Made by a program: the position numbers and the translations under genes | Shown here: positions 1 to 64,000 of the stretch, one piece after another | How the letters are laid out: every line of letters begins with the position of its first letter | Position numbering within the stretch: position 1 is the stretch's first letter | Origin: Candidatus Dadabacteria bacterium | GTDB lineage: Bacteria > Desulfobacterota_D > UBA1144 > Nemesobacterales > Nemesobacteraceae | Reading direction: 5' to 3' | Length of the DNA stretch: 64,000 nt | NCBI GenBank assembly: GCA_022827275.1 | Contig: JAJDTG010000015.1 | Location: 67,646 to 131,645, forward strand | Notes under the pieces: model-generated | Told to the model about the DNA's origin: nothing | The model's input: only the letters and a program-made list of their open reading frames with translations | Databases searched by the model: none

Positions 1-123
1 AGAAAACTCCACGAAATAGCCCGAGACCTCGGGGTTTCCCAGGAGAGGGTAAGGCAGATACAGGCCGAATCCATAGGGAAACTCAGGGCACACATGGCCG
101 AAAAACTAGAAATTCACCCGTAA
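1..123 (+). CDS. RNA polymerase sigma-70 family factor, C-terminal region 4 (5'-partial)
   Basis: Frame 1 reads RKLHEIARDLGVSQERVRQIQAESIGKLRAHMAEKLEIHP*, matching the region 4.2 HTH consensus (EIxxxLGVSRERVRQI...KLR). Confidence 0.85.
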   Translation, partial: RKLHEIARDLGVSQERVRQIQAESIGKLRAHMAEKLEIHP

Positions 124-149
124 AAAGAAAAAACCCCAGGAGGAATTAA

Positions 150-2069
150 ATGGCTTCTAAGATAATAGGAATAGACCTCGGAACGACTAATTCATGCGTC
201 GCCATTGTTGAGGGCGGCGAACCGAAAGTGATAATAAACGAGGAAGGCACGAGAACCACCCCGTCGGTGGTCGCGTTTCTAAAGGACGGAGACGAGGTTC
301 TGGTCGGCGGACCGGCGAAGCGCCAGGCCGTCGCCAACCCCGAAAACACCGTCTACTCTACCAAAAGGCTTATGGGCCGCAGGTTCGAGGAGATATCGAG
401 TGAAGCTGACAGCCTTGCCTACAAGGTAGTGAAATCAGGCAAGTCAGACGCCTGGGTCGAGGTCGAGGGAAAAGAGTACTCCCCCCCGCAGGTCTCAGCG
501 CACGTGCTGACGAAGCTCAAGAAAGCCGCAGAGGATTACCTGGGTTCAGAAGTCACTGAAGCCGTTATCACCGTTCCCGCGTATTTTAACGACAGCCAGC
601 GCCAGGCCACAAAAGACGCCGGAAAGATAGCCGGTCTTGACGTAAAGCGCATAATAAACGAGCCGACCGCGGCGGCGCTTGCCTACGGGTTTGACAAGAA
701 AAAAGAGGGGATGATAGTGGTCTACGATCTCGGGGGCGGAACTTTCGACGTGTCGGTGCTTGAGGTCGGAAACAACGTAATAGAGGTTAAGTCAACAAAC
801 GGCGATACCCACCTCGGCGGAGACGATTTTGACAAGAGGGTTATTGATTACATCGTCTCCGAGTTCAAGAGGGATTCCGGGATAGACCTCGGGGCGGACA
901 AGATGGCCGTGCAGAGGCTCAGGGAAGCCGCTGAGAAGGCCAAGATCGAGCTTTCAAACACCGTCGAGACGGAAGTAAACCTGCCGTTTATAACGGCTGA
1001 CGCGAGCGGTCCCAAGCACCTGGTGCTTAAGATAACGCGCTCCAAGTTCGAGCAGCTTGTAGAGGATCTCGTAAAAGGCACCCTAAAGCCCTGTGAGCAG
1101 GCCCTCAGGGATGCGGGGCTTCGCCCGGGCGAGATAGCCGAGGTGATACTGGTCGGCGGATCGACCAGGATCCCGCTTGTGCAGAAAGTCGTGACTGACT
1201 TTTTCGCAAAGGAGCCGAGCAGGGGGATAAACCCAGACGAGGTGGTCGCTATGGGGGCCGCCATACAGGCGGGCGTGCTTGGCGGAGACGTAACCGACGT
1301 GCTTCTTCTCGACGTGATACCACTCTCACTGGGTATAGAAACCCTTGGAGGGGTCATGACCACCATCATCGAGAGAAACACGACCATTCCCACAAAGAAA
1401 AGCCAGGTTTTCACAACGGCCGAGGACAACCAGAACTCGGTTGAGATCCACGTGCTGCAGGGAGAGCGGCAGATGGCGGCTGATAACAGGACGCTTGCCA
1501 GGTTCATTCTGTCGGGTATTCCCGCGGCGGCAAGGGGCATTCCGCAGATAGAGGTGACTTTTGACACCGACGCCGACGGGATACTCCACGTTTCCGCTAA
1601 GGACAACGCGACTCAGAAGGAACAGAAGGTCAAGGTCGAGGCCTCAAGCGGGCTAAGCAGTGATGAGATCGACTCCATGGTCGAGGACGCCGAGAAAATG
1701 TCTGAGAAGGACAAGGAGAAAAGCGAGCAGGTTCAGAAGAGAAACCAGCTTGACGAGCTTGTCTACAGGACCGACAAGAGCTTCCAGGAGCTTGGCGACG
1801 GCCTCTCTGAGGATGAGAAAAAGGAGCTTGAGCAGGCTCTTGAGGAAGGAAGAGAAGCCCTTAAATCGGATGATCCGGGCAAAATTGACCAAGCGACGGA
1901 GAAAATAACAGCAGTTTCTCACAAGCTTGCGGAGCTGATGTACAAAAAGCAGCAGGAGGAAGCCTCCGCTGGTACCGGAGAGGGCGGGGCGGAAAGCCAA
2001 GCCTCCGAACAGGGAAACTCTACCTCGGGCGACGACGTGATAGACGCCGAGTTTACCGAACAAAAGTAA
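150..2069 (+). CDS. dnaK: molecular chaperone DnaK (Hsp70)
   Basis: [41 protein letters not shown]; RBS aggagg upstream. Confidence 0.99.
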
Positions 2070-2130
2070 CTGCGAGGGGTTGTGAGTTACACTCCGTTTT
2101 TCCACAGCTACTGCTTCGCCGACCGAAAAA

Positions 2131-2153
2131 AAGGATTATATACCTTGTTGTCC
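2131..2153 (+). repeat. degenerate IS1595 (ISNwi1-like) left terminal inverted repeat
   Basis: aaggattatataccttgttgtcc is 17/23 identical to the reverse complement of 14118-14140 and shares tatataccttgtt exactly with 8290-8302. Confidence 0.55.
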
Positions 2154-2192
2154 ACCGCTTAAGCGGTTCATGCTAAAAAAAAGCACGGTACG

Positions 2193-2220
2193 TTGAGTCA
2201 TCAATATGCCATGCTATAAT
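2193..2220 (+). promoter_or_regulatory. sigma70-type promoter for the first island cassette
   Basis: ttgagt-16 nt-tataat with an extended -10 (TGc-TATAAT). Confidence 0.55.
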
Positions 2221-2304
2221 TAGTTCTGAGGGTAGAAATATTACCAAGAGAGTCTCTAAAATCTGATGAATAAAACATTTAATAAAGGATAAGTAGGAAA
2301 GTCA

Positions 2305-2739
2305 ATGGCACAAGAATCTGTATACCTCTCTGCTATTCTTCTCTGTCAACAAATATTAAAATCAGAAGGAAAAGAGAAGCTTGTAAGTTTAATAAATATC
2401 TTTGATAATTTGGTTGTTTCTACAAATGCCCCGGTTTCGGCAACAATACAAATTCCGATCGAATGTTATTTATTTGCAAAGCTAGCGGATAAGAAACCAA
2501 GGGGGAATTATGAGCTTGTTATTGAAATATTTTCTCCTTCTGGGAAAAAGCTCGTACAAATTACAGGAAATTTGCAAAACAAAAATATTAGCAAAGCTGG
2601 TAGCATTGGAGATATACTACAGCCGTTACATTTTACAACTGATGAGGATGGAGATCACTTGATAACTATTAAAATTCAAGATCAAATTATAGGAGAAAGA
2701 AAATTATATGTCTCCCGTGAATTTACAACCAAACCTTAA
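2305..2739 (+). CDS. hypothetical protein (DUF6941-like beta-sandwich)
   Basis: 144-aa ORF with RBS; the 'AILLCQQI...KLVSLINIFD' pattern is typical of this family. Confidence 0.6.
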   Translation: MAQESVYLSAILLCQQILKSEGKEKLVSLINIFDNLVVSTNAPVSATIQIPIECYLFAKLADKKPRGNYELVIEIFSPSGKKLVQITGNLQNKNISKAGSIGDILQPLHFTTDEDGDHLITIKIQDQIIGERKLYVSREFTTKP

Positions 2740-3396
2740 ATTCAAATAGGAGAAACTCTATGAGTATCAAAGCTATTATATTTAAAAAAGAACCTAGCCG
2801 ACTTGGTATTGGTATCACCAGTTACGGTCAACCTTCACATGATGTATGGTCTTCTCCCCGTCAATCAGTCATTTGTGTTTACCCTTCTGTGCCTATCCAA
2901 GGAAGTCGAAACGAAATGGTAGTAACAGAGGAAAAAGGAGAAGATCAACTTCCTTTTTCGGAACGGTACACAATCAAAAAATCTATTCGAGAGTTGTTAA
3001 AGGATGCAGGAACAGAAAATTGGGATGGAGAAAATGCTTTTCCCATATTTCCAGAAAGTGTAGAAATTGCAGAAAGTATGGTGGATTTATTCCCGTCAGC
3101 CGATTTCTTGCCAGAGGTTTCTGCAACCCCTAATGGTGAAATAGATTTCGACTGGACTATCTCAAGAGATATCATGTTAACCCTTAGTGTATGTCCCAAG
3201 GGTAAAATTGCATATTCAGGTATCTTCAACGTTGCATATTACGATTTATTCGGACTATCTTTTCAATTGAATTCGGACGGTCATTACGAACGAATTCGGA
3301 CGGCTGAATCTCTTTTTTCTTTTCCCTCAAAACAGACTCTAACACGTTCAGAATTTCTCTGTCAAACGACGATTAAAAAGTCTGTTTTTTTCTCTC

Positions 3397-4185
3397 CTAA
3401 CAATCACCTTTATTCTCTTCTTTTTCCTTTGCCGATGTCTGTTTTTCTTCCTTCTCCGCAACGATCTTTCTCATAGATTCCCCGCCGAGTTCAAGACGAT
3501 GAGAGTTGTGAACGATTCTGTCAAGGATCGCGTCGGCAACCGTGTTGTCCCCTATCATTCCGTGCCACTCACTCACCGGAAGCTGACTTATCACCACAGT
3601 AGAACTCTCCCCGTAACGGTCATCCATTATCTCCATCAGATCATATCTCTGGGCCGTGGTCACAGCCTCAAGACCCCAGTCGTCTATGATAACAAGCCCC
3701 ACTCTGGCAAGCTTTGAGAGAAGCTTGTTGTAGCTTCCGTCCGCCTTTGCCTGAGAGAGAGACAGAAACAGTCTTGAGATCCTGTAGTAACGAACCGATA
3801 CCCCTCTGAGACACGCGTTATGACCCAGGGCGCACGCTATCCATGTCTTGCCGCTTCCACAAGGACCCGTGATAAGAAGATTACGGCCCCGCTCTATCCA
3901 GTCCCCCTGGGCAAGCCCTGCTATCTGGGCCTTTCTCAGGTTACGGGAATGGCCGTAGTCAATATCTGCCAGGTCGGCTTTTAACCTGAAGCGAGCGTTG
4001 CTTACGAGACGCTGCTGTTTTCTGCTCTCCCTCTCAACGCATTCTCTCTCCACAAGCAGTCCGACCCTCTCGGTAAAACCCAGTTCATCGTAAGTGCGGG
4101 GCTGCTCGCACTGACGCTCAAGCGCCTCGGCCATGGCTCCAAGCCGAAGTCCCCGAAGACGTGACAATGTCTGTTGCAAACTCAT
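3397..4185 (-). CDS. istB: IS21 helper ATPase IstB
   Basis: Walker A GPCGSGKT, Walker B IIDDWG, ADAILDRIVH, GESMRK. Confidence 0.95.
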   Translation of the reverse strand: MSLQQTLSRLRGLRLGAMAEALERQCEQPRTYDELGFTERVGLLVERECVERESRKQQRLVSNARFRLKADLADIDYGHSRNLRKAQIAGLAQGDWIERGRNLLITGPCGSGKTWIACALGHNACLRGVSVRYYRISRLFLSLSQAKADGSYNKLLSKLARVGLVIIDDWGLEAVTTAQRYDLMEIMDDRYGESSTVVISQLPVSEWHGMIGDNTVADAILDRIVHNSHRLELGGESMRKIVAEKEEKQTSAKEKEENKGDC

Positions 4186-4203
4186 AACAATCTCCTCCTG
4201 TTT

Positions 4204-5748
4204 TTATTTGTATTTCTTTGCTCCCCTGATGTTCTTGTGATCCTGGGGAAGAACTGTTTCTTTTTCCTGCTCCTCAAACAGCGGCAACACCTTGTCCCTC
4301 CCGTTTTTAAGAATCTCCCTTACCTGCTTGTACCCTGTAAGTCCTTTCCTGTTGGCCACCCTGCATGCGTCGTTGAGTCTTTTGGGATAATCATTGGAGA
4401 GCTTCCTCAACCCCAGAAACGTCCTGTAGACCTGCTCCACATGATCTTTTAACTCAAACTGACGCTCAAGCCATTCACTTACCTCCTCCCCCTGATTCTT
4501 TGCCCAGTTCCGAAGACTCCGCGGATTCCACCTGTAATGTTGCTGATGTCCCCTGGGCATGTGAGAGAACTCGGTACAGTAACGCCTTGTGCTCCGTCTA
4601 TGCTGCGCTATGATCCTGCCTTTGAGGTAGATCGTCACAATGTTCTGTGAGGCGTGAATCTCTACCCTCTTGCCCCTGTGAACGCAGGGAACCGAGTACA
4701 GAACCTTTTTGTACTCCACATGATAATCAATGTTCACCTTCGCTGTCTTTATCTCAGTGTAGATGTAGGGATACGGAGGCAGGGGTTTGAGAGCGGGCAA
4801 ATCAATCTTATCGAATTCATCCCGCCGGCATCCCTCTTCCTTCTGGAAGGGCTTTTTGTTCAGCTTCTCAACAAGCCCCTTTGCGCGTTTGTTGAGCTCT
4901 GCAATGGAGAAGAACTTCTCGTTTCTTATCGGAGCCAGAACGCTTCTCTCCACTATCTGCACAGCCTTCTCCGCCCTGGCCTTGTCCCGGGGCTCGCGGG
5001 GTCTTGTCGGGATTACTATCGTATTGTAGTGATTCGCCCATTGAGCGTAAGCGGGGTTCGTATCGGGATCGTAACGGCACGCCCTTGAAACACCGCTTTT
5101 AAGATTGTCGGGCACTATTATCTCAGGAACCCCTCCGAAGAACTCAAGCATCCGTGTGTGACTCCCAAGCCAGTCGGGAAGGGTCTGTGACGCGGTGGCT
5201 TCGGCAAAGGTGTAATTCGACGCCCCCATGACCCCGACGAATATCTGAGCCTTCGTAACTTCTCCCGTATGTGGGTCCGTTATGTTCACTGCAGGCCCGG
5301 AGTAATCCACAAAGCACTTCTCCCCGGCCTTATGCACCTGCACCATTGAGGGTGGCCTGTTCTCTTTACGCCACGCATTGTACAGCTCGCAGAACCGAGT
5401 ATAGCTGTAACAGTCTTTGCCCTTGTTGGCTTCGATGTACTCTTCCCAAAGAAGCTGCCTCGTCACCCCCTTTTTGGTGAGTTCCTTGTTTATATAAGAG
5501 AAGTCAGGCAGCACCTTGCCATCATAGACTGCCTCGGGCCTGGGATAGAGAATCTCCTCAAGCTTCTGATCATTAAGATCTTCGGGGAGGGGACATTGCA
5601 GACCCGCTTTCTCAGCCTTGCGAATTATATCGTTAACGCTGCTTTTGGCCTTGTTAACGCTTTGGCCGATCTTCATGGTTGAGAGATTCAGGGACCTGAG
5701 CCTCAGGACCTCTCTTATTGTTCTCGTATCCATTCTTCTTCTCGGCAT
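4204..5748 (-). CDS. istA: IS21 DDE transposase IstA
   Basis: N-terminal HTH, FVDYSG, VPDNLKSGV, PRDKARAE, YSVP. Confidence 0.95.
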   Translation of the reverse strand: MPRRRMDTRTIREVLRLRSLNLSTMKIGQSVNKAKSSVNDIIRKAEKAGLQCPLPEDLNDQKLEEILYPRPEAVYDGKVLPDFSYINKELTKKGVTRQLLWEEYIEANKGKDCYSYTRFCELYNAWRKENRPPSMVQVHKAGEKCFVDYSGPAVNITDPHTGEVTKAQIFVGVMGASNYTFAEATASQTLPDWLGSHTRMLEFFGGVPEIIVPDNLKSGVSRACRYDPDTNPAYAQWANHYNTIVIPTRPREPRDKARAEKAVQIVERSVLAPIRNEKFFSIAELNKRAKGLVEKLNKKPFQKEEGCRRDEFDKIDLPALKPLPPYPYIYTEIKTAKVNIDYHVEYKKVLYSVPCVHRGKRVEIHASQNIVTIYLKGRIIAQHRRSTRRYCTEFSHMPRGHQQHYRWNPRSLRNWAKNQGEEVSEWLERQFELKDHVEQVYRTFLGLRKLSNDYPKRLNDACRVANRKGLTGYKQVREILKNGRDKVLPLFEEQEKETVLPQDHKNIRGAKKYK

Positions 5749-5975
5749 CTTGTTACCTCCTTGCCTCAGATTGCAAGCAGGTTAACAAAACGCTTTTTAA
5801 TGATGTTTTCGGGAAGAAGAAAAAGGGGGGATTCAGCCGTCCGAATTCGCTCGTAACTACCGTCCGAATTCAGTCGTAATATGCAAACGTGGAAGGAAAT
5901 GAAGAATGGAACAACCAGTTACCCTCTGGTGTCGTCTGTTGGCTTGCTGGTTTACAAAAATGCCAACAGAAATAA

Positions 5976-6386
5976 ATGAACAATTTTTTAGCTCGCTTTG
6001 CTTTAGAAAGAGGGAAAATAAAAGAAAAAGCAGGGGAAATAATTGTCGACCCTCGATTATTTGAACCCAATAGCCAATTACTTCTATCCACTGCACGAAT
6101 AGAGGATTTAACTTGTGCGGAGATAAAAGAAGTAGGAATTAATGTTGCTAGAAAACACAAGACTGCAAAACATCTTTACGGATGGGCACAATTTTCTAGG
6201 AATGTAATAAATGAGATTGGTCTTGAAATTGACGATGACCCACCACCATCTCGACACTCTGATATAAAAGGTTGGCCGAAAGAAAAAGAAAAACGAGTGA
6301 GTATGAGACGTGAATTAGCACTAAAATCGAAACCAGTCTTACTAGAAGAAAAAATTCCTATAAACAAAACAGAAGCATTAGATTAA
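5976..6386 (+). CDS. hypothetical protein, possible ART/RES-like fold
   Basis: 136 aa with LARF..F.P...LS..R...H.DI.GWP pattern; fold is an inference. True start may be 5960 if the T6 run carries an extra base. Confidence 0.55.
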   Translation: MNNFLARFALERGKIKEKAGEIIVDPRLFEPNSQLLLSTARIEDLTCAEIKEVGINVARKHKTAKHLYGWAQFSRNVINEIGLEIDDDPPPSRHSDIKGWPKEKEKRVSMRRELALKSKPVLLEEKIPINKTEALD

Positions 6387-6722
6387 TAACTCCCAAAAAA
6401 ACCAAAACTCATAGAACCGATTCCCGCAACTTTGGGTCAGATTGTTAAGTCGTTCTTTATCAAAGCCCCAAAACCTAAGAAGCTTTCTAAGAAAAACAAG
6501 AAAAGTCAGTCCTAACCTACTTAATCTTGGCTAGTTTTGTATCGTGCTTTCAAGTTTGAAACGCAACAGGTGGATTAGTACCGAAGAATACCTGATTGGG
6601 GGTTTTTGTGTTATTCGCTTTTTTAAGAGTGGGAATAACTTTTTAAGCTTACAAGCTGTGTTGCTTCAGAACATAGGCAGTGCTCTTAGTTCTTTGAAGA
6701 TCCAAGTCCGCAAAAGCCAGTA

Positions 6723-6929
6723 TTATTTCTCTACCAATCCCAGAACATCTAAGATTTTAAGAGCGCTTGACAGCTGAATGTCTTGTTTTTGCTGCTCAAA
6801 GCGCGAGATCGTCGGTTGACTTACCTCCGCTATAGTGGCCAGGCGGCGCTGGGAGATTTTTCGTTCCTTGCGCCGCTTTATTGCTTCTTTGACAAGTAAG
6901 TCCCAATTGAGTCGAATGTCCCGTTCCAT
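6723..6929 (-). CDS. XRE-family HTH protein, HipB-like antitoxin
   Basis: ISQRRLATIAEVSQPTISRFEQ HTH; overlaps the 3' end of hipA. Confidence 0.85.
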   Translation of the reverse strand: MERDIRLNWDLLVKEAIKRRKERKISQRRLATIAEVSQPTISRFEQQKQDIQLSSALKILDVLGLVEK

Positions 6930-8089
6930 CTTTTCTCCATTTGCCGATGTAGTTTGTCTTTAATGTCCTGGCCGATACCCTTCGAAGCATCAACGACGCT
7001 GTGGGCTTTGTCGAGACGGCTGGCGAAATCCGAAACTGCCAGCATGACCGCTCTGTCAGGCAGGCCGAACAGCTTGCCCAGCCGGATCATGTTCTTCGCG
7101 CCGATCTTGCCGATTCGCATGTTCTCGGTCCCTGAAATCCCCAGTGCCAGTGTCTGATATTGCGGGTAGCAGGCGGCTGCAACGAGATCATAGCAGGGCG
7201 CGAGGCGTAGTCCGCTTTCTGTATGCTCCATAGCGAAGTTTTTAAGATGTGCATCTGTATTTCCCGTGAGAATACAGGCCATTACCCGGCGAAACAGTGT
7301 ATCGCACTCTGCCCGCAGGCATATGTCGCCATTTTGGATAATGAAATCGGCCATGTGCTCGTAGCAGCCCTCATACTTGTCCTCCGAGTGGTTACCGAGC
7401 AGCTGGTTAAATTCCTCGAAGTGAATTCGCTCGCCGTCTTCAGTCCTGTCAAACCGTTTGACGAGCAGAGATCTATCCGCAACGCCTTGGAGCGGCGCCA
7501 AGGTCATCTCCGCAACGGTGTCTTCCTTAAGAAGGGCTGCGCACGCCTGCGTAGTTACACACTCAAGCCCCAGGATATCGGGCAGCACAGGGGAGGGAAG
7601 CTTGGCTATATGGGTTGCCCGTTCACCGCGCCCTACAGGGCGAAACACGCGGCCTTCCTTTATTGCGCCCAGTTTTGGCTGAACCCCGCAAAGAGACGCC
7701 CTTGCTGAAAGCGCCGCAATGTTTTCCGGGTCGTCGTGGTCGATTTTAATGTCCCCGGCAGGATCCGGGTCAATGATGCTTACGGCGCCGGCAAGGTCTG
7801 TGCCGAAGGCAAGCAGCAGCGGGAAACGGTCGTCCCTCTGCAGGCCGAGTGCGCGTGCCTGCGCATCCTTAAGCCAGCCCTCGGCGCATAGATTGTCAAA
7901 GAAAGGATGCAGTCCGTATTTGCTTAAATGAGGCTCGGTCCGAAGCGGCAGCGTGTAGGAAATAGCAGGCGAAGAGCTTTGCAGATAGCCCTCGTCGTAA
8001 GTGAATACGCATCGGCTTCCAGCCTCCTGCGAGAGAACGCCGGCGAAAGTATCCTTGTAATATACTTTGCCCCAGAGATTGGTTGCCAT
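6878..8089 (-). CDS. hipA: HipA-family Ser/Thr kinase toxin
   Basis: N-terminal coupling domain (LHPFFDNLCAEG), SLCGVQPK, GNTDAHLKNF, LAPCYDL. Confidence 0.92.
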   Translation of the reverse strand: MATNLWGKVYYKDTFAGVLSQEAGSRCVFTYDEGYLQSSSPAISYTLPLRTEPHLSKYGLHPFFDNLCAEGWLKDAQARALGLQRDDRFPLLLAFGTDLAGAVSIIDPDPAGDIKIDHDDPENIAALSARASLCGVQPKLGAIKEGRVFRPVGRGERATHIAKLPSPVLPDILGLECVTTQACAALLKEDTVAEMTLAPLQGVADRSLLVKRFDRTEDGERIHFEEFNQLLGNHSEDKYEGCYEHMADFIIQNGDICLRAECDTLFRRVMACILTGNTDAHLKNFAMEHTESGLRLAPCYDLVAAACYPQYQTLALGISGTENMRIGKIGAKNMIRLGKLFGLPDRAVMLAVSDFASRLDKAHSVVDASKGIGQDIKDKLHRQMEKRWNGTFDSIGTYLSKKQ

Positions 8090-8120
8090 TGATTCAATCC
8101 GTCTAATTATTGTTAATAGT

Positions 8121-8229
8121 ATTAGAGATTATAAAATATATTTTGTCAAACATGGATATTGTAACATTTAAATAAAATAGGATTAATCAAACAAGCCCTT
8201 AAATAGTTTAATAATCAAATATATTTGAT
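8121..8229 (-). promoter_or_regulatory. hipA promoter with two palindromic operator candidates
   Basis: Minus-strand TTGACA (8144-8149)-17 nt-TCTAAT; palindromes aaaatatatttt (8133-8144) and perfect atcaaatatatttgat (8214-8229). Confidence 0.55.
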
Positions 8230-8283
8230 CCATTTTCCAAATAAGAATTTGTCAGTAGTTTTGGTTCCTGCAAATTGTAGGGA

Positions 8284-8302
8284 CGGAACTATATACCTTG
8301 TT
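8284..8302 (+). repeat. IS1595 (ISNwi1-like) left terminal repeat copy
   Basis: cggaactatataccttgtt matches the reverse complement of 20208-20230 (gggaactatatac) and the 2131 copy. Confidence 0.6.
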
Positions 8303-8334
8303 AACCAGAGGAGGCTGGATAAAGCACCTGGAAA

Positions 8335-8661
8335 CTAGGAATACAAAAGAGGTTTACCGACTTGCATGCTTGAAGGCAAAGTAGGGACATTTCTATAAGA
8401 GCAGTGCTCACACGGTCGCTTTAACTCTTCAGTAAATTTCATAGCAATTTCGTGTATTTCACGCTGGAGATCTTTATCCCCACGGTACTCTAAAGGCACT
8501 TCAACAGTTGCACAGTTGCCCTCTGCATTGCGTTTGTAGGTTAAGGTGTAGATTCTATAAATTTTTCCTTTCCTTTCTAGTCTTATCAGTTTTGCTCTCG
8601 GGTCTGTCTGCAATCTTAGCCGACTGAGCCAACAAGGCAATCTAATGTTTGGGGATAACAT
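8335..8661 (-). CDS. hypothetical protein or gene fragment with CxxC
   Basis: Open frame with PCEHC; no convincing start. Confidence 0.3.
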   Translation of the reverse strand: MLSPNIRLPCWLSRLRLQTDPRAKLIRLERKGKIYRIYTLTYKRNAEGNCATVEVPLEYRGDKDLQREIHEIAMKFTEELKRPCEHCSYRNVPTLPSSMQVGKPLLYS

Positions 8662-8756
8662 ACAGTGCTAGCCAAGATTTTCGGAGTTTTTGGGTGGTCG
8701 GTTTCTTTCTCAAATACAGTCCGAGATGTTTTATAAGAAGAAGAGTAGCTGCGCGA

Positions 8757-9836
8757 CTAGAAGGAATATTTTTCGCAACCGTCAACATCCTCATTGTCCT
8801 CATAATCATATACGAATGCTACGCTTTGTTCGGCGCGCGTTATTGCCACATACAATTTAGAACGGCTTGTTGGTGCAAGATCACTGCTATTGTCTTTCAG
8901 CCACTTTTTTATCGGAATGGTTGGATAAATAAGCACTCTTTCGAAAGAAAGTCCTTTGGATTCCCCAAAATTCATAACTGGAGCATAGTCTTTTACCTCA
9001 ACGTCTTCTCTATTCCGCAGTTGCATTGGCCTATACCTGGAAAGGTAACAATCTACATCTTTTTGCCTAACCAGGAACACTCCATCATGATTCGTTGAAC
9101 GCTTGTTGCCTGACTGGGTCTGCGGACGCTGATAAAACAATTTATTTGATAAATCGCAAATCGCTGGAATGCTGCGGTAGTTTATTCTGAGTAGTTGATC
9201 ATCTACTTCAATATTTGAGATATCCTCGAAAAAATCGAGGATCTTATCTCTTGCGTATTGATTATTTCTAGCGGAGTTGCTCGTGGAGTAAGTTGCCTGA
9301 CGCAGGTCACCCACAAGAAGGGTATTGATGTTAGAGTCAAAGAGCAATCTAAGAAAATCAAGATCATAACCAGACAAATCCTGCACCTCATCAATAAACA
9401 AATAGTGGTAAATCCGAGATAACCTGTCTAAAACTTTTCCGTCGCTTGCTTTGTTACATTTTAAGAGAAATTTTGATATCTTGTCCGAGTAGATTTTTTG
9501 TCTCCCATCAAAATAATGTTTTTTAATGTCGCTTTCCTTACTGTATGGAGCAGATCTGCTGTTGACCAAATTCATCCCTTTAATGTCATGATCAAATAAA
9601 CCTCCTTGATAAGGTCTTGCACCGTGTTGCAACAGTGTCGAAAACCATGTCTGTACAGTGATATTGCCCGGCATGAATTTATTTTTCTCTGTTATCTTTT
9701 TTCTTATTTCTGCCTCGTTTGCTTCCGTGAAGGTGGTCATCAAGACATTCTTGTCTTTTATCTTTAATGCCTCTTCCACGAGGAGGGTGGTCTTGCCGGA
9801 ACCGGCGGCCGCAACAATAAGCCTGTTATTTTTCAT
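8757..9836 (-). CDS. gajB: UvrD-like helicase, Gabija GajB-like
   Basis: AAAGSGKTT, FIDEVQD, SKGLSFE, LYVAITRA; short (359 aa) and coupled to the upstream OLD nuclease. Confidence 0.8.
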   Translation of the reverse strand: MKNNRLIVAAAGSGKTTLLVEEALKIKDKNVLMTTFTEANEAEIRKKITEKNKFMPGNITVQTWFSTLLQHGARPYQGGLFDHDIKGMNLVNSRSAPYSKESDIKKHYFDGRQKIYSDKISKFLLKCNKASDGKVLDRLSRIYHYLFIDEVQDLSGYDLDFLRLLFDSNINTLLVGDLRQATYSTSNSARNNQYARDKILDFFEDISNIEVDDQLLRINYRSIPAICDLSNKLFYQRPQTQSGNKRSTNHDGVFLVRQKDVDCYLSRYRPMQLRNREDVEVKDYAPVMNFGESKGLSFERVLIYPTIPIKKWLKDNSSDLAPTSRSKLYVAITRAEQSVAFVYDYEDNEDVDGCEKYSF

Positions 9837-11488
9837 TATTTGGTTCCGATCGCTTTTAATATGTACCGCGGGAATTTCACGGTTCGCTTTGTGTTAAATA
9901 TTTTCAAAGCGCAGTCGGTCTTGTTCGCCTTCATAAATTTAAGTAGGGCCTCATCGGTTCTGTGAGATGTACCGAAAATTTTATTCAGCCTGCTTCTGCT
10001 ATTTTTTCTAAGCAGGTTAGGTTCTAGAGTGTTGTAGTTAAAATCTGGAGGGAGACCGCCATTCTTTGCTTCTCTCACTTTCTTATCAAAGTGAATCTTG
10101 ATGTTTTTCTTGCTGCTTCCTCCAAGGTACTTGGAGTACTTTTTTCTCACGGCCTCAATATCGCCATCGTTATCTGTAACCACTACGACATTCTTGCCTA
10201 TTTTTTCCGCTACTTCCAGAAACCTTAAGAATGAAGTGCCGACGGAGATAACGTCAATTCCGTCTTCAATGGGTAACCTGTCTTCATTATGAATCATATA
10301 GGCTTTCTGCACGATTAACTCATCGGAATCACCTTCTACTAAGATTGCTTTCTTGCACAAGATAAGCCGGAGGGTATCGTATCCAGCCAGCTTCGAGAAG
10401 AAATCTTTAGTATTTGAACCCAGTTCGTTTAGCCTTGTGCTCTTAGAGTCGTTTAAGAATATCAATTGATCCAGCCCCAGCTTGTTTGCGACAAAACTTG
10501 AATGCGTAGATACGATGAGTTGTTTTTCCTTAAGGTTGGCCGAAATTCTTTTTAAAAGTTCATTTAATTTCGAGTGAGACAAGTGATTCTCCGGTTCTTC
10601 GAGAAGAATAACGTTGGCCTCTTGAGATTTCTTGTGACTCATCGCAAGATTGGCTTTAACGATGCTCTGTTCTCCTCTTCCAACATAATGAAGCGGGATA
10701 TCGTCAAGATAAGTCATTAGGCTTGTTTCCCATGCATTCTGTGTGGAAAGATCAACTGATATTTTGATATCTTTGTCTGTAATATTCGCATTTTCTTTAA
10801 TTTTTTTGTTGATGGACTGCACGGATTTCTCATTCATAAAAGCTTCCTTCATCTTTCTGTGAGCCTGAGAAATTTCTACCCGTTCTCTGTCCTCCAAGTT
10901 TTCTCGGATAATCCTTGAAATATAAATATCCGAACCGTTCAGAACGCGCGCACGAGCGGAATCTATTAACGCTGACTTGATAGGGATGCTTCTACTAGTA
11001 ATTGTATCTCTGGCGAATGATCGCCAAGAGATTTTGTAGTACTCTATAGGTATGGTTTTGATGCCGCCCGTTTTAACCAGTTCCGCATATTCCGATTGAT
11101 ATTGGTCATCAAATTCAATTCGGAATGAGACACCACTGCCAGAGCTCTTTTCACTGTTGTTATTGCCCTTAAGTCGTGCAAGTGCCGGACAGTCTTCACC
11201 GGATAAGAACAACTCAATCGAAATATAAGGAGGTGTTTGAGGTGGGTCCGTCTCGAGGCTTTCGATATACTTTTTTTCTACCTCTTTATTGAAGAGATAC
11301 TGAGAAAGTTCATTTTTTAGGTACCTGCCATTCAGTACGCCTGAGAGAGCAAGATGTATAGCCTCAAGTATCGTGGATTTCCCTGCCTCATTATTCCCGA
11401 CGAGTATATTTATGCCCTCATTCAGTCCGAGAGAAAATTCGCCCTCGAAGCACTTAAAATTCTCAATTTTTACTTTGTCTATACGCAT
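9836..11488 (-). CDS. gajA: OLD-family ATP-dependent endonuclease, Gabija GajA-like
   Basis: ABC ATPase (GNNEAGKST, LLEEPENHL, STHS) plus TOPRIM (LVEGDSDE, TDNDGD). Confidence 0.85.
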   Translation of the reverse strand: MRIDKVKIENFKCFEGEFSLGLNEGINILVGNNEAGKSTILEAIHLALSGVLNGRYLKNELSQYLFNKEVEKKYIESLETDPPQTPPYISIELFLSGEDCPALARLKGNNNSEKSSGSGVSFRIEFDDQYQSEYAELVKTGGIKTIPIEYYKISWRSFARDTITSRSIPIKSALIDSARARVLNGSDIYISRIIRENLEDRERVEISQAHRKMKEAFMNEKSVQSINKKIKENANITDKDIKISVDLSTQNAWETSLMTYLDDIPLHYVGRGEQSIVKANLAMSHKKSQEANVILLEEPENHLSHSKLNELLKRISANLKEKQLIVSTHSSFVANKLGLDQLIFLNDSKSTRLNELGSNTKDFFSKLAGYDTLRLILCKKAILVEGDSDELIVQKAYMIHNEDRLPIEDGIDVISVGTSFLRFLEVAEKIGKNVVVVTDNDGDIEAVRKKYSKYLGGSSKKNIKIHFDKKVREAKNGGLPPDFNYNTLEPNLLRKNSRSRLNKIFGTSHRTDEALLKFMKANKTDCALKIFNTKRTVKFPRYILKAIGTK

Positions 11489-11752
11489 TCTGAACTCCGT
11501 AAAAGTTAAATAGTTGTATTATTTTACCCACAGTTTTTTGGAAGAGTCTGACAAACTTGCAGAATCCACCTGTATAAAGATTCTCCGACGGCTATTAATA
11601 TCTGGGATAGGTAGGGATAACTGTATAGCTTAGAAAATCATAAAGAGAGAAAAGAAACTCAACGGTTATGATCCAAAACCTATTAGACATTGTTATAACA
11701 AAGCGAGACAATACAATTCTTTACGGTTCGGGGCGCTAGAAGAGAGAACAGA

Positions 11753-12637
11753 ATGAGCTTATTTGAAACGGACAACTGGGAGTCGGAGAAGGTTTATCGT
11801 ACTGATTCCGGCGATATGGTTCGGAGCAAGCAGGAGAGGTTTGTTGCCAATCTTCTTACTTCAGAGGGTGTTTCCTTCGAATATGAAAGGGAACTGTCTA
11901 GCTGGGATGGTTCTTTCCGCTACCCGGACTTTACTCTCTTTATCAAAGGCGAACTGTATTACTGGGAACACTGGGGGATGGTTGATGATTACTCTTACCG
12001 ACAATACATTGCCAGGAAGATCAGGTGGTATCGTGAGCACGGCTACTATGACTACCTGATTCAGACATGGGGAGGGGGCGACAGAGACTTGAGGGGGCAG
12101 GTTCTGGCCGAGTTGCACAGGTTGAGGAAACCCAAACGCAGGAAAATCGGATACAAGCCTGTTTCCGATTCCCATGCTGGCTGGAAGACGGGACATGAAC
12201 GCCTGACGGAAAAGCTAGAGAAGACGGTTAGACATAAAATGTCTCGGTCCAGGGCTGCGAAGAAACCTAGGAACAGAAAGACACCGCAATCTCCCCGTGG
12301 CCAGCAACCCGAAACAGCCTATAGGCCTGAAGAAGAGGACTCTGTTGGATTTATTAATCAAGATAGCGGACAGAACACGCGGGGATGGGTCATACCCCTT
12401 GCCGTAATCTTAACGCTTTTTATTCTCGGCGCTTTTTTTAGTTCCATACAGGTGCCCGAGCCAGTCACCAAGTCGAAAGCACTGAAAGCTGTTTCGCAGA
12501 AGCCGGAACCGGAAAAAGAATTGGAAACAGTAAAAAAGCCTCATTCAACCACCCAGGAGATTAAGACTGGGGAACCGATAACGGAAAAGAAGGAAAAAGA
12601 AGAGATGTTTTATATGGGAATCAAGATATCTCAATGA
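11753..12637 (+). CDS. PD-(D/E)xK-like nuclease domain fused to a TM helix
   Basis: VRSKQE..VAN.L...FEYE...YPDFT...YWEHWGM, then a hydrophobic stretch WVIPLAVILTLFILGAFF and a K/E/P-rich tail. Confidence 0.7.
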   Translation: MSLFETDNWESEKVYRTDSGDMVRSKQERFVANLLTSEGVSFEYERELSSWDGSFRYPDFTLFIKGELYYWEHWGMVDDYSYRQYIARKIRWYREHGYYDYLIQTWGGGDRDLRGQVLAELHRLRKPKRRKIGYKPVSDSHAGWKTGHERLTEKLEKTVRHKMSRSRAAKKPRNRKTPQSPRGQQPETAYRPEEEDSVGFINQDSGQNTRGWVIPLAVILTLFILGAFFSSIQVPEPVTKSKALKAVSQKPEPEKELETVKKPHSTTQEIKTGEPITEKKEKEEMFYMGIKISQ

Positions 12638-12675
12638 AAAACTAAGTGTTCCCCTCTTTTTTTTACGGAATTTTT

Positions 12676-12698
12676 GGCTAGTTATGTGTATAATTCCC
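12676..12698 (-). repeat. IS1595 (ISNwi1-like) right terminal repeat
   Basis: ggctagttatgtgtataattccc is 19/23 identical to 20208-20230; its reverse complement begins GGGAATTAT. Confidence 0.7.
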
Positions 12699-12699
12699 C

Positions 12700-12895
12700 C
12701 TTCAGAAGGTAGGTGAATGAGGCTGTGGGAAGGCATAACGCAAGGCAGGAATCCACTATGGAAAACATCTCGAAGGTAGCCAGAGGCATGCTTGGTAAGA
12801 GACTTAGTTACAAGGAACTCACGAAAGAACTGTCACCTGAGAGTGAGTGGGTGATTTTGTTAGTCTGTAAAGATAATCATGGTATATTCATGTGA
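12700..12895 (+). pseudogene. C-terminal remnant of an IS1595-family transposase
   Basis: LQ/R*VNEAVGRHNARQESTMENISKVARGMLGKRLSYKEL resembles the HLQRYVNEF..RHN...GKRLxYxxL C-terminus of IS1595 transposases; carries a stop and a frameshift. Confidence 0.75.
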
Positions 12896-12907
12896 CATAG
12901 GTGAAAA

Positions 12908-13450
12908 ATGAAAATGCGATTGACAAAGATACTGGCTTTCTTTTTTCTAGGATTTCTTATTTCTGCAAGCGTGCAAGCGAACCAACTGGCAGCGGAGGAC
13001 GAAGAATTCATTGACACTTATATGAGACAGTTTCAGCTTTTTAACAATTGTGAACAGATTGGATTGAGTGTAGCCATTGAGAGACAATCCTCAAAGTTGA
13101 ATTTAACGGAGAAAGCAATAACTAACGCCGTAGAATCGAGACTGCGTTCTGCTCGTATTTTTACTGATAGCTACAATAATTTCTTAGATGTAGATGTAAC
13201 CATAGTGGGACCTGCATACAACATATATGTCGCATTTGTAAAATCTCTTGAGGACTACCGCTTGAGCGAACATCTTTCCTCTCCCCTTCCTATAGTTGGT
13301 TCAGCACACACATGGCGTATGGGGTCTACTGGTGTACACGCCGGACAAGAAGGCTTTATCTTATCACGACTTTCGCAAATAGTTGACGGGTTCCTAGTTG
13401 ACTATTTTAAGGCGAATCAGGAGAAATACTGTAGCAAGAAAGGGAACTAA
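12908..13450 (+). CDS. exported hypothetical protein
   Basis: Signal peptide ending ..SVQA; two Cys. Confidence 0.7.
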   Translation: MKMRLTKILAFFFLGFLISASVQANQLAAEDEEFIDTYMRQFQLFNNCEQIGLSVAIERQSSKLNLTEKAITNAVESRLRSARIFTDSYNNFLDVDVTIVGPAYNIYVAFVKSLEDYRLSEHLSSPLPIVGSAHTWRMGSTGVHAGQEGFILSRLSQIVDGFLVDYFKANQEKYCSKKGN

Positions 13451-13550
13451 CTGCACCTGTGTGGCTCTGACAACGTTTTACGAATAAAGAGAAAAATCAA
13501 AGTGGCTAGCCACATTCAATGTGCTATACTTTAGGTGTGGAGGTTGCCCT

Positions 13551-13778
13551 ATGCCAGACTCGGATGGAAAATTTACCCAAGCAGAATTTAATACATTGTC
13601 TCAGTGGCTAGCCAGTAATAATATAAAATGTGCTTCATGTGGCCATAGAGGTCTATCCATAGGGACTTATCAAGTACAGATAAATTGCTCTAAGCCTGGA
13701 TTAAGCTATCCGGGAATGCTCGTGGTATGTAGCAAGTGTTCATATTATAACATCTTTGGATTGGAGGGAAAATTATGA
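13551..13778 (+). CDS. small Zn-ribbon protein
   Basis: RBS ggagg before ATG 13551; CASCG...CSKC. Confidence 0.65.
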   Translation: MPDSDGKFTQAEFNTLSQWLASNNIKCASCGHRGLSIGTYQVQINCSKPGLSYPGMLVVCSKCSYYNIFGLEGKL

Positions 13779-14083
13779 CTGTTGGTACCTTTGAACCTCA
13801 AGAACACCAGCAAAATGGATTTTTTGAGCCTCAAGAAGACTGGAAAGCGAGTTCTCCCACATTGGAACAAATAATGACAGACATAAAGTATCGAGGCACT
13901 AAAGAAGATTTTGCTAACGTAAAAGCTGATTTTTATTTGAAGACTGCTGAAATACAGCAGGAACACCATCTCACCGTCAGATATGTAGTAACACTTGTTC
14001 TTCTTGCTATGGGAGTGGTGTTCGCTGTGTTTGCTTTGTTTGTTAAGTTTTTCCCGAATAACCCAACTCCTTTTTCTTATTAG
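13775..14083 (+). CDS. hypothetical protein with C-terminal TM helix
   Basis: ATGA overlap with the previous gene; hydrophobic C-terminus. Confidence 0.6.
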   Translation: MTVGTFEPQEHQQNGFFEPQEDWKASSPTLEQIMTDIKYRGTKEDFANVKADFYLKTAEIQQEHHLTVRYVVTLVLLAMGVVFAVFALFVKFFPNNPTPFSY

Positions 14084-14117
14084 TTCTTTCCAATCGGTAA
14101 AACAAAAAACTAGGGAG

Positions 14118-14140
14118 GGGCAACAATGTACATAATTCCC
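14118..14140 (-). repeat. IS1595 (ISNwi1-like) right terminal repeat
   Basis: gggcaacaatgtacataattccc (reverse complement gggaattatgtacattgttgccc). Confidence 0.65.
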
Positions 14141-14346
14141 AAGCTTTCTTTAAGCTAGGGCAACCTATCTCCGCAACCATGCGGATTTTCCGCTGAAACC
14201 CGAAAAGCGTAAGCTAGTGATTAGAAGGACTTATGAAACACGAAATTCCGCAAATTCCGTTATTTTTTCACACCCCGAAAAACCTCGTTTTTAAGCCGTT
14301 TTTTTTAACGAGTTGAAACTTTCGGCAATCGTTGAAAAATTGCACG

Positions 14347-14375
14347 TTTTGGTTAGTTGAGTATATGTCATCCCC
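14347..14375 (-). repeat. degenerate right terminal repeat copy
   Basis: ttttggttagttgagtatatgtcatcccc resembles ttttggctagttatgtgtataattccc at 12672-12698. Confidence 0.4.
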
Positions 14376-14425
14376 ACAGTGGTTAAGACATTTGAGTATG
14401 ACACAAATCTAGTTGCTATGGTTGT

Positions 14426-17400
14426 TCAGATTTCTTCATTGACTAAAAGTGCATAACGTACTTCTGGCATTGGGTCAGACTGTGAGGTCTCTATCCATTC
14501 ATTGAGCACTGGTTCTTTGAGACCTGCGTTTTTTAGAGCTACAGCAAGCCTCACACCCTTTTTACGAATCAGTCCGACATCAGAACGACGGGACATATCA
14601 CGCCAATTTTCATAGTTTGTCTCAGTGTCTAAGAGTTCAAGTGCATGGACAAGTTGATGTTGGTCTGGTGTCGAAACGATAGCCGAATCAACAAACAGAC
14701 GCACGAGGTTAAGAGCCGAGATCAGACCCGGTTCACGTCTCATTAAACAGATTGAAACTGTTTCATCAATAAGTTTTTTAGGAATTTTGGAGATGTTCTG
14801 TTGCTTCTTTAGTCTATAAAACCGGAAAACCGCCGCCAGTGCGGCTCTGACAATATCTGAATCTTGGCTGATCATCCCTTTTTGTATTGCTCTCGTTGCT
14901 TCTTCAGCCAAGCTCTCGTCAAGCCTCACAAGTTCCGGCAGGGCTGTCAGGAGCTCTGGAAAAGATCCGTCCGAAGCACGGTCTATAAAAGCACGAGTTT
15001 GTTCCTCTCCAATTTCGGACGGTTGAAGTGAAGGTAAAACGGTTGATGCCAGCGCATTAGCAATCAAATTAGGAATTTTTCTATCATTAAAGTCTTTGCG
15101 CCAAAATGTTGAATTGACACTTGTGGTTTGAGATTTCCAATCTAGGGCATGTTTCACAATATTCAGTGCATTCTCAGGGCTTATTCGGTAGGGTTTGTAC
15201 TGGCCTTTGAGTGAATACGATATTCCAACAATAGATAGCAAAAGATCTTCATTTAAAGAACCGTTTGCTAATTCTATAACGACTTCTCTGTCGAAAATCT
15301 CCCGAGATGCATCAGGGTTGGGGCTTGGTAATTGCAGGAAGACATAAAGTAAAAGATTAGTATTGGCTGGAAAATCGTTGTTTCCAGCATGTTTCCAGAT
15401 TGCCTTCCCGAAATCTCTGATCTCATTTTTTGTCAATTTATCGTGTGTAAAGAGTTTGAAGAGCCTGTAAGTTGCGTCTGGACGTGGTGAATTACTTGAG
15501 TTGTCAGAAACAGCGTTGATGAGGGAAGTCACCCGGGATGACCATTCGCGATTCCGTTTTCGTGCCTGCCATGCGTTATTATCTAGAGCGTTAAAAACAT
15601 TCATCCATATGAATTCTGATTCACTGATTTCCTTTTCACGGCTAAACGGTAATAGCAGAACATCAAGAGCAGCTTCCCCGTGCCTTTCAGGTTCTAATGC
15701 CTTCAAGCTCCGGAACAAGAGATTACTCACGCTTTTAAGTACCCATTTATCCTTCAAGTTTGGATCATGAGCTAACGAGACTCCAAAACGAAACAGGTCT
15801 AATGCCTTATCGCCTTGGAACCGCATGCTGAGGCGAGACAAAAGTTCGGTAAGAACGTGGATGCGTTCATTCCAAAACATGTTTTGTCCTGTTGAGCCAT
15901 CGTCATTAATTTTTAAGAGTCTGTTTTTTCCAAACACAATGGCGTTACGCAAGCTTTGGACAATTTCTGATATAATATTGCATTCTAGGCGAGCGACCGC
16001 AACACGGTTGAAATGATTTTCAATTGTTTTACGTTCCTCAGCTATTACGGCATGTACAGATGCCCAAATGCCTACAGGACTGTAGTCTTCATTTAAGACT
16101 TTTACTGCTCGGACCAATCGCCACCCGAAAATGTCCATTATGTCGAGTCTGAGCGGAATACCTATATATTCGGCCAAGCGGTTAAGGTCATTGTAGGGAG
16201 ATGTGACAGCGGGGTTAGAGAATGTATTATATGCTGGAACCATAACGGTACTGTAAGTGCCCGCATCAAACTGTGGATCTCGGTCAAGTAAATTATCATG
16301 ACGCGAATGGTCGGCATCTTTGATTTTTCCTTCAAGATACTGCAGTTCATCCCAAGGGTCGGTGTCGTTAGCTTTATACTCGGGAGGCCAGTCCACTCGT
16401 TCGTCAAATGGATATTCTTCCAACGCAAAACGTGCACTTTCTTTAAGCCATGATATCCAAGCTTCCCTCGAAAGGAGCCATAACGATCTTCGGTCCTTTG
16501 TTCTTTTTTGCTGAATTTCATGGTGAGCTTCGTAAATCAGCTTGGATGCTGCAGAGGCATCTCCAAGTTCAGCGATAAGAGCAGCTTTGCGCAGCAACCA
16601 AATCGGATCAGATCCGATAATATCTTTAGCATGTGTAGCTAAAAACTTGTAATCAAGTTCATCTTTGGCTCTAAGGCAGCGTTCGTAGAGAGCTTCTACT
16701 TTTGCTGCCGGATCGTCCAGCATGTCAAGAAACTGGATCCGCTGATCAAAAGTTACCCAATCCCGTCTATGGCGTGCAACGCGGATGATTGCCGTGCGGA
16801 GCAGGATCCGATGTTCCAAAGACAGCGAACTATCATCATTGGTTTTCACCATTTCGGACACTGTATTTTCTAGAAAATTTGGCAATGGCCAGAATGCAGT
16901 CTCGGATAACCAGACCGCTTCGTAGAGAGCAGAAGCTCTTGTAGATTTTGAGGCGTTGGTGAAAAGATCTGACTCAAAAAGTTCTCTGGACTCGCTGAGG
17001 TTGTTCCGTATAGTTGCTCTCAACGGCGGCGGTGTTACCAACCACCCGGGATGAGTTTCCCTGTCTCGCTTCCAGATTTTTATTATATGGGTTAATTGTG
17101 AGTCGGATTCAGGAACATTCTGATCGCTTCCTTTGTATGGAGTAGGGCTCCATTTTGCCTTTGAGGGTTTTCCCCGCTCCAGAAATTTTAGGAAGACCTC
17201 AATTGCGTAGCGATGATGATCTTCTGGATTAAGGTCGCTTGGTATTATAGGCGCAAGGTCAATTGGGGTAATATTGCGTCCTCTTAGGAAATGGCGTCTG
17301 GAGTCGGAAAGATTAAGAACACCGACTAACCTGATTGGTCTGGCCATAGTTCCGAGATGATCTCGAACCCACCCCGACCATTTGAGAAAGTTGGGGTCTT

Positions 17401-18064
17401 CGCCTGAGAATCCAAGCAAGCAGAGTTCATTCTCAAGCAGTACTTGCCGTACCAGATTAACAAACGGTGCGTATAGTGTTGGATAAGTGCGGAAATCTTC
17501 TTCAGTGAAGATAAGGGGACTGTGCGATGGCAAGCTACCATGAAGCTTGACAATCCGAGGGGACTTGGTGCGGGTAATATCGAGTGGAACACGCACAACA
17601 TCAAACGAAATGTCTGGATTGGATTCAGCGGACCTCTCCAAGAGGGTATCCCAGTTGGTTGTTAATACATCCATCCATGGTAAGGATAAAAGACGACGGT
17701 GAATTTCTGCTGGATTTCTTTCGGTGTCTCTTATTTTAGATCTGATTAAGTTCTCTAGGGCTGAATCGCCGAGTGCGGCACCATATTCTTCCGCAAGGGC
17801 TAGTGGATCGGATGGACCACCTTCTTTCGGATAGAGTAGTTCCTCTAGCATCGCCTTATGAAAATCGGGCCACAAAGGGGCAAGAGGTGTTGTATCGGCA
17901 ATTCGGTCCGCAAACCTGCTGAAGCCTGCACCAATCATCACAGCGGCACCGTAAATTTCTCCGATTCTCCAGAGTGCATTTCGAACCTGGCACAATGCCG
18001 GATAGTCAGGAAGCTGTTCTATTTCTATTTTTTCTATATCTGTCAAAAATCTTTTCCTTTCCAT
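14426..18064 (-). CDS. large SIR2-domain (NADase) defence protein
   Basis: VMIGAGFS, TTNWDTLLE, IVKLHGS, GFSGEDPNF, then a long helical C-terminal region; 1212 aa. Confidence 0.88.
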   Translation of the reverse strand: MERKRFLTDIEKIEIEQLPDYPALCQVRNALWRIGEIYGAAVMIGAGFSRFADRIADTTPLAPLWPDFHKAMLEELLYPKEGGPSDPLALAEEYGAALGDSALENLIRSKIRDTERNPAEIHRRLLSLPWMDVLTTNWDTLLERSAESNPDISFDVVRVPLDITRTKSPRIVKLHGSLPSHSPLIFTEEDFRTYPTLYAPFVNLVRQVLLENELCLLGFSGEDPNFLKWSGWVRDHLGTMARPIRLVGVLNLSDSRRHFLRGRNITPIDLAPIIPSDLNPEDHHRYAIEVFLKFLERGKPSKAKWSPTPYKGSDQNVPESDSQLTHIIKIWKRDRETHPGWLVTPPPLRATIRNNLSESRELFESDLFTNASKSTRASALYEAVWLSETAFWPLPNFLENTVSEMVKTNDDSSLSLEHRILLRTAIIRVARHRRDWVTFDQRIQFLDMLDDPAAKVEALYERCLRAKDELDYKFLATHAKDIIGSDPIWLLRKAALIAELGDASAASKLIYEAHHEIQQKRTKDRRSLWLLSREAWISWLKESARFALEEYPFDERVDWPPEYKANDTDPWDELQYLEGKIKDADHSRHDNLLDRDPQFDAGTYSTVMVPAYNTFSNPAVTSPYNDLNRLAEYIGIPLRLDIMDIFGWRLVRAVKVLNEDYSPVGIWASVHAVIAEERKTIENHFNRVAVARLECNIISEIVQSLRNAIVFGKNRLLKINDDGSTGQNMFWNERIHVLTELLSRLSMRFQGDKALDLFRFGVSLAHDPNLKDKWVLKSVSNLLFRSLKALEPERHGEAALDVLLLPFSREKEISESEFIWMNVFNALDNNAWQARKRNREWSSRVTSLINAVSDNSSNSPRPDATYRLFKLFTHDKLTKNEIRDFGKAIWKHAGNNDFPANTNLLLYVFLQLPSPNPDASREIFDREVVIELANGSLNEDLLLSIVGISYSLKGQYKPYRISPENALNIVKHALDWKSQTTSVNSTFWRKDFNDRKIPNLIANALASTVLPSLQPSEIGEEQTRAFIDRASDGSFPELLTALPELVRLDESLAEEATRAIQKGMISQDSDIVRAALAAVFRFYRLKKQQNISKIPKKLIDETVSICLMRREPGLISALNLVRLFVDSAIVSTPDQHQLVHALELLDTETNYENWRDMSRRSDVGLIRKKGVRLAVALKNAGLKEPVLNEWIETSQSDPMPEVRYALLVNEEI

Positions 18065-18078
18065 GATTTTTTCACAGT

Positions 18079-18100
18079 TGGAATTATATACAATCCTACC
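18079..18100 (+). repeat. IS1595-like left terminal repeat copy
   Basis: tggaattatatacaatcctacc faces the right end at 20208-20230. Confidence 0.5.
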
Positions 18101-18346
18101 AAATTTCTCCCTTGAAAATTAATGTCTTTTGTGCACATTATACAGTGTGAGGGAGGGTTTTGACCACAATATAAAGAGTATTTGACGGAGAATTGCAATT
18201 TCCTCGTCAGTCCTTCTTGTAGATATAAGGAAGAATCTTAGAATGCCTAAACCTAAAAAAGAAGTAATACAAGTTCTCCCGAGAGAATGCGTCTATTGCT
18301 CTCACCACAAACATTTTGTCCAGAACACAACATCTAATAATTCATA

Positions 18347-19279
18347 TTGTTTGGAGGAAAAACAATCTATATCAAAGGAGAGGTGTCGCTAGAGACGCGC
18401 CGAAACATCATTGATTGTCTGAGGATTGAACAGGTTCCTTGGAGTGGCACCCTGGAAGACATTGAGTTTTTGGAACGCCTCTACGATCTTGACTCGCTCC
18501 CATCTTATGATAGCCGTTTTGATAATGCTGCTAGTGATATATGGCAGCATCGGGTTAATAACCACGATTGGGATAACGACTGGGTATATGATGATTCTCG
18601 CTTCGACCTGTTAAATGGACCGACGGATACTTTTCTACGGTTCTTGTGTGAGGTTGTTCATCCCGTCGTACGCCCTGATCAAGATGAGTCTCGCCAACTG
18701 GTTCGGCACTTCAATGACCAGCTGCAACCTGAAGGTTGGCAAATTGTTGAAAAGGGGAAAATTGCTGGACGCCCATGCTTTGTCGCTCAGCGGATGCAAC
18801 CTGAAAGCAATCAGTTAATATCTCGTGCGCATTCGGTTGCTACAGCACTTGATGCAGATTGGATGAGGAACGAAGTTGAACGGTTACAAGAAGCTATAGA
18901 AGATGATCCTGCGCTTGCTATCGGCACAGCCAAAGATCTTGTCGAGACATGTTGCAAAAGCATATTGTCAGATCGGGGTGTGCAGATTCCTCGTAAAGCA
19001 AATTTGCCAAAACTCACCAAGCTTCTTGCAAAAGAACTGAAGCTGGTTCCTGAAGGTGTTTCCGATGAAGCTAAAGGTGCTGAGAGAATTCGTCTGATAT
19101 TGAGCAATTTATCTGCCCTGACGCAGTATCTAGCTGAGCTTCGTGGTTTATATGGTTCTGGTCACGGCCGCAAGGGAAAATATCGGGGATTGAAACCACG
19201 ACATGCTCGCCTTGCGGTTGGAGCGGCGGTGACTTTTATTGAATTTATTACAGAGACGCATTATCAGCGAGGTAACTAG
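18347..19279 (+). CDS. AbiJ-like abortive infection protein (AbiJ NTD3 plus Abi_C)
   Basis: FLERLYDLDSLPSYDSR..DIWQHRVNNHDW and AIGTAKDLVETCCK...LRGLYGSGHG; likely GTG start at 18383 after aaggag. Confidence 0.85.
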   Translation: MFGGKTIYIKGEVSLETRRNIIDCLRIEQVPWSGTLEDIEFLERLYDLDSLPSYDSRFDNAASDIWQHRVNNHDWDNDWVYDDSRFDLLNGPTDTFLRFLCEVVHPVVRPDQDESRQLVRHFNDQLQPEGWQIVEKGKIAGRPCFVAQRMQPESNQLISRAHSVATALDADWMRNEVERLQEAIEDDPALAIGTAKDLVETCCKSILSDRGVQIPRKANLPKLTKLLAKELKLVPEGVSDEAKGAERIRLILSNLSALTQYLAELRGLYGSGHGRKGKYRGLKPRHARLAVGAAVTFIEFITETHYQRGN

Positions 19280-19292
19280 AGCAGTTATTGAT

Positions 19293-20096
19293 TTAAAACA
19301 GCGTTTTAGTAAGTTTCATAACACCATTGATAAGGTCAGTTACTTCATCTTCTGAAGGCTCTTTTTCCTTGTTGTGGTCACATAGATTTCTAAGGTCACC
19401 GAGATATTGATTTGATCTCCATTGAGGAAGATCAATTACATTGGCATTTTTCAATGCGTCATTAAAGTCTGCAATTACAAGGTTTCTCTTCTTGATTCTG
19501 ATTCCATGGTTTCTGCAGACTTCCGCAATATGTTTTTCCATCACAACCCCTGCTATTGCACCCCCAGCTCTGAAAAAGCCATGCTTTACCAGTGCCATTG
19601 CGGCTTCTAATTCAGAGTCGAATAGGTCTGCCTGGACAATTTGTTTGATATCGAAGAGCGAACTTTCAAAACGGTCCCTAATGGCTTTGACTATCGCAAG
19701 TTGCTGTCTGAACCGAGGGATTGCTGCGTCAGGGCCAACAACAACTTCGTAACTCCTGCGAGTTATGTTAAGATCCATAAGGTAGTCGGATATCCGATAG
19801 CTTTCGTAGTCTATCTCTTTACGTCCCCTTGGTTTCTCGTAATGACCAGCAAAATCATCTAGACGGTCTGGGAGTAATTGACGTATAAGAGCCTTTGCTT
19901 CTGAATACCAAGTTTCATACTTCTCAGAAAAATTCGGCAAGTTGTCTAAAAACTCTGAAGTTTTATCCTTTAGTTTTTTTCTAACAAGGTTTTCATAATC
20001 TTCTGGGTCACATTCATAATGCATAGCATGAAATAGTTCGCTGCCCGTTTTTATGAGTTTTTCCAGATCATTCTTATGTCGTTCTAAATTATTCAA
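19293..20096 (-). CDS. HEPN-domain protein
   Basis: C-terminal RAGGAIAGVVME...LRNLCDH (RxxxxH). Confidence 0.75.
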   Translation of the reverse strand: MNNLERHKNDLEKLIKTGSELFHAMHYECDPEDYENLVRKKLKDKTSEFLDNLPNFSEKYETWYSEAKALIRQLLPDRLDDFAGHYEKPRGRKEIDYESYRISDYLMDLNITRRSYEVVVGPDAAIPRFRQQLAIVKAIRDRFESSLFDIKQIVQADLFDSELEAAMALVKHGFFRAGGAIAGVVMEKHIAEVCRNHGIRIKKRNLVIADFNDALKNANVIDLPQWRSNQYLGDLRNLCDHNKEKEPSEDEVTDLINGVMKLTKTLF

Positions 20097-20207
20097 TGAT
20101 AAGATCCCCGAAGATTGTTTGGAATGAAATCACTGTGTCGATTGTTTCGTGTGACTATAACAGATAATGGAAATCTTCACCACGATGAAACACATATAAG
20201 GATTTCC

Positions 20208-20230
20208 GTCTAGCTATGTATATAGTTCCC
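20208..20230 (-). repeat. IS1595 (ISNwi1-like) right terminal repeat at the island boundary
   Basis: gtctagctatgtatatagttccc; core-genome composition resumes just after it. Confidence 0.7.
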
Positions 20231-20232
20231 TT

Positions 20233-20245
20233 GGGGGGGGGGGGG
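20233..20245. repeat. poly-G homopolymer (13 G)
   Basis: Directly visible. Confidence 0.9.
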
Positions 20246-20419
20246 TAGTGATATTTTTTCCTCTGCGGTTAAAATGTTTCTCCGAATCCGGGCTTCCGCC
20301 TAGGATCCAAAGTACCTTTTTTAGCGTTTGAGGTCGGATTCTCGATAGCAAAAAAAACGCGGTTGCTCTGCGTTGCAAATTCCCCCGCGGCCCATCTTCG
20401 TCGCGTTTTGCATGGACAA

Positions 20420-23089
20420 ATGGAAGAAGATCCTCAAATATCGGAAGAAGAAGCCGAAGACCGGGAGTGGATCGAATCGCTTGAATACGTGATCGAAAAT
20501 TCCGGGCGCGAGAGGGCGGCAGAGCTGCTCCGAAAACTCAGGATTTACTCCCAGAAAAAAGGCGTGCAGATTCCCTACGCCGCAAACACCCCTTACGTGA
20601 ACACCATATCCGTGGAGGACCAGCCCTCTTACCCCGGCAACTACGAAATAGAGCGCAACATAAGAAGCATAATAAGATGGAACGCCATGGCCATGGTCGT
20701 GCGCGCGAACAGGATAAGCGACGGCATCGGCGGACATATCTCAACCTACGCCTCAGCCGCGACGCTCTACGAGATAGGGTTCCACCATTTCTTCAGGGCA
20801 GGCGACGAGAACAGGGAAGGGGACATAATCTACTTCCAGGGACACGCTTCGCCGGGCATATACGCAAGGGCGTTTCTCGAAGGCACGGTATCAATCGAGC
20901 AGATGCGCAATTTCAGGAGGGAACTCAGCGGAGACGGCCTCACCTCCTATCCGCATCCCTGGCTCATGCCGGGCTTCTGGGAGTTCCCTACGGTCTCGAT
21001 GGGACTCTCCCCCATAATGGCGATCTACCAGGCCCGTTTCAACAGGTACCTCGAGGACAGGGGTCTCAAGCCCCGCACCGACGCCAAGGTGTGGGCCTTT
21101 ATCGGAGACGGGGAAACGGACGAGCCCGAAACCCTGGGAGCCATCACGCTTGCGTCAAGGGAGAGACTCGACAATCTCATATTCGTGGTCAACTGCAACC
21201 TCCAGCGCCTTGACGGCCCCGTGAGGGGAAACGGCAAGATAATACAGGAGCTAGAAAGAATATTCAGGGGGGCAGGATGGAACGTGATAAAGGTCATCTG
21301 GGGAGGGACGTGGGACCCGCTTCTGGCCCAGGATAAAGACGGCTTCCTGGTCGAGAGGATGGAGGCGGCCCTTGACGGCGATTACCAGAGGTACACCATA
21401 TCTCCCGGGGACTACATAAGGGAGCATTTTTTCGGCACCCGCCCTGAAATCCAAAAGATGGTCGAGAAACACTCAGACGAGCAGCTTGAGAAACTCGCAA
21501 GAGGAGGCCACGACTCAGAGAAGGTCTACGCCGCCTACAAGGCCGCGGTTGAGAACACCGGTTCTCCCACGGTGATTCTCGCAAAGACCATAAAGGGCTA
21601 CGGCCTGGGGGAAGCGGGGGAGGGCAAGAACATTACCCACCAGCAGAAAAAACTGAACGAAGAGGAACTAAAGCGCTTCCGCTCCCGCTTTTACATACCG
21701 CTAACGGATCAGGAAGTGAGAAGAGCTCCCTTCTACAGGCCCGCTCCCGACAGCCCCGAGATGAAATATCTGCGCGAGAGAAGAGAAGCCCTCGGCGGAC
21801 CCGTCCCGAAGCGGGTCGTGCGCGCAAAGCCCCTTGAGAAGATCCCCGAGAAAGTGTTCGAGGAATTCAAAAAGGGCTCGGGTTCCAAGAGAAAAGTGGC
21901 CACTACCATGGTGATCGTCCACATGCTCTCAAGGCTCATGCGGGACAGGAATATAGGAGACCTTATAGTCCCCATAGTCCCCGATGAGGCGAGAACTTTC
22001 GGGATGGAGGCGCTTTTCCGCCAGGTGGGCATATACTCAAGCGTGGGACAGCTCTACGAACCCGTCGACGCGGACACCCTCCTTTACTACAAGGAGGAAA
22101 AGGACGGACAGATTCTCGAAGAAGGCATAACGGAGGCGGGCAGCATGTCCTCCTTTATCGCGGCCGGCACTGCCTACTCGACCCACGGCATAAACACCAT
22201 CCCCTTTTTCATCTACTACTCCATGTTCGGCTTCCAGAGGATAGGAGATCTTATCTGGGCCGCGGCCGACATGAAGTGCAGGGGTTTCATGGTGGGAGGC
22301 ACCGCCGGGCGGACCACCCTTGCGGGCGAGGGCCTTCAGCACCAGGATGGAAACAGCCATCATTTCGCCTACGCATATCCGAACCTGCGGGCTTACGACC
22401 CGGCTTTCTCCTACGAGATAGCGGTGATAGTCAGGGACGGGATAAAAAGGATGTACCAAGACGGGGAGGAGATATTCTACTACATAACGGTGATGAACGA
22501 GCGCTACGTGCAGCCCGCCATGCCTGAGGGGGTCGGGGAAGGTATAATAAAAGGGATGTACAAATTCGCCCCTTCGCAGATCGAGGACTCGGGGAAAAAG
22601 GTCCATCTTTTCGGAAGCGGAGCGATCATGAACGAGGTTCTCTGGGCAAAAGAGGTCCTTGAGAGCGGCTACGGCGTTCCGACCGATGTCTGGAGCATCA
22701 CTAGCTACAAGGCGCTTTACGATGACGCGAAGGAGACGGAGAGGTGGAACCGCCTCAATCCCGGGGAGAAGAGAAGAAAAAACTACATTTCAGAGTGCAT
22801 GGAAGCAGAAGACGGGGTATTTATCGCAGCGACCGATTACTTAAAAAGCCTTCCGGAGTCCGTTTCCGCCCACTTCCCAAGGCCCCTTGTTTCCCTTGGA
22901 ACTGACGGGTTCGGAAGAAGCGACACCCGCGAGGCGCTTCGCGACTTTTTCGAGGTCGACTACCGCCACATCGCGATCGCCGCGCTTTACGAGCTTACGA
23001 GGGAAGGCAGGATCGATGAAAAAACCGTCAATGAGGCGATAAGCGAATTTGGAATTGACCGGGGAAAGCCAAGCCCCTCGGTCACATGA
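20420..23089 (+). CDS. aceE: pyruvate dehydrogenase E1, homodimeric type
   Basis: GGHISTYAS, FQGHASPG, FPTVSMGL, GDGETDEPE, VPDEARTFG; start placed at the ATG at 20420. Confidence 0.97.
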   Translation: MEEDPQISEEEAEDREWIESLEYVIENSGRERAAELLRKLRIYSQKKGVQIPYAANTPYVNTISVEDQPSYPGNYEIERNIRSIIRWNAMAMVVRANRISDGIGGHISTYASAATLYEIGFHHFFRAGDENREGDIIYFQGHASPGIYARAFLEGTVSIEQMRNFRRELSGDGLTSYPHPWLMPGFWEFPTVSMGLSPIMAIYQARFNRYLEDRGLKPRTDAKVWAFIGDGETDEPETLGAITLASRERLDNLIFVVNCNLQRLDGPVRGNGKIIQELERIFRGAGWNVIKVIWGGTWDPLLAQDKDGFLVERMEAALDGDYQRYTISPGDYIREHFFGTRPEIQKMVEKHSDEQLEKLARGGHDSEKVYAAYKAAVENTGSPTVILAKTIKGYGLGEAGEGKNITHQQKKLNEEELKRFRSRFYIPLTDQEVRRAPFYRPAPDSPEMKYLRERREALGGPVPKRVVRAKPLEKIPEKVFEEFKKGSGSKRKVATTMVIVHMLSRLMRDRNIGDLIVPIVPDEARTFGMEALFRQVGIYSSVGQLYEPVDADTLLYYKEEKDGQILEEGITEAGSMSSFIAAGTAYSTHGINTIPFFIYYSMFGFQRIGDLIWAAADMKCRGFMVGGTAGRTTLAGEGLQHQDGNSHHFAYAYPNLRAYDPAFSYEIAVIVRDGIKRMYQDGEEIFYYITVMNERYVQPAMPEGVGEGIIKGMYKFAPSQIEDSGKKVHLFGSGAIMNEVLWAKEVLESGYGVPTDVWSITSYKALYDDAKETERWNRLNPGEKRRKNYISECMEAEDGVFIAATDYLKSLPESVSAHFPRPLVSLGTDGFGRSDTREALRDFFEVDYRHIAIAALYELTREGRIDEKTVNEAISEFGIDRGKPSPSVT

Positions 23090-23102
23090 CGAGGAACGTC
23101 AA

Positions 23103-24404
23103 TTGATAGAGTTCAGGCTTCCCGAACTTGGAGAAGGAATTGAATCCGGGCAGGTGATAGAGGTTCTCGTCGCGCCCGGAGACAGGGTCTCGCTTGAGCA
23201 GCCTCTGCTTGAGGTGGAAACTGACAAGGCCGCGGTTGAGATTCCTTCCCCCACAGACGGAACGGTTACGGACGTCCTTGTAAGCGCCGGGGACACCGTG
23301 GCGATAAACGATGTCCTTGTGAGGATAGACGGCGACTCGGAGGGCAAAGAGCCCGCATCAGAAGAACCCGCAGCTTCTGCCGCGGCGGATGAGGCAGAAG
23401 GGAAAAGTCCCGCCGCAACTGAAAAACCCGCAAAGGAAGAAAAAAAGCCTTCTCCGCCGAGAGCCCCGCGCGCAGACGACACGGCACCGTCAGGTTCCCT
23501 CAAAGTGGCCGCGGCGCCTTCCGTGAGGCGTCTTGCGAGGGAGCTTGGCGTTTCGCTCGGTTCCGTTACGGGCTCTGGCCCCAGGGGGAGAATCCTTGAA
23601 AAAGACGTAAAAGCCCACGCGAAGGCCATAATAAGATCCGCTTCCTCGGCCCAGGCGGCGGCGCCAGCAGAACCCGAGCTTCCCGATTTCTCAAGATGGG
23701 GGGAGACGGTTACAGAGAGTTTCTCGACCGTTAGGAAGCTTACGGCCGAGCGCCTCACCCAGGCGTGGGCGGCCCCGCACGTAACGCAGTTTGACAAGGC
23801 GGACGCCACTCGGCTTGAGGAGCTTCGAGGACTCAACAAGGAGAAGGTGGCCGAAGCCGGGGGGAACCTTACCGTAACCGCGATCCTGGTAAAGGCCCTT
23901 TCCCGGGCGCTTTCCGAATTTCCGAAATTCAATTCAAGCATACATATGGGCAGCCGCACGATCGTTTACAAAAAATACGTGAACATAGGGGTCGCGGTGG
24001 ATACCGAAAGGGGGCTTCTTGTCCCGGTGATAAGGGATGTCGACAAAAAAGACGTAACGCAGATATCCGTTGAGCTAACCGATATCTCTTCCCGGGCGAG
24101 GGAGAAGAGACTCTCTGCCGACAGGCTCCAGGGAGGCTCCTTCACCATAACCAACCTAGGGGGAATAGGGGGAACCTTCTTCACCCCGATTCTAAATCCG
24201 CCCGAGGTGGCCATACTGGGAGTATCGAGATCCTCCTTTGAGCCCGCGTATGTAGACGGGGAGTTCGTGCCGAGATTCATGCTTCCGCTTTCGCTTTCCT
24301 ACGACCACAGGATTATAGACGGGGCCGAGGCGGCCAGATTCCTGAGATGGCTCTGCGAGATGCTTGAAAAGTCTCCCGAGAGCATATTTGAGCAGGCGGT
24401 GTAG
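23103..24404 (+). CDS. aceF: dihydrolipoamide acetyltransferase E2
   Basis: Lipoyl domain VETDKA, E3-binding PSVRRLARE, SYDHRIIDG; TTG start after gagga inferred. Confidence 0.95.
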   Translation: MIEFRLPELGEGIESGQVIEVLVAPGDRVSLEQPLLEVETDKAAVEIPSPTDGTVTDVLVSAGDTVAINDVLVRIDGDSEGKEPASEEPAASAAADEAEGKSPAATEKPAKEEKKPSPPRAPRADDTAPSGSLKVAAAPSVRRLARELGVSLGSVTGSGPRGRILEKDVKAHAKAIIRSASSAQAAAPAEPELPDFSRWGETVTESFSTVRKLTAERLTQAWAAPHVTQFDKADATRLEELRGLNKEKVAEAGGNLTVTAILVKALSRALSEFPKFNSSIHMGSRTIVYKKYVNIGVAVDTERGLLVPVIRDVDKKDVTQISVELTDISSRAREKRLSADRLQGGSFTITNLGGIGGTFFTPILNPPEVAILGVSRSSFEPAYVDGEFVPRFMLPLSLSYDHRIIDGAEAARFLRWLCEMLEKSPESIFEQAV

Positions 24405-24410
24405 CAGACG

Positions 24411-25841
24411 ATGGAGAGAATAACGACTGAAGTGGCGGTAATAGGGGCGGGCCCGGGAGGGTATCCCGCGGCGTTTGCCCTAGCCGACAAGGGAAAGAAA
24501 GTCACGCTTATAGATCCTGAGGCAAACCCCGGAGGGGTCTGTCTCTACAGGGGATGCATACCTTCAAAGGCCCTTCTTCACGCGGCGAAGGTGGCCGAGG
24601 AGGCAAGGGACGCCGTGGATTTCGGCCTTAGCTACGGGGAACCGGAGATAGACCCCGGGAAGCTCTTTTCGTGGAAAGACGAGGTGATCTCCAAGCTAAC
24701 GGGCGGGCTTCGCACGCTTGTTAAGGCAAGAAAGGTAAATTACGTGCGGGGGAGGGCGTCTTTTACCTCTTCCAGCACCCTCCGCGTCGTAACGGCTTCC
24801 GGCGAGGAGCGGGAAGTCCTCTTTGAGAGTGCTATTATCTCAACGGGTTCTGTCTCGAGGAGGATCCCGGGAGTGGACAGTTCCCCGAACGTGGTTGATT
24901 CCGACGGCGCTCTCTCCATGGGGGAGATCCCGAGGAGCCTGCTTGTGGTGGGCGGGGGTTACATAGGCCTTGAGCTTGGGACTTTTTTCTCTTCCCTCGG
25001 CACCGAGGTCACGGTCGTTGAGATGCTCCCAGGGATCGTCCAGGGGGTTGACAGGGACCTCGCGAGGGTTCTTAAAAAGAGGCTCGATCAGAAATTTCGT
25101 TCCATAATGCTTGAAACAAAACTGATTTCTATAAGTGAGTTAGACAACGAAGTTAAAGTTTCATTTGAAGCTGATGGGAAAAGCTTCGAGGAGAAATACG
25201 AAAAGGTTCTGATCTCGGTCGGAAGGGTGCCGTACACAGAAGGTCTCGGCCTTCGGAACACCCGGGCCGTGGTGGACGAAAAGGGCTTTATAGAGACCGA
25301 CTCCCAGAGAAGGACGGCCGATCCGGCGATTTTTGCGATCGGGGACGTTGCCGGGGAACCCATGCTTGCCCACAAGGCGACCTATGAAGCCAAGATCGTG
25401 GCCGAGGTTATAACGGGAGCCAAGACCCAGTATGACCCAAGGGCCGTTCCGGCGGTCATATTTACCGATCCCGAGATCGCCTGGTGCGGGGTTACCGAAA
25501 GCGAGGCCAGGGAGTCGGGGATGGAAGTGGACGTGTCAAAGTTTCCGTGGGCGGCCTCGGGCAGGGCGCTTACGCTTAACAGGACCGACGGTCTAACGAA
25601 GCTGATAACCCACAAGGGGACCGGGAGAGTGGTCGGCGTCGGAGTTGTCGGACCGCAGGCGGGGGAACTCATATCGGAATCCGTCCTGGCGATTGAAATG
25701 GGCGCGACCGCTGAGGATATAGCTTTTTCAATACATCCTCACCCGACTCTCACAGAGACCATTATGGAAGCGGCAGAAGGCATATACGGAGCAAGCACCC
25801 ACATTATGAAAAGACGTTCGGGCAAATCCTCGCGGAAGTGA
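24411..25841 (+). CDS. lpdA: dihydrolipoamide dehydrogenase E3
   Basis: GAGPGG, GGVCLYRGCIPSK, HPHPTLTE. Confidence 0.97.
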   Translation: MERITTEVAVIGAGPGGYPAAFALADKGKKVTLIDPEANPGGVCLYRGCIPSKALLHAAKVAEEARDAVDFGLSYGEPEIDPGKLFSWKDEVISKLTGGLRTLVKARKVNYVRGRASFTSSSTLRVVTASGEEREVLFESAIISTGSVSRRIPGVDSSPNVVDSDGALSMGEIPRSLLVVGGGYIGLELGTFFSSLGTEVTVVEMLPGIVQGVDRDLARVLKKRLDQKFRSIMLETKLISISELDNEVKVSFEADGKSFEEKYEKVLISVGRVPYTEGLGLRNTRAVVDEKGFIETDSQRRTADPAIFAIGDVAGEPMLAHKATYEAKIVAEVITGAKTQYDPRAVPAVIFTDPEIAWCGVTESEARESGMEVDVSKFPWAASGRALTLNRTDGLTKLITHKGTGRVVGVGVVGPQAGELISESVLAIEMGATAEDIAFSIHPHPTLTETIMEAAEGIYGASTHIMKRRSGKSSRK

Positions 25842-26200
25842 CGGAGTAATATCCGGACCGCTTAAAGCTTCCTTTCTTTTTCAACTCATCTTTATAGTAA
25901 TATCTTCCTTAAGTCTGGTTGCGGGGATTATATGCAACAGAGAATGTTAATCCGGACCGCCCAAGGCCAGCCGGCAACAGGTTGTTTCTCTCCTTTCTCC
26001 ATGATATAGTTATGACTGTTCGTAGCTAAAAAGGGCCTCTTGTTAGATTTCCCTGGCATGACACTCGTTACAGGGAAATAAACGAAACGTTCGACCCTCA
26101 TATGGCTTTATGTGAGTTTTTGCTAGGATCTGGAGCCGGCTTGGAAGAAACAGCCCGCTCCTTCTTTGCCAGGTGGCCTGAACCAGGAGACCCGATCTTA

Positions 26201-26228
26201 TTGACAATGCGGGAAGAAGGTGTAGAAT
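26201..26228 (+). promoter_or_regulatory. rpsT promoter
   Basis: ttgaca-16 nt-tagaat; RBS ggagg before the ATG. Confidence 0.6.
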
Positions 26229-26261
26229 TCAACCTTCATTTTTAAACCCTGGAGGATTTTC

Positions 26262-26543
26262 ATGGGCCTTAGAACAAAATCGGCGCAGAAACAGCATCGC
26301 CAGAACTTGAAGAGACGAGAGAGAAACAGGTTCGTAACGTCCACTCTTAAAACCAAGATAAAGCGTTACTCGGAAGCTATCGGGAACGAGGACATCGAAC
26401 AGTCGCAGACTCTCCTGAAGGAACTGGTTTCCCTCACCGACAAGGCCGCCACGAAAGGGGTTATTCACAAGAAAAAGGCCTCAAGGTACATATCGAGGTT
26501 CTCAAAAAAGCTCTCGGCCCTCAACCAGAGCGCCGGCTCCTAG
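26262..26543 (+). CDS. rpsT: 30S ribosomal protein S20
   Basis: KSAQKQHRQ..RRERN...DKAATKGVIHKKKASR. Confidence 0.95.
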   Translation: MGLRTKSAQKQHRQNLKRRERNRFVTSTLKTKIKRYSEAIGNEDIEQSQTLLKELVSLTDKAATKGVIHKKKASRYISRFSKKLSALNQSAGS

Positions 26544-27502
26544 GTTTCCCGCGAGCAAATTCCCAGAAGAAGTTTCTCAAGAAGCACGTAGTTGTTCCCG
26601 GAACTGTTTTTGATTCCGAAGTCCGTTTCCTCTATAAGACCCAGTATCCTGCCTAGATCGCTCTCCCTGAAGTTGCGCACGCTTTTTTTAAGGTAAAAGA
26701 CGGCCCCGCGGGACGTTTTTATGGCCTTGGCGATGGCTTCATCGGATTTTCCTTCCCGAAGATGCTGGGACACCTTGAATATCTGGCGGAATCTCCAGGC
26801 AACCATGTAGAGTATGGAGAGGGGGTCCTCCCTGTTTCTCTCAAGCTCCCGGAGTATCCTGAGAGACCCCTTGAGGTCCCTGTTTGAAAGCGCGGTTGAG
26901 AGGGAAAACACGTTCTCGGTGCTTCGTTTCTCGATAAGCCCCCTTAACTCCCCCTCTCCCACGGGCTTTTTCCCGTCAACGTAAAGGGATATCTTCCCAA
27001 GCTCGTTCTTGACCAGGTTCATGTCCTCGCCGAGCATGGTTTTCACGAAACCCACCGCCCCGGGAGTAAGGGATATCCCGAGTCTTTCCCCGAGGCGCCT
27101 TATTTCCCGCTCGGGCTTGCTCCCACGGTCAAGATCGACAAGCTTTATGCCTTTTGCGGGCTTTGTCTTCCCTCTCCGGGATCCCCCCGAGAGCAGGACA
27201 AGCACGGAGGAAGAGGCCGGGGCCTCTGAGTATTCGTTTAGGAGCAGAAGATCGTCTTTCCCGAGACCGTCATACCCCTTTGCCACGATCAGTTTTTTCT
27301 CGTGGAACATGGGCAGCGTCCTCGCGTCCTCGACTATTTCCTGAAGGGAGGTGTCGTCTAGGTTCCTGCTCTCAACCAGAAGCTTGGGGGAACCGCTTGA
27401 GAGCTTCTTTTTTATCTCCTCGATAAAGTCCTCGACCAGAAGGGGCTGCGTGCTTTTAAGTACGGTTACCGGATGAATGTCGATGCTTTTCTCGGAAGGC
27501 AC
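26540..27502 (-). CDS. holA: DNA polymerase III delta subunit
   Basis: ARTLPMF...KNELGKISLY...TDFGIK; usual convergent position next to rpsT. Confidence 0.85.
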   Translation of the reverse strand: MPSEKSIDIHPVTVLKSTQPLLVEDFIEEIKKKLSSGSPKLLVESRNLDDTSLQEIVEDARTLPMFHEKKLIVAKGYDGLGKDDLLLLNEYSEAPASSSVLVLLSGGSRRGKTKPAKGIKLVDLDRGSKPEREIRRLGERLGISLTPGAVGFVKTMLGEDMNLVKNELGKISLYVDGKKPVGEGELRGLIEKRSTENVFSLSTALSNRDLKGSLRILRELERNREDPLSILYMVAWRFRQIFKVSQHLREGKSDEAIAKAIKTSRGAVFYLKKSVRNFRESDLGRILGLIEETDFGIKNSSGNNYVLLEKLLLGICSRET

Positions 27503-27545
27503 GACTTGGTTTTCTCCCTGGCCGAGGCGGTCTGCGGGCGGGACC

Positions 27546-27965
27546 CTATCGGCTGTTTATCTCAAGCTCGCTGAAGAAATATCCTATCTCATAGGCGGCC
27601 GATTCCGGAGAATCTGACCCGTGCACTATGTTCTTTTCTATGCCGGAGGCGAAATCCTTTCTTATGGTTCCGGGATCCGCCTGCTCGGGGTTCGTGGCGC
27701 CCATGATGGCCCTTACCCTCGAGATGGCCTCCTCTCCCTCAAGAACCATCACCACGCACGGTCCCGAGGACATGAAGTCCGTGAGGCTTGAGAAAAAGGG
27801 TCTTTCCCTGTGCACGTGGTAAAACCCCTCGGCCTGTTTCTTTGAGAGGTGTATCATCCTGAGAGCCACAACGCTTATCCCCTTCTCCTCGAACCTCCGC
27901 AGAACCTCGCCTATCAGGTTCGCTCCGACTCCGTCGGGTTTTACTATTGACAATGTTCTTTCCAT
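27546..27965 (-). CDS. ndk: nucleoside diphosphate kinase
   Basis: [24 protein letters not shown]. Confidence 0.98.
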
Positions 27966-28070
27966 TTTCTGCCTCCGTTTGTATGTGATTGTGATGACTG
28001 TCTGACTGTCAGCTTCGCGGCGGGAGCTAAAACAGGATGCGCCGCTTCAGGGGGACTCGGTACCGTGTGT

Positions 28071-28502
28071 CTAGTATTCCTTCTCAAGCTTCCCTACCAG
28101 GTTCTTCCTTCTCCTTCGGCTTTTTATCCTGAGATACACCTTGTGCTTCAGATCAAGGGTGATCGGCAGGTCAAACTCACTGCTTACCATCTTGCAGAGC
28201 TCTTTTCCCTTGATGCCGGGCTTGCGGGAGATCGCGTCGTTCATGAAAGACCTGATTTTCCTTTTCCGGGTCTTCTCCGCCTTGTCCAGGATCTCGTTTC
28301 TCTCAGAGGCGTTCAGGTTTCTGAGGTAAGCGATCACCTCGGACCTAGTAGGCTCGTTACTCTCTTCTCTGGTCTTTTCTATCGCTGTTCTTATGAATTC
28401 GCTTGAGCTTATGCCTTTGCTGTCTGCGGTCGAACATACGTAGTTATAGTCATTTTCGGGAATCCTGAAACTCACGAGCTTGTCTTTAACTTCGGAAGCC
28501 AT
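28071..28502 (-). CDS. hypothetical DNA-binding protein with N-terminal ribbon-helix-helix
   Basis: LVSFRIPE...GISSSEFIRTAIE; very basic C-terminus. Confidence 0.6.
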   Translation of the reverse strand: MASEVKDKLVSFRIPENDYNYVCSTADSKGISSSEFIRTAIEKTREESNEPTRSEVIAYLRNLNASERNEILDKAEKTRKRKIRSFMNDAISRKPGIKGKELCKMVSSEFDLPITLDLKHKVYLRIKSRRRRKNLVGKLEKEY

Positions 28503-28695
28503 AGGTCACTCCGGAAAACCAGGTTCCGGCCATTAATGCTGAATCCGCATCGGGAAATTCCGCCCCCGGTTTCGGAACTAGATTCTAATTATTACGGTAT
28601 GAAGAATCAAGTGTTACACGGTTTTCATGCCGTGTTCGCGACCGCGCTCTGGAACAGGGCGGTTTTCTAGGTTATTCTGGTAGTGCCTGGTCCTA

Positions 28696-30339
28696 GTGAT
28701 TATGAGGGCGAACTCGGAACCACACGTCATTAAGCGAAACGAAGTGAACAACCTTTCCATCGGGCTTCTTTTTTTCCTGTTGACCGTTTTCCCCGCGGCT
28801 TCTTACAGCGGTGCGGTCACGATCGAGGCGATATACGCTGACGTTCCCGGAACCGGGTTTAACGATACGAGCGGGTTGACCGAGGAGGAAAGGGCGATGC
28901 TCGGCGATAACGGCAATAACGCGAGCACGCTCGGGCAGGCGAGAAGAAACGCCTTTGAGCATGCCGCCGGTTTGCTTGAACAGAGATTGCCGGGTTCGAA
29001 CACAATCCGGGTTGACGTGTCGTTCAGATTCTTTGAGGATGAAGCCACGGTCGCCAGGGCCTATACGGGGAAAGCCATAAGTTTCGGGCCGGAAGAACTG
29101 CTTCACATAGGGTACCCCCCGGCGCTTGCGGAAAAAATCGCGGGAAGGGCTTTAATAGACGAATCGGTGCCTCATCTCGTTGTGGCATTCTCAAGGAGTC
29201 TTGAGTTCTATTACGGTTTTTATGGGGAAGCGCCGCCGTTTTCAATAGATTTCGTTGGCATTGCCGTGCACGAGATCATTCATGGGCTCGGGTTTCATTC
29301 CTCCCTTGAGGAAGACGGTTCCTTTCCCAGTGCGACCCTTAACGTGACCGGCGAAACCCAGAGTTTTTCACTTGATGTGCCGGAGTGGCAGAGAATCTAC
29401 GACGTGCAGATGTATTCTGAGGAGGACCGTGAATTTATCGTCGATCTTGAGCCGCGGGAAAGGGAGCGGGCCATTACTTCTGACACCGGCCTTCTTTGGG
29501 GCGGAACCGCGCGGCCCGGGGAGGAGAATTCATGCAGTTACGGACAGCGCATGGCCGAGCTTAAATCCGCCGGCATAGCTCCGGACGGAAAACCCCGGCT
29601 CCACGCTCCCCCGACTTTTGAGGAGGGCAGTTCCATAACCCATGTTCACACGGACACAGAGGATATCATGGAATATCTCTACCCCTATCCCGCGGACATG
29701 GACCTGAGTCTTGCCATGCTCAGGGACATGGGCTGGGAAATAAACGACGAGGGCTTTCCGCCTTCCTGCGTGCTGACCGGAATAAGCGTTACGCCGACTT
29801 CGGGGCTTGTGACCACGGAGGGGGGCGGGACGGCGGCGTTTCAGGTGAAACTTGAGTCAGAACCGATAAGCGACGTAATAATCCCCCTGCGTAGCAGCGA
29901 TCCGTCTGAGGGAACGGCCGATACCCGGGCGCTTGAATTCACTCCGGATGACTGGGAGGTTTCAAAGACCGTGACTGTAACCGGCATGAACGACGGCGAT
30001 GAGGACGGCGCCAGGCGCTACGCTATCGTGCTTGAGCGGGTGCGGAGCCGGGACAGGTTCTATCATGGCTTCGATCCTGATGACGTGTCGTTAACCAACC
30101 GGGATAATGATCCGGAACCGGGTGTCCCTTCGCCTGACTCCGCGTCGCCACCGGGGGAGGAGGCGGGACTGGGCGGCCTCGGATGCGCAATTGCCGCAGA
30201 AGAGCAGGTGCAAGACACATCTCGAGGCGGGATGCCTGTCCAGCTTCTGCTCGCCGCGCTTCTCATTTTCGCAATTCCGTGGAGAAGCCTGCGAACGCAA
30301 AAGCGGCACCTCATCCGGGCGGATTTTCTCTCTGGTTAA
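28696..30339 (+). CDS. exported zinc metalloprotease-like surface protein with Calx-beta-like domain and C-terminal sorting signal
   Basis: Signal peptide, AVHEIIHGLGF (HExxH), TTEGG..F.V.L...FTPDDW..VTVTG, GCAIA-TM-basic tail. Confidence 0.75.
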   Translation: MIMRANSEPHVIKRNEVNNLSIGLLFFLLTVFPAASYSGAVTIEAIYADVPGTGFNDTSGLTEEERAMLGDNGNNASTLGQARRNAFEHAAGLLEQRLPGSNTIRVDVSFRFFEDEATVARAYTGKAISFGPEELLHIGYPPALAEKIAGRALIDESVPHLVVAFSRSLEFYYGFYGEAPPFSIDFVGIAVHEIIHGLGFHSSLEEDGSFPSATLNVTGETQSFSLDVPEWQRIYDVQMYSEEDREFIVDLEPRERERAITSDTGLLWGGTARPGEENSCSYGQRMAELKSAGIAPDGKPRLHAPPTFEEGSSITHVHTDTEDIMEYLYPYPADMDLSLAMLRDMGWEINDEGFPPSCVLTGISVTPTSGLVTTEGGGTAAFQVKLESEPISDVIIPLRSSDPSEGTADTRALEFTPDDWEVSKTVTVTGMNDGDEDGARRYAIVLERVRSRDRFYHGFDPDDVSLTNRDNDPEPGVPSPDSASPPGEEAGLGGLGCAIAAEEQVQDTSRGGMPVQLLLAALLIFAIPWRSLRTQKRHLIRADFLSG

Positions 30340-30506
30340 GCGAATCCCTGTCGGTGTGGACAACCCTTGTTTCCGTGCTGTATAATGTTGCCCCAAGAGC
30401 TTTGGGAAGAAAGAGGAATTAGCACGAGGAGCTTGGCTGTCTTGCTCTGCTTTTCCTTCTCTTTTTCAATCATATCCGCATCTTACAATCATTGGAGGCA
30501 ACACAA

Positions 30507-31109
30507 ATGGAAAGGTTTGTTATTCCACATCAGCATGAAATCACTAAAGAGGACAGAAGAAGGCTAAACGGCCACGGTTCCTTGATTCTATGGTTCACCG
30601 GACTTCCGAGTTCCGGAAAATCCACTCTTGCAAATGAAATCGAAAAAGAACTTATACAGCGAAACCACCGCACCTACATACTGGACGGGGACAACGTGAG
30701 GATGGGTCTCTGCAAGGACCTTGGTTTTTCCGCCGAGGACCGCGAGGAGAACATAAGGAGAATAGGTGAGGTTTCCAAGCTTTTCATGGACGCGGGAATT
30801 CTTGTCCTCTCAGCCTTTGTCTCCCCCTACCGCGCCGACCGCGACGCCATAAGGGAGCTTGTTGAGGAAGGGGAGTTCGTCGAGGTGTTCGTTGACTGCT
30901 CCGTCGCGCAGTGCGAGCAGCGGGACGTAAAGGGGCTTTACAAGAAGGCCAGAGAGGGGGTCATAAAAGGATTTACGGGAATTGACGATCCGTACGAGGA
31001 GCCCTCTGCCCCCGAAATCGTGGTCGATACGGAGAAACACTCGATCGAGGAGTGCAAGCAGCAGATACTCGATTACCTGATCGCGCGCGACGCGGTGAAC
31101 ATGGGATAA
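30507..31109 (+). CDS. cysC: adenylyl-sulfate kinase
   Basis: WFTGLPSSGKST, LDGDNVR, RDVKGLY, FTGIDDPYE. Confidence 0.97.
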   Translation: MERFVIPHQHEITKEDRRRLNGHGSLILWFTGLPSSGKSTLANEIEKELIQRNHRTYILDGDNVRMGLCKDLGFSAEDREENIRRIGEVSKLFMDAGILVLSAFVSPYRADRDAIRELVEEGEFVEVFVDCSVAQCEQRDVKGLYKKAREGVIKGFTGIDDPYEEPSAPEIVVDTEKHSIEECKQQILDYLIARDAVNMG

Positions 31110-31207
31110 GGGAAGCCCGGGGGGCCGTCTCTTAGAAGCCGCTTCTTTTATTCGCGTTTATAGATCATAATAATAGGATTGCGTTAAGGTTTTTCCCGGA
31201 AACAAAG

Positions 31208-32503
31208 ATGTCTGCTTCAAACAATGAATCGGGGGCTTCTGACTCAATGAGCCCAGCTCAGCTGATAAGCAATATCGCCGAGAATTCAAGAAAAGCCTCA
31301 AGAATCCTGGCTTCCGCCCCGTCTTCCCGGAAAAACGACTTTCTCCTGCGCTTCGCGGACCTTCTGGTAGCTCAGACGGACGGCCTTCTGTCCGAGAACG
31401 CAAGGGACGTTTCGGACGCCGAGGAAAAAGGCCTTTCCACCGCCCTTGTGGACCGCCTGAGGCTTAACCCCTCGAGGATAAGCTCCTTGGCCGACGGGCT
31501 TCGCGAGGTGGCGGAGCTTCCCGACCCCGTGGGCAAGATATCGGCAAAGTGGGACAGGCCTAACGGGATTTCAGTTGAGAAAAAAAGAATTCCCCTGGGC
31601 GTCATAGGGATTATTTATGAGTCAAGGCCGGGGGTTACGGCCGACGCCGCCGGGCTCTGCGTTAAGTCCGGCAATTCCGTAATTCTCCGCGGCGGCTCGG
31701 AAACGATAAGATCCAACCTTGCCATCTCCCGGCTTATGGCCGATTCCCTATCCCAAAGCGGTCTCTCTCCCCACACGGCCCAGGTCGTCCCGGTCGCCGA
31801 CAGGGAAGTCATAACCGAGATGCTGAAACTCGAGGACAAGATAGATCTCATTATCCCGAGGGGAGGGGAGGGGCTTATAAGGTTTGTCGCTGAGAACTCC
31901 CGGATCCCGGTTCTAAAGCACTACAAGGGGGTCTGCCACGTTTACGTGGATGAGCATGCGGACCTCGGGATGGCCGAGGAGATCTGCCGGAACGCGAAGG
32001 TGCAGAGACCGGGGGTGTGTAACTCGATGGAGACAATGCTCGTGCACTCCTCGGTGGCGGGTGATTTCCTGCCCGCGGCGATAAAGAGGCTTGAGGGAGA
32101 GGGAGTGAGCATAAAGGGCTGCGAGAACACGAGGGGGCTTCTTCCCGGCGTTGCCCCGGCAACGGAAGAGGACTGGCACGAGGAGTATCTTGACCTTGTC
32201 CTTAACGTAAGGGTCGTCGCGACGATTGACGAGGCTATAGAGCATATACAGACCTATGGCTCCATGCATACGGACGCCATAGTTACGGAACATCCTGAAA
32301 ATTCTGAGAAATTCGTAAAGGAAGTGGATTCCTCCGCGGTCATGGTCAATACGTCGACCAGGTTCAACGACGGTTTCCAGCTGGGTCTCGGCGCCGAAAT
32401 AGGCATAAGCACTTCAAAGCTGCACGCCTTTGGCCCGATGGGGCTTGAGGAACTGACCACTTCGAAGTTCGTGGTAAGAGGAAACGGCCAGATAAGGGGC
32501 TGA
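31208..32503 (+). CDS. proA: glutamate-5-semialdehyde dehydrogenase
   Basis: GIIYESRP, RPGVCNSMET, GAEIGISTSKLHAFGPMGL. Confidence 0.97.
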   Translation: MSASNNESGASDSMSPAQLISNIAENSRKASRILASAPSSRKNDFLLRFADLLVAQTDGLLSENARDVSDAEEKGLSTALVDRLRLNPSRISSLADGLREVAELPDPVGKISAKWDRPNGISVEKKRIPLGVIGIIYESRPGVTADAAGLCVKSGNSVILRGGSETIRSNLAISRLMADSLSQSGLSPHTAQVVPVADREVITEMLKLEDKIDLIIPRGGEGLIRFVAENSRIPVLKHYKGVCHVYVDEHADLGMAEEICRNAKVQRPGVCNSMETMLVHSSVAGDFLPAAIKRLEGEGVSIKGCENTRGLLPGVAPATEEDWHEEYLDLVLNVRVVATIDEAIEHIQTYGSMHTDAIVTEHPENSEKFVKEVDSSAVMVNTSTRFNDGFQLGLGAEIGISTSKLHAFGPMGLEELTTSKFVVRGNGQIRG

Positions 32504-32578
32504 ACCTTTCGGGGGCCTGGGGAAATTTCGCGGGATCGCCCGGTTCCGCGAGGGTATGGCAGGGGGCTTTAAAAACAG

Positions 32579-34255
32579 ATGCTTGTTGAACTCAGGCTTA
32601 AGAATTTCGCCATAATAGACGAGATTTCCATTGGTTTCGGGGCAAACCTGAACATAATTACGGGAGAGACGGGCACAGGGAAATCCCTGATTGTTGACGC
32701 TATAAACATAATCCTCGGTGACAAGTTTACGGCGGACCACGTTAAATCAGCCGACATGCAGACATCGGTGGAAGCCCTTTTCGAAGTTCCGGATGACTGC
32801 GGTATCGGGGAGAAACTCGAGCAGTTCGGCATCGGGGAGGGAGAAGGCGAGCTTGTCATAAAAAGGGTCTTTAACCCGGGCGGCAGGAACAGGATTTATA
32901 TAAACGGTTCGATGGCGACGCTCGGGACGCTCTCCGGGGTGACCGACGGACTCGTTAACATGTTCGGCCAGCACGAACACCAGAGCCTCCTTAAGAAAAG
33001 CAATTATCTAAGCTATATAGACACCTTTTCTCAACTTGAACATGAAGTCTCCGAATACAAGGCATCCTACGCAGAACTCGTGCGTGCGGAGAATGAACTT
33101 GAGGTGCTGAGGAAAAAAGAACAGGAAGGGGCGGAAAAAGAGGATTACCTGAGGTTCCAGGCTGAAGAGATAAAAAAAGTCTCCCCCGCGCCGAACGAGG
33201 ATTCCGAGCTTGAGGCGGAGAGGGTGAGGCTTGAGAACTCAGAGAGGTTCTCATCTTCGCTTGGAAGCGCGACCGGGCTTGTGTACGAGGGGGAGAGCTC
33301 GGCGATCGGCTTTCTGAAGCAGGCACTCTCGCACCTTGAGGAGGTTTCTGACCTTGATTCATCTCTCGGGGAGCTTCGCGACAGGATTGCGGCCATACTC
33401 ATAGAAACCGAGGATGTTTTCTACGGTCTGAGTGAATTCGCGGGGAAGATTGAGCATAACCCAGAGAGGCTTGAGGAGGTGCTTGCGAGGCTTGAAGAGA
33501 TAACCAGGCTCAAGAGAAAGCACGGGGGCTCGATCGAGGAGATAATAAAAAAGCAGCACGAGATCGAATCCGAGCTTGAAGGTCTTGAGAATTCATCTGA
33601 GAGGCTTGGGGAAATCGAGCGGAGAAGGGATTCTCTTCGGGAGAAGGTTTCCGCTATGGCCTCTTCGATATCGGCCGCGAGAAAATCGGGGGCCGGGCGG
33701 CTTCAGGATCTTTTCTCCGGGCAGGCAGAGTCCGTGGGGCTTAAAAACGCCCGTTTCGAGGTGGAATTCTCAGAAAAGGATCTCTCGGGAGACGGCCGCG
33801 ACAGCCTGCAGTTTCTTTTCTCAGCCAACCCGGGCCAGGCTCCGAGGCCCGTTAACAGGGTCGCTTCCGGCGGAGAGCTCTCAAGAATAATGCTTCTGCT
33901 TAAAAGTTTCGTTTCCACCGGCGATTCAGGCTCGATCTTCATATTCGACGAGGTGGATGCGGGCATAGGGGGAGTCGTGGCTGAGAGCATAGGGAGAAAA
34001 ATAAAGGATCTCTCGGACCAGAGCCAGGTGGTGTGCATAACGCACCTCCCTCAGGTCGCCAAGTTTGCTGACACCCACCTGCTGGTTGCGAAGGAATCCA
34101 GCGAAAGTGAAACGGATGTCTCGGTCGATGCCCTCAGCGAAGAGGAGAGGGTAATGGAAATCGGCAGGATGCTTGCCGGAAAAAGCGTGTCCGAAAAAAC
34201 CTTTGAAGTTGCCCGCGAGCTTATAAAAGAAGCCGCTCGAGCTGATCTGCCGTAG
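32579..34255 (+). CDS. recN: DNA repair protein RecN
   Basis: TGETGTGKS, VASGGELSR, IFDEVDAG, ITHLPQVA. Confidence 0.97.
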   Translation: MLVELRLKNFAIIDEISIGFGANLNIITGETGTGKSLIVDAINIILGDKFTADHVKSADMQTSVEALFEVPDDCGIGEKLEQFGIGEGEGELVIKRVFNPGGRNRIYINGSMATLGTLSGVTDGLVNMFGQHEHQSLLKKSNYLSYIDTFSQLEHEVSEYKASYAELVRAENELEVLRKKEQEGAEKEDYLRFQAEEIKKVSPAPNEDSELEAERVRLENSERFSSSLGSATGLVYEGESSAIGFLKQALSHLEEVSDLDSSLGELRDRIAAILIETEDVFYGLSEFAGKIEHNPERLEEVLARLEEITRLKRKHGGSIEEIIKKQHEIESELEGLENSSERLGEIERRRDSLREKVSAMASSISAARKSGAGRLQDLFSGQAESVGLKNARFEVEFSEKDLSGDGRDSLQFLFSANPGQAPRPVNRVASGGELSRIMLLLKSFVSTGDSGSIFIFDEVDAGIGGVVAESIGRKIKDLSDQSQVVCITHLPQVAKFADTHLLVAKESSESETDVSVDALSEEERVMEIGRMLAGKSVSEKTFEVARELIKEAARADLP

Positions 34256-34291
34256 GGCGGTATGGAAAAACCGGCCTGAATTCAAGCGGGC

Positions 34292-35836
34292 TCACTCTTG
34301 GTCGAAACCGGCGAACCCCTCCGCCACTATAGCTTCAAGTGCGGCAGTCTGACTTTCGGTAAGCTCCGGAAATTCTTTTTTGCGGCGTTTCTTGGGAAAG
34401 ACGCCTCCGTTGCGGCGAATGAGCATGATGATGTCTTCCGCTGTCCGGTTCGGCACGTCAAAGGCGTTTATGATCTGTTTCACGACGGCGTCGTGGCGCT
34501 TGAGGTAGTCGATTTCGCGCGGCAGGTCGGATTCTGTCGTCTGCAGAATGCAGTCGTAGAGGAATTCCGCTTCGTTCGTGCAGTCGTAGTAGCGGTAGAG
34601 ATCCGAGGTATCATTTGTGACCTCCACATTGCCGTTCGGCAGAGCCCTCCAGGCTATGAACTGCATCAAGGGGCCGGAATGCGCCCGCAATGTAGCTCCG
34701 TAGTCATCTATGCGGTTCAGCATTACGGATGAAACGGGGAAAACCATCTGCGGAGGTGTAAATCCACGCTCTGCGAGGACCTGATGGATCAGGCAGCGGT
34801 GCAGGCGCCCGTTTCCGTCGGTAAACGGATGGATATATACAAACCCGAACGCCACGCAGGCGGCGTGGAGAACGGGGTCGATCTTTGAGTTGCGCAGGCG
34901 GTCTCCGCATTCCTTGAGTGCGGTCATTACACGCTCAACATCGTCGTGACGCGTGCCGATAAACTCGGGCAGGGGTTCATAGTAGCGGTTGCGAGAGCCG
35001 AGAAACACTTCTTCGGTTCTGTATCCCGTGGTTTTTGATCGGTCGTTTCCGATCAGGATGCTGTGGAGGCGGTAAATTTCCGCATGCCGAAGGGGCCTCT
35101 GCCCAGCCTCCATAACCGCACGTCCCCATCCCTCGAGCCGATTGACCGGCGGATGTTCTCCCTCGATCTCAAAACTCGCCCGGCTGTCTTCAAGCAGTAC
35201 AAAGCTCGCGGCGCGCGCAATGAGTTGCGCGCCGACTTTTCCGATTGTATCCCGCGTCTTTGCCGAGAGATCAAGAGCAATCATTTTTTCAAGCTTCGGA
35301 GTTCGCCTTATGACGGGGCACAGTTCCCCTGTACCCAGGAGATTGTCGCGGACTCGGTGTCTCGGTGAAATCCGCCTCCCGGCTGTATAGTAGCGGTCCG
35401 GGTCAAGGGCATTGACGGCAGTGACCGCAGGCGCGTCTGCAATGTCGAGGCGCTTTCCAGTCAGAGTCTCAAAGAAAAACCATATCCTCCGCGTCGTGGC
35501 CCCCCTCGGCTTAGCGCGGATCATTTCGACAAGCGCGGTTTCGGGAACCGCCTCGAGAATTCTTTTGAGGACCAGAAGATCGATCGTTTCATGACGCATT
35601 GCGAAGGTCAGGTGTCCTTCGAGCGTTGACTCCGGGCGGTACCTCTTGTCATAGATATTCCAAGTACCGTCGCTTCGCTTGCCTCCGCGAACATGCCTTT
35701 GCGAAACGCAGGAGAGATTGCGGACTGGCGCGGCAACGTCAAGCGAGTGGGCCAAGGCGGACCAGCCGACCAGATCTGCACCCTGTGGCAGGGGACTGCC
35801 CTGAAAGAAATCCGGTGTTGCGTCCTGTATTTGCAT
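34292..35836 (-). CDS. Fic/Fido-domain protein
   Basis: HPFTDGNGRLHR catalytic motif; SFEIEG internal inhibitory motif. Confidence 0.9.
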   Translation of the reverse strand: MQIQDATPDFFQGSPLPQGADLVGWSALAHSLDVAAPVRNLSCVSQRHVRGGKRSDGTWNIYDKRYRPESTLEGHLTFAMRHETIDLLVLKRILEAVPETALVEMIRAKPRGATTRRIWFFFETLTGKRLDIADAPAVTAVNALDPDRYYTAGRRISPRHRVRDNLLGTGELCPVIRRTPKLEKMIALDLSAKTRDTIGKVGAQLIARAASFVLLEDSRASFEIEGEHPPVNRLEGWGRAVMEAGQRPLRHAEIYRLHSILIGNDRSKTTGYRTEEVFLGSRNRYYEPLPEFIGTRHDDVERVMTALKECGDRLRNSKIDPVLHAACVAFGFVYIHPFTDGNGRLHRCLIHQVLAERGFTPPQMVFPVSSVMLNRIDDYGATLRAHSGPLMQFIAWRALPNGNVEVTNDTSDLYRYYDCTNEAEFLYDCILQTTESDLPREIDYLKRHDAVVKQIINAFDVPNRTAEDIIMLIRRNGGVFPKKRRKKEFPELTESQTAALEAIVAEGFAGFDQE

Positions 35837-35978
35837 TGTTCGAAAATCCTTTATTGTTGTCGAAATATGCTATATAAACTCCAATTGTGTCGAGTTTCCA
35901 TATTTTATCCTTCGCAATGTCGAAAATCAAGGATTTATGTCGAAAATTGTGTTGTTGGGGCTGGAAATGTCGAAAATC
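35837..35978. repeat. six phased direct repeats (TGTCGAAAAT consensus) upstream of the Fic gene
   Basis: TCGA cores at 35840, 35860, 35890, 35920, 35940 and 35970. Confidence 0.8.
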
Positions 35979-36132
35979 AGTTGCGCAGTTTGAACTGTAA
36001 GTTGCCTTCAGGAAATCTAGCAGACAGGTAATTTCAAATTTGTAAAAGATATCGGGACACAGTCGATTCGAATAAAATCCAAGGTCCGACCCCTCAAAAC
36101 TCTTCCGTTTTGCTTCCTATGTGGAATGAGAA

Positions 36133-36696
36133 CTAGCTGATCGTCTTTGTCTGATAGGAGCAGAAAACCACCGCGGTAAGAACCGTTGTCCAGAGTCCGT
36201 TCTTATCCCCCACGGCGGTCTGCGTTACGTTTCTGCTTTTTACCTTGTGCCCGCTTATCTCCCATATGTCTTTCTGCTCGTCGTAACTTTTATCGGGGTC
36301 AAAGGGAGCGTTAAGGGTGGTGGCGAGCATGTAGGCGGCAAGATCTTCGGCGTATTCCCCAGCGAGGGCTTCCTTCTGCCCGTAGCTGTGGTGTTCCGAG
36401 ATGTATCCATAGCGCGTCTTATCCTTCGGGATCGCAAGGCCGGTGGACGCGGCGATGAGCCTGCTGGGCTCGTTTGTGGAATTTTCGCTCATTACCACAA
36501 ACGCTATCTGCCCGGGGGAGAGCATCGTGAGTCCCTGTTTTCTGCTTACGAGCTGACAGCCCGGGGGAAAAATGCTTGACACCTTGACCAGATTGAACTG
36601 AGCGATGCCCGCGTCTCTCAAAGCAAGCTCAAAGCTTGAGAGCTTTTTCTTGTGCTTGCCTACGCCCTTGGTTACGAAAGCTTTTGTAGGGGTCAA
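36133..36696 (-). CDS. pdaD: pyruvoyl-dependent arginine decarboxylase
   Basis: [25 protein letters not shown] (SS cleavage site), GYISEHH. Confidence 0.9.
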
Positions 36697-36768
36697 TCCA
36701 CCACTCCTTATAAACCTGCATTCAAGTTATATTTACGGGGTGAATTTGTCAAACGAGGGTGAAATGCG

Positions 36769-37605
36769 ATGAAATTCGGAGCGCATGTTTCAATAGCAGG
36801 CGGGATTGAGAATGCACCGCTTAGGGCGAGGCAGCTTGGATGTGAATGTTTTCAGATGTTCACCCGTTCGCCGAGGGGCGGCAGTCCCCCGGAGCTTGAA
36901 GATCGCCTGCTTGAGGCATTTTTTCTTAACTGCTCGGAGGTTTCCATAAGCGATTACTACGTCCACACTCCTTACTTCATAAACCTTGCTTCCGGAAAAG
37001 AGGACCTGAGAGAAAAAAGCGTGAACCTGGTGAGGGAGGAGCTTGAGAGATCAAGCGTCCTGGGGGTGAAGTACATGATGACCCACATAGGAAGCGCGAA
37101 GGGGCTTGAGAGAGACGTGGCGGTGGACAACGTGGTTGACTCAGTTTTGAGGGTTCTTGACGGCTACGGCGGCACGACGGAGCTTCTGCTTGAGAACACG
37201 GCGGGGCAGGGGTACACCATAGGGGCAAGCTTCGAGGAGATTTCCCTCATACTCAAGCGCGTTGCGCATGACGGTCTCGGGGTTTGCATAGATACCGCCC
37301 ACATGTTTGCCTCCGGATACGATATAAGGACCCGCGAGGGCGTTGAGGAACTGGTAGGGCGCATCGGCGCCGCGTTTGCTCCCGGGACCGTGAAACTAGT
37401 TCACGCCAATGATTCCAAGGCAGAGTTTAACTCAAGCAAGGACCGCCACGAACATATAGGAGAGGGGGAAATAGGGATTGACTGCTTCGGGGCGATGGTT
37501 AAAAACCCGTTTTTCGAAGATCTCGACATGATAGTGGAAATGCCTCCACCCGAGGTGTCAAAAGACATCGAGGTTCTTAAGGGGCTGAGGGACGGAAGTA
37601 CTTAA
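36769..37605 (+). CDS. nfo: endonuclease IV
   Basis: GAHVSIAGG, HTPYFINLAS, ENTAGQG, DTAH, HANDSK..DRHEHIG. Confidence 0.95.
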   Translation: MKFGAHVSIAGGIENAPLRARQLGCECFQMFTRSPRGGSPPELEDRLLEAFFLNCSEVSISDYYVHTPYFINLASGKEDLREKSVNLVREELERSSVLGVKYMMTHIGSAKGLERDVAVDNVVDSVLRVLDGYGGTTELLLENTAGQGYTIGASFEEISLILKRVAHDGLGVCIDTAHMFASGYDIRTREGVEELVGRIGAAFAPGTVKLVHANDSKAEFNSSKDRHEHIGEGEIGIDCFGAMVKNPFFEDLDMIVEMPPPEVSKDIEVLKGLRDGST

Positions 37606-37607
37606 TC

Positions 37608-38366
37608 TCAGGGCGAGAGCGAAAAACCGCTTTTACCTGTCCCCTGACCGTCAACGTAGATATTGTTTTCCCCGTCAATCGCTACCCTCCCGTTTGCGAT
37701 CAGATCATGGACCACGAAGGGAAACAGCTCCCATTCTCCCTGTTCTCTGATTTTCTCTTCCATCGCCGCCACGTCCCCTGTGCCGAAACCCTCAAGGGAT
37801 ATGTCGGCCGACTGGGCAACCGCGGTTCCGAACCTTACCTCGGGGTCGTTTTCAAGATAGACGGTGCATCTTATACTCTTCTCTCCGTTCTCCAGTGCCT
37901 GGACGCACGCGCTTTTTCCTCTTACGAGGTAATCCTTGCTTGTGTCCCCGGGGTAGAGGTTCAAGATCCTGTTTGCGAACCTCTCGACAAACAGACGGCT
38001 AAGCCTTCTTCTGTATCCGGCAAGCACCACGAGATCTGGCTCAAGAGTCTCTTCAATCAGGGAAATGACGGCAGAATCGTAAAGAACCCGGCCGTCTTCA
38101 TCGGAAGGCGGTTTCCCAATATCTGCGAAGAACTTCTCGGAACTTATGGAGGAAGTCTTGATCTTGAGCGCTTTTGCCTTTTCGAGAACCGGGGACTTGG
38201 GGTCGTTTGAGAAGACATGCTCTATGGTTCCATAGTTCTTCCCGCCTTCCTGCTTCAGCTCCGTCTGTCTTGAGTATATTTTCTCAAAATTCGTCCCTCT
38301 TCCCGAGGCGAGCACGAGAATTTTCATCGGGCGGGCGGTATCTGAGTAAAGCGGCGTTATTTGCAT
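37608..38366 (-). CDS. PurN-like formyltransferase, divergent active site
   Basis: LASGRGTNF, DLVVLAGY, RILNLYP. Confidence 0.75.
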   Translation of the reverse strand: MQITPLYSDTARPMKILVLASGRGTNFEKIYSRQTELKQEGGKNYGTIEHVFSNDPKSPVLEKAKALKIKTSSISSEKFFADIGKPPSDEDGRVLYDSAVISLIEETLEPDLVVLAGYRRRLSRLFVERFANRILNLYPGDTSKDYLVRGKSACVQALENGEKSIRCTVYLENDPEVRFGTAVAQSADISLEGFGTGDVAAMEEKIREQGEWELFPFVVHDLIANGRVAIDGENNIYVDGQGTGKSGFSLSP

Positions 38367-38418
38367 TGATTCCTCTATCGTTTAATTTTTATGCGATTCC
38401 AAGTAAGTGTGACGCAGC

Positions 38419-39303
38419 ATGGAAGAAAGCAGAAACCTGATCACAAGAATTGCCACGGCCGTCGTTGCCGTACCGATACTTCTTCTCATATTCTACCACG
38501 GGGGAGTGTACTATCTCGCTTTCATGTGCCTGGTTGCGGCTCTTTGCTCCGTTGAGTTCTTCGCGCTTGCGGGCCCGGATATCCGGAAGTCGAGAAGAAC
38601 TTATATAACGGCTATCTCCCTGCTTCTGATCGTGAGCGCGTTTTTCGACTTCCTGCTCATGAGTTTTTTCTTCACCTTTTTGATATTTCTTTCCATAATA
38701 CTTGAATTTCGCAAAAAGGATTTCAGCGACTGCCTGCGAGACCTCGGCATGACCCTTCTGCCGCTTATATATTTCGGCTGGATGCTTGCCCACGGGGTGT
38801 TGCTGAGAAATATCCCGGGCGGCGAGGGCGCCCTGAATTACGGTTCGTTTTACGGGGCTCCGGAGGGCGTAGGGTTTTTTCTCGTGGCGCTTGCGGTCTC
38901 CTGCACTTTTCTTAACGACGCCGGAGCGTATTCCTTCGGAAAAGCTTTCGGGAAGAAGAAGCTTGCCCGTCACATAAGTTCGGGCAAGACCGTGGTGGGG
39001 CTCATCGGGGGATTCTTTGTTTCGGTCGTAAGCGCTTTCGTGGTGAATCTTGTATTCGGCAGCCCTCTTCCAGCCCTCTGGGTGGTCCTTTACGCGGTAA
39101 TAATAGCCGGGGCCGCAGTTGCCGGCGATCTTTTCGAGTCCACCATAAAAAGGGGGGCGGGGGTGAAGGACTCCGGTTCCCTGATTCCCGGACATGGCGG
39201 GGTGCTTGACAGGTTCGACAGCCTGATATTCGTTTTCCCCTGTACATATTACACTTCACTGATCTTTTTCCACCGTTACGGCGAGATGGTTCTATGGGGG
39301 TGA
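38419..39303 (+). CDS. cdsA: phosphatidate cytidylyltransferase
   Basis: GDLFESTIKRGAGVKDSGSLIPGHGGVLDRFDS. Confidence 0.95.
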   Translation: MEESRNLITRIATAVVAVPILLLIFYHGGVYYLAFMCLVAALCSVEFFALAGPDIRKSRRTYITAISLLLIVSAFFDFLLMSFFFTFLIFLSIILEFRKKDFSDCLRDLGMTLLPLIYFGWMLAHGVLLRNIPGGEGALNYGSFYGAPEGVGFFLVALAVSCTFLNDAGAYSFGKAFGKKKLARHISSGKTVVGLIGGFFVSVVSAFVVNLVFGSPLPALWVVLYAVIIAGAAVAGDLFESTIKRGAGVKDSGSLIPGHGGVLDRFDSLIFVFPCTYYTSLIFFHRYGEMVLWG

Positions 39304-39305
39304 GT

Positions 39306-39737
39306 ATGGAGATATCCATAGTGGACAGGGAGGGATTCATTGACGCTCCAGCCAGGGAAGAGCTTGTGTCCCTGATCGAAAAAATACTCGCCTATCTCGA
39401 TCTCTCCGCCCGAAGCGAGCTCTGCGTCTCGCTTGTAAGCGACGGGGACATGCGGGAGCTTAACAGGCAGTACAGGCAGATTGACTCGACTACGGATGTT
39501 CTCTGCTTTCCGCAGAAAAACGAGGCAACCCCGGATCTTCTGGGCGATATAGTGATATCCTACCAGACGGCCCTCCGTCACTCCCGGAGGCTTGAGATCA
39601 CAATGGACGAAGAACTTCGTCTGCTTATAGTCCATGCGGTCCTGCACCTGCTCGGATTTGACCACAAGAAGAAAAAAGAAAGGGAGATGATGAGGGAGAA
39701 GGAAAAAGAGGTGCTTGACTACCTTGCTGAAAGGTGA
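39306..39737 (+). CDS. ybeY: rRNA maturation RNase YbeY
   Basis: LNRQYR..DSTTDVL, LGDIVIS, HAVLHLLGFDH. Confidence 0.95.
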   Translation: MEISIVDREGFIDAPAREELVSLIEKILAYLDLSARSELCVSLVSDGDMRELNRQYRQIDSTTDVLCFPQKNEATPDLLGDIVISYQTALRHSRRLEITMDEELRLLIVHAVLHLLGFDHKKKKEREMMREKEKEVLDYLAER

Positions 39738-39877
39738 AAATGTGCTTAAGAAAACACCAAGATTTCCAGTCTTCGACCTTGGTAATTCTCGGCTTGCTCT
39801 TCTCATCTTCTTCCCATTTGGTAGAAATTGAATTTGTTCAAATACCATTGATATAGTATTTCTCAGGAGAGAAAACC

Positions 39878-40159
39878 ATGGCCAAGCTGAAAGAGGAAAT
39901 TGCCGCTTACGAAGAAATGCGTGATGACTTGGAACTTGATCACTTTGGAAAGTGGGTCATTGTCCATGACAAGGAACTTGCCGGAACATACGACTCTTTT
40001 GAGTTGGCAGCTGAAGACGCTGTAAAACGTTTCGGTCGGGGTCCCTACCTTATACGGAAAGTCGGTGCATCACCAATAACGCTTCCTGCTTACCTGCTGT
40101 ACCACACAGATTGTAGTCCCCACAAGAAACAGTCTGAAGGAAGCAATCGTTTTCAATAA
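39878..40159 (+). CDS. DUF5678-like small protein
   Basis: HFGKWVIVHDKELAGTYDSFE.A...FG..PYLIRKVG. Confidence 0.6.
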   Translation: MAKLKEEIAAYEEMRDDLELDHFGKWVIVHDKELAGTYDSFELAAEDAVKRFGRGPYLIRKVGASPITLPAYLLYHTDCSPHKKQSEGSNRFQ

Positions 40160-40422
40160 CGCGGAAACCATGGGATTAAGCAACAAGGAGATGCGAGAAC
40201 GCATTTCGAGAAGCAAGAAAAAAGCGGTCGAGAAAAAGAAGAAATCATAATTGTCCCCCCGATTATTCCTATAGAGATTGACCCAGTTATACAGACCGTA
40301 GTACAGACCACGACCTAGGTTGTTCTGGCAATCGCAACTTGATTTTCTTTTCTAGATTGATATATCTTTTTAGAGTCAAAATGGACCGGTTGTTTAACTG
40401 CATGTCGGGAGGGCAGATCTAA

Positions 40423-40683
40423 ATGGAGAATCTAGTTTTTGAGGTTTCTTGGGATGAGGAAGCCGAGGTCTGGTACACTTCGGAAACTCCCATTCAAGGG
40501 GCAATGGCCGAGGCTCCGACTCTTGAAGAGTTAAGCAAAAAGCTGTCTGTGATTATTCCTGAAGTGCTAGCTGTAGATCGGGAAACGGAGGCTACTCACT
40601 CTGTCTTTGCTTCAAGCAAAACTCCCAAAGAAAATCCTTTGCCTTTTATAGTGAGATCCCTGCATTATACACACGCAACTTAG
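40423..40683 (+). CDS. DUF1902/HicB-like antitoxin
   Basis: WDEEAEVWY...IQG...EAPTLEEL...IPE; adjacent to a HicA gene. Confidence 0.75.
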   Translation: MENLVFEVSWDEEAEVWYTSETPIQGAMAEAPTLEELSKKLSVIIPEVLAVDRETEATHSVFASSKTPKENPLPFIVRSLHYTHAT

Positions 40684-40877
40684 TGGCTACCTATACTCCC
40701 AAGGTAAAGAAAATTTTGAGAAGACACGGATTCTCTTTTCATAGATCAGGAAAAGGAGATCACGAGATCTGGCTAAATCCAGAAACCAGAATAAAAGCAA
40801 CCGTCGATGGCAAGATAAAATCCCGGCACTTTGCAAACAGGATTCTTAAGAATGCAGGGATTGATGAAACCGTCTGA
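40683..40877 (+). CDS. hicA: HicA-family toxin
   Basis: LRRHGF...GKGDHEIW...ANRILKNAGI. Confidence 0.85.
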   Translation: MATYTPKVKKILRRHGFSFHRSGKGDHEIWLNPETRIKATVDGKIKSRHFANRILKNAGIDETV

Positions 40878-40961
40878 CCCCCCTTTTTTCTCTCATTTAT
40901 GTAACATTGTATATGACCCTCGAATTTCTAGTATTAAGGGAATTTTTCAAAGGTTAAATCG

Positions 40962-41288
40962 ATGGGAACCATGGCATTAACGCGTAGTTTCAGGGAGATA
41001 GTAAAGGAGCGTGCGATGGGAGACCCCGAGTTCCGCGTCGGGCTTCTGACCGAAGCGATTGAGTGCGTGCTCAATGATCAAATCGACGTAGCGAAGGTAT
41101 TGCTGCGAGACTATGTTAACGCGACAGTCGGTTTCGAGGAGCTTGGAGTTCTTACGAAGAAAAACCCGAAGAGCTTGATGCGCATGCTCAGTCCGGGAGG
41201 AAACCCGAGTCTTAAGAATATTTCCTCTCTGCTGGCACCTTTAAAAGAACATGAAGGAGTCAAGCTCCACGTGCATGCAGTCAGATAA
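40962..41288 (+). CDS. HTH addiction-module antidote-like regulator (orphan)
   Basis: LRDYVNATVGFEEL...KSLMRMLSPGGNP. Confidence 0.75.
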   Translation: MGTMALTRSFREIVKERAMGDPEFRVGLLTEAIECVLNDQIDVAKVLLRDYVNATVGFEELGVLTKKNPKSLMRMLSPGGNPSLKNISSLLAPLKEHEGVKLHVHAVR

Positions 41289-41327
41289 TCAATACGTCCA
41301 CGCAGGAGGTGGAGTAGGGAGTTCCGG

Positions 41328-41879
41328 TCACCCCGGTTCCTTAAAATCCTCTTTAATCTTCTCGATTTCCTTTACTGTGGGCAGGTCCTTCAGGTTTTTA
41401 AGACCGAATGTCTCGAGAAAAAGATCGGTGGTCCTGTAGAGAAAAGGCTTTCCCGGAACTTCCTTCCTTCCCGCGATCTCGATGAACCTTCTCTCAAGGA
41501 GCATGCTCACGCTGCTTGAGCAGTCAACCCCTCTTATCTTCTCAACCTCGATTTTCGTAACGGGCTGCTCGTAAGCCATTATGGCAAGCACTTCAAGGGC
41601 GGCCTTGGAGAGCCTGAATTTCTTTATTTCCTTGTTAAACTCGACTATGTATTGCGAGTACTCGGGACGGGTCCTGAACTGATATCCCCCCGCGACTCTG
41701 CTTAGAAAGAAGCTTCGCCCCATCTCCTCCCAGCGCTTTTCTAGTTCGTCGAGAGCGACGGTTATCTCTTTTTTCTCAGCGTCCTTAAGAAACCCGGAGA
41801 TTTCCTGAATAGTTAAAGGGTGTTTAGAAACGAATATCAAGCATTCTATTATATTTTCAAGAGAACTTCTATCGTCCAT
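41328..41879 (-). CDS. scpB: SMC-Scp complex subunit ScpB
   Basis: LSKAALEVLAIMAYEQPVT..E..IRGV, PGKP.LY.TT. Confidence 0.95.
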   Translation of the reverse strand: MDDRSSLENIIECLIFVSKHPLTIQEISGFLKDAEKKEITVALDELEKRWEEMGRSFFLSRVAGGYQFRTRPEYSQYIVEFNKEIKKFRLSKAALEVLAIMAYEQPVTKIEVEKIRGVDCSSSVSMLLERRFIEIAGRKEVPGKPFLYRTTDLFLETFGLKNLKDLPTVKEIEKIKEDFKEPG

Positions 41880-42618
41880 TTTCCTCCCTCAGAATTATCT
41901 TTATGGGCTCTTCGAAGGTCGGCTGAAAAACATCCAGGACGCCTTCTTTCAGCAGTTCCAGTATCGAGAGAAAGGTTACCACGAGTTTCATGCGGTTTTT
42001 ATCCCCCTCGAAGAGGTCCCCGAAGAGAACCTCTTTTTCTCTCCTGATTATTTCGATTATCTGGTCTTTTCTCTCCTCAACGCTGTAAGTCTGTGGTGTA
42101 AGGGATATTTCCCTTGTCTCAGCCTTCTTTGTGTCTTCGCATATCTTGGAGAAGGCGTCCACCAGGGACCAGAGGTCGAATTTCACGAATTCCGTCTCTT
42201 CTGCCGGCTCTCCGAACATTTCCCTGCGGTCGTAACCCGCCAGGAAGACGTCTTTTCCGAGAATCTCCATCCCCCCGAGCTCCGCCGCCGCGCTTCTGTA
42301 CTTCTCATACTCAAGCAGGCGTCTTACGAGTTCCTCCCTGGGGTCCTCTTCCTCCTCTTCGCCTTCTTCCTTTATCCTGGGAAGAAGCATGCGTGACTTT
42401 ATGTACCCCAGTTCGGCCGCCATGGACATGTAGTCCCCGACGATCTCGAGGTTCACGTCCTTCAGGAACTCCAGATATTCAAGGTACTGCTCGGTTATGA
42501 GCGCAATGGGTATGTCGTAGATGTCCACCTCGTGTTTCTTTATGAGGTGAATCAGCAGGTCAAGCGGGCCGTTGAATATCTCGAGCTGTACGCTGTAGGC
42601 TGACTGCGGGTCTTCCAT
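41869..42618 (-). CDS. scpA: segregation/condensation protein ScpA
   Basis: FNGPLDLLIHLI, IKSRMLLP, DPREELVRRLLEY. Confidence 0.95.
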   Translation of the reverse strand: MEDPQSAYSVQLEIFNGPLDLLIHLIKKHEVDIYDIPIALITEQYLEYLEFLKDVNLEIVGDYMSMAAELGYIKSRMLLPRIKEEGEEEEEDPREELVRRLLEYEKYRSAAAELGGMEILGKDVFLAGYDRREMFGEPAEETEFVKFDLWSLVDAFSKICEDTKKAETREISLTPQTYSVEERKDQIIEIIRREKEVLFGDLFEGDKNRMKLVVTFLSILELLKEGVLDVFQPTFEEPIKIILREENGR

Positions 42619-42642
42619 TTCTCCCTTTCTCTTGCCGAACCG

Positions 42643-43305
42643 CTACGGGTTCATTGCCCGGATCACGACCTCAAGTTCGCTCGGGCTGAAATTGCACATT
42701 TCTATAAAGATAACCACAGGAACGCGTATGAAGTAACCCAGGAATTTCCCGCCGAACAGGAAAAAGGCGAAAAGAATGAATATTCCGTAGGTTTCAAATC
42801 TCGCGTACCTGTAAGCGAGACTGTCGGGAAGCAGTCCGTAGAGCACCCGCGAGCCGTCAAGCGGCGGAACGGGGATCATGTTGAAAACGGCAAGCACTAT
42901 CCCTATGTACATGAACCACACGAGCATCCGCGCGGCGACGTCGACCCCGCTTCCCGGAGTTATGGCCGCGGAGTTCTCGAATATGACCTTTAGAATCACG
43001 GCAGCCGCAATCGCCGTCAGAATATTGGATATGGGCCCCGCGATCGCGACCATAAGCATGTCTTTTTTCGGGTTCCTGAAGTTTCTCGGGTCAACGGGAA
43101 CCGGTTTCGCCCACCCGAAGTGCACGATGAAAAGCAGCAGGGTTCCCAGGACATCAAGGTGCACGAGAGGGTTAAGCGAGAGTCTTCCCTGTCTCTTCGC
43201 AGTGTCGTCCCCGAGCCTGTGGGCCACAAGCGCGTGGGCGTATTCGTGTATGGTAAGCGAGAAAAGGATTACGGGGACCAGTATTATGAGAAATTGGTAG
43301 TTCAT
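42643..43305 (-). CDS. site-2 protease family (M50) metalloprotease
   Basis: HEYAH, GWAKPVPV, FNMIPVPPLDG. Confidence 0.92.
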   Translation of the reverse strand: MNYQFLIILVPVILFSLTIHEYAHALVAHRLGDDTAKRQGRLSLNPLVHLDVLGTLLLFIVHFGWAKPVPVDPRNFRNPKKDMLMVAIAGPISNILTAIAAAVILKVIFENSAAITPGSGVDVAARMLVWFMYIGIVLAVFNMIPVPPLDGSRVLYGLLPDSLAYRYARFETYGIFILFAFFLFGGKFLGYFIRVPVVIFIEMCNFSPSELEVVIRAMNP

Positions 43306-43314
43306 ATCTATAGT

Positions 43315-44208
43315 TTACGCCCTTGGGTGAGATTTTTCGTGTATGCGTTTCAGTCTTTCTTTTTCAACGTAAGTGTATATCTGGGTCGTGGATATGTCCG
43401 AGTGACCGAGCATGGCCTGTATGGCCCGCAGGTCGGCCCCCCGCTCAAGCAGGTGCGTGGCGAAGGAGTGGCGAAGCACGTGGGGGGTTATGTGGGAGTG
43501 TATGCCTGCGGCGAGGGCATAGTCCTTTATCATGCGCCAGAAGCGCTGGCGGCTCATCTTGGAGCCGGTTCTCGAGGTAACGAAAAGGTACTCCGAGCTC
43601 CTTTCGCGAAGGAGTCTCGGCCTTGAGTCAGAAAGGTAGTCCCTTACTTTCCTGATTGCGGCGTCGCCTATGGGAACTATTCTCTCCTTGCTTCCCTTGC
43701 CGAGGGTGATGACGTAGCCGTGGTCAAGATTGACGCGGTTAAGCTCAAGTGAGATCAGCTCAGATACCCTGACTCCGGTGGCGTAGAGAACCTCGAGCAT
43801 CGCGCGGTCCCTCAGCGCTTCTGCGGACTTGCCCTCCTCGGGTTCCCGAAGGAGTCTCTCGACCTCTTCAAGCGAGAGAGTGTGGGGGAGGGTTTTCGGG
43901 GGCTTGGGAGAGACGGTGTTTCTGAGCGGATCCTCGGTTATGACGCTTTCTGTCAGCAGGAACCTGAAGAACTGCTTTATGGAAACTATGTTTCTCGCCA
44001 CGCTTCTCGGGGAGAGTTTCTTTTTTCTCAGGTGATCGAAAAAAGCGGCTATCTCGCCTTCGCTTACGGCTGCGGGGTTGGATATGCCCCTTTTGTCTAG
44101 AAAAGCCGCAAGGGACGTTATGTCCCTTGAATATGACTGAATGGTGTTTTTCGAAAGGCCCCTGTTCACAGTAAGATATACAAGGAACGAATCGACATGT
44201 TCATCCAT
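43315..44208 (-). CDS. xerD: tyrosine recombinase XerD
   Basis: LYATGVRVSEL, GKGSKER, HVLRHSFATH, LGHSDISTTQIY. Confidence 0.93.
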   Translation of the reverse strand: MDEHVDSFLVYLTVNRGLSKNTIQSYSRDITSLAAFLDKRGISNPAAVSEGEIAAFFDHLRKKKLSPRSVARNIVSIKQFFRFLLTESVITEDPLRNTVSPKPPKTLPHTLSLEEVERLLREPEEGKSAEALRDRAMLEVLYATGVRVSELISLELNRVNLDHGYVITLGKGSKERIVPIGDAAIRKVRDYLSDSRPRLLRERSSEYLFVTSRTGSKMSRQRFWRMIKDYALAAGIHSHITPHVLRHSFATHLLERGADLRAIQAMLGHSDISTTQIYTYVEKERLKRIHEKSHPRA

Positions 44209-44213
44209 TAATC

Positions 44214-45470
44214 TTATGTTCCAACCTGCCAGGAACTTAGATATTTCTTCTGTTCGGCCGTCAGGGTGTCTATGGTGACTCCCAGGGTCTTAAGCTTTAT
44301 CTTGGATATCAGGCGGTCTATTTTCTCCGGAACGTCGTGAACGTCGTTTGCAAGCGTCCCTCCGTTTTTCACCATGTACTCGCAGCAGAGCGCCTGGTTG
44401 GCGAAGCTCATGTCCATCACGCTTGAAGGGTGCCCTTCGGCCGCGGCGAGGTTTATGAGCCTTCCTCCGCCGAGAACGTTGACTCTCCTTCCGTTCTCGA
44501 GGGTATGTTCCTCAACATACTCCCTTATGGCTCTTTTAGAGGTTGTTATCTCGGCAAGGGCGTCAAGATCGAGTTCCACGTTGAAGTGTCCGGAATTGGC
44601 CACTATAGCCCCGTCTTTCATTTTCTCAAAGTGCTTTTTCCTTATTACGTGTATGTTGCCCGTAACGGTGCAGAAGAAGTCTCCAAGCGGCGCTGCCTTC
44701 TCCATCGTCATTACCCTGAATCCGTCCATCGTGGCCTCGAGTCCCGCAAGCGGCTCAACCTCGGTTACGATGACGTTCGCTCCGAGTCCCCTGGCTCTCA
44801 TGGCAAGCCCTTTTCCGCACCATCCGTATCCCGCGACTACGAAGGTCGTGCCGGAGACAAGCCTGTTGGTGGCGCGTATGATTCCGTCAAGGGTGCTCTG
44901 CCCCGTGCCGTAGCGGTTATCGAAAAGGTGCTTGGTATCCGCGTTGTTAACGGCGACTATCGGATACTGAAGCACTCCGTCATCCGCCATGCTCTTGAGT
45001 CTTATTACTCCGGTTGTCGTTTCCTCGGTTCCCCCGATTACGTCGTCTATCAGGTCTTTTCGGTCCGTGTGCAGGGTTGATACCAGATCCGCCCCGTCAT
45101 CCATGGTCACGTGCGGGCGGGCGGCCAGCACTGCGTTTATATGCTTGTAATAGGTTTTCGTGTTCTCTCCCTTTATCGCGAAAACGGAGATCTTGTGGTT
45201 CTTTACCAGATGGGCGGCGACGTCGTCCTGCGTGCTGAGGGGGTTTGACGCGCAGAGGTAGGCTTCTGCTCCTCCGGCCTTGAGGGTGGTCATCAGGTTT
45301 CCGGTTTCCGTGGTAACGTGAAGGCACGCGGCGACTCTTACTCCCTTAAGCGGCTTTTCCTTCTTGAATCTTTCCTCTATCTGTTTGAGAACGGGCATTT
45401 CCTGCGCGGCCCATTCGCTTCTCAGTTTCCCCTCGCGGGCAAGCTTTAAGTCTTTTAAGTGGTAATCCAT
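44214..45470 (-). CDS. ahcY: adenosylhomocysteinase
   Basis: [32 protein letters not shown]. Confidence 0.97.
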
Positions 45471-45520
45471 TTGTTCCTCCGTTGCTTTTTCGCGGTCAGA
45501 AGCCCCGAGCGCTCTTTGGC

Positions 45521-46669
45521 TCAGGCGTTCTCCAGGGCTTTTTTAAGTTCCGCGATTCTGTCTGTTTTCTCCCATGAGAAAGTTTCTTCGTTTCTGCCGA
45601 AATGGCCATAGGAAGCAGTTTTCCTGTAGATGGGCCGTCTGAGTCCCAGGTGCGATATTATTCCCTCGGGAGTAAGGTCGAAAATCTCCCTCACTGCTTC
45701 CGAGATCTTCTCTTCCGCCACAGCGGCCGTGCCGAAGGTGTCGATCATTACTGAAACCGGCTCCGCGACTCCGATGGCGTAGGCAAGCTGCACCTCGCAG
45801 CGCGAGGCAAGAGAGGCCGCGACTATGTTTTTCGCCACGTACCTTGCCATGTAGGCCGCACTTCTGTCGACCTTGGAGGGGTCTTTCCCCGAAAACGCCC
45901 CGCCGCCGTGTCTTGACCATCCGCCGTAGGTGTCGACTATGATCTTTCTCCCGGTAAGGCCGGTGTCTCCCATGGGACCCCCGATTACGAAGTTCCCGGT
46001 GGGATTTATATGAATTTTCGTGTCCCCGGAAACAAGCGTTCCGATGCAGGGATTTATTACGTTCTCCCTGATTCCCTCGATGAGGTCCTCGCGCGAGACT
46101 TCCTCTGAGTGCTGCGATGATATCACTACTGCGTCCACTGCAACCGGTTTTCCGTTTTCGTACCTGAAGGTGATCTGGCTTTTTCCGTCGGGCCTTAAAA
46201 AGGGCAGGGTGCCGTCTTTTCTTACCTCGGAAAGACGCTTTGCCAGCCTGTGGGCGTAGAGTATGGGGGAGGGCATGAATTCTTCGGTCTCATCGCATGC
46301 GTAGCCGAACATGAGCCCCTGGTCGCCGGCTCCTTCCTTGTCGACCCCGAGAGCTATGTCCTGGGACTGCTTGTCGATCGTCAGGAGGACCGAACAGGTG
46401 TCCGCGTCAAATCCCATCGCGCTGTCCGTGTAGCCGATCTCTTTTATCGTGTCTCTCACCACCTGCCGTATGTCGACCTGGCTTTTTGTCGTTATCTCGG
46501 CGGAGATCACCACAAGGCCGGTTGTGATCAGCGTCTCGCACGCGACCCTGCTTCCGGAATCCTGCTCGATCATGGCGTCGAGTATCGCATCTGATATTTG
46601 ATCCGCAATCTTGTCCGGGTGACCTTCCGTTACGGATTCTGAGGTGAATATGAAGTTTTTAGGGGGCAT
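45521..46669 (-). CDS. metK: S-adenosylmethionine synthetase
   Basis: [28 protein letters not shown]. Confidence 0.98.
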
Positions 46670-46920
46670 TAAGCGACCTCAAAAGTCCAAGTAATATAAT
46701 TATTCTGGTCTTTCTGTCAACAATCCGTTTTTTTGTAATGGGGTCAATCAGATTCACCGTTTTTTGAGCTGACTGGTTGTCCGGTTCCCGGGAATTTATC
46801 TTGATGCGCTTGAAGGCGGAACCTCGTGTCATGTATCATTTGTAGAATTTTTCAGAAGGACAAAACAGTCGGTAACACCTTCTGTGACAAAACAAGGAAT
46901 TATTGAGGAAGAGTAGACTT

Positions 46921-47695
46921 ATGAAGGGATTTTTCTTGGCTGTAGCTCTGGTTCTGGCAAGCGGTTTTATTGCTGTTCCGTCTTTTGCGCATGATGGAGA
47001 CCATCAAAACACGACCTTGGCCAGCGCCGTAATGAATGGTGTTGACAACGAGGAGAACAGGGAAGCTCTCAAAAATTTTGTTATGCACGCAAAAGCTCAT
47101 ATTGAGGAGGCTGAGTATATTGAGGATTTTCTCATTCTCCTAAGTGAATTCAGGGACGAGGACGGAGATTGGATGGCGCATGACCGCAGTATATACCTGT
47201 ACATTTTTCACAGCGGGTGAAGCCGACGAAGATGGTAAGCATCAGGAGATAGGTATTTTTAACGCACTCAGTCCACTAAGAGAAGGCACTAACATACATG
47301 ATATGACAGATGCTAACGGAGTGGAGGTTGCTCATGAACTTATAGACGCGGCAACAGAACCGGGAAGAGATGGTTTTGGCGAGTATACGTGGGATGATCC
47401 GAGAATTGAAGGGGACGAGGTGAATGAACCCGGAAAATCTCCCGGTACTTCCCCCAAGATCGGCTATACCGTAATAGTGCAACTTCCCGGCGGTGATCAG
47501 CTAACGTCAACAAGGTTTGTGCTGGGTTCCGGTTTTTACCCTACTCCATTAATGGATAGCGATAGTGATAGCGGATGTGCGATCGCAGGAGGAAACACTG
47601 GAAAAAACGGTCTCAGTTCGCTGTTTAACCTGCTTTTAGTGGTATCCGCCCTGTTTTTGGCGGTCTCGTGGAGAGCCCACACGGCCAGGAGATAA
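46921..47695 (+). pseudogene. frameshifted exported Cache-like domain protein with GCAIA-TM sorting signal
   Basis: ORF1 has a signal peptide and ends IYLYIF; ORF2 carries HDMTDANG...EYTWDDP...K.GY...GSGFY and the tail. Removing one T from 47204-47208 joins them. Confidence 0.65.
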
Positions 47696-47844
47696 ATCTG
47701 CGCATGGGTGCAGCTGCGAGTGACTGCGGGAGAGGGGGATATTATGATCTCTCCGCTCCCACGCCGTTTAAGCCCTGTTGTCACCGAGTCAGACGGATGT
47801 TTTTCCCGGGCATCTTGATTTCACAAAAAACGCGAATGCTGTTG

Positions 47845-47869
47845 GTTCCGCGCGCCTTGCGCGCGGAAC
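47845..47869. other. perfect GC-rich inverted repeat (11-bp stem)
   Basis: gttccgcgcgc-ctt-gcgcgcggaac. Confidence 0.7.
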
Positions 47870-48089
47870 GAGCAGTGCTGTCTGCATGATAGCTGCCGAG
47901 AGACTCGTAAGGTTTGTTTCCCGGTAAAAACACGCATAGTTTCGAAAAATTTTTCTGCCCCGCTATCGTCTGGGGATTCGTTTCTTGGCATGAAATGGCC
48001 TTGGTTTCCGCGCAGGGGGCGCGTGGGTTTTTGCTGTTGTTCGGGTAAAATACAGAAAAACCCCACTTCACTCTGCGGAGAATAATGAA

Positions 48090-48764
48090 ATGAAGAAACT
48101 CTTGGCTCCTTCGATACTCTCGTGTGACTATCTTCGCCTTGAAGACGAGGTAACCGCCGTCTGCCAGGCGGGCGCCGACCTAATACACGTCGACGTGATG
48201 GACGGGCATTTTGTTCCGAACATAAGCATAGGAATACCCATAGTGGAGGCGATTGCCCGGATGGAGTCGCCGCCCCAGATGGATATACACCTGATGATTG
48301 ATAGTCCCGAGAAATTCACGGAAAAATTCATAGACGCGGGCTCTCCCCACGTGAAGATCGTCACGGTCCAGATGGAAGCCTGCAACCTTCTCTACAGCGC
48401 TCTCTCATCCATCAGGTGGAGAGGGGTTATGACCGGGGTGGCACTTAACCCCGCGACCCCGATCGGAGTGATCGAGGAAAAGCTGATGGAGCTTATAGAC
48501 GTGATAGTGATAATGACCGTGGAGCCGGGATTCGGGGGTCAGAAGTTCATTCCCGAGATGCTGTCGAAAATAAGAGACCTGAGATCTCTACTTGACAAGA
48601 TGGATGGAAAGAAGCCGCTTATTGAAGCTGACGGCGGCATAAATCTCGGGAACATAAGGGAAGTGGTCGAAGCCGGGGCGGACATAGTGGTAACGGGCTC
48701 CGGAATATACAAGACGGAAAACTACGCCGATACGATGTCGGCCATGCGCGAGATGATGGAGTAG
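48090..48764 (+). CDS. rpe: ribulose-phosphate 3-epimerase
   Basis: APSILS, HVDVMDGHFVPN, MTVEPGFGGQKF, DGGIN. Confidence 0.97.
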   Translation: MKKLLAPSILSCDYLRLEDEVTAVCQAGADLIHVDVMDGHFVPNISIGIPIVEAIARMESPPQMDIHLMIDSPEKFTEKFIDAGSPHVKIVTVQMEACNLLYSALSSIRWRGVMTGVALNPATPIGVIEEKLMELIDVIVIMTVEPGFGGQKFIPEMLSKIRDLRSLLDKMDGKKPLIEADGGINLGNIREVVEAGADIVVTGSGIYKTENYADTMSAMREMME

Positions 48765-48784
48765 GGACCGGACCCGAGGGCCGC

Positions 48785-49459
48785 GTGTTTTTCCGGGGAA
48801 AGATGAAGTCTCAAGAGCGAAACTACATAGCCGACATAGAGCGGTATTTTCTCGGGCTTGCGGGGAAGGGCCTGATGCTTTCAGCCAGGGACTACGGTTT
48901 CATAAGGGAACTTGGCGAAAGATCCGTCTCAAAGGAAATGGTAATTAAGGCCATAGCCTACGGCTTTGAGCAGAAGAGGCAGAGAGGGGCCCAGGAGCCG
49001 AGGGGGCTTTTTAACCTGAGGCATGAAATTGAAGATTACCTGAGAACGCAGTCGGTAGAACGGGAATCGGAACAGACAAGACCCAAGAGCGCCGCTTTTA
49101 CGAGGAGCAGCATAGTAGAGCAGACCCTGAAGAGGCTTGACAGGATCATAGTTGAGGAAAGAAGAGAGGATATACGGGGGAGATACGAGGAACTAAGAAG
49201 CAGGGTCCGGAAGACGGACGGCGCGGGACCCGCTAACGTATACAAACAGTTTGATTTGCTGTGGCGGGAGTTCATGGGGGATGTTTTCTCGGGTCTTTCC
49301 GAAGAGAGGAAAGAGCAGATAACAGATGCCGCGCTAAGCAGGCTTCCCGCCGAGGCTAAGCTCTACGACGAGGATGCCAGAAGAAAAACCCTTAACGCTT
49401 TCAGGGATGAAATCGTATGCGAGACTTTCGGCATAAATAATGTTTTCACGATGAAGTAA
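48785..49459 (+). CDS. hypothetical protein coupled to a DnaC-like ATPase
   Basis: 224-aa helical ORF; stop is 1 nt before the next start. Confidence 0.7.
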   Translation: MFFRGKMKSQERNYIADIERYFLGLAGKGLMLSARDYGFIRELGERSVSKEMVIKAIAYGFEQKRQRGAQEPRGLFNLRHEIEDYLRTQSVERESEQTRPKSAAFTRSSIVEQTLKRLDRIIVEERREDIRGRYEELRSRVRKTDGAGPANVYKQFDLLWREFMGDVFSGLSEERKEQITDAALSRLPAEAKLYDEDARRKTLNAFRDEIVCETFGINNVFTMK

Positions 49460-49460
49460 T

Positions 49461-50282
49461 ATGGCCAGGAGAAAACACATTGCGGCCGGTTGTCAAACAT
49501 GTTCCGGCAGGGGGTACATGATTTCCACGGAGAACGATCAGTACGCCCGCGCGCAGGTCTGCGGCTGCATCTCCGAGTGCGGCGACTGCGGAGGGTCGGG
49601 GACGGTGTTTCTGGAGAACGAAAGGGGCTATAGGTACCTTGAGCGTTGCGGAACCTGCGGGGTGGTAAGACTTAAAATCAGGAGATACAACAATGCGAAG
49701 ATTCCATCAAAGTTCGCCGGTGTTCTTCAGTCAGACGATATAGACCCCCGTGGACAGAGTCAGCTTGATGCAATGACCTACGTAAAGTCGTTTGTCGACA
49801 AGTACCCGGAGGAAAAGGGCTTTCTGCTTATGGGAGGTCCCGGGCTTGCCAAGACACGCCTGGCCGTAGGGGCCATAGCGGAGCTTACTCTCCAGAAAGC
49901 CGTTGAATGCGTGTTTACCGATTTTTTCTTTCTCCTCGGGGACCTGCGGGAAGCCTATTCCGCGGGAATTCCTGAAAACGAGATAATAGGACCGCTGATA
50001 AACGCGGAAATTCTGGTGATAGACGAGATGGGAAAGGGAAGGAGTTCCGAATGGGAACAGAACATCCTTGACCAGCTTATCTCCAAGCGCTATAACTCCT
50101 CAAAGAAGACTCTCGTTACCACCAACTACATAGCCAGGGAGTCGCTGCCAAAGAAATCCAGGAGCAAAACGGAAGTACTTGAGGACAGGGTGGGGGAGAG
50201 GATAGCTTCAAGGCTTTATGAGATGTGCACCCCGCTTTTCATCGATGGAAGCGACTATAGGAAAGGCGAAATCTCCTCGTAA
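49461..50282 (+). CDS. DnaC/IstB-like AAA+ ATPase with Zn-finger N-terminus
   Basis: CxxCxGxG repeats, GGPGLAKT, LVIDEMG, VTTN, RIASRLYEMC. Confidence 0.85.
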   Translation: MARRKHIAAGCQTCSGRGYMISTENDQYARAQVCGCISECGDCGGSGTVFLENERGYRYLERCGTCGVVRLKIRRYNNAKIPSKFAGVLQSDDIDPRGQSQLDAMTYVKSFVDKYPEEKGFLLMGGPGLAKTRLAVGAIAELTLQKAVECVFTDFFFLLGDLREAYSAGIPENEIIGPLINAEILVIDEMGKGRSSEWEQNILDQLISKRYNSSKKTLVTTNYIARESLPKKSRSKTEVLEDRVGERIASRLYEMCTPLFIDGSDYRKGEISS

Positions 50283-50469
50283 ATACCACCCGTTCAACTG
50301 AAATCCAAAGCTAATGTGCCGAGGGTAGCGCACCTGCCCTTGATGTTTTTTTATTTGACCTTTTCCGCAGTCTTTTATCCTAGATAACTTTTAGCAAAAA
50401 TTAATTAAATTATTGAAAGATTGTAAAAACTATTGATATTTGCTATTCTTTAGTGCCGGAGGTGATGTC

Positions 50470-50736
50470 ATGGCTAAGGAGAGAAGTGGTTCATCTGACA
50501 TGGTAAATATCTCGGCGCAGATTCCTGCTGAAATCGCCGAAATATTAGGCAAGGTATCGAGAGCGGAGGAAAGGTCAAAAAGCTATTACGTAAGAAAGGG
50601 ATTAGAGCTGTTTTTAATGGCTAGGCTGGAAGATCTTGAGGATTATGAAGAAGCTGCTAAAGCTTATGAGGAATTTCTGGCCTCTGGAGAAAGAACGGTT
50701 TCTTTTTCTGAACTCAAAAAGGAACTGAACCTCTAG
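50470..50736 (+). CDS. RHH antitoxin (RelB/TraY-like)
   Basis: ISAQIP...RSKSYYVRK.LE...LEDLEDY...VSFSELKKEL. Confidence 0.8.
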   Translation: MAKERSGSSDMVNISAQIPAEIAEILGKVSRAEERSKSYYVRKGLELFLMARLEDLEDYEEAAKAYEEFLASGERTVSFSELKKELNL

Positions 50737-50740
50737 AATT

Positions 50741-51019
50741 ATGTGGAAGGTGGAGTTCAGCGAAAAGGCCGCAAAGCAATTCGCCAAATTGCCTAGAAGT
50801 ATTCAGCAAAACATTGTTATGGCCATAGACGAGAAACTGTTGATTGATCCTGATTTTTATCTTTCCCGGCTGTCGGGTCATATGGGAAGCGTTTATAGAT
50901 TCAGAGTTGGCAACTCTAGATTGTTGTGTCTGAAACGAGATGAAGAGATATTTATCATAGCCGTCGGGCACAGAAAAGATATCTACAAGAGCATGTCGAC
51001 TACAGTGACACCACAATAG
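50741..51019 (+). CDS. RelE/StbE-family toxin
   Basis: WKVEFSEKAAKQFAKL, YRFRVG, IAVGHRKDIY. Confidence 0.85.
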   Translation: MWKVEFSEKAAKQFAKLPRSIQQNIVMAIDEKLLIDPDFYLSRLSGHMGSVYRFRVGNSRLLCLKRDEEIFIIAVGHRKDIYKSMSTTVTPQ

Positions 51020-51051
51020 CTTTAACTTCTGGCACTACATGACTTGTTGCT

Positions 51052-52086
51052 CTAGAAATCCCAGAATTTCGAATAAATCCTTCTGATTTCCGAGACTGTG
51101 TGTTCGCAGTTTGTCCGCTTGGGATCAAAACCGGTATCCGATGTCTTAAGATCGAGTATCTCCTCTATGACCGACTTCATGATCAGTCCCATTTCCGCGA
51201 TGTTGTAGCCGCCTTCGAGCAAAAAGGCGATATTTCCGCGGCAGTGTTTCTCGGCGAGCTGCATAACGAATCTTGTAAGCCTGGCGAAACCTCCTGAGGT
51301 AACCAGCATTCCTCCCATCGGGTCGACCTGGTAAGCGTCAAAGCCCGCGGAGATGAGAATGAATTCCGGGGAGTACTGCTCCACCACGGGTTCGAGTATC
51401 TCGGCGAAGATCCTGAGGTAGTCCTCGTCTCCCAGCATCGCGGGGCAGGGGACGTTAACCGTGTACCCGAGCCCGTCTTTATATCCGAGTTCCTTAAGGC
51501 TTCCGGTGCCGGGGTAAAACGGGAACTGGTGCACTGAGAAGAAAAGCACGCTGGCTGAATCATAGAAGATATGCTGGGTGCCGTTTCCATGATGCACGTC
51601 CCAGTCTATGATCAGGACCCTCTCAAGCCCGCAGTTGGCCAACAGGTGGGCTCCCGCGACCGCCACGTGATTAAACAGGCAGAACCCCATCGCCCTGTCG
51701 TGTTCGGCGTGATGTCCGGGAGGGCGGGCGAGTACGAACGCGGTATCAATTTTCCCTGAGAGAATATCGTTTACCGAGCATATAAGCCCCCCTGAGCCGG
51801 CAAGCGCGGCGTCAAAAGAAACCTCGCACGTAGTAGTGTCGGCATCGAGCTGCGAGAACTCCTTGCCGGAGGTGCTTTTGACCATGTCGAAATAGGGCTT
51901 GCTGTGTGCGAGGGTGATCTCTTCCTCCGTAGCGGGTCTTGTGTCGGCGGGAACCGTTTTCTCCATAAGGCCCGAACTCTCAAGCACCCCCAGAATGCTG
52001 GTCAGTCTTTCCGGACACTCCGGATGTCCGGGAGGGTTCTGATGAGCCAGGAAAAGATCGTTACTTACTATCGAGAGTCTCTTCAT
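51052..52086 (-). CDS. histone deacetylase-family amidohydrolase
   Basis: HPECPERL, RPPGHHA, DWDVHHGNGTQ, LEGGY. Confidence 0.95.
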   Translation of the reverse strand: MKRLSIVSNDLFLAHQNPPGHPECPERLTSILGVLESSGLMEKTVPADTRPATEEEITLAHSKPYFDMVKSTSGKEFSQLDADTTTCEVSFDAALAGSGGLICSVNDILSGKIDTAFVLARPPGHHAEHDRAMGFCLFNHVAVAGAHLLANCGLERVLIIDWDVHHGNGTQHIFYDSASVLFFSVHQFPFYPGTGSLKELGYKDGLGYTVNVPCPAMLGDEDYLRIFAEILEPVVEQYSPEFILISAGFDAYQVDPMGGMLVTSGGFARLTRFVMQLAEKHCRGNIAFLLEGGYNIAEMGLIMKSVIEEILDLKTSDTGFDPKRTNCEHTVSEIRRIYSKFWDF

Positions 52087-53335
52087 TTTGGATCACTTCT
52101 TTAAGATAACCTACCAGATAAAAGGAACCACATACACAGGCTGCTTCTCCGTAACCAAGAAGCTTTTCATATGCCTCCCGGGGATCCTTTACCATCTCGA
52201 CCGAATCGAATTCTCCACGGGTAAGCGCCAGAATTCTTTCCGTTTCCAAGGATTTCCTGACTCCGGGAAGTTCCGTTATGATCAGTTTTCCCGAGACGCG
52301 GGAGAGCGTTTCGGTGAACCCTGCGATGTCTTTGTTATCAAGCATTGTTAAGAGGAAATTGAATTTTTTCCCGGGATGATAAAACTCAAGCGACTTAACG
52401 AGGTTCTCTCCCGCGGCTAGGTTGTGCGCGCCGTCGATTATAACGGGAGTCCCCCTGTCCAAGTATTCCATTCGTCCTCCCAGGCCGACTTCCGAAAGAG
52501 CCTCCTTTATTTTTCCCGGATCCGTTTTGTAGCGGGTATGCATTGTCAGCAGCTCGGCCGCCGCTATGGATATAACGGCGTTTTCCACCTGGTGCGTGCC
52601 CGCCAGAGAAACTCTGAGTCCCGGAATATTCCACCTGGGTCCAATGTAGTCGAAGCTCAGATCCTCTTTTTCCCTGTAAGTGAACTCTGCTCCGATTCTG
52701 TGGCATACTGAGGAGTTCTCCCGGACCCTGCGCTCGATTACCGACAGGGCCTCGCCCGTGCATCCTGTCACCACGCGGGCGTTTTTCTTGATTATTCCGG
52801 CTTTTTCCCCGGCAATCTCACCCAAGGTATTTCCCAGGTATTCGGTGTGGTCAAAGGACACGTTCGTTATAACGCCTGCAAGGTGGTCGCATACGTTTGT
52901 CGAGTCCCATCTCCCGCCCATCCCCACTTCAAGCACGCCTACGTCTATTGACTTGCCGTTGAAGTGAAGGAATGCGGCTGCGGTGAGCGTTTCGAAATAA
53001 CTGAGCTCCACGCCAATCCTGGCGCAGGCGGCAAAGACCGTGCCCAGGGTCTCTTCAAGCTGATCCCCGGTTATCTCCTCTCCGCCTACCTTTATTCTCT
53101 CCGTGACGTCGATCAGGTGAGGGGAGGTAAAGAGACCTGTGCGATAGCCGTTTGCCTCGAATATTGACGCGATGCAGGTCGCCACGGACCCCTTGCCGTT
53201 AGTTCCGGCAACGGCGACGTAATCCTTTTCCCTGTGAGGAGAGCCCAGTTCTTCAAGAACCGCGGTGATTCTGCCGAGCCCCGGTTTTACGCTGTCCACT
53301 CCCTTCAGGCGGAGTCTGTCGAGATTCTGAAACAT
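52061..53335 (-). CDS. folC: folylpolyglutamate synthase/dihydrofolate synthase
   Basis: VAGTNGKGS, TSPHL, EVGMGGRWDSTN, DGAHN. Confidence 0.95.
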   Translation of the reverse strand: MFQNLDRLRLKGVDSVKPGLGRITAVLEELGSPHREKDYVAVAGTNGKGSVATCIASIFEANGYRTGLFTSPHLIDVTERIKVGGEEITGDQLEETLGTVFAACARIGVELSYFETLTAAAFLHFNGKSIDVGVLEVGMGGRWDSTNVCDHLAGVITNVSFDHTEYLGNTLGEIAGEKAGIIKKNARVVTGCTGEALSVIERRVRENSSVCHRIGAEFTYREKEDLSFDYIGPRWNIPGLRVSLAGTHQVENAVISIAAAELLTMHTRYKTDPGKIKEALSEVGLGGRMEYLDRGTPVIIDGAHNLAAGENLVKSLEFYHPGKKFNFLLTMLDNKDIAGFTETLSRVSGKLIITELPGVRKSLETERILALTRGEFDSVEMVKDPREAYEKLLGYGEAACVCGSFYLVGYLKEVIQNEETLDSK

Positions 53336-53436
53336 TTTGGGCCTACAGGGTTAAAGATAGCACATGCCGGCTTGAAATCCTGTTCACGTTGCAGGAGCGT
53401 TTTTTCGAGGCGGGACGGAGATCCGGGCTGAAGCAG

Positions 53437-53814
53437 TCAGTCCTCAAGTATAACTACGGCGACTGAGTATTCGCCGTCGTGTGATATGGTGGTATGAATC
53501 CGGGTCAGGCCCCTTTGTTCGGCTATTTCCTTCGTGCTTCCCCGAAGGTCTATGAAGGGTTTTCCAAGCTCGTTGCGCTTGACCGCTATGTTGTGAAACT
53601 TTATTCCCCGTCTGAACCCGGTCCCAAGCGCCTTGACAAAGGCCTCCTTGACCGCGTAGTTGGCCGCGTAGGTTATGTTCCTGTTCTTGCCGTTACCGTT
53701 TTGCGCGAGTTCGTCATCGGTGAAGACTTTTCGAAGGAACTTCTCCCCCCATCTCTCGATAAGGCTCTCTATGCGACTGTTGCGAACCATATCGATGCCT
53801 ATGCCTGAAACCAT
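53437..53814 (-). CDS. acpS: holo-ACP synthase
   Basis: GIGIDMV, AVKEAFVKALGTG, ISHD. Confidence 0.95.
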   Translation of the reverse strand: MVSGIGIDMVRNSRIESLIERWGEKFLRKVFTDDELAQNGNGKNRNITYAANYAVKEAFVKALGTGFRRGIKFHNIAVKRNELGKPFIDLRGSTKEIAEQRGLTRIHTTISHDGEYSVAVVILED

Positions 53815-53848
53815 ATCTTTTTGCCTTATGCCTTGCTGTAGAACAATA

Positions 53849-54562
53849 CTATAGCAGGTTGATCATGTCTCTTACGGCTTTCTCCATCCCGGAGAGAACC
53901 GCCCGTGAAACTATGCTGTGGCCGATGTTGAGTTCCTCAATCCCGTCTATCTGTGAAACCGCGGTCACGTTGACGTAGTTTAGCCCGTGACCGGCGGATA
54001 CCCTGAGTCGCTGGGAGAGGGCGTCTTCCGTTGATTTTCTGATCTTTTGAAGTTCCATCATCATCCCGGTCTCGTCGCGGGCGTTTGCGTAACTTCCGGT
54101 GTGGATTTCAACCATGTGAGCGCCGGCCTGCGCGGAAGCGCTTATCTGGTCGGGATCGGGGTCTATGAAGATGCTTACGAACAGTCCGGAACTCTTAAGC
54201 TTCTCAACCCCCGCGGCAATTCTCTCCGTATCCCCGCGCACGTCAAGCCCTCCTTCGGTAGTTATCTCCTGCCTTTTCTCAGGAACAAGGGTCACGACGT
54301 CAGGAAGCGTCCCGCACGCAATCTCGATCATCTCGTCCGTTACGGCCATTTCCATGTTGAGCTTCGTCCGCACCGTCTGTTTCAGCAGAAGAAGGTCCCT
54401 TTCCTGAATGTGCCGGCGGTCTTCGCGAAGATGGACCACTATTCCGCTCGCTCCGGCGAGCTCGGCCACCGCGGCGGCAGCCACGGGATCGGGCTCATCC
54501 CCCCTCCTTGCCTGTCTCAGGGTTGCCACGTGGTCAACGTTTACGTTCAGTCTGGTTTTCAT
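53849..54562 (-). CDS. pdxJ: pyridoxine 5'-phosphate synthase
   Basis: [33 protein letters not shown]. Confidence 0.97.
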
Positions 54563-55945
54563 CTACAGGTTTCCTGTTCCTATGTTCTCGCTTATTACGG
54601 AAGATACGCGGGAAGCGATTCCGTTTATCAGGGTTTCATCCTCTCCCTCCACCATTACCCGTGCCAGCAGTTCGGTTCCGGAATATCTGAGGTTTATTCT
54701 TCCTTTGCCCCCGAGGATTTCTTCAGATTCCCTGACTATCTCGGCAAGTCCCGGGATCTGCTCAAACGGTTTTTTCTCTTTGATCTCGAAACTGTTAAGA
54801 ACCTGCGGAAACATGTCTATTATCCCGGCAAGCTCAGAAAGCGGTTTCCCCTTTCTTTTCATTATGCCCAGAATCTGAAGCGAGGCCAGCAGGCCGTCCC
54901 CCGTGGTCGAGTGGTCAAGAAACAGCAGGTGGCCCGATTTTTCGCCTCCGAGGTTAGCGCCCAGTTTTCTCATCGCTTCTACGACGTACCTGTCTCCCAC
55001 GCGGGTTCTCTCGAGTTTCAGCCCTTTTGCGTTAAGGTAGTTCTCAAGGGCCATGTTGCTCATCTGGGTAGATACCACGGTGTCCGTTGCCAGGGTGCCG
55101 GTCTCAAGCATTTCGGATGAGCAGATAGCAAGCACGTGGTCGCCGTCGACCTCATTTCCGTTCTCATCGCAGAAGACCACCCTGTCCGCGTCTCCGTCAA
55201 GCGCTATTCCTATGTCGGAGCGGCTTCGCACTACTTCTTCGCATAGTATCTCGGGCCGCAGGCTTCCGCAGTCAACGTTTATGTTCGTTCCGTTGGGATC
55301 AGTGCCGATCGTGATTACCTCGGCTCCGAGCTCCTCAAAAATTATGGGTGCGACCTTGTACGCGGCTCCGTTGGCGCAGTCAACCACGATCTTAACCCCG
55401 TCGAGCGTGAGATCGTCGGGGAAAGTGTTTTTGAGAAACACTATGTAGCGTCCGACCGCGTCCTCGATTCTTTTCGCCTTTCCCGTCAGGGGAGGGGGGC
55501 TTAACTGCTTTTCTCCGAGAACCATGTTCTCTATCTCTATCTCCGTTGCGTCCGGAAGCTTGAAGCCCGTGGAATCGAATATCTTTATTCCGTTATCGGT
55601 GTAGGGATTGTGTGACGCGGAGATGACAACTCCGGCCGTGGCTCTCATGTTTGAAGTGAGAAAAGCTATCGCCGGAGTCGGCAGGGGACCCACGAGCAGT
55701 ACGTCGGCTCCCATGGACGTTATGCCCGAGGCTATTGCCTGTTCGAAGACGTAGCCTGAAAGGCGGGTGTCTTTGCCGACGAGTATCTTCACGTGGCCGC
55801 CCGTCTTTTCGGACAGATATTTTGTGAGCGCTTTCCCGAGGGCAAGCGATATCTCGGGGGTCATCGGGTAGGTGTTGGTAACCCCCCTTATTCCGTCGGT
55901 TCCAAAAATTTTTCTTTCGGGAAATTCAGATGCGGAGTTCTTCAT
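54563..55945 (-). CDS. glmM: phosphoglucosamine mutase
   Basis: FGTDGIRG, ISASHNP, DGDADR, RYSGTE. Confidence 0.96.
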   Translation of the reverse strand: MKNSASEFPERKIFGTDGIRGVTNTYPMTPEISLALGKALTKYLSEKTGGHVKILVGKDTRLSGYVFEQAIASGITSMGADVLLVGPLPTPAIAFLTSNMRATAGVVISASHNPYTDNGIKIFDSTGFKLPDATEIEIENMVLGEKQLSPPPLTGKAKRIEDAVGRYIVFLKNTFPDDLTLDGVKIVVDCANGAAYKVAPIIFEELGAEVITIGTDPNGTNINVDCGSLRPEILCEEVVRSRSDIGIALDGDADRVVFCDENGNEVDGDHVLAICSSEMLETGTLATDTVVSTQMSNMALENYLNAKGLKLERTRVGDRYVVEAMRKLGANLGGEKSGHLLFLDHSTTGDGLLASLQILGIMKRKGKPLSELAGIIDMFPQVLNSFEIKEKKPFEQIPGLAEIVRESEEILGGKGRINLRYSGTELLARVMVEGEDETLINGIASRVSSVISENIGTGNL

Positions 55946-55948
55946 GAT

Positions 55949-56905
55949 TTACGTCTCGGGAGATTCTTCCGGGGCGGGCGGCTTGACTCTAACCCTGACA
56001 CTTCTCGGAGATATGCTCGTGAGTTTAAGGAGGTTTGAACTTGGATATTGAACCTTGACGTTGAGTCTTTTCTGCGTGCTCCCGCCCATCTCCGCCCCGT
56101 CTATGAAAACTTTGACGTCGTCGCTTGTAAGGTCGTTGATGGTTTTGTAGGGGCCGTTGAAAACCAGTGTGGCCTTAAGACTGGAAGTAGTGCTGTATTC
56201 AAGTTCTCCGAAATTCCGGGGGACTATGTCGACGTCCCGAAACTCCTTGGTCAGTATTATCTCTTTTATGTAAACCGTCACGTTCACGTGATCGCCTTCG
56301 AGGACTTCCATGTACTGGGAGGGCAGCTGCAGCTGCGCCGGCGCCGTGAACTCGGCTTTCTCGCCTTCAAGCTTTATTTTCGCCGTTTCTATGGTTTCCA
56401 GCTTGCCGAGCTGCGAAGCGGGCCCTTTTACCTTTACGAATCGCGGGACGACCTTTACTTTCTTCGATATCTCGTAGCCGGAGTCCAGTTCTCCGAGAAC
56501 GGGTTTCACCTTGAATCTTTTCGTCACAAGCCTGTCTATGTTAAGCGAGAGTTTTGAGGGCCTCGTAGCGACTATATCGATTCCTCTGGGAACTACCTGC
56601 GATGCCGCGCGCTTCAGGTCTATTTTAAGGACGCCCTGTTCCGTTTTCTGCAGGTCAATGGGAATTGACTTGTTCGAGAAGGCAAATGAAGAGAGCAGGT
56701 TTCTCGACCCCCTGAGAGAGAGGTCAACGTTCTCGGGGGCATTGTTCACGATAATAAGCTCTTCAGGCAGGCCGCTTAGGTGAAGCGGAAGCCTGACGTC
56801 CCTTTCCACGTCAAGTTCGAAATTCGTAAATGCCCAGAGAACTACGGCCAGCGCAAGCGCGATTGTCTTTTTTGCAAGACCTTGAAAGAAAGGTTTTTTC
56901 TCCAT
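55949..56905 (-). CDS. cdaR: YbbR/CdaR-family regulator of diadenylate cyclase
   Basis: N-terminal TM (ALALAVVLW), repeated YbbR-like beta domains, located between cdaA and glmM. Confidence 0.85.
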   Translation of the reverse strand: MEKKPFFQGLAKKTIALALAVVLWAFTNFELDVERDVRLPLHLSGLPEELIIVNNAPENVDLSLRGSRNLLSSFAFSNKSIPIDLQKTEQGVLKIDLKRAASQVVPRGIDIVATRPSKLSLNIDRLVTKRFKVKPVLGELDSGYEISKKVKVVPRFVKVKGPASQLGKLETIETAKIKLEGEKAEFTAPAQLQLPSQYMEVLEGDHVNVTVYIKEIILTKEFRDVDIVPRNFGELEYSTTSSLKATLVFNGPYKTINDLTSDDVKVFIDGAEMGGSTQKRLNVKVQYPSSNLLKLTSISPRSVRVRVKPPAPEESPET

Positions 56906-57702
56906 CAGGCTTTTCCCGTCTGGCCTACTTTTATGCTGCTCAGGCTCTCAGTGCTAAGTTCGGAAACCAGGCTCGGCTTTAGCAGCCTGTCGTTGGCGAT
57001 TCTTTTAAGTTCTCCGTCTGCCGCCAGCGAGATTTTTCCCGTTTCCTCGGACACGATTACCACGACAGCGTCAGTTTCCCTGGAGAGCTCTATTGCGGCC
57101 CTGTGCCTTGTTCCAAGTTCTGTTCCAAGTTCAAGGTCCGTACTGATCGGAAAAAAACACCCGGCTGAAACAATAACGTCGTCTTTGACTATCACCCCTC
57201 CGTCGTGAAGAGGGGATGCGGGGTTGAAAATGGTTATGAGCATCTCGCTTGATAAACTGGCGTTAATAGGTCTTCCGGGGAACACTCTGAGGCTCTCCTG
57301 CCTTTCAATGGCTATAAGAGCTCCGGTTTTCCTTGAAGAGAGAAAAGAGCAGGCATCCGCCAGCTCTTCTATCATTGCTTCGTTTGCCGCATGTTTCACG
57401 AAACTGAAGAGAAGAGGTTTCTTCCCTATGTTCGCAAGTCCCCTTCTTATATCATCCTGGAAGAGAATTATTATTATGAGGATAGCGAAACCGAGAAAGT
57501 GGGTAAGCACCCAGTTAAGCGTGAAAAACCCCCATTTTCTCGAGGCGAAGTAAAGAACAGCCATCGCCACCAGTCCGACCAGTATCTGCGAGCTTCTGGT
57601 CCCCTCTATGGCCTTCAGTACGTAGAAGAATATTATGGCGACGATCAGGATATCCAGACTGTCAGAAAAGAATCGAAAGTTCTGTATGGTAGAGTCTGTC
57701 AT
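56905..57702 (-). CDS. cdaA: diadenylate cyclase CdaA/DacA
   Basis: Three TM helices, LFQDDIRR, PLHDGG, GTRHRAA, VSEETG. Confidence 0.93.
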   Translation of the reverse strand: MTDSTIQNFRFFSDSLDILIVAIIFFYVLKAIEGTRSSQILVGLVAMAVLYFASRKWGFFTLNWVLTHFLGFAILIIIILFQDDIRRGLANIGKKPLLFSFVKHAANEAMIEELADACSFLSSRKTGALIAIERQESLRVFPGRPINASLSSEMLITIFNPASPLHDGGVIVKDDVIVSAGCFFPISTDLELGTELGTRHRAAIELSRETDAVVVIVSEETGKISLAADGELKRIANDRLLKPSLVSELSTESLSSIKVGQTGKA

Positions 57703-57705
57703 CTC

Positions 57706-58593
57706 CTAGTTGACCCCGTATATGCTTTTTACCGTCCGAATTGCCTGCACTGTTTCAAGTACATCATGAACTCTTACGATAGAAATGCCCTTGAGCATTG
57801 ATATTATTACTGAACAGACGGATCCTATCAATCTTTGCTCAGCGAGCGGGCTCCCCAGGATTTCCCCTATAAAGGATTTTCGCGAGGTTCCGAGGCAGAC
57901 CGGGAACCCGAGCTCGCAGAATTCCTCGAGCCTTCTTATGATCTCGAGGTTCTGCGGGGTGGTTTTTCCGAATCCGATGCCCGGGTCAATTATTATATGG
58001 TCCCGCGGAATTCCCGCCGACATGGCCGTCTGGGCTGAATTCAGAAGAAAGTCCGCTATGTCGGGAACAAGCGAACTGTATTGGGTTTTTTCCTGCATGT
58101 CCGACGGTCGCGAACTCGTGTGGGTGAGTACGATTGCGGCTCCTTTTTCCGATACTCTCTGCGCTACCTGCGGTTCGAAACTCAGTCCGCTTATATCGTT
58201 TACCATCGAAGCGCCGCGCTTTAGCGCCTCTTCGGCAACGGCTGCTTTTGTGGTGTCGACGGATATCACGGTGTCGAATTCCACCGAAGCCGCCTCTATT
58301 ACCGGTATAACCCGGTCAAGCTCCTCTTCTGTGCTTACGCCGAGAGAGCCCGGCCTTGTGGATTCTCCCCCTATATCAATAATATCGGCCCCGTCTTCAA
58401 TTAAGGAGGCGATTCTCCCGAGAGCCTTTTGGGGATCGTTGTACTCTCCGCCGTCATAAAAGGAGTCCGGCGTCATGTTCACGATTCCCATGACAAGGGG
58501 CTTTTCGCTCAGATCCAGTCTTTTTGAACCGAGTTTTATCAAATGATGTTCTGGTGCGTTCTGATTTGCTTTATGGACTGAAGGCTTTAGCAA
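57706..58593 (-). CDS. folP: dihydropteroate synthase
   Basis: MGIVNMTPDSF, DIGGESTRPG, DPGIGFGK, SRKS, RVHDV; start uncertain. Confidence 0.95.
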   Translation of the reverse strand: MLKPSVHKANQNAPEHHLIKLGSKRLDLSEKPLVMGIVNMTPDSFYDGGEYNDPQKALGRIASLIEDGADIIDIGGESTRPGSLGVSTEEELDRVIPVIEAASVEFDTVISVDTTKAAVAEEALKRGASMVNDISGLSFEPQVAQRVSEKGAAIVLTHTSSRPSDMQEKTQYSSLVPDIADFLLNSAQTAMSAGIPRDHIIIDPGIGFGKTTPQNLEIIRRLEEFCELGFPVCLGTSRKSFIGEILGSPLAEQRLIGSVCSVIISMLKGISIVRVHDVLETVQAIRTVKSIYGVN

Positions 58594-58662
58594 GCGGCTC
58601 TTACTCCCGGTTCTGCAAAGACAGCCGAAAAACAGCGGCGGGGCAGGGGAAAGCCATAGGGA

Positions 58663-60513
58663 TCAGACCCTGCTGGTTATATCAAACGGCTTTTTCACTT
58701 CCGGCTTGAACTCTTGTTTCTTTGACACCAGTTCGTCAAGTTCCGCCGAGTCTACGACTTCTTTTTCAAGAAGCAGGGAAGAGAGATCATGCAGAAGATC
58801 CAGATTGTCTCCGAGGAGCTTCATTACCTCGTCATAGCTTTCGTTCACGATCCTTTTCGTCTCCTGATCGATCTGCACCGCGGTGTCTTCGCTGTAATCG
58901 CTTTTTCTCGATATTTCCCTGCCAAGGAATGGCTGCTGTTCCCCTTTGCCGAAAGTTACCGGCCCCACAATTTCACTCATTCCCCATTCGCATACCATTT
59001 TTCTGGCTATGTCGGTAACCCTCTCAAGATCGTTTGCCGCGCCGCTGGTCCTTTCGGAGAACACAATCTCTTCGGCGGCCCTGCCTCCCAGAAGCACCTT
59101 TATGGTGGAAATCAGGTAGCTCCTGGAAAGGGTGTACTTGTCTTCAAGGGGAAGCTGCTGGGTAACCCCGAGAGCCATTCCCCTCGGTATGATAGTCACC
59201 TTGTGTATTGGATCGGCCTCGGGAGTCAGTTTCGCCACGAGCGCGTGTCCGGCTTCGTGATAAGCGGTGATCTTCTTCTCTTTTTCGCTTATCAGCATGC
59301 TTTTTCTCTCGACTCCCATCGTGACCTTGTCCTTTGCGTATTCAAAGTCCTCTATGGATATCTGCTCCTTGTCGTTGCGGGCCGCGTGAAGTACGGATTC
59401 ATTAACGAGGTTTTCAAGGTCGGCTCCGGAGAACCCCGGGGTGGACCTGGCGATTACCGAGAGATCAACGTCGTCAGCCATCGGAGTGTCTTTTGAATGA
59501 ACGACCAGTATGGCTTCTCTTCCCCTGACATCCGGCCTGGGGACTACAACCTGGCGGTCAAACCTCCCGGGCCTGAGAAGCGCGGGGTCAAGCACGTCCG
59601 GGCGGTTCGTCGCGGCCATGACTATAATGCCTTCGTTTCCTTCAAAGCCGTCCATCTCGACCAGAAGCTGGTTAAGGGTCTGCTCCCTTTCGTCGTGGCC
59701 CCCTCCGAGTCCCGCTCCCCTGTGTCTTCCCACGGCGTCGAGTTCGTCAACGAATATTATGCAGGGAGCGTTTTTCTTGGCCTGTATGAACAGGTCTCTT
59801 ACCCTTGAAGCTCCGACTCCGACGAACATCTCCACGAAGTCGCTCCCGCTTATGATGAAAAACGGCACTCCCGCTTCTCCGGCTATGGCTTTTGCGAGAA
59901 GGGTTTTTCCCGTTCCCGGGGGACCGACCAGCAAAACTCCCCTGGGTATTCTTCCCCCGAGGCGCGTGAACTTCTCAGGACTTTTCAGGAACTCCACTAT
60001 TTCGCTTACTTCCTCTTTCGCCTCCTCAACTCCGGCTACGTCCTTGAAGGTGATTTTGTTCTGGTCTTCGCCGAGCATCCTGGCGCGGTTTTTTCCGAAG
60101 CTCATGGCCTTCGTGCCCCCGGCCTGCACCTGTCTCATGAAAAAGACCATTAGTGCGACCAGTATGAAAAGGGGACCCCAGTTTATCAGTATCTGGGTAA
60201 GGGAACTCTGTTTGCGATGGGAAAAGCTGAACTCCACGCCGTTTTCCTCGAGCTTTGCGATAAGGAGTTCTCCCGCGGGACCGGTGGTTGTGAATCCGCG
60301 GTCTTCTGGGTCGGCGTTTTTAAGTTCTCCCCTTATTATGTTCTCGCCGAATTCCACCCTTGCCAGCCTGTCATGGTCCAGGTGTTCCAGGAACTTGCTG
60401 TAGGATATCTCCGAGTAGACGTTCGCCGAGGTGTTCATGAACTGGTACACGGCGAACACTCCGACGAATATGGCCACCCAGAGCACAAGGTTTCTAAAAA
60501 TATTTGCTGACAT
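58663..60513 (-). CDS. ftsH: ATP-dependent zinc metalloprotease FtsH
   Basis: [22 protein letters not shown]. Confidence 0.98.
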
Positions 60514-60644
60514 GCGTTATTCCTTTGTTTTTACGCAACTCTCACGCAGATAAACATATCCAAAAAATAAAATAACACAGTTAAAATGTCATTTCAAACG
60601 GGTGGAGATCTTATGTGCTTTGTCCATGAAAAGTCTTGACTCGT

Positions 60645-61226
60645 TTAGTTGGGCCATTTGATTTGCCGTTGGAAGTCAGAGTGCGAAAGCAGTTCTCTTG
60701 CTAATGTCTTCCCGGGAAATTGTATTAGCACCACCTGAAGCCCCGCCGTTCGCGCCAACTTCATTGCCGGCAAACAGTCTGTGTCACCTGTGATCAGAAT
60801 AATCCGTTCCACGGATCGATTGGCGGCATAGGTAGCGATGTCAAGACCAAGGCGCATGTCAACCCCTTTCTGCTCAAATCGAGGCTTAAAATCCTCATCC
60901 GATAGCGTGGTTGTAGAGAGGGGAATTTTCTTGGGTACAAATCCCCGAAACTTTAAAACGCCGAACCGAACAGCGAATTGTGGCTTGGCGGACAGTTCCT
61001 TTATCCATTCATCAGAGCCCGTGAAACTGAATGGTTTGCCAGAGACGGGAAGCTTCGGACTTCCCTTATACGGCGCACAATCATAATAAAGGATGCGCAG
61101 AAGGAATTCGTCTTCCAGAAGACAGGCGTGAGCAATTCTTTCAATGTAGTCAGGTGTATACTGAAGGTCAGCTTGCCGAACCAACACCCGCAGATATCCA
61201 CCGTCAATGAAAATTGCTGTTTTCAA
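60645..61226 (-). CDS. NYN/LabA-DUF88 PIN-fold ribonuclease
   Basis: IFIDGGY, RILYYDC, QKGVDM..GLDI, ITGDTD..PA; TTG start. Confidence 0.9.
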   Translation of the reverse strand: MKTAIFIDGGYLRVLVRQADLQYTPDYIERIAHACLLEDEFLLRILYYDCAPYKGSPKLPVSGKPFSFTGSDEWIKELSAKPQFAVRFGVLKFRGFVPKKIPLSTTTLSDEDFKPRFEQKGVDMRLGLDIATYAANRSVERIILITGDTDCLPAMKLARTAGLQVVLIQFPGKTLARELLSHSDFQRQIKWPN

Positions 61227-61325
61227 AAGAGAGACCTCCCACGGGTTTTAGCCTGTGGAAGGTCTCCACATACGTGCCCGCCTACGGGCGTAACGGATAA
61301 TTTCATGGTTTTGTCGAAAGGTTTT
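61227..61325 (-). ncRNA. candidate structured leader/antitoxin RNA upstream of the NYN gene
   Basis: Two hairpins (61271-61292 and 61231-61266), the second followed by UCUUUU; promoter just upstream. Confidence 0.5.
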
Positions 61326-61332
61326 GTTAAAA

Positions 61333-61362
61333 AATGTATACGAAATAAAAAGTTTCTGTCAA
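61333..61362 (-). promoter_or_regulatory. sigma70 promoter for the NYN leader
   Basis: TTGACA (61357-61362), then 16-18 nt, then TATACA/TACATT. Confidence 0.55.
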
Positions 61363-61493
61363 GGCCGCATGTTTCCTTCACTATACCTTCCTATATTCGT
61401 TTTCTCTGGGGTATTATGACCTCGGTTATAAACAATTGTGATGAGGAAAAACAACCCGTTTCCATAAAAAGCAATATTGTCCAAAGCGATTCT

Positions 61494-62405
61494 CTAATCG
61501 TAAAGGTCAGTTCCCAGATACATCTCTCCGCTGTCGCAGAAAGTTACAAGCACCTGGCCTCCATCTTCAAGTTCTTCTGAGATCCCGAGGGCCGCGCTGA
61601 GGCATGCTCCAGAGGATATTCCGACCAGTATGCCTTCCTCAGAAGCGAGGGCTTTGGCGCACTCACGGGCATCCTCCGTGGAGACCGGGTAGATCCTGTC
61701 GATCACGCCGGTATCGAGTTTCTCTGGAACGAACCCGGGCGATATCCCGCAGATGCCGTGAGAACCTTTTTTCCCCTCGGACAGGGTAAGGCTCTCTTTG
61801 GGTTCGACCACCACTACCTTGAGGCCGGGGTAGATCCTTTTGAGTTCGGAGCCCACTCCCATTACCGTCCCCCCGCTTCCGACTCCGCACACGAAAGCAT
61901 CGAGACGCCCCGGTATCTGGTTCTTTATTTCTTTTGCGGTCTCCTCGCGGTGAATCTCTATATCCGCTGTGTTTCTGAACTGGTCAAGGAAATAGCAGTC
62001 CGGGTTTTCGCGTTCAATCTCGCGGGCCTTTTCTCTTGATCCCCGAATCCCCAGACCCGGGTCGGTAAGAACCGCCTGCCCCTTAAACGCTTTTATTACC
62101 TGGATTTTCTCTTTTGCCGTATCTTCGGGCATGACAACGGCGAAGTCATAGCCGCCTGCCCGGCAGCAGAGAGCCAGCCCTATAGCGGTGTTCCCGCTCG
62201 ATGCCTCGATTACGGTCGTTTTACCGGGTTCTATAAGGTTCTCACGCTCCGCTTGTCTGAGCATGGCTATACACGCCCTGTCCTTTATGCTCCCTGCAGG
62301 GTTCAGGTTCTCAAGCTTTGCCCATATCTTTGAGCGTCCGTTTTTCGGCACGCTCCTGAGCCTTATTGCCGGAGTGTCGCCGATGCAGTCAATCAGGTTT
62401 GCCAT
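61494..62405 (-). CDS. cysK: cysteine synthase family PLP enzyme (CysK/CysM)
   Basis: IGDTP, KLENLNPAGSIKDR, SSGNT, GVGSGGT, EEGILVGISSGA. Confidence 0.88.
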   Translation of the reverse strand: MANLIDCIGDTPAIRLRSVPKNGRSKIWAKLENLNPAGSIKDRACIAMLRQAERENLIEPGKTTVIEASSGNTAIGLALCCRAGGYDFAVVMPEDTAKEKIQVIKAFKGQAVLTDPGLGIRGSREKAREIERENPDCYFLDQFRNTADIEIHREETAKEIKNQIPGRLDAFVCGVGSGGTVMGVGSELKRIYPGLKVVVVEPKESLTLSEGKKGSHGICGISPGFVPEKLDTGVIDRIYPVSTEDARECAKALASEEGILVGISSGACLSAALGISEELEDGGQVLVTFCDSGEMYLGTDLYD

Positions 62406-62439
62406 TTGCGTGTTTTTCGTGCGGATTTTCCGTGCCCGG

Positions 62440-62652
62440 TCAATACACAAGAAAGGAGATTATGTCTCTGAGCGCGCTGCTGTCTTTGCTTTTGATCTCG
62501 GCCAGTATCTCTCTTATCTGCTCCCACGTCACGTCTTCTTTTCTGATCTCGTTTTTGAGTTTCAGGAGAAGTACTTTTATTTCCTGGTCCGTCACGTCTT
62601 TTACGTATAAACTGAGAGCGGCCATCGCTTCATCTTCAGAAAAATGTGTCAT
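62440..62652 (-). CDS. small hypothetical protein
   Basis: 70-aa helical ORF with ATG, in line with cysK. Confidence 0.6.
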   Translation of the reverse strand: MTHFSEDEAMAALSLYVKDVTDQEIKVLLLKLKNEIRKEDVTWEQIREILAEIKSKDSSALRDIISFLVY

Positions 62653-62745
62653 TGGTCTAATTGCCGATTAGAATAACCCAAGAAGTTTTTTTAAGGTAAC
62701 CTTTTTTCGAGTTGATTTCCACGAAATTGTATACTCCCGGTGCAA

Positions 62746-64000
62746 ATGAATTCTAACAGAGGGATCAATCTTGCTGGCAAAGAACCGGGCAAGCTTCCCC
62801 GTTTCCGTTTCTTCGTGCCTACAGTCTTTGCCTTTGCCTGTCTGGTCGGGGTTCTTGCGGTCTATGTCTATTTCTCAAAAGACCTCCCGGACCTGCGCGA
62901 TCTCACAAGGTATCAGCCCGTCATCCTGAACGAGTTCTATTCATCCGAAGGGGAACTGATAGCGCAGTCCGGGCTTGAGAGAAGGGCGCTTGTAAATCTC
63001 GAGGATATCCCCCCTCACGTGATAAACGCCTTCATAGCCGTGGAAGACAGGAGATTCTATCAGCACAGCGGCGTGGACGCGAAAAGCGTTGTGAGGGCCC
63101 TTTTGCAGAACCTGATCACGGGGAGAATCGTCTCCGGCGGAAGCACCATTACTCAGCAGATAACCAAAAACCTCATCCTGGGTCCCGAAAAGGCGTACAG
63201 CAGGAAGATAAAAGAAGCCATTCTCTCATACAGGATAGAAAGAAACCTCTCCAAGGACGAAATACTTTATCTGTACCTAAACCACATATATCTTGCCGAC
63301 GGCGTCTACGGAGTTGAGATGGCGAGCCGGAATTACTTCGGGAAGTCGGCAAGGGACATAAACATAGCCGAGGCGTGCCTGCTGGCGGGGATTCCGCGAA
63401 GGCCGGAGCTTTACTCACCCAGGGTCAATCCCTCAAATGCGCTTAAAAGGCAGAAGACCGTGATAAACATAATGCGCAACCAGGAATTCATAACCGAAAG
63501 ACAGAAGCGGAGGGCCCTGGCATACAAGATAAAAATCATTCCGAAGCAAGAACCCAGGGGGGAATATATAGCCCCTTACTTCATTGAGTACGTAAGGGAA
63601 TATCTTGAGAAGAAGGTTGGCAGGAAGGCCTACGAGAAGGGCGGCTACAAGGTTTACACGACCCTTGACATGGACCTTAACCTTGTGGCTTACAGAGCCA
63701 TCAGAAGGGGAATACGCAACACGGAGAAAAGGCAGGGAAGAACCAGATTCACCATCGCCAGGCTAAGAACTGTCGAGAAGGTCGAGGAGTTCAAAAAACA
63801 GCAGAGCCAGCTTGTTTTTCAGGACGGAAAAACGTACAGAGCCGTTATCACCGTTACGGGAGACATAGACGGGAAAACTTCTTTTGCGACGGTGGAAGTC
63901 GGCGGCGAGAAACGGAAATTCAGTTACATAGCAGATCCGGAGAGGTATCTTCCCCCTCCCGACGGCATCTATCTTCTTCCCGAGAAGCTGCAGCCGGGAG
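62746..64000 (+). CDS. mrcA: penicillin-binding protein 1A (3'-partial)
   Basis: TM anchor, then transglycosylase motifs AVEDRRFYQHSGVD, GGSTITQQ, RKIKE, YLN; open to the window end. Confidence 0.92.
   Translation, partial: MNSNRGINLAGKEPGKLPRFRFFVPTVFAFACLVGVLAVYVYFSKDLPDLRDLTRYQPVILNEFYSSEGELIAQSGLERRALVNLEDIPPHVINAFIAVEDRRFYQHSGVDAKSVVRALLQNLITGRIVSGGSTITQQITKNLILGPEKAYSRKIKEAILSYRIERNLSKDEILYLYLNHIYLADGVYGVEMASRNYFGKSARDINIAEACLLAGIPRRPELYSPRVNPSNALKRQKTVINIMRNQEFITERQKRRALAYKIKIIPKQEPRGEYIAPYFIEYVREYLEKKVGRKAYEKGGYKVYTTLDMDLNLVAYRAIRRGIRNTEKRQGRTRFTIARLRTVEKVEEFKKQQSQLVFQDGKTYRAVITVTGDIDGKTSFATVEVGGEKRKFSYIADPERYLPPPDGIYLLPEKLQPG

Follow-up and report, generated by a model that had tools for sequence, protein, structure and literature searches.

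According to two published accounts, insertion sequences of the IS1595 family encode a zinc-ribbon DDE transposase, begin with GG in their terminal repeats, produce 8-bp target duplications and include passenger genes (PMC8101967, PMC11891212). Here we describe an 18-kb island of anti-phage genes between dnaK and aceE of a Candidatus Dadabacteria bacterium, contained in a 64,000-nt stretch of its genome (the window, to which all coordinates refer), and carrying six ~24-nt copies of a repeat that begins GGGAAYTATATAC. Intact elements with these ends resemble IS1595 transporter insertion sequences (tIS) in their DDE_Tnp_IS1595 transposase with N-terminal zinc ribbon, GG-starting ends, 8-bp duplications and internal passengers; the island differs in that its transposase is cut to ~38 residues, its ends lack duplications and its inner repeat halves are unlike those of all autonomous copies seen. 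A preliminary description had assigned the motif to the ISNwi1 group, whose end consensus it gave as ggnnatTAT.

Other systems also invite comparison. Repeat-bounded elements without a transposase, in the manner of MITEs and other non-autonomous derivatives, are found in the genus at sizes of 257 bp to 2.8 kb and with duplications of 7-8/8, but a recognised defence gene was present in none of those found to have moved. Arrays of IS26 translocatable units form by targeted conservative insertion beside a resident IS26; as in these, cargo blocks of the island alternate with transposon ends, internal target duplications are lacking and elements abut, whereas here only 24-nt ends rather than whole insertion sequences lie between the blocks, the family is a different one, and any cointegrate chemistry would be putative. 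Integron arrays, as commonly understood, share promoter-proximal modular units at one locus, short recurring boundaries and defence cargo; the island, however, has no intI-type recombinase among its ORFs scanned, its boundary is a DDE transposon end rather than an attC hairpin, and its cassette orientations are mixed. Finally, defence hotspots likewise have conserved flanks, a site that is empty in some species and a defence content that varies by strain, but the internal borders here are marked above chance by the ends of one transposon family.

Repeat copies within the island

The copies are as follows, with matrix scores in bits:

2131-2154, plus strand: leftmost repeat, AAGGATTATATACCTTGTTGTCCA, degenerate, 11.1 bits ungapped; left border of the island
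8284-8307, plus strand: repeat, CGGAACTATATACCTTGTTAACCA, 25.7 bits
8651-8674, plus strand: weak extra repeat, GGGGATAACATACAGTGCTAGCCA, 17.1 bits; ~83 nt beyond the 3' end of gajB
12675-12698, minus strand: repeat, GGGAATTATACACATAACTAGCCA, 35.0 bits
14117-14140, minus strand: repeat, GGGAATTATGTACATTGTTGCCCC, 24.4 bits
18079-18102, plus strand: repeat, TGGAATTATATACAATCCTACCAA, 25.9 bits
20207-20230, minus strand: rightmost repeat, GGGAACTATATACATAGCTAGACG, 30.8 bits; right border of the island 11-15 nt away

The low ungapped score of the leftmost copy stems from a GGGAA start that is one base short. The preliminary description had placed left copies starting at 2131, 8284 and 18079 (plus strand) and right copies ending at 12698, 14140 and 20230 (minus strand), all of them intergenic and the outermost two at a shift in composition, and these placements were reproduced in full: 6/6 main copies lie between genes, and G+C drops near 2000-2500 (from ~0.55 to 0.39) and climbs again near 20000-20500 (from 0.43 to 0.57). 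Its pairwise identities were also exact (19/23 for 12676 versus 20208, 17/23 for 2131 versus the reverse complement of 14118, and 13 nt shared exactly at 2137 and 8290). The weak copy at 8651 was absent from its list. A further copy that it proposed near 6551 fell away, as no match of at least 8 bits was found there and the site lies within a different 67-nt repeat (6540-6606); near 14375, where it had proposed another, there is a gapped resemblance by eye only, ending at ~14380.

Five of the window copies served to train a matrix, which at a threshold of at least 18 bits returned 22 sites in the 1.77-Mb genome, compared with 0, 1, 2, 1 and 1 in five local shuffles, and the remainder of the window (20.3-64 kb) holds a single weak match of 9.8 bits. 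The genome contains the 12-mer GGAAYTATRYAC 13 times, 5 of them in the island, which makes up 1% of it; 36 genomes of the genus together have 356 occurrences, compared with 22 of the reversed control. In the island repeats the inner half reads …CTAGCC, …TTGYCC or …CCTACC, and that of every autonomous element seen reads …GGTTGACA; because of this difference, recognition of the island subtypes by resident transposases is putative. Repeats that are paired in the island belong to different subtypes.

IS1595 elements that share these ends

Cargo-carrying transporter insertion sequences of the IS1595 family are the source of the motif, which forms their terminal inverted repeat. Two intact transposase genes in this genome (DDE_Tnp_IS1595 plus Zn_ribbon_IS1595) have it on both flanks: the C8 element is 1973 bp long with a target duplication of AAACATTC (8/8), and the C18 element is 2958 bp long with repeats identical at 24/24 positions and a duplication of TATTTTTT (8/8). 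Elsewhere the motif lies ~60-125 nt upstream of a related transposase gene in 36/44 loci, and among 19 repeat pairs at such loci 14 have duplications of 8/8 and one of 7/8. All autonomous elements seen with these ends encode a DDE transposase and have 8-bp duplications, so that the attribution to IS1595 in the preliminary description is borne out in this genome and in its relatives. The duplications it anticipated are thus present at intact elements, but not in the island, where none was found around left-right pairings (26 flank combinations including offsets of 1-2 nt; best 4/8), nor was any found around the hotspot repeat pairs of three relatives (G018, G017 and G036).

Passenger genes, which had also been claimed, are present in these elements, including extra ORFs inside both C8 and C18. 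Among the 20 passenger proteins that were scanned, methyltransferase-HNH fusions account for 7, and one each is a methyltransferase with T5orf172, a D12 methyltransferase, a SocA/Panacea antitoxin domain protein and a PRTase; the remainder comprise 3 other transposases and 6 proteins without any match.

Elements lacking their own transposase have moved as well. Repeat pairs enclose 4 of the 7 tnpB genes of this genome, the duplications matching at 6/8, 5/8, 7/8 and 7/8, and relatives have transposase-less elements of 2798 bp (8/8), 1209 bp (8/8) and 1285 bp (7/8) together with a MITE-like copy of 257 bp (7/8). As cargo such elements carry tnpB or another transposase, an unknown ORF, or no gene at all. 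The tnpB cassettes and MITE-like copies elsewhere suggest mobilisation in trans, which for the defence cassettes is putative. At three places in relatives, outward-facing repeat ends lie 7-8 nt apart.

Gene blocks and strain breakpoints at the hotspot

A hotspot had been proposed, and the interval between dnaK and aceE is one across the genus: of the 22 genomes measured, 6 have it empty (at most 0.27 kb) and 16 have it filled (0.76-36.6 kb), and 8/10 large proteins from relatives' islands match defence models. The island described here contains Gabija, DSR2 and AbiJ (PADLOC) and a putative HEPN-type gene, arranged as follows:

2305-2739, plus strand: DUF6941 gene, first cargo past the left repeat (Pfam PF22091, E = 1.6e-7)
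2760-6386, plus strand: unknown gene interrupted by IS21, halves ~2760-3228 and ~5892-6386
3229-5891, minus strand: IS21 element, istB 3397-4185 and istA 4204-5748 (Pfam IstB_IS21, rve, Mu-transpos_C_2)
6878-8089, minus strand: HipA-like kinase gene (Pfam HipA_C and Couple_hipA)
8757-11488, minus strand: Gabija operon, gajB 8757-9836 and gajA 9836-11488 (PADLOC GajB E = 3.8e-132, GajA E = 5.2e-223; also Pfam)
11753-12637, plus strand: 294-aa protein gene (PADLOC PDC-S68 E = 3e-32, residues 5-110)
12713-12826, plus strand: remnant of an IS1595 transposase C-terminus (tblastn match to residues 271-308 of the C8 transposase, 37% identity, E = 1.4e-4 against the window)
12908-14083, plus strand: three small unknown ORFs of 180, 85 and 102 aa (no Pfam or PADLOC match)
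14426-18064, minus strand: DSR2-type SIR2 defence gene, 1212 aa (PADLOC Dsr2 E = 2.4e-164; Pfam SIR2_2)
18347-19279, plus strand: AbiJ gene (Pfam AbiJ_NTD3 E = 6e-60, Abi_C; PADLOC AbiJ)
19293-20096, minus strand: 267-aa protein gene (no Pfam match; Atlas neighbours 0.96-0.97)

The DUF6941 block has a homologous region in G008:C85, where the sequences corresponding to window positions 2909-3228 and 5892-6356 are only 5 nt apart. The IS21 element, whose terminal inverted repeats are visible as a self-match and of which G032 has a copy 98-99% identical, is a secondary insertion with no relation to the motif. The hipA block (6679-8277) is common to many genomes of the genus and has its right limit at 8276/8277, 7 nt short of the 8284 repeat, and the Gabija operon, which has no matched repeat pair of its own, gave no DNA match in any of the other 35 genus members. 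At its N-terminus the 294-aa protein is similar to the nuclease-like domain that PDC-S68 has at its C-terminus; the block of this gene (11740-12650) is common to G038, G005, G002, G031, G008 and G009, and in G038 a homologous repeat is likewise placed behind the gene. DSR2 lies between repeat pairs and inside none. The 267-aa protein may be HEPN/DUF4145-like, as judged from language-model look-alikes only.

The dead IS1595 transposase fragment previously claimed for the island was found at 12713-12826, where GMLGKRLSYKEL corresponds to GLVGKRLTYQDL; the Pfam DDE model did not match this remnant. The succession of transposase end, ORFs and right repeat is the same as in the C18 and C8 elements. 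The repeat at 14117-14140 reads as the right end of a decayed transporter insertion sequence, of which the three small ORFs would, by their position, occupy the passenger slot.

Strain breakpoints had been expected to coincide with the motif, and they do at or near 5/6 repeats, but several other borders lie away from any repeat: 6679/6868 (left of hipA), 11740 (right of the Gabija block), 14401-14419, and 19287 (between AbiJ and the 267-aa gene). On the left, the dnaK flank is homologous to G015 as far as 2135. The sequence of other strains consists of assembled contigs, and the sides of some joints are as short as 28-45 nt. A contig from another sponge metagenome has a 5' fragment of aceE, in place of hipA, next to the 8284 repeat (joint 20531>8299); in one contig 8277 is followed by 8648, and 8675 by 11740, with a matched side of just 28 nt, and this contig therefore retains a 28-nt piece with the weak repeat and lacks Gabija. 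Contigs of three runs skip the segment from 12651 to ~14400, and contigs of three runs contain ~89-94 additional nt at 18079-18085. Homology with an AbiJ locus situated elsewhere in G040 begins at 18103, the inner repeat edge, and at the right a breakpoint falls at 20231-20240, the conserved aceE-upstream sequence beginning at 20241-20246 in all relatives aligned.

Possible origins of the island

That the island repeats originate from transposon ends is well supported. The integron-like array mobilised in trans that the preliminary description envisaged is only partly supported: transposon ends, cargo and hotspot stand, while duplications, matched pairs, a recombinase among the ORFs scanned and borders aligned with the repeats throughout are missing. 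The reading we consider probable is that the repeats are ends of IS1595 tIS, that the island combines defence-gene modules into a mosaic in which several have such ends on one side or on both, and that most copies are relics. Each repeat would be a ~24-nt terminal inverted repeat with a conserved outer and a variable inner half, belonging to a clade of transporter insertion sequences that is active in this lineage and in other MAGs, and module 12699-14140 would be a decayed member complete with transposase remnant, passengers and right end. Against this explanation stand the missing duplications, the deviating inner repeat halves, the borders away from repeats and the positions of DSR2 and Gabija; moreover, three left and three right ends would be nested by chance in 5/20 arrangements.

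A possible though clearly less favoured alternative is that the repeats are debris rather than vehicles, left as solo ends by deletions after IS1595 and tnpB elements landed in a pre-existing island built by homologous exchange at the dnaK/aceE flanks, the defence genes never having been carried. The missing duplications, the mismatched subtypes and the numerous borders away from repeats fit this alternative, as do the IS21 insertion, which shows that the island tolerates such events, and the aceE 5' fragments duplicated inside the G005 and G007 islands and in one metagenome contig, which indicate recombination at the flanks. Repeat and cargo nevertheless travel jointly: in G013 the 267-aa gene and its repeat stand in another context, ~58 kb from aceE, with homology ending at the outer repeat edge; a 170-aa HEPN gene is repeat-bounded at differing positions in G018 and G036, homology again stopping exactly at the outer end; and in G011, whose Gabija is of a different subtype, an inward-facing repeat likewise lies ~70 nt beyond gajB. 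Defence-type passengers are, moreover, frequent in autonomous relatives.

A role of the motif as promoter or operator for adjacent genes is quite unlikely, even though its reverse complement GTATATAATTCC holds a perfect -10 box, TATAATTCC lies upstream of crude ORF calls in 10 sense versus 2 antisense cases, and 9-10/13 exact 12-mer sites face a same-strand downstream gene. The same 24-mers form inverted pairs with 8-bp duplications around transposase and tnpB genes, the three abutting pairs in relatives would fire into each other across 7-8 nt, and the 2131 and 14140 copies face no gene; island copies read by eye have no -35 box at workable spacing, and in genomes where the site is empty aceE retains a conserved upstream region of its own. 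Least likely of all is a true integron-like cassette array with the 24-mers as sites of a dedicated site-specific recombination system, which the breakpoints at inner and outer repeat edges alike, the absent target duplications and the fixed spacing of abutting ends would suit, but against which stand the DDE transposase and 8-bp duplications of the autonomous elements and the lack of a tyrosine or serine recombinase among 19 island ORFs scanned, the sole integrase fold being IS21 IstA (rve).

If the repeats are indeed IS1595 tIS ends, the repeat-bounded modules may have arrived as units on which an IS1595 transposase acted in cis or in trans, and some of them probably inserted beside resident ends. 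Homologous exchange between strains at conserved flanks and shared blocks could then have erased duplications and left mismatched or solo ends, to which later insertions (IS21) and deletions would have contributed; because these processes are proposed to have eroded duplications and pairs, most island copies would be relics rather than parts of a working array. Taken together, our data suggest that IS1595-type transposons helped to build this defence island stepwise.

The dnaK-aceE interval and its terminal repeats

The window, which corresponds to G000:C12:67646-131645 of the source genome (G000; 1.77 Mb in 25 contigs, numbered C), carries between the core genes dnaK and aceE an 18.1 kb island with lower G+C.

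Genes of the dnaK-aceE interval, in order (window coordinates)
150-2069, dnaK, core gene
2305-2739, DUF6941 gene
Unknown gene, interrupted by an IS21 element at 3229-5891
HipA-like kinase gene
Gabija genes gajA/gajB (predicted)
Gene for a 294-aa protein with a nuclease-like N-terminus
12908-14083, three small unknown ORFs
Gene for a DSR2-type SIR2 protein of 1212 aa (predicted)
AbiJ gene (predicted)
19293-20096, gene for a 267-aa protein, HEPN/DUF4145 by language-model look-alikes
Near 20433, ATG of aceE, core gene, with a conserved upstream region from 20241-20246

The Gabija, DSR2 and AbiJ identities are predicted from full-length model matches to GajA (E = 5e-223), GajB (E = 4e-132) and Dsr2 (E = 2e-164) in PADLOC, and to AbiJ_NTD3 (E = 6e-60) together with Abi_C in Pfam. 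Rfam and tRNA scans of the island returned nothing relevant.

Six main copies of a ~24-nt motif had been reported in the preliminary description (left copies at 2131, 8284 and 18079; right copies ending at 12698, 14140 and 20230), and both their positions and the pairwise identities given for them proved exact; all six are intergenic, with the outer two at the composition shift. With five of the window's copies as training set, a matrix found 22 sites of at least 18 bits in the genome versus 0-2 in five local shuffles, and became noisy at a threshold of at least 12 bits (61 genome matches versus 16-38). Of the genome's 13 occurrences of the core 12-mer, five are inside the island; in the genus (36 genomes) it numbers 356 and the reversed control 22. 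The two weaker copies previously claimed fared less well: the place near 6551, not recognized by the matrix, is no copy and falls in a separate 67-nt repeat, and that near 14375 shows only a gapped resemblance. An extra weak copy, missing from the earlier list, lies at 8651-8674. The nested order of the six copies is not significant (5 of 20 arrangements). The ISNwi1-type end consensus in ISfinder is ggnnatTAT; our literature search found no printed version of the consensus as quoted in the preliminary description.

Three further non-coding features were noted. The 67-nt repeat (6540-6606) is unrelated to the motif, has a single copy in the window and no Rfam or tRNA match, and elsewhere in the genus is present in many copies, 84-95% identical (e.g. 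8 in G011). A 285-nt stretch (14141-14425) with no Rfam match separates the DSR2 gene's 3' end from the 14140 repeat, and its part 14199-14375 is common to G034 at 77%. Finally, a run of 13 G (20233-20245) separates the rightmost repeat from the conserved aceE upstream region, and is replaced by 9 other nucleotides in relatives; the run may mark slippage or a place prone to assembly errors.

Transposons and other units with the same ends

The motif represents the ends of IS1595-family transposons. Two intact elements are present in the genome, each with a DDE transposase of IS1595 type carrying an N-terminal zinc ribbon (308 aa on C8 and 312 aa on C18; PF12762, E = 1e-41 to 1e-43, plus PF12760), extra ORFs, inverted motif copies at its ends and a perfect 8-bp target duplication. 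Passages of PMC8101967 and PMC11891212 describe the family as making 8-bp duplications, having a zinc finger and including transporter IS that carry passenger genes.

Repeat-bounded elements in the source genome and its relatives
C8:93801-95773, IS1595 element, 1973 bp, repeats of 27 nt at 85%, duplication AAACATTC on both sides (8/8)
C18:124316-127273, IS1595 element, 2958 bp, repeats 24/24, duplication TATTTTTT (8/8)
C15:80033-81337, tnpB cassette
C19:4683-5929, tnpB cassette
C19:20001-21303, tnpB cassette
C23:10255-11502, tnpB cassette
Relatives, 2798 bp, tnpB and IS5-like transposase, duplication 8/8
Relatives, 1209 bp, unknown 353-aa ORF, duplication 8/8
Relatives, 1285 bp, tnpB, duplication 7/8
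Relatives, 257 bp, MITE-like, duplication 7/8
Relatives, 276 bp, duplication 3/8

Within the C18 element lies another C-terminal piece of a transposase, in inverted orientation (…GLEGKSLRYKELVN; locus L066, i.e. C18:124200-127400, at 2147-2335, minus strand); the element may be a composite of two copies.

Matches to the IS1595 transposase were found in 31 of 36 genomes of the genus, and 44 loci in public genomes encode relatives of the C8 transposase (35-92% identity) in Candidatus Dadabacteria MAGs as well as MAGs of several other phyla. In 36 of these 44 the motif GGGAAYTAT... stands ~60-125 nt upstream of the transposase gene, and terminal repeats start with GG at those 36 loci as in the genome's own elements. 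Nineteen repeat pairs were delimited there (1.3-5.0 kb), 14 of them with an 8/8 duplication, one with 7/8 and four with at most 4/8. Among 20 passenger proteins scanned, seven are N6/N4-methyltransferase-HNH fusions, three are other transposases and six are without a match; the rest comprise one each of a methyltransferase with T5orf172, a D12 methyltransferase, a protein with a SocA/Panacea antitoxin domain and a PRTase. The methyltransferase-HNH passengers recur across several phyla (loci L080, L087, L084, L077, L095, L099 and L112).

The same ends also bound units lacking an IS1595 transposase. All seven tnpB genes of the genome have at least one adjoining motif copy, and four of the seven lie between motif pairs, with duplications of 6/8, 5/8, 7/8 and 7/8. 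The encoded proteins combine OrfB_IS605 with a Cas12f1-like TNB domain, and with near-perfect 8-bp duplications around them these genes have the look of cargo in DDE-type elements, not in IS605/IS607. Two further loci, L113 and L117, likewise have tnpB between IS1595-type inverted repeats. Our literature search found no paper pairing TnpB with IS1595 (supplements may list more), and the part consulted of a 2026 review names only ISL2, IS630 and IS1031 among TnpB-DDE pairings. Since repeat pairs with duplications occur without the IS1595 transposase, such units have moved in the genus; both the family and the units lacking its transposase are active.

A promoter reading of the motif, whose reverse complement contains TATAAT as a would-be -10 box, was our initial idea and was dropped as the main reading because inverted motif pairs with duplications surround transposases and because face-to-face pairs occur. 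At C19:25330-25378 of the source genome and at L059 6180-6228 in G017, two inward-facing repeats nearly touch, measuring 49 nt from outer edge to outer edge; the pair forms a palindrome conserved in the two genomes, which could represent a minimal element or else a hairpin serving some other purpose.

Inside the island, the dead IS1595 fragment previously described is indeed present: 12713-12826 matches the C8 transposase over its 38 C-terminal residues (tblastn E = 1.4e-4), with the motif GMLGKRLSYKEL still discernible. This C-terminal remnant is all that is left, so the island holds no working transposase. Because the transposase end, the three ORFs and the right repeat at 14140 come in the order seen in C8 and C18, the sequence of 12699-14140 reads as a decayed transporter IS. 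None of the island's small ORFs resembles a passenger ORF of either element, and when island DNA was compared with the internal sequence of the genome's IS1595 and tnpB elements the repeats alone matched, apart from matches of 15-28 nt (E 0.004 to 0.075). A common inner half, the variable part of the repeat, was found among island pairings for 2131/14140 only (17/23), and the inner halves in the island, of the subtypes …CTAGCC, …TTGYCC and …CCTACC, are unlike the …GGTTGACA present in every autonomous copy seen. At the end of a contig of the close relative G010, a 5'-truncated IS1595 transposase gene adjoins the upstream region of aceE (G010:C63:17861-18218); its end matches the window remnant at 87% and, relative to aceE, points the other way.

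Strain breakpoints at a core-gene hotspot

The dnaK-aceE interval is a core-gene-flanked defence hotspot with conserved flanks, some empty sites and variable defence cargo. In the 22 genomes of the genus with both genes placed (G010 has them on different contigs, and G014 has no dnaK match), six have a gap of 0.15-0.27 kb and the other 16 one of 0.76-36.6 kb. Relatives' islands encode a second Gabija subtype, OLD/AriA-like, TIR, and type I, II and IIG restriction-modification proteins, with PADLOC matches in 8 of 10 proteins tested, and 11 relatives' loci (~128 kb in total) contain 17 motif matches of at least 13 bits.

Breakpoints were counted as lying at a repeat when no more than 25 nt away. 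Additional joints came from contigs of other sponge metagenomes (by their run labels; three studies) aligned to the island; only contigs joining across a stretch were used, and uncovered stretches in runs X3, X4 and X9 were not counted as absence.

Breakpoints at repeats (window coordinates)
2135, end of the dnaK flank common to G015
8276/8277, end of the hipA block
12650-12681, end of the 294-aa gene block, with a homologous repeat at the equivalent place in G038
18103, start of AbiJ homology with G040, where the AbiJ locus is elsewhere in the genome
20231-20240, end of the 267-aa gene block

Joints and insertions in metagenome contigs
6868 to 11740
8277 to 8648, with 8675 to 11740
12650 to 14401 or 14419, three runs (12644 to 14419 in X4)
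12650 to 20245
19287 to 20260
20531 to 8299, an aceE 5' fragment onto the 8284 repeat, ten intervening letters completing the repeat
18079-18085, insertion of ~89-94 extra nt, three runs

The earlier expectation that strain breakpoints would coincide with the motifs holds in part. As the six repeats with 25-nt margins cover ~2.5% of the island, 5-6 of ~17 distinct end points at repeats is far above chance, and breakpoints are thus in excess there; the rest fall elsewhere (2291, 6356, 6679/6868, 11740, 14401-14419 and 19287).

Pieces of the flanks were also seen out of place. Islands of other strains contain second copies of parts of the upstream or 5' coding region of aceE (L021 6671-6738 in G007; L023 3459-3578 in G005), and in the contig joining 20531 to 8299 the duplicated fragment directly adjoins the repeat end. 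The G017 island has at both junctions (L025 about 286-306, and the aceE side) an imperfect direct repeat of ~17-21 nt (GCCGAAATAGTT..GCT.CAG), longer than an IS1595 duplication, that also precedes the aceE upstream region in several relatives.

Assembly of the island

Of the preliminary interpretation, the origin of the motif from transposon ends stands firmly, on intact elements and 8-bp duplications. The integron-like array convinces us much less: no intI tyrosine recombinase was found in a Pfam scan of 19 island ORFs, and no left-right pairing of island repeats showed a target duplication (26 flank combinations including offsets; best 4/8). The kinds of entity involved, transporter IS and defence hotspot, are already known.

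In the main rival explanation the island was made by homologous exchange, and the repeats are what ordinary insertions into it left behind. One-ended cases in which cargo travels with a repeat make it less likely. In G013 the 267-aa gene and its repeat lie ~58 kb from aceE, with homology ending at the repeat's outer end, and a 170-aa HEPN gene is repeat-bounded at different places in G018 and G036, with homology beginning at the outer end. Among the loci compared, these one-ended cases in G013 and G018/G036 were seen, and no complete two-ended defence unit with a duplication at a second site. We infer that defence modules were delivered as repeat-bounded units and were probably mobilised in trans. 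Their duplications may have been lost through recombination between strains, a cause hinted at by the extra aceE pieces that G005, G007 and one contig carry.

Outward-facing ends stand 7, 8 and 7 nt apart at three places in relatives (the G001 island, the G043 hipA locus and the G031 island), an arrangement that fits insertion beside a resident end; the triple duplication expected from such insertion was seen at none of the three. Delivery as repeat-bounded units might be extended, tentatively and with more doubt than belief on our part, to an integrase-free cassette system in which IS1595-type ends would serve as junctions, and transposase-less units with defence genes or tnpB would be moved in trans by resident transporter-IS transposases, inserting preferentially 7-8 nt beside existing ends and so stacking defence islands at a core-gene hotspot.

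How defence islands are assembled is little discussed, and they are usually described just as hotspots; here the ends of one transposon family mark many internal island borders. Elements of this family are shown to carry tnpB as well as methyltransferase-nuclease fusions and an antitoxin-domain protein, in the source MAG and in others (sponge metagenomes, judging by run labels). Should the modules prove truly mobile, the repeat would be a simple search key for cargo, including the candidate defence genes at 2305-2739, 12908-14083 and 19293-20096, the short list of prokaryotic TnpB-DDE associations would grow by tnpB in IS1595-type ends, and a DDE-transposon route would join the integron and Tn7 routes of defence-gene traffic.
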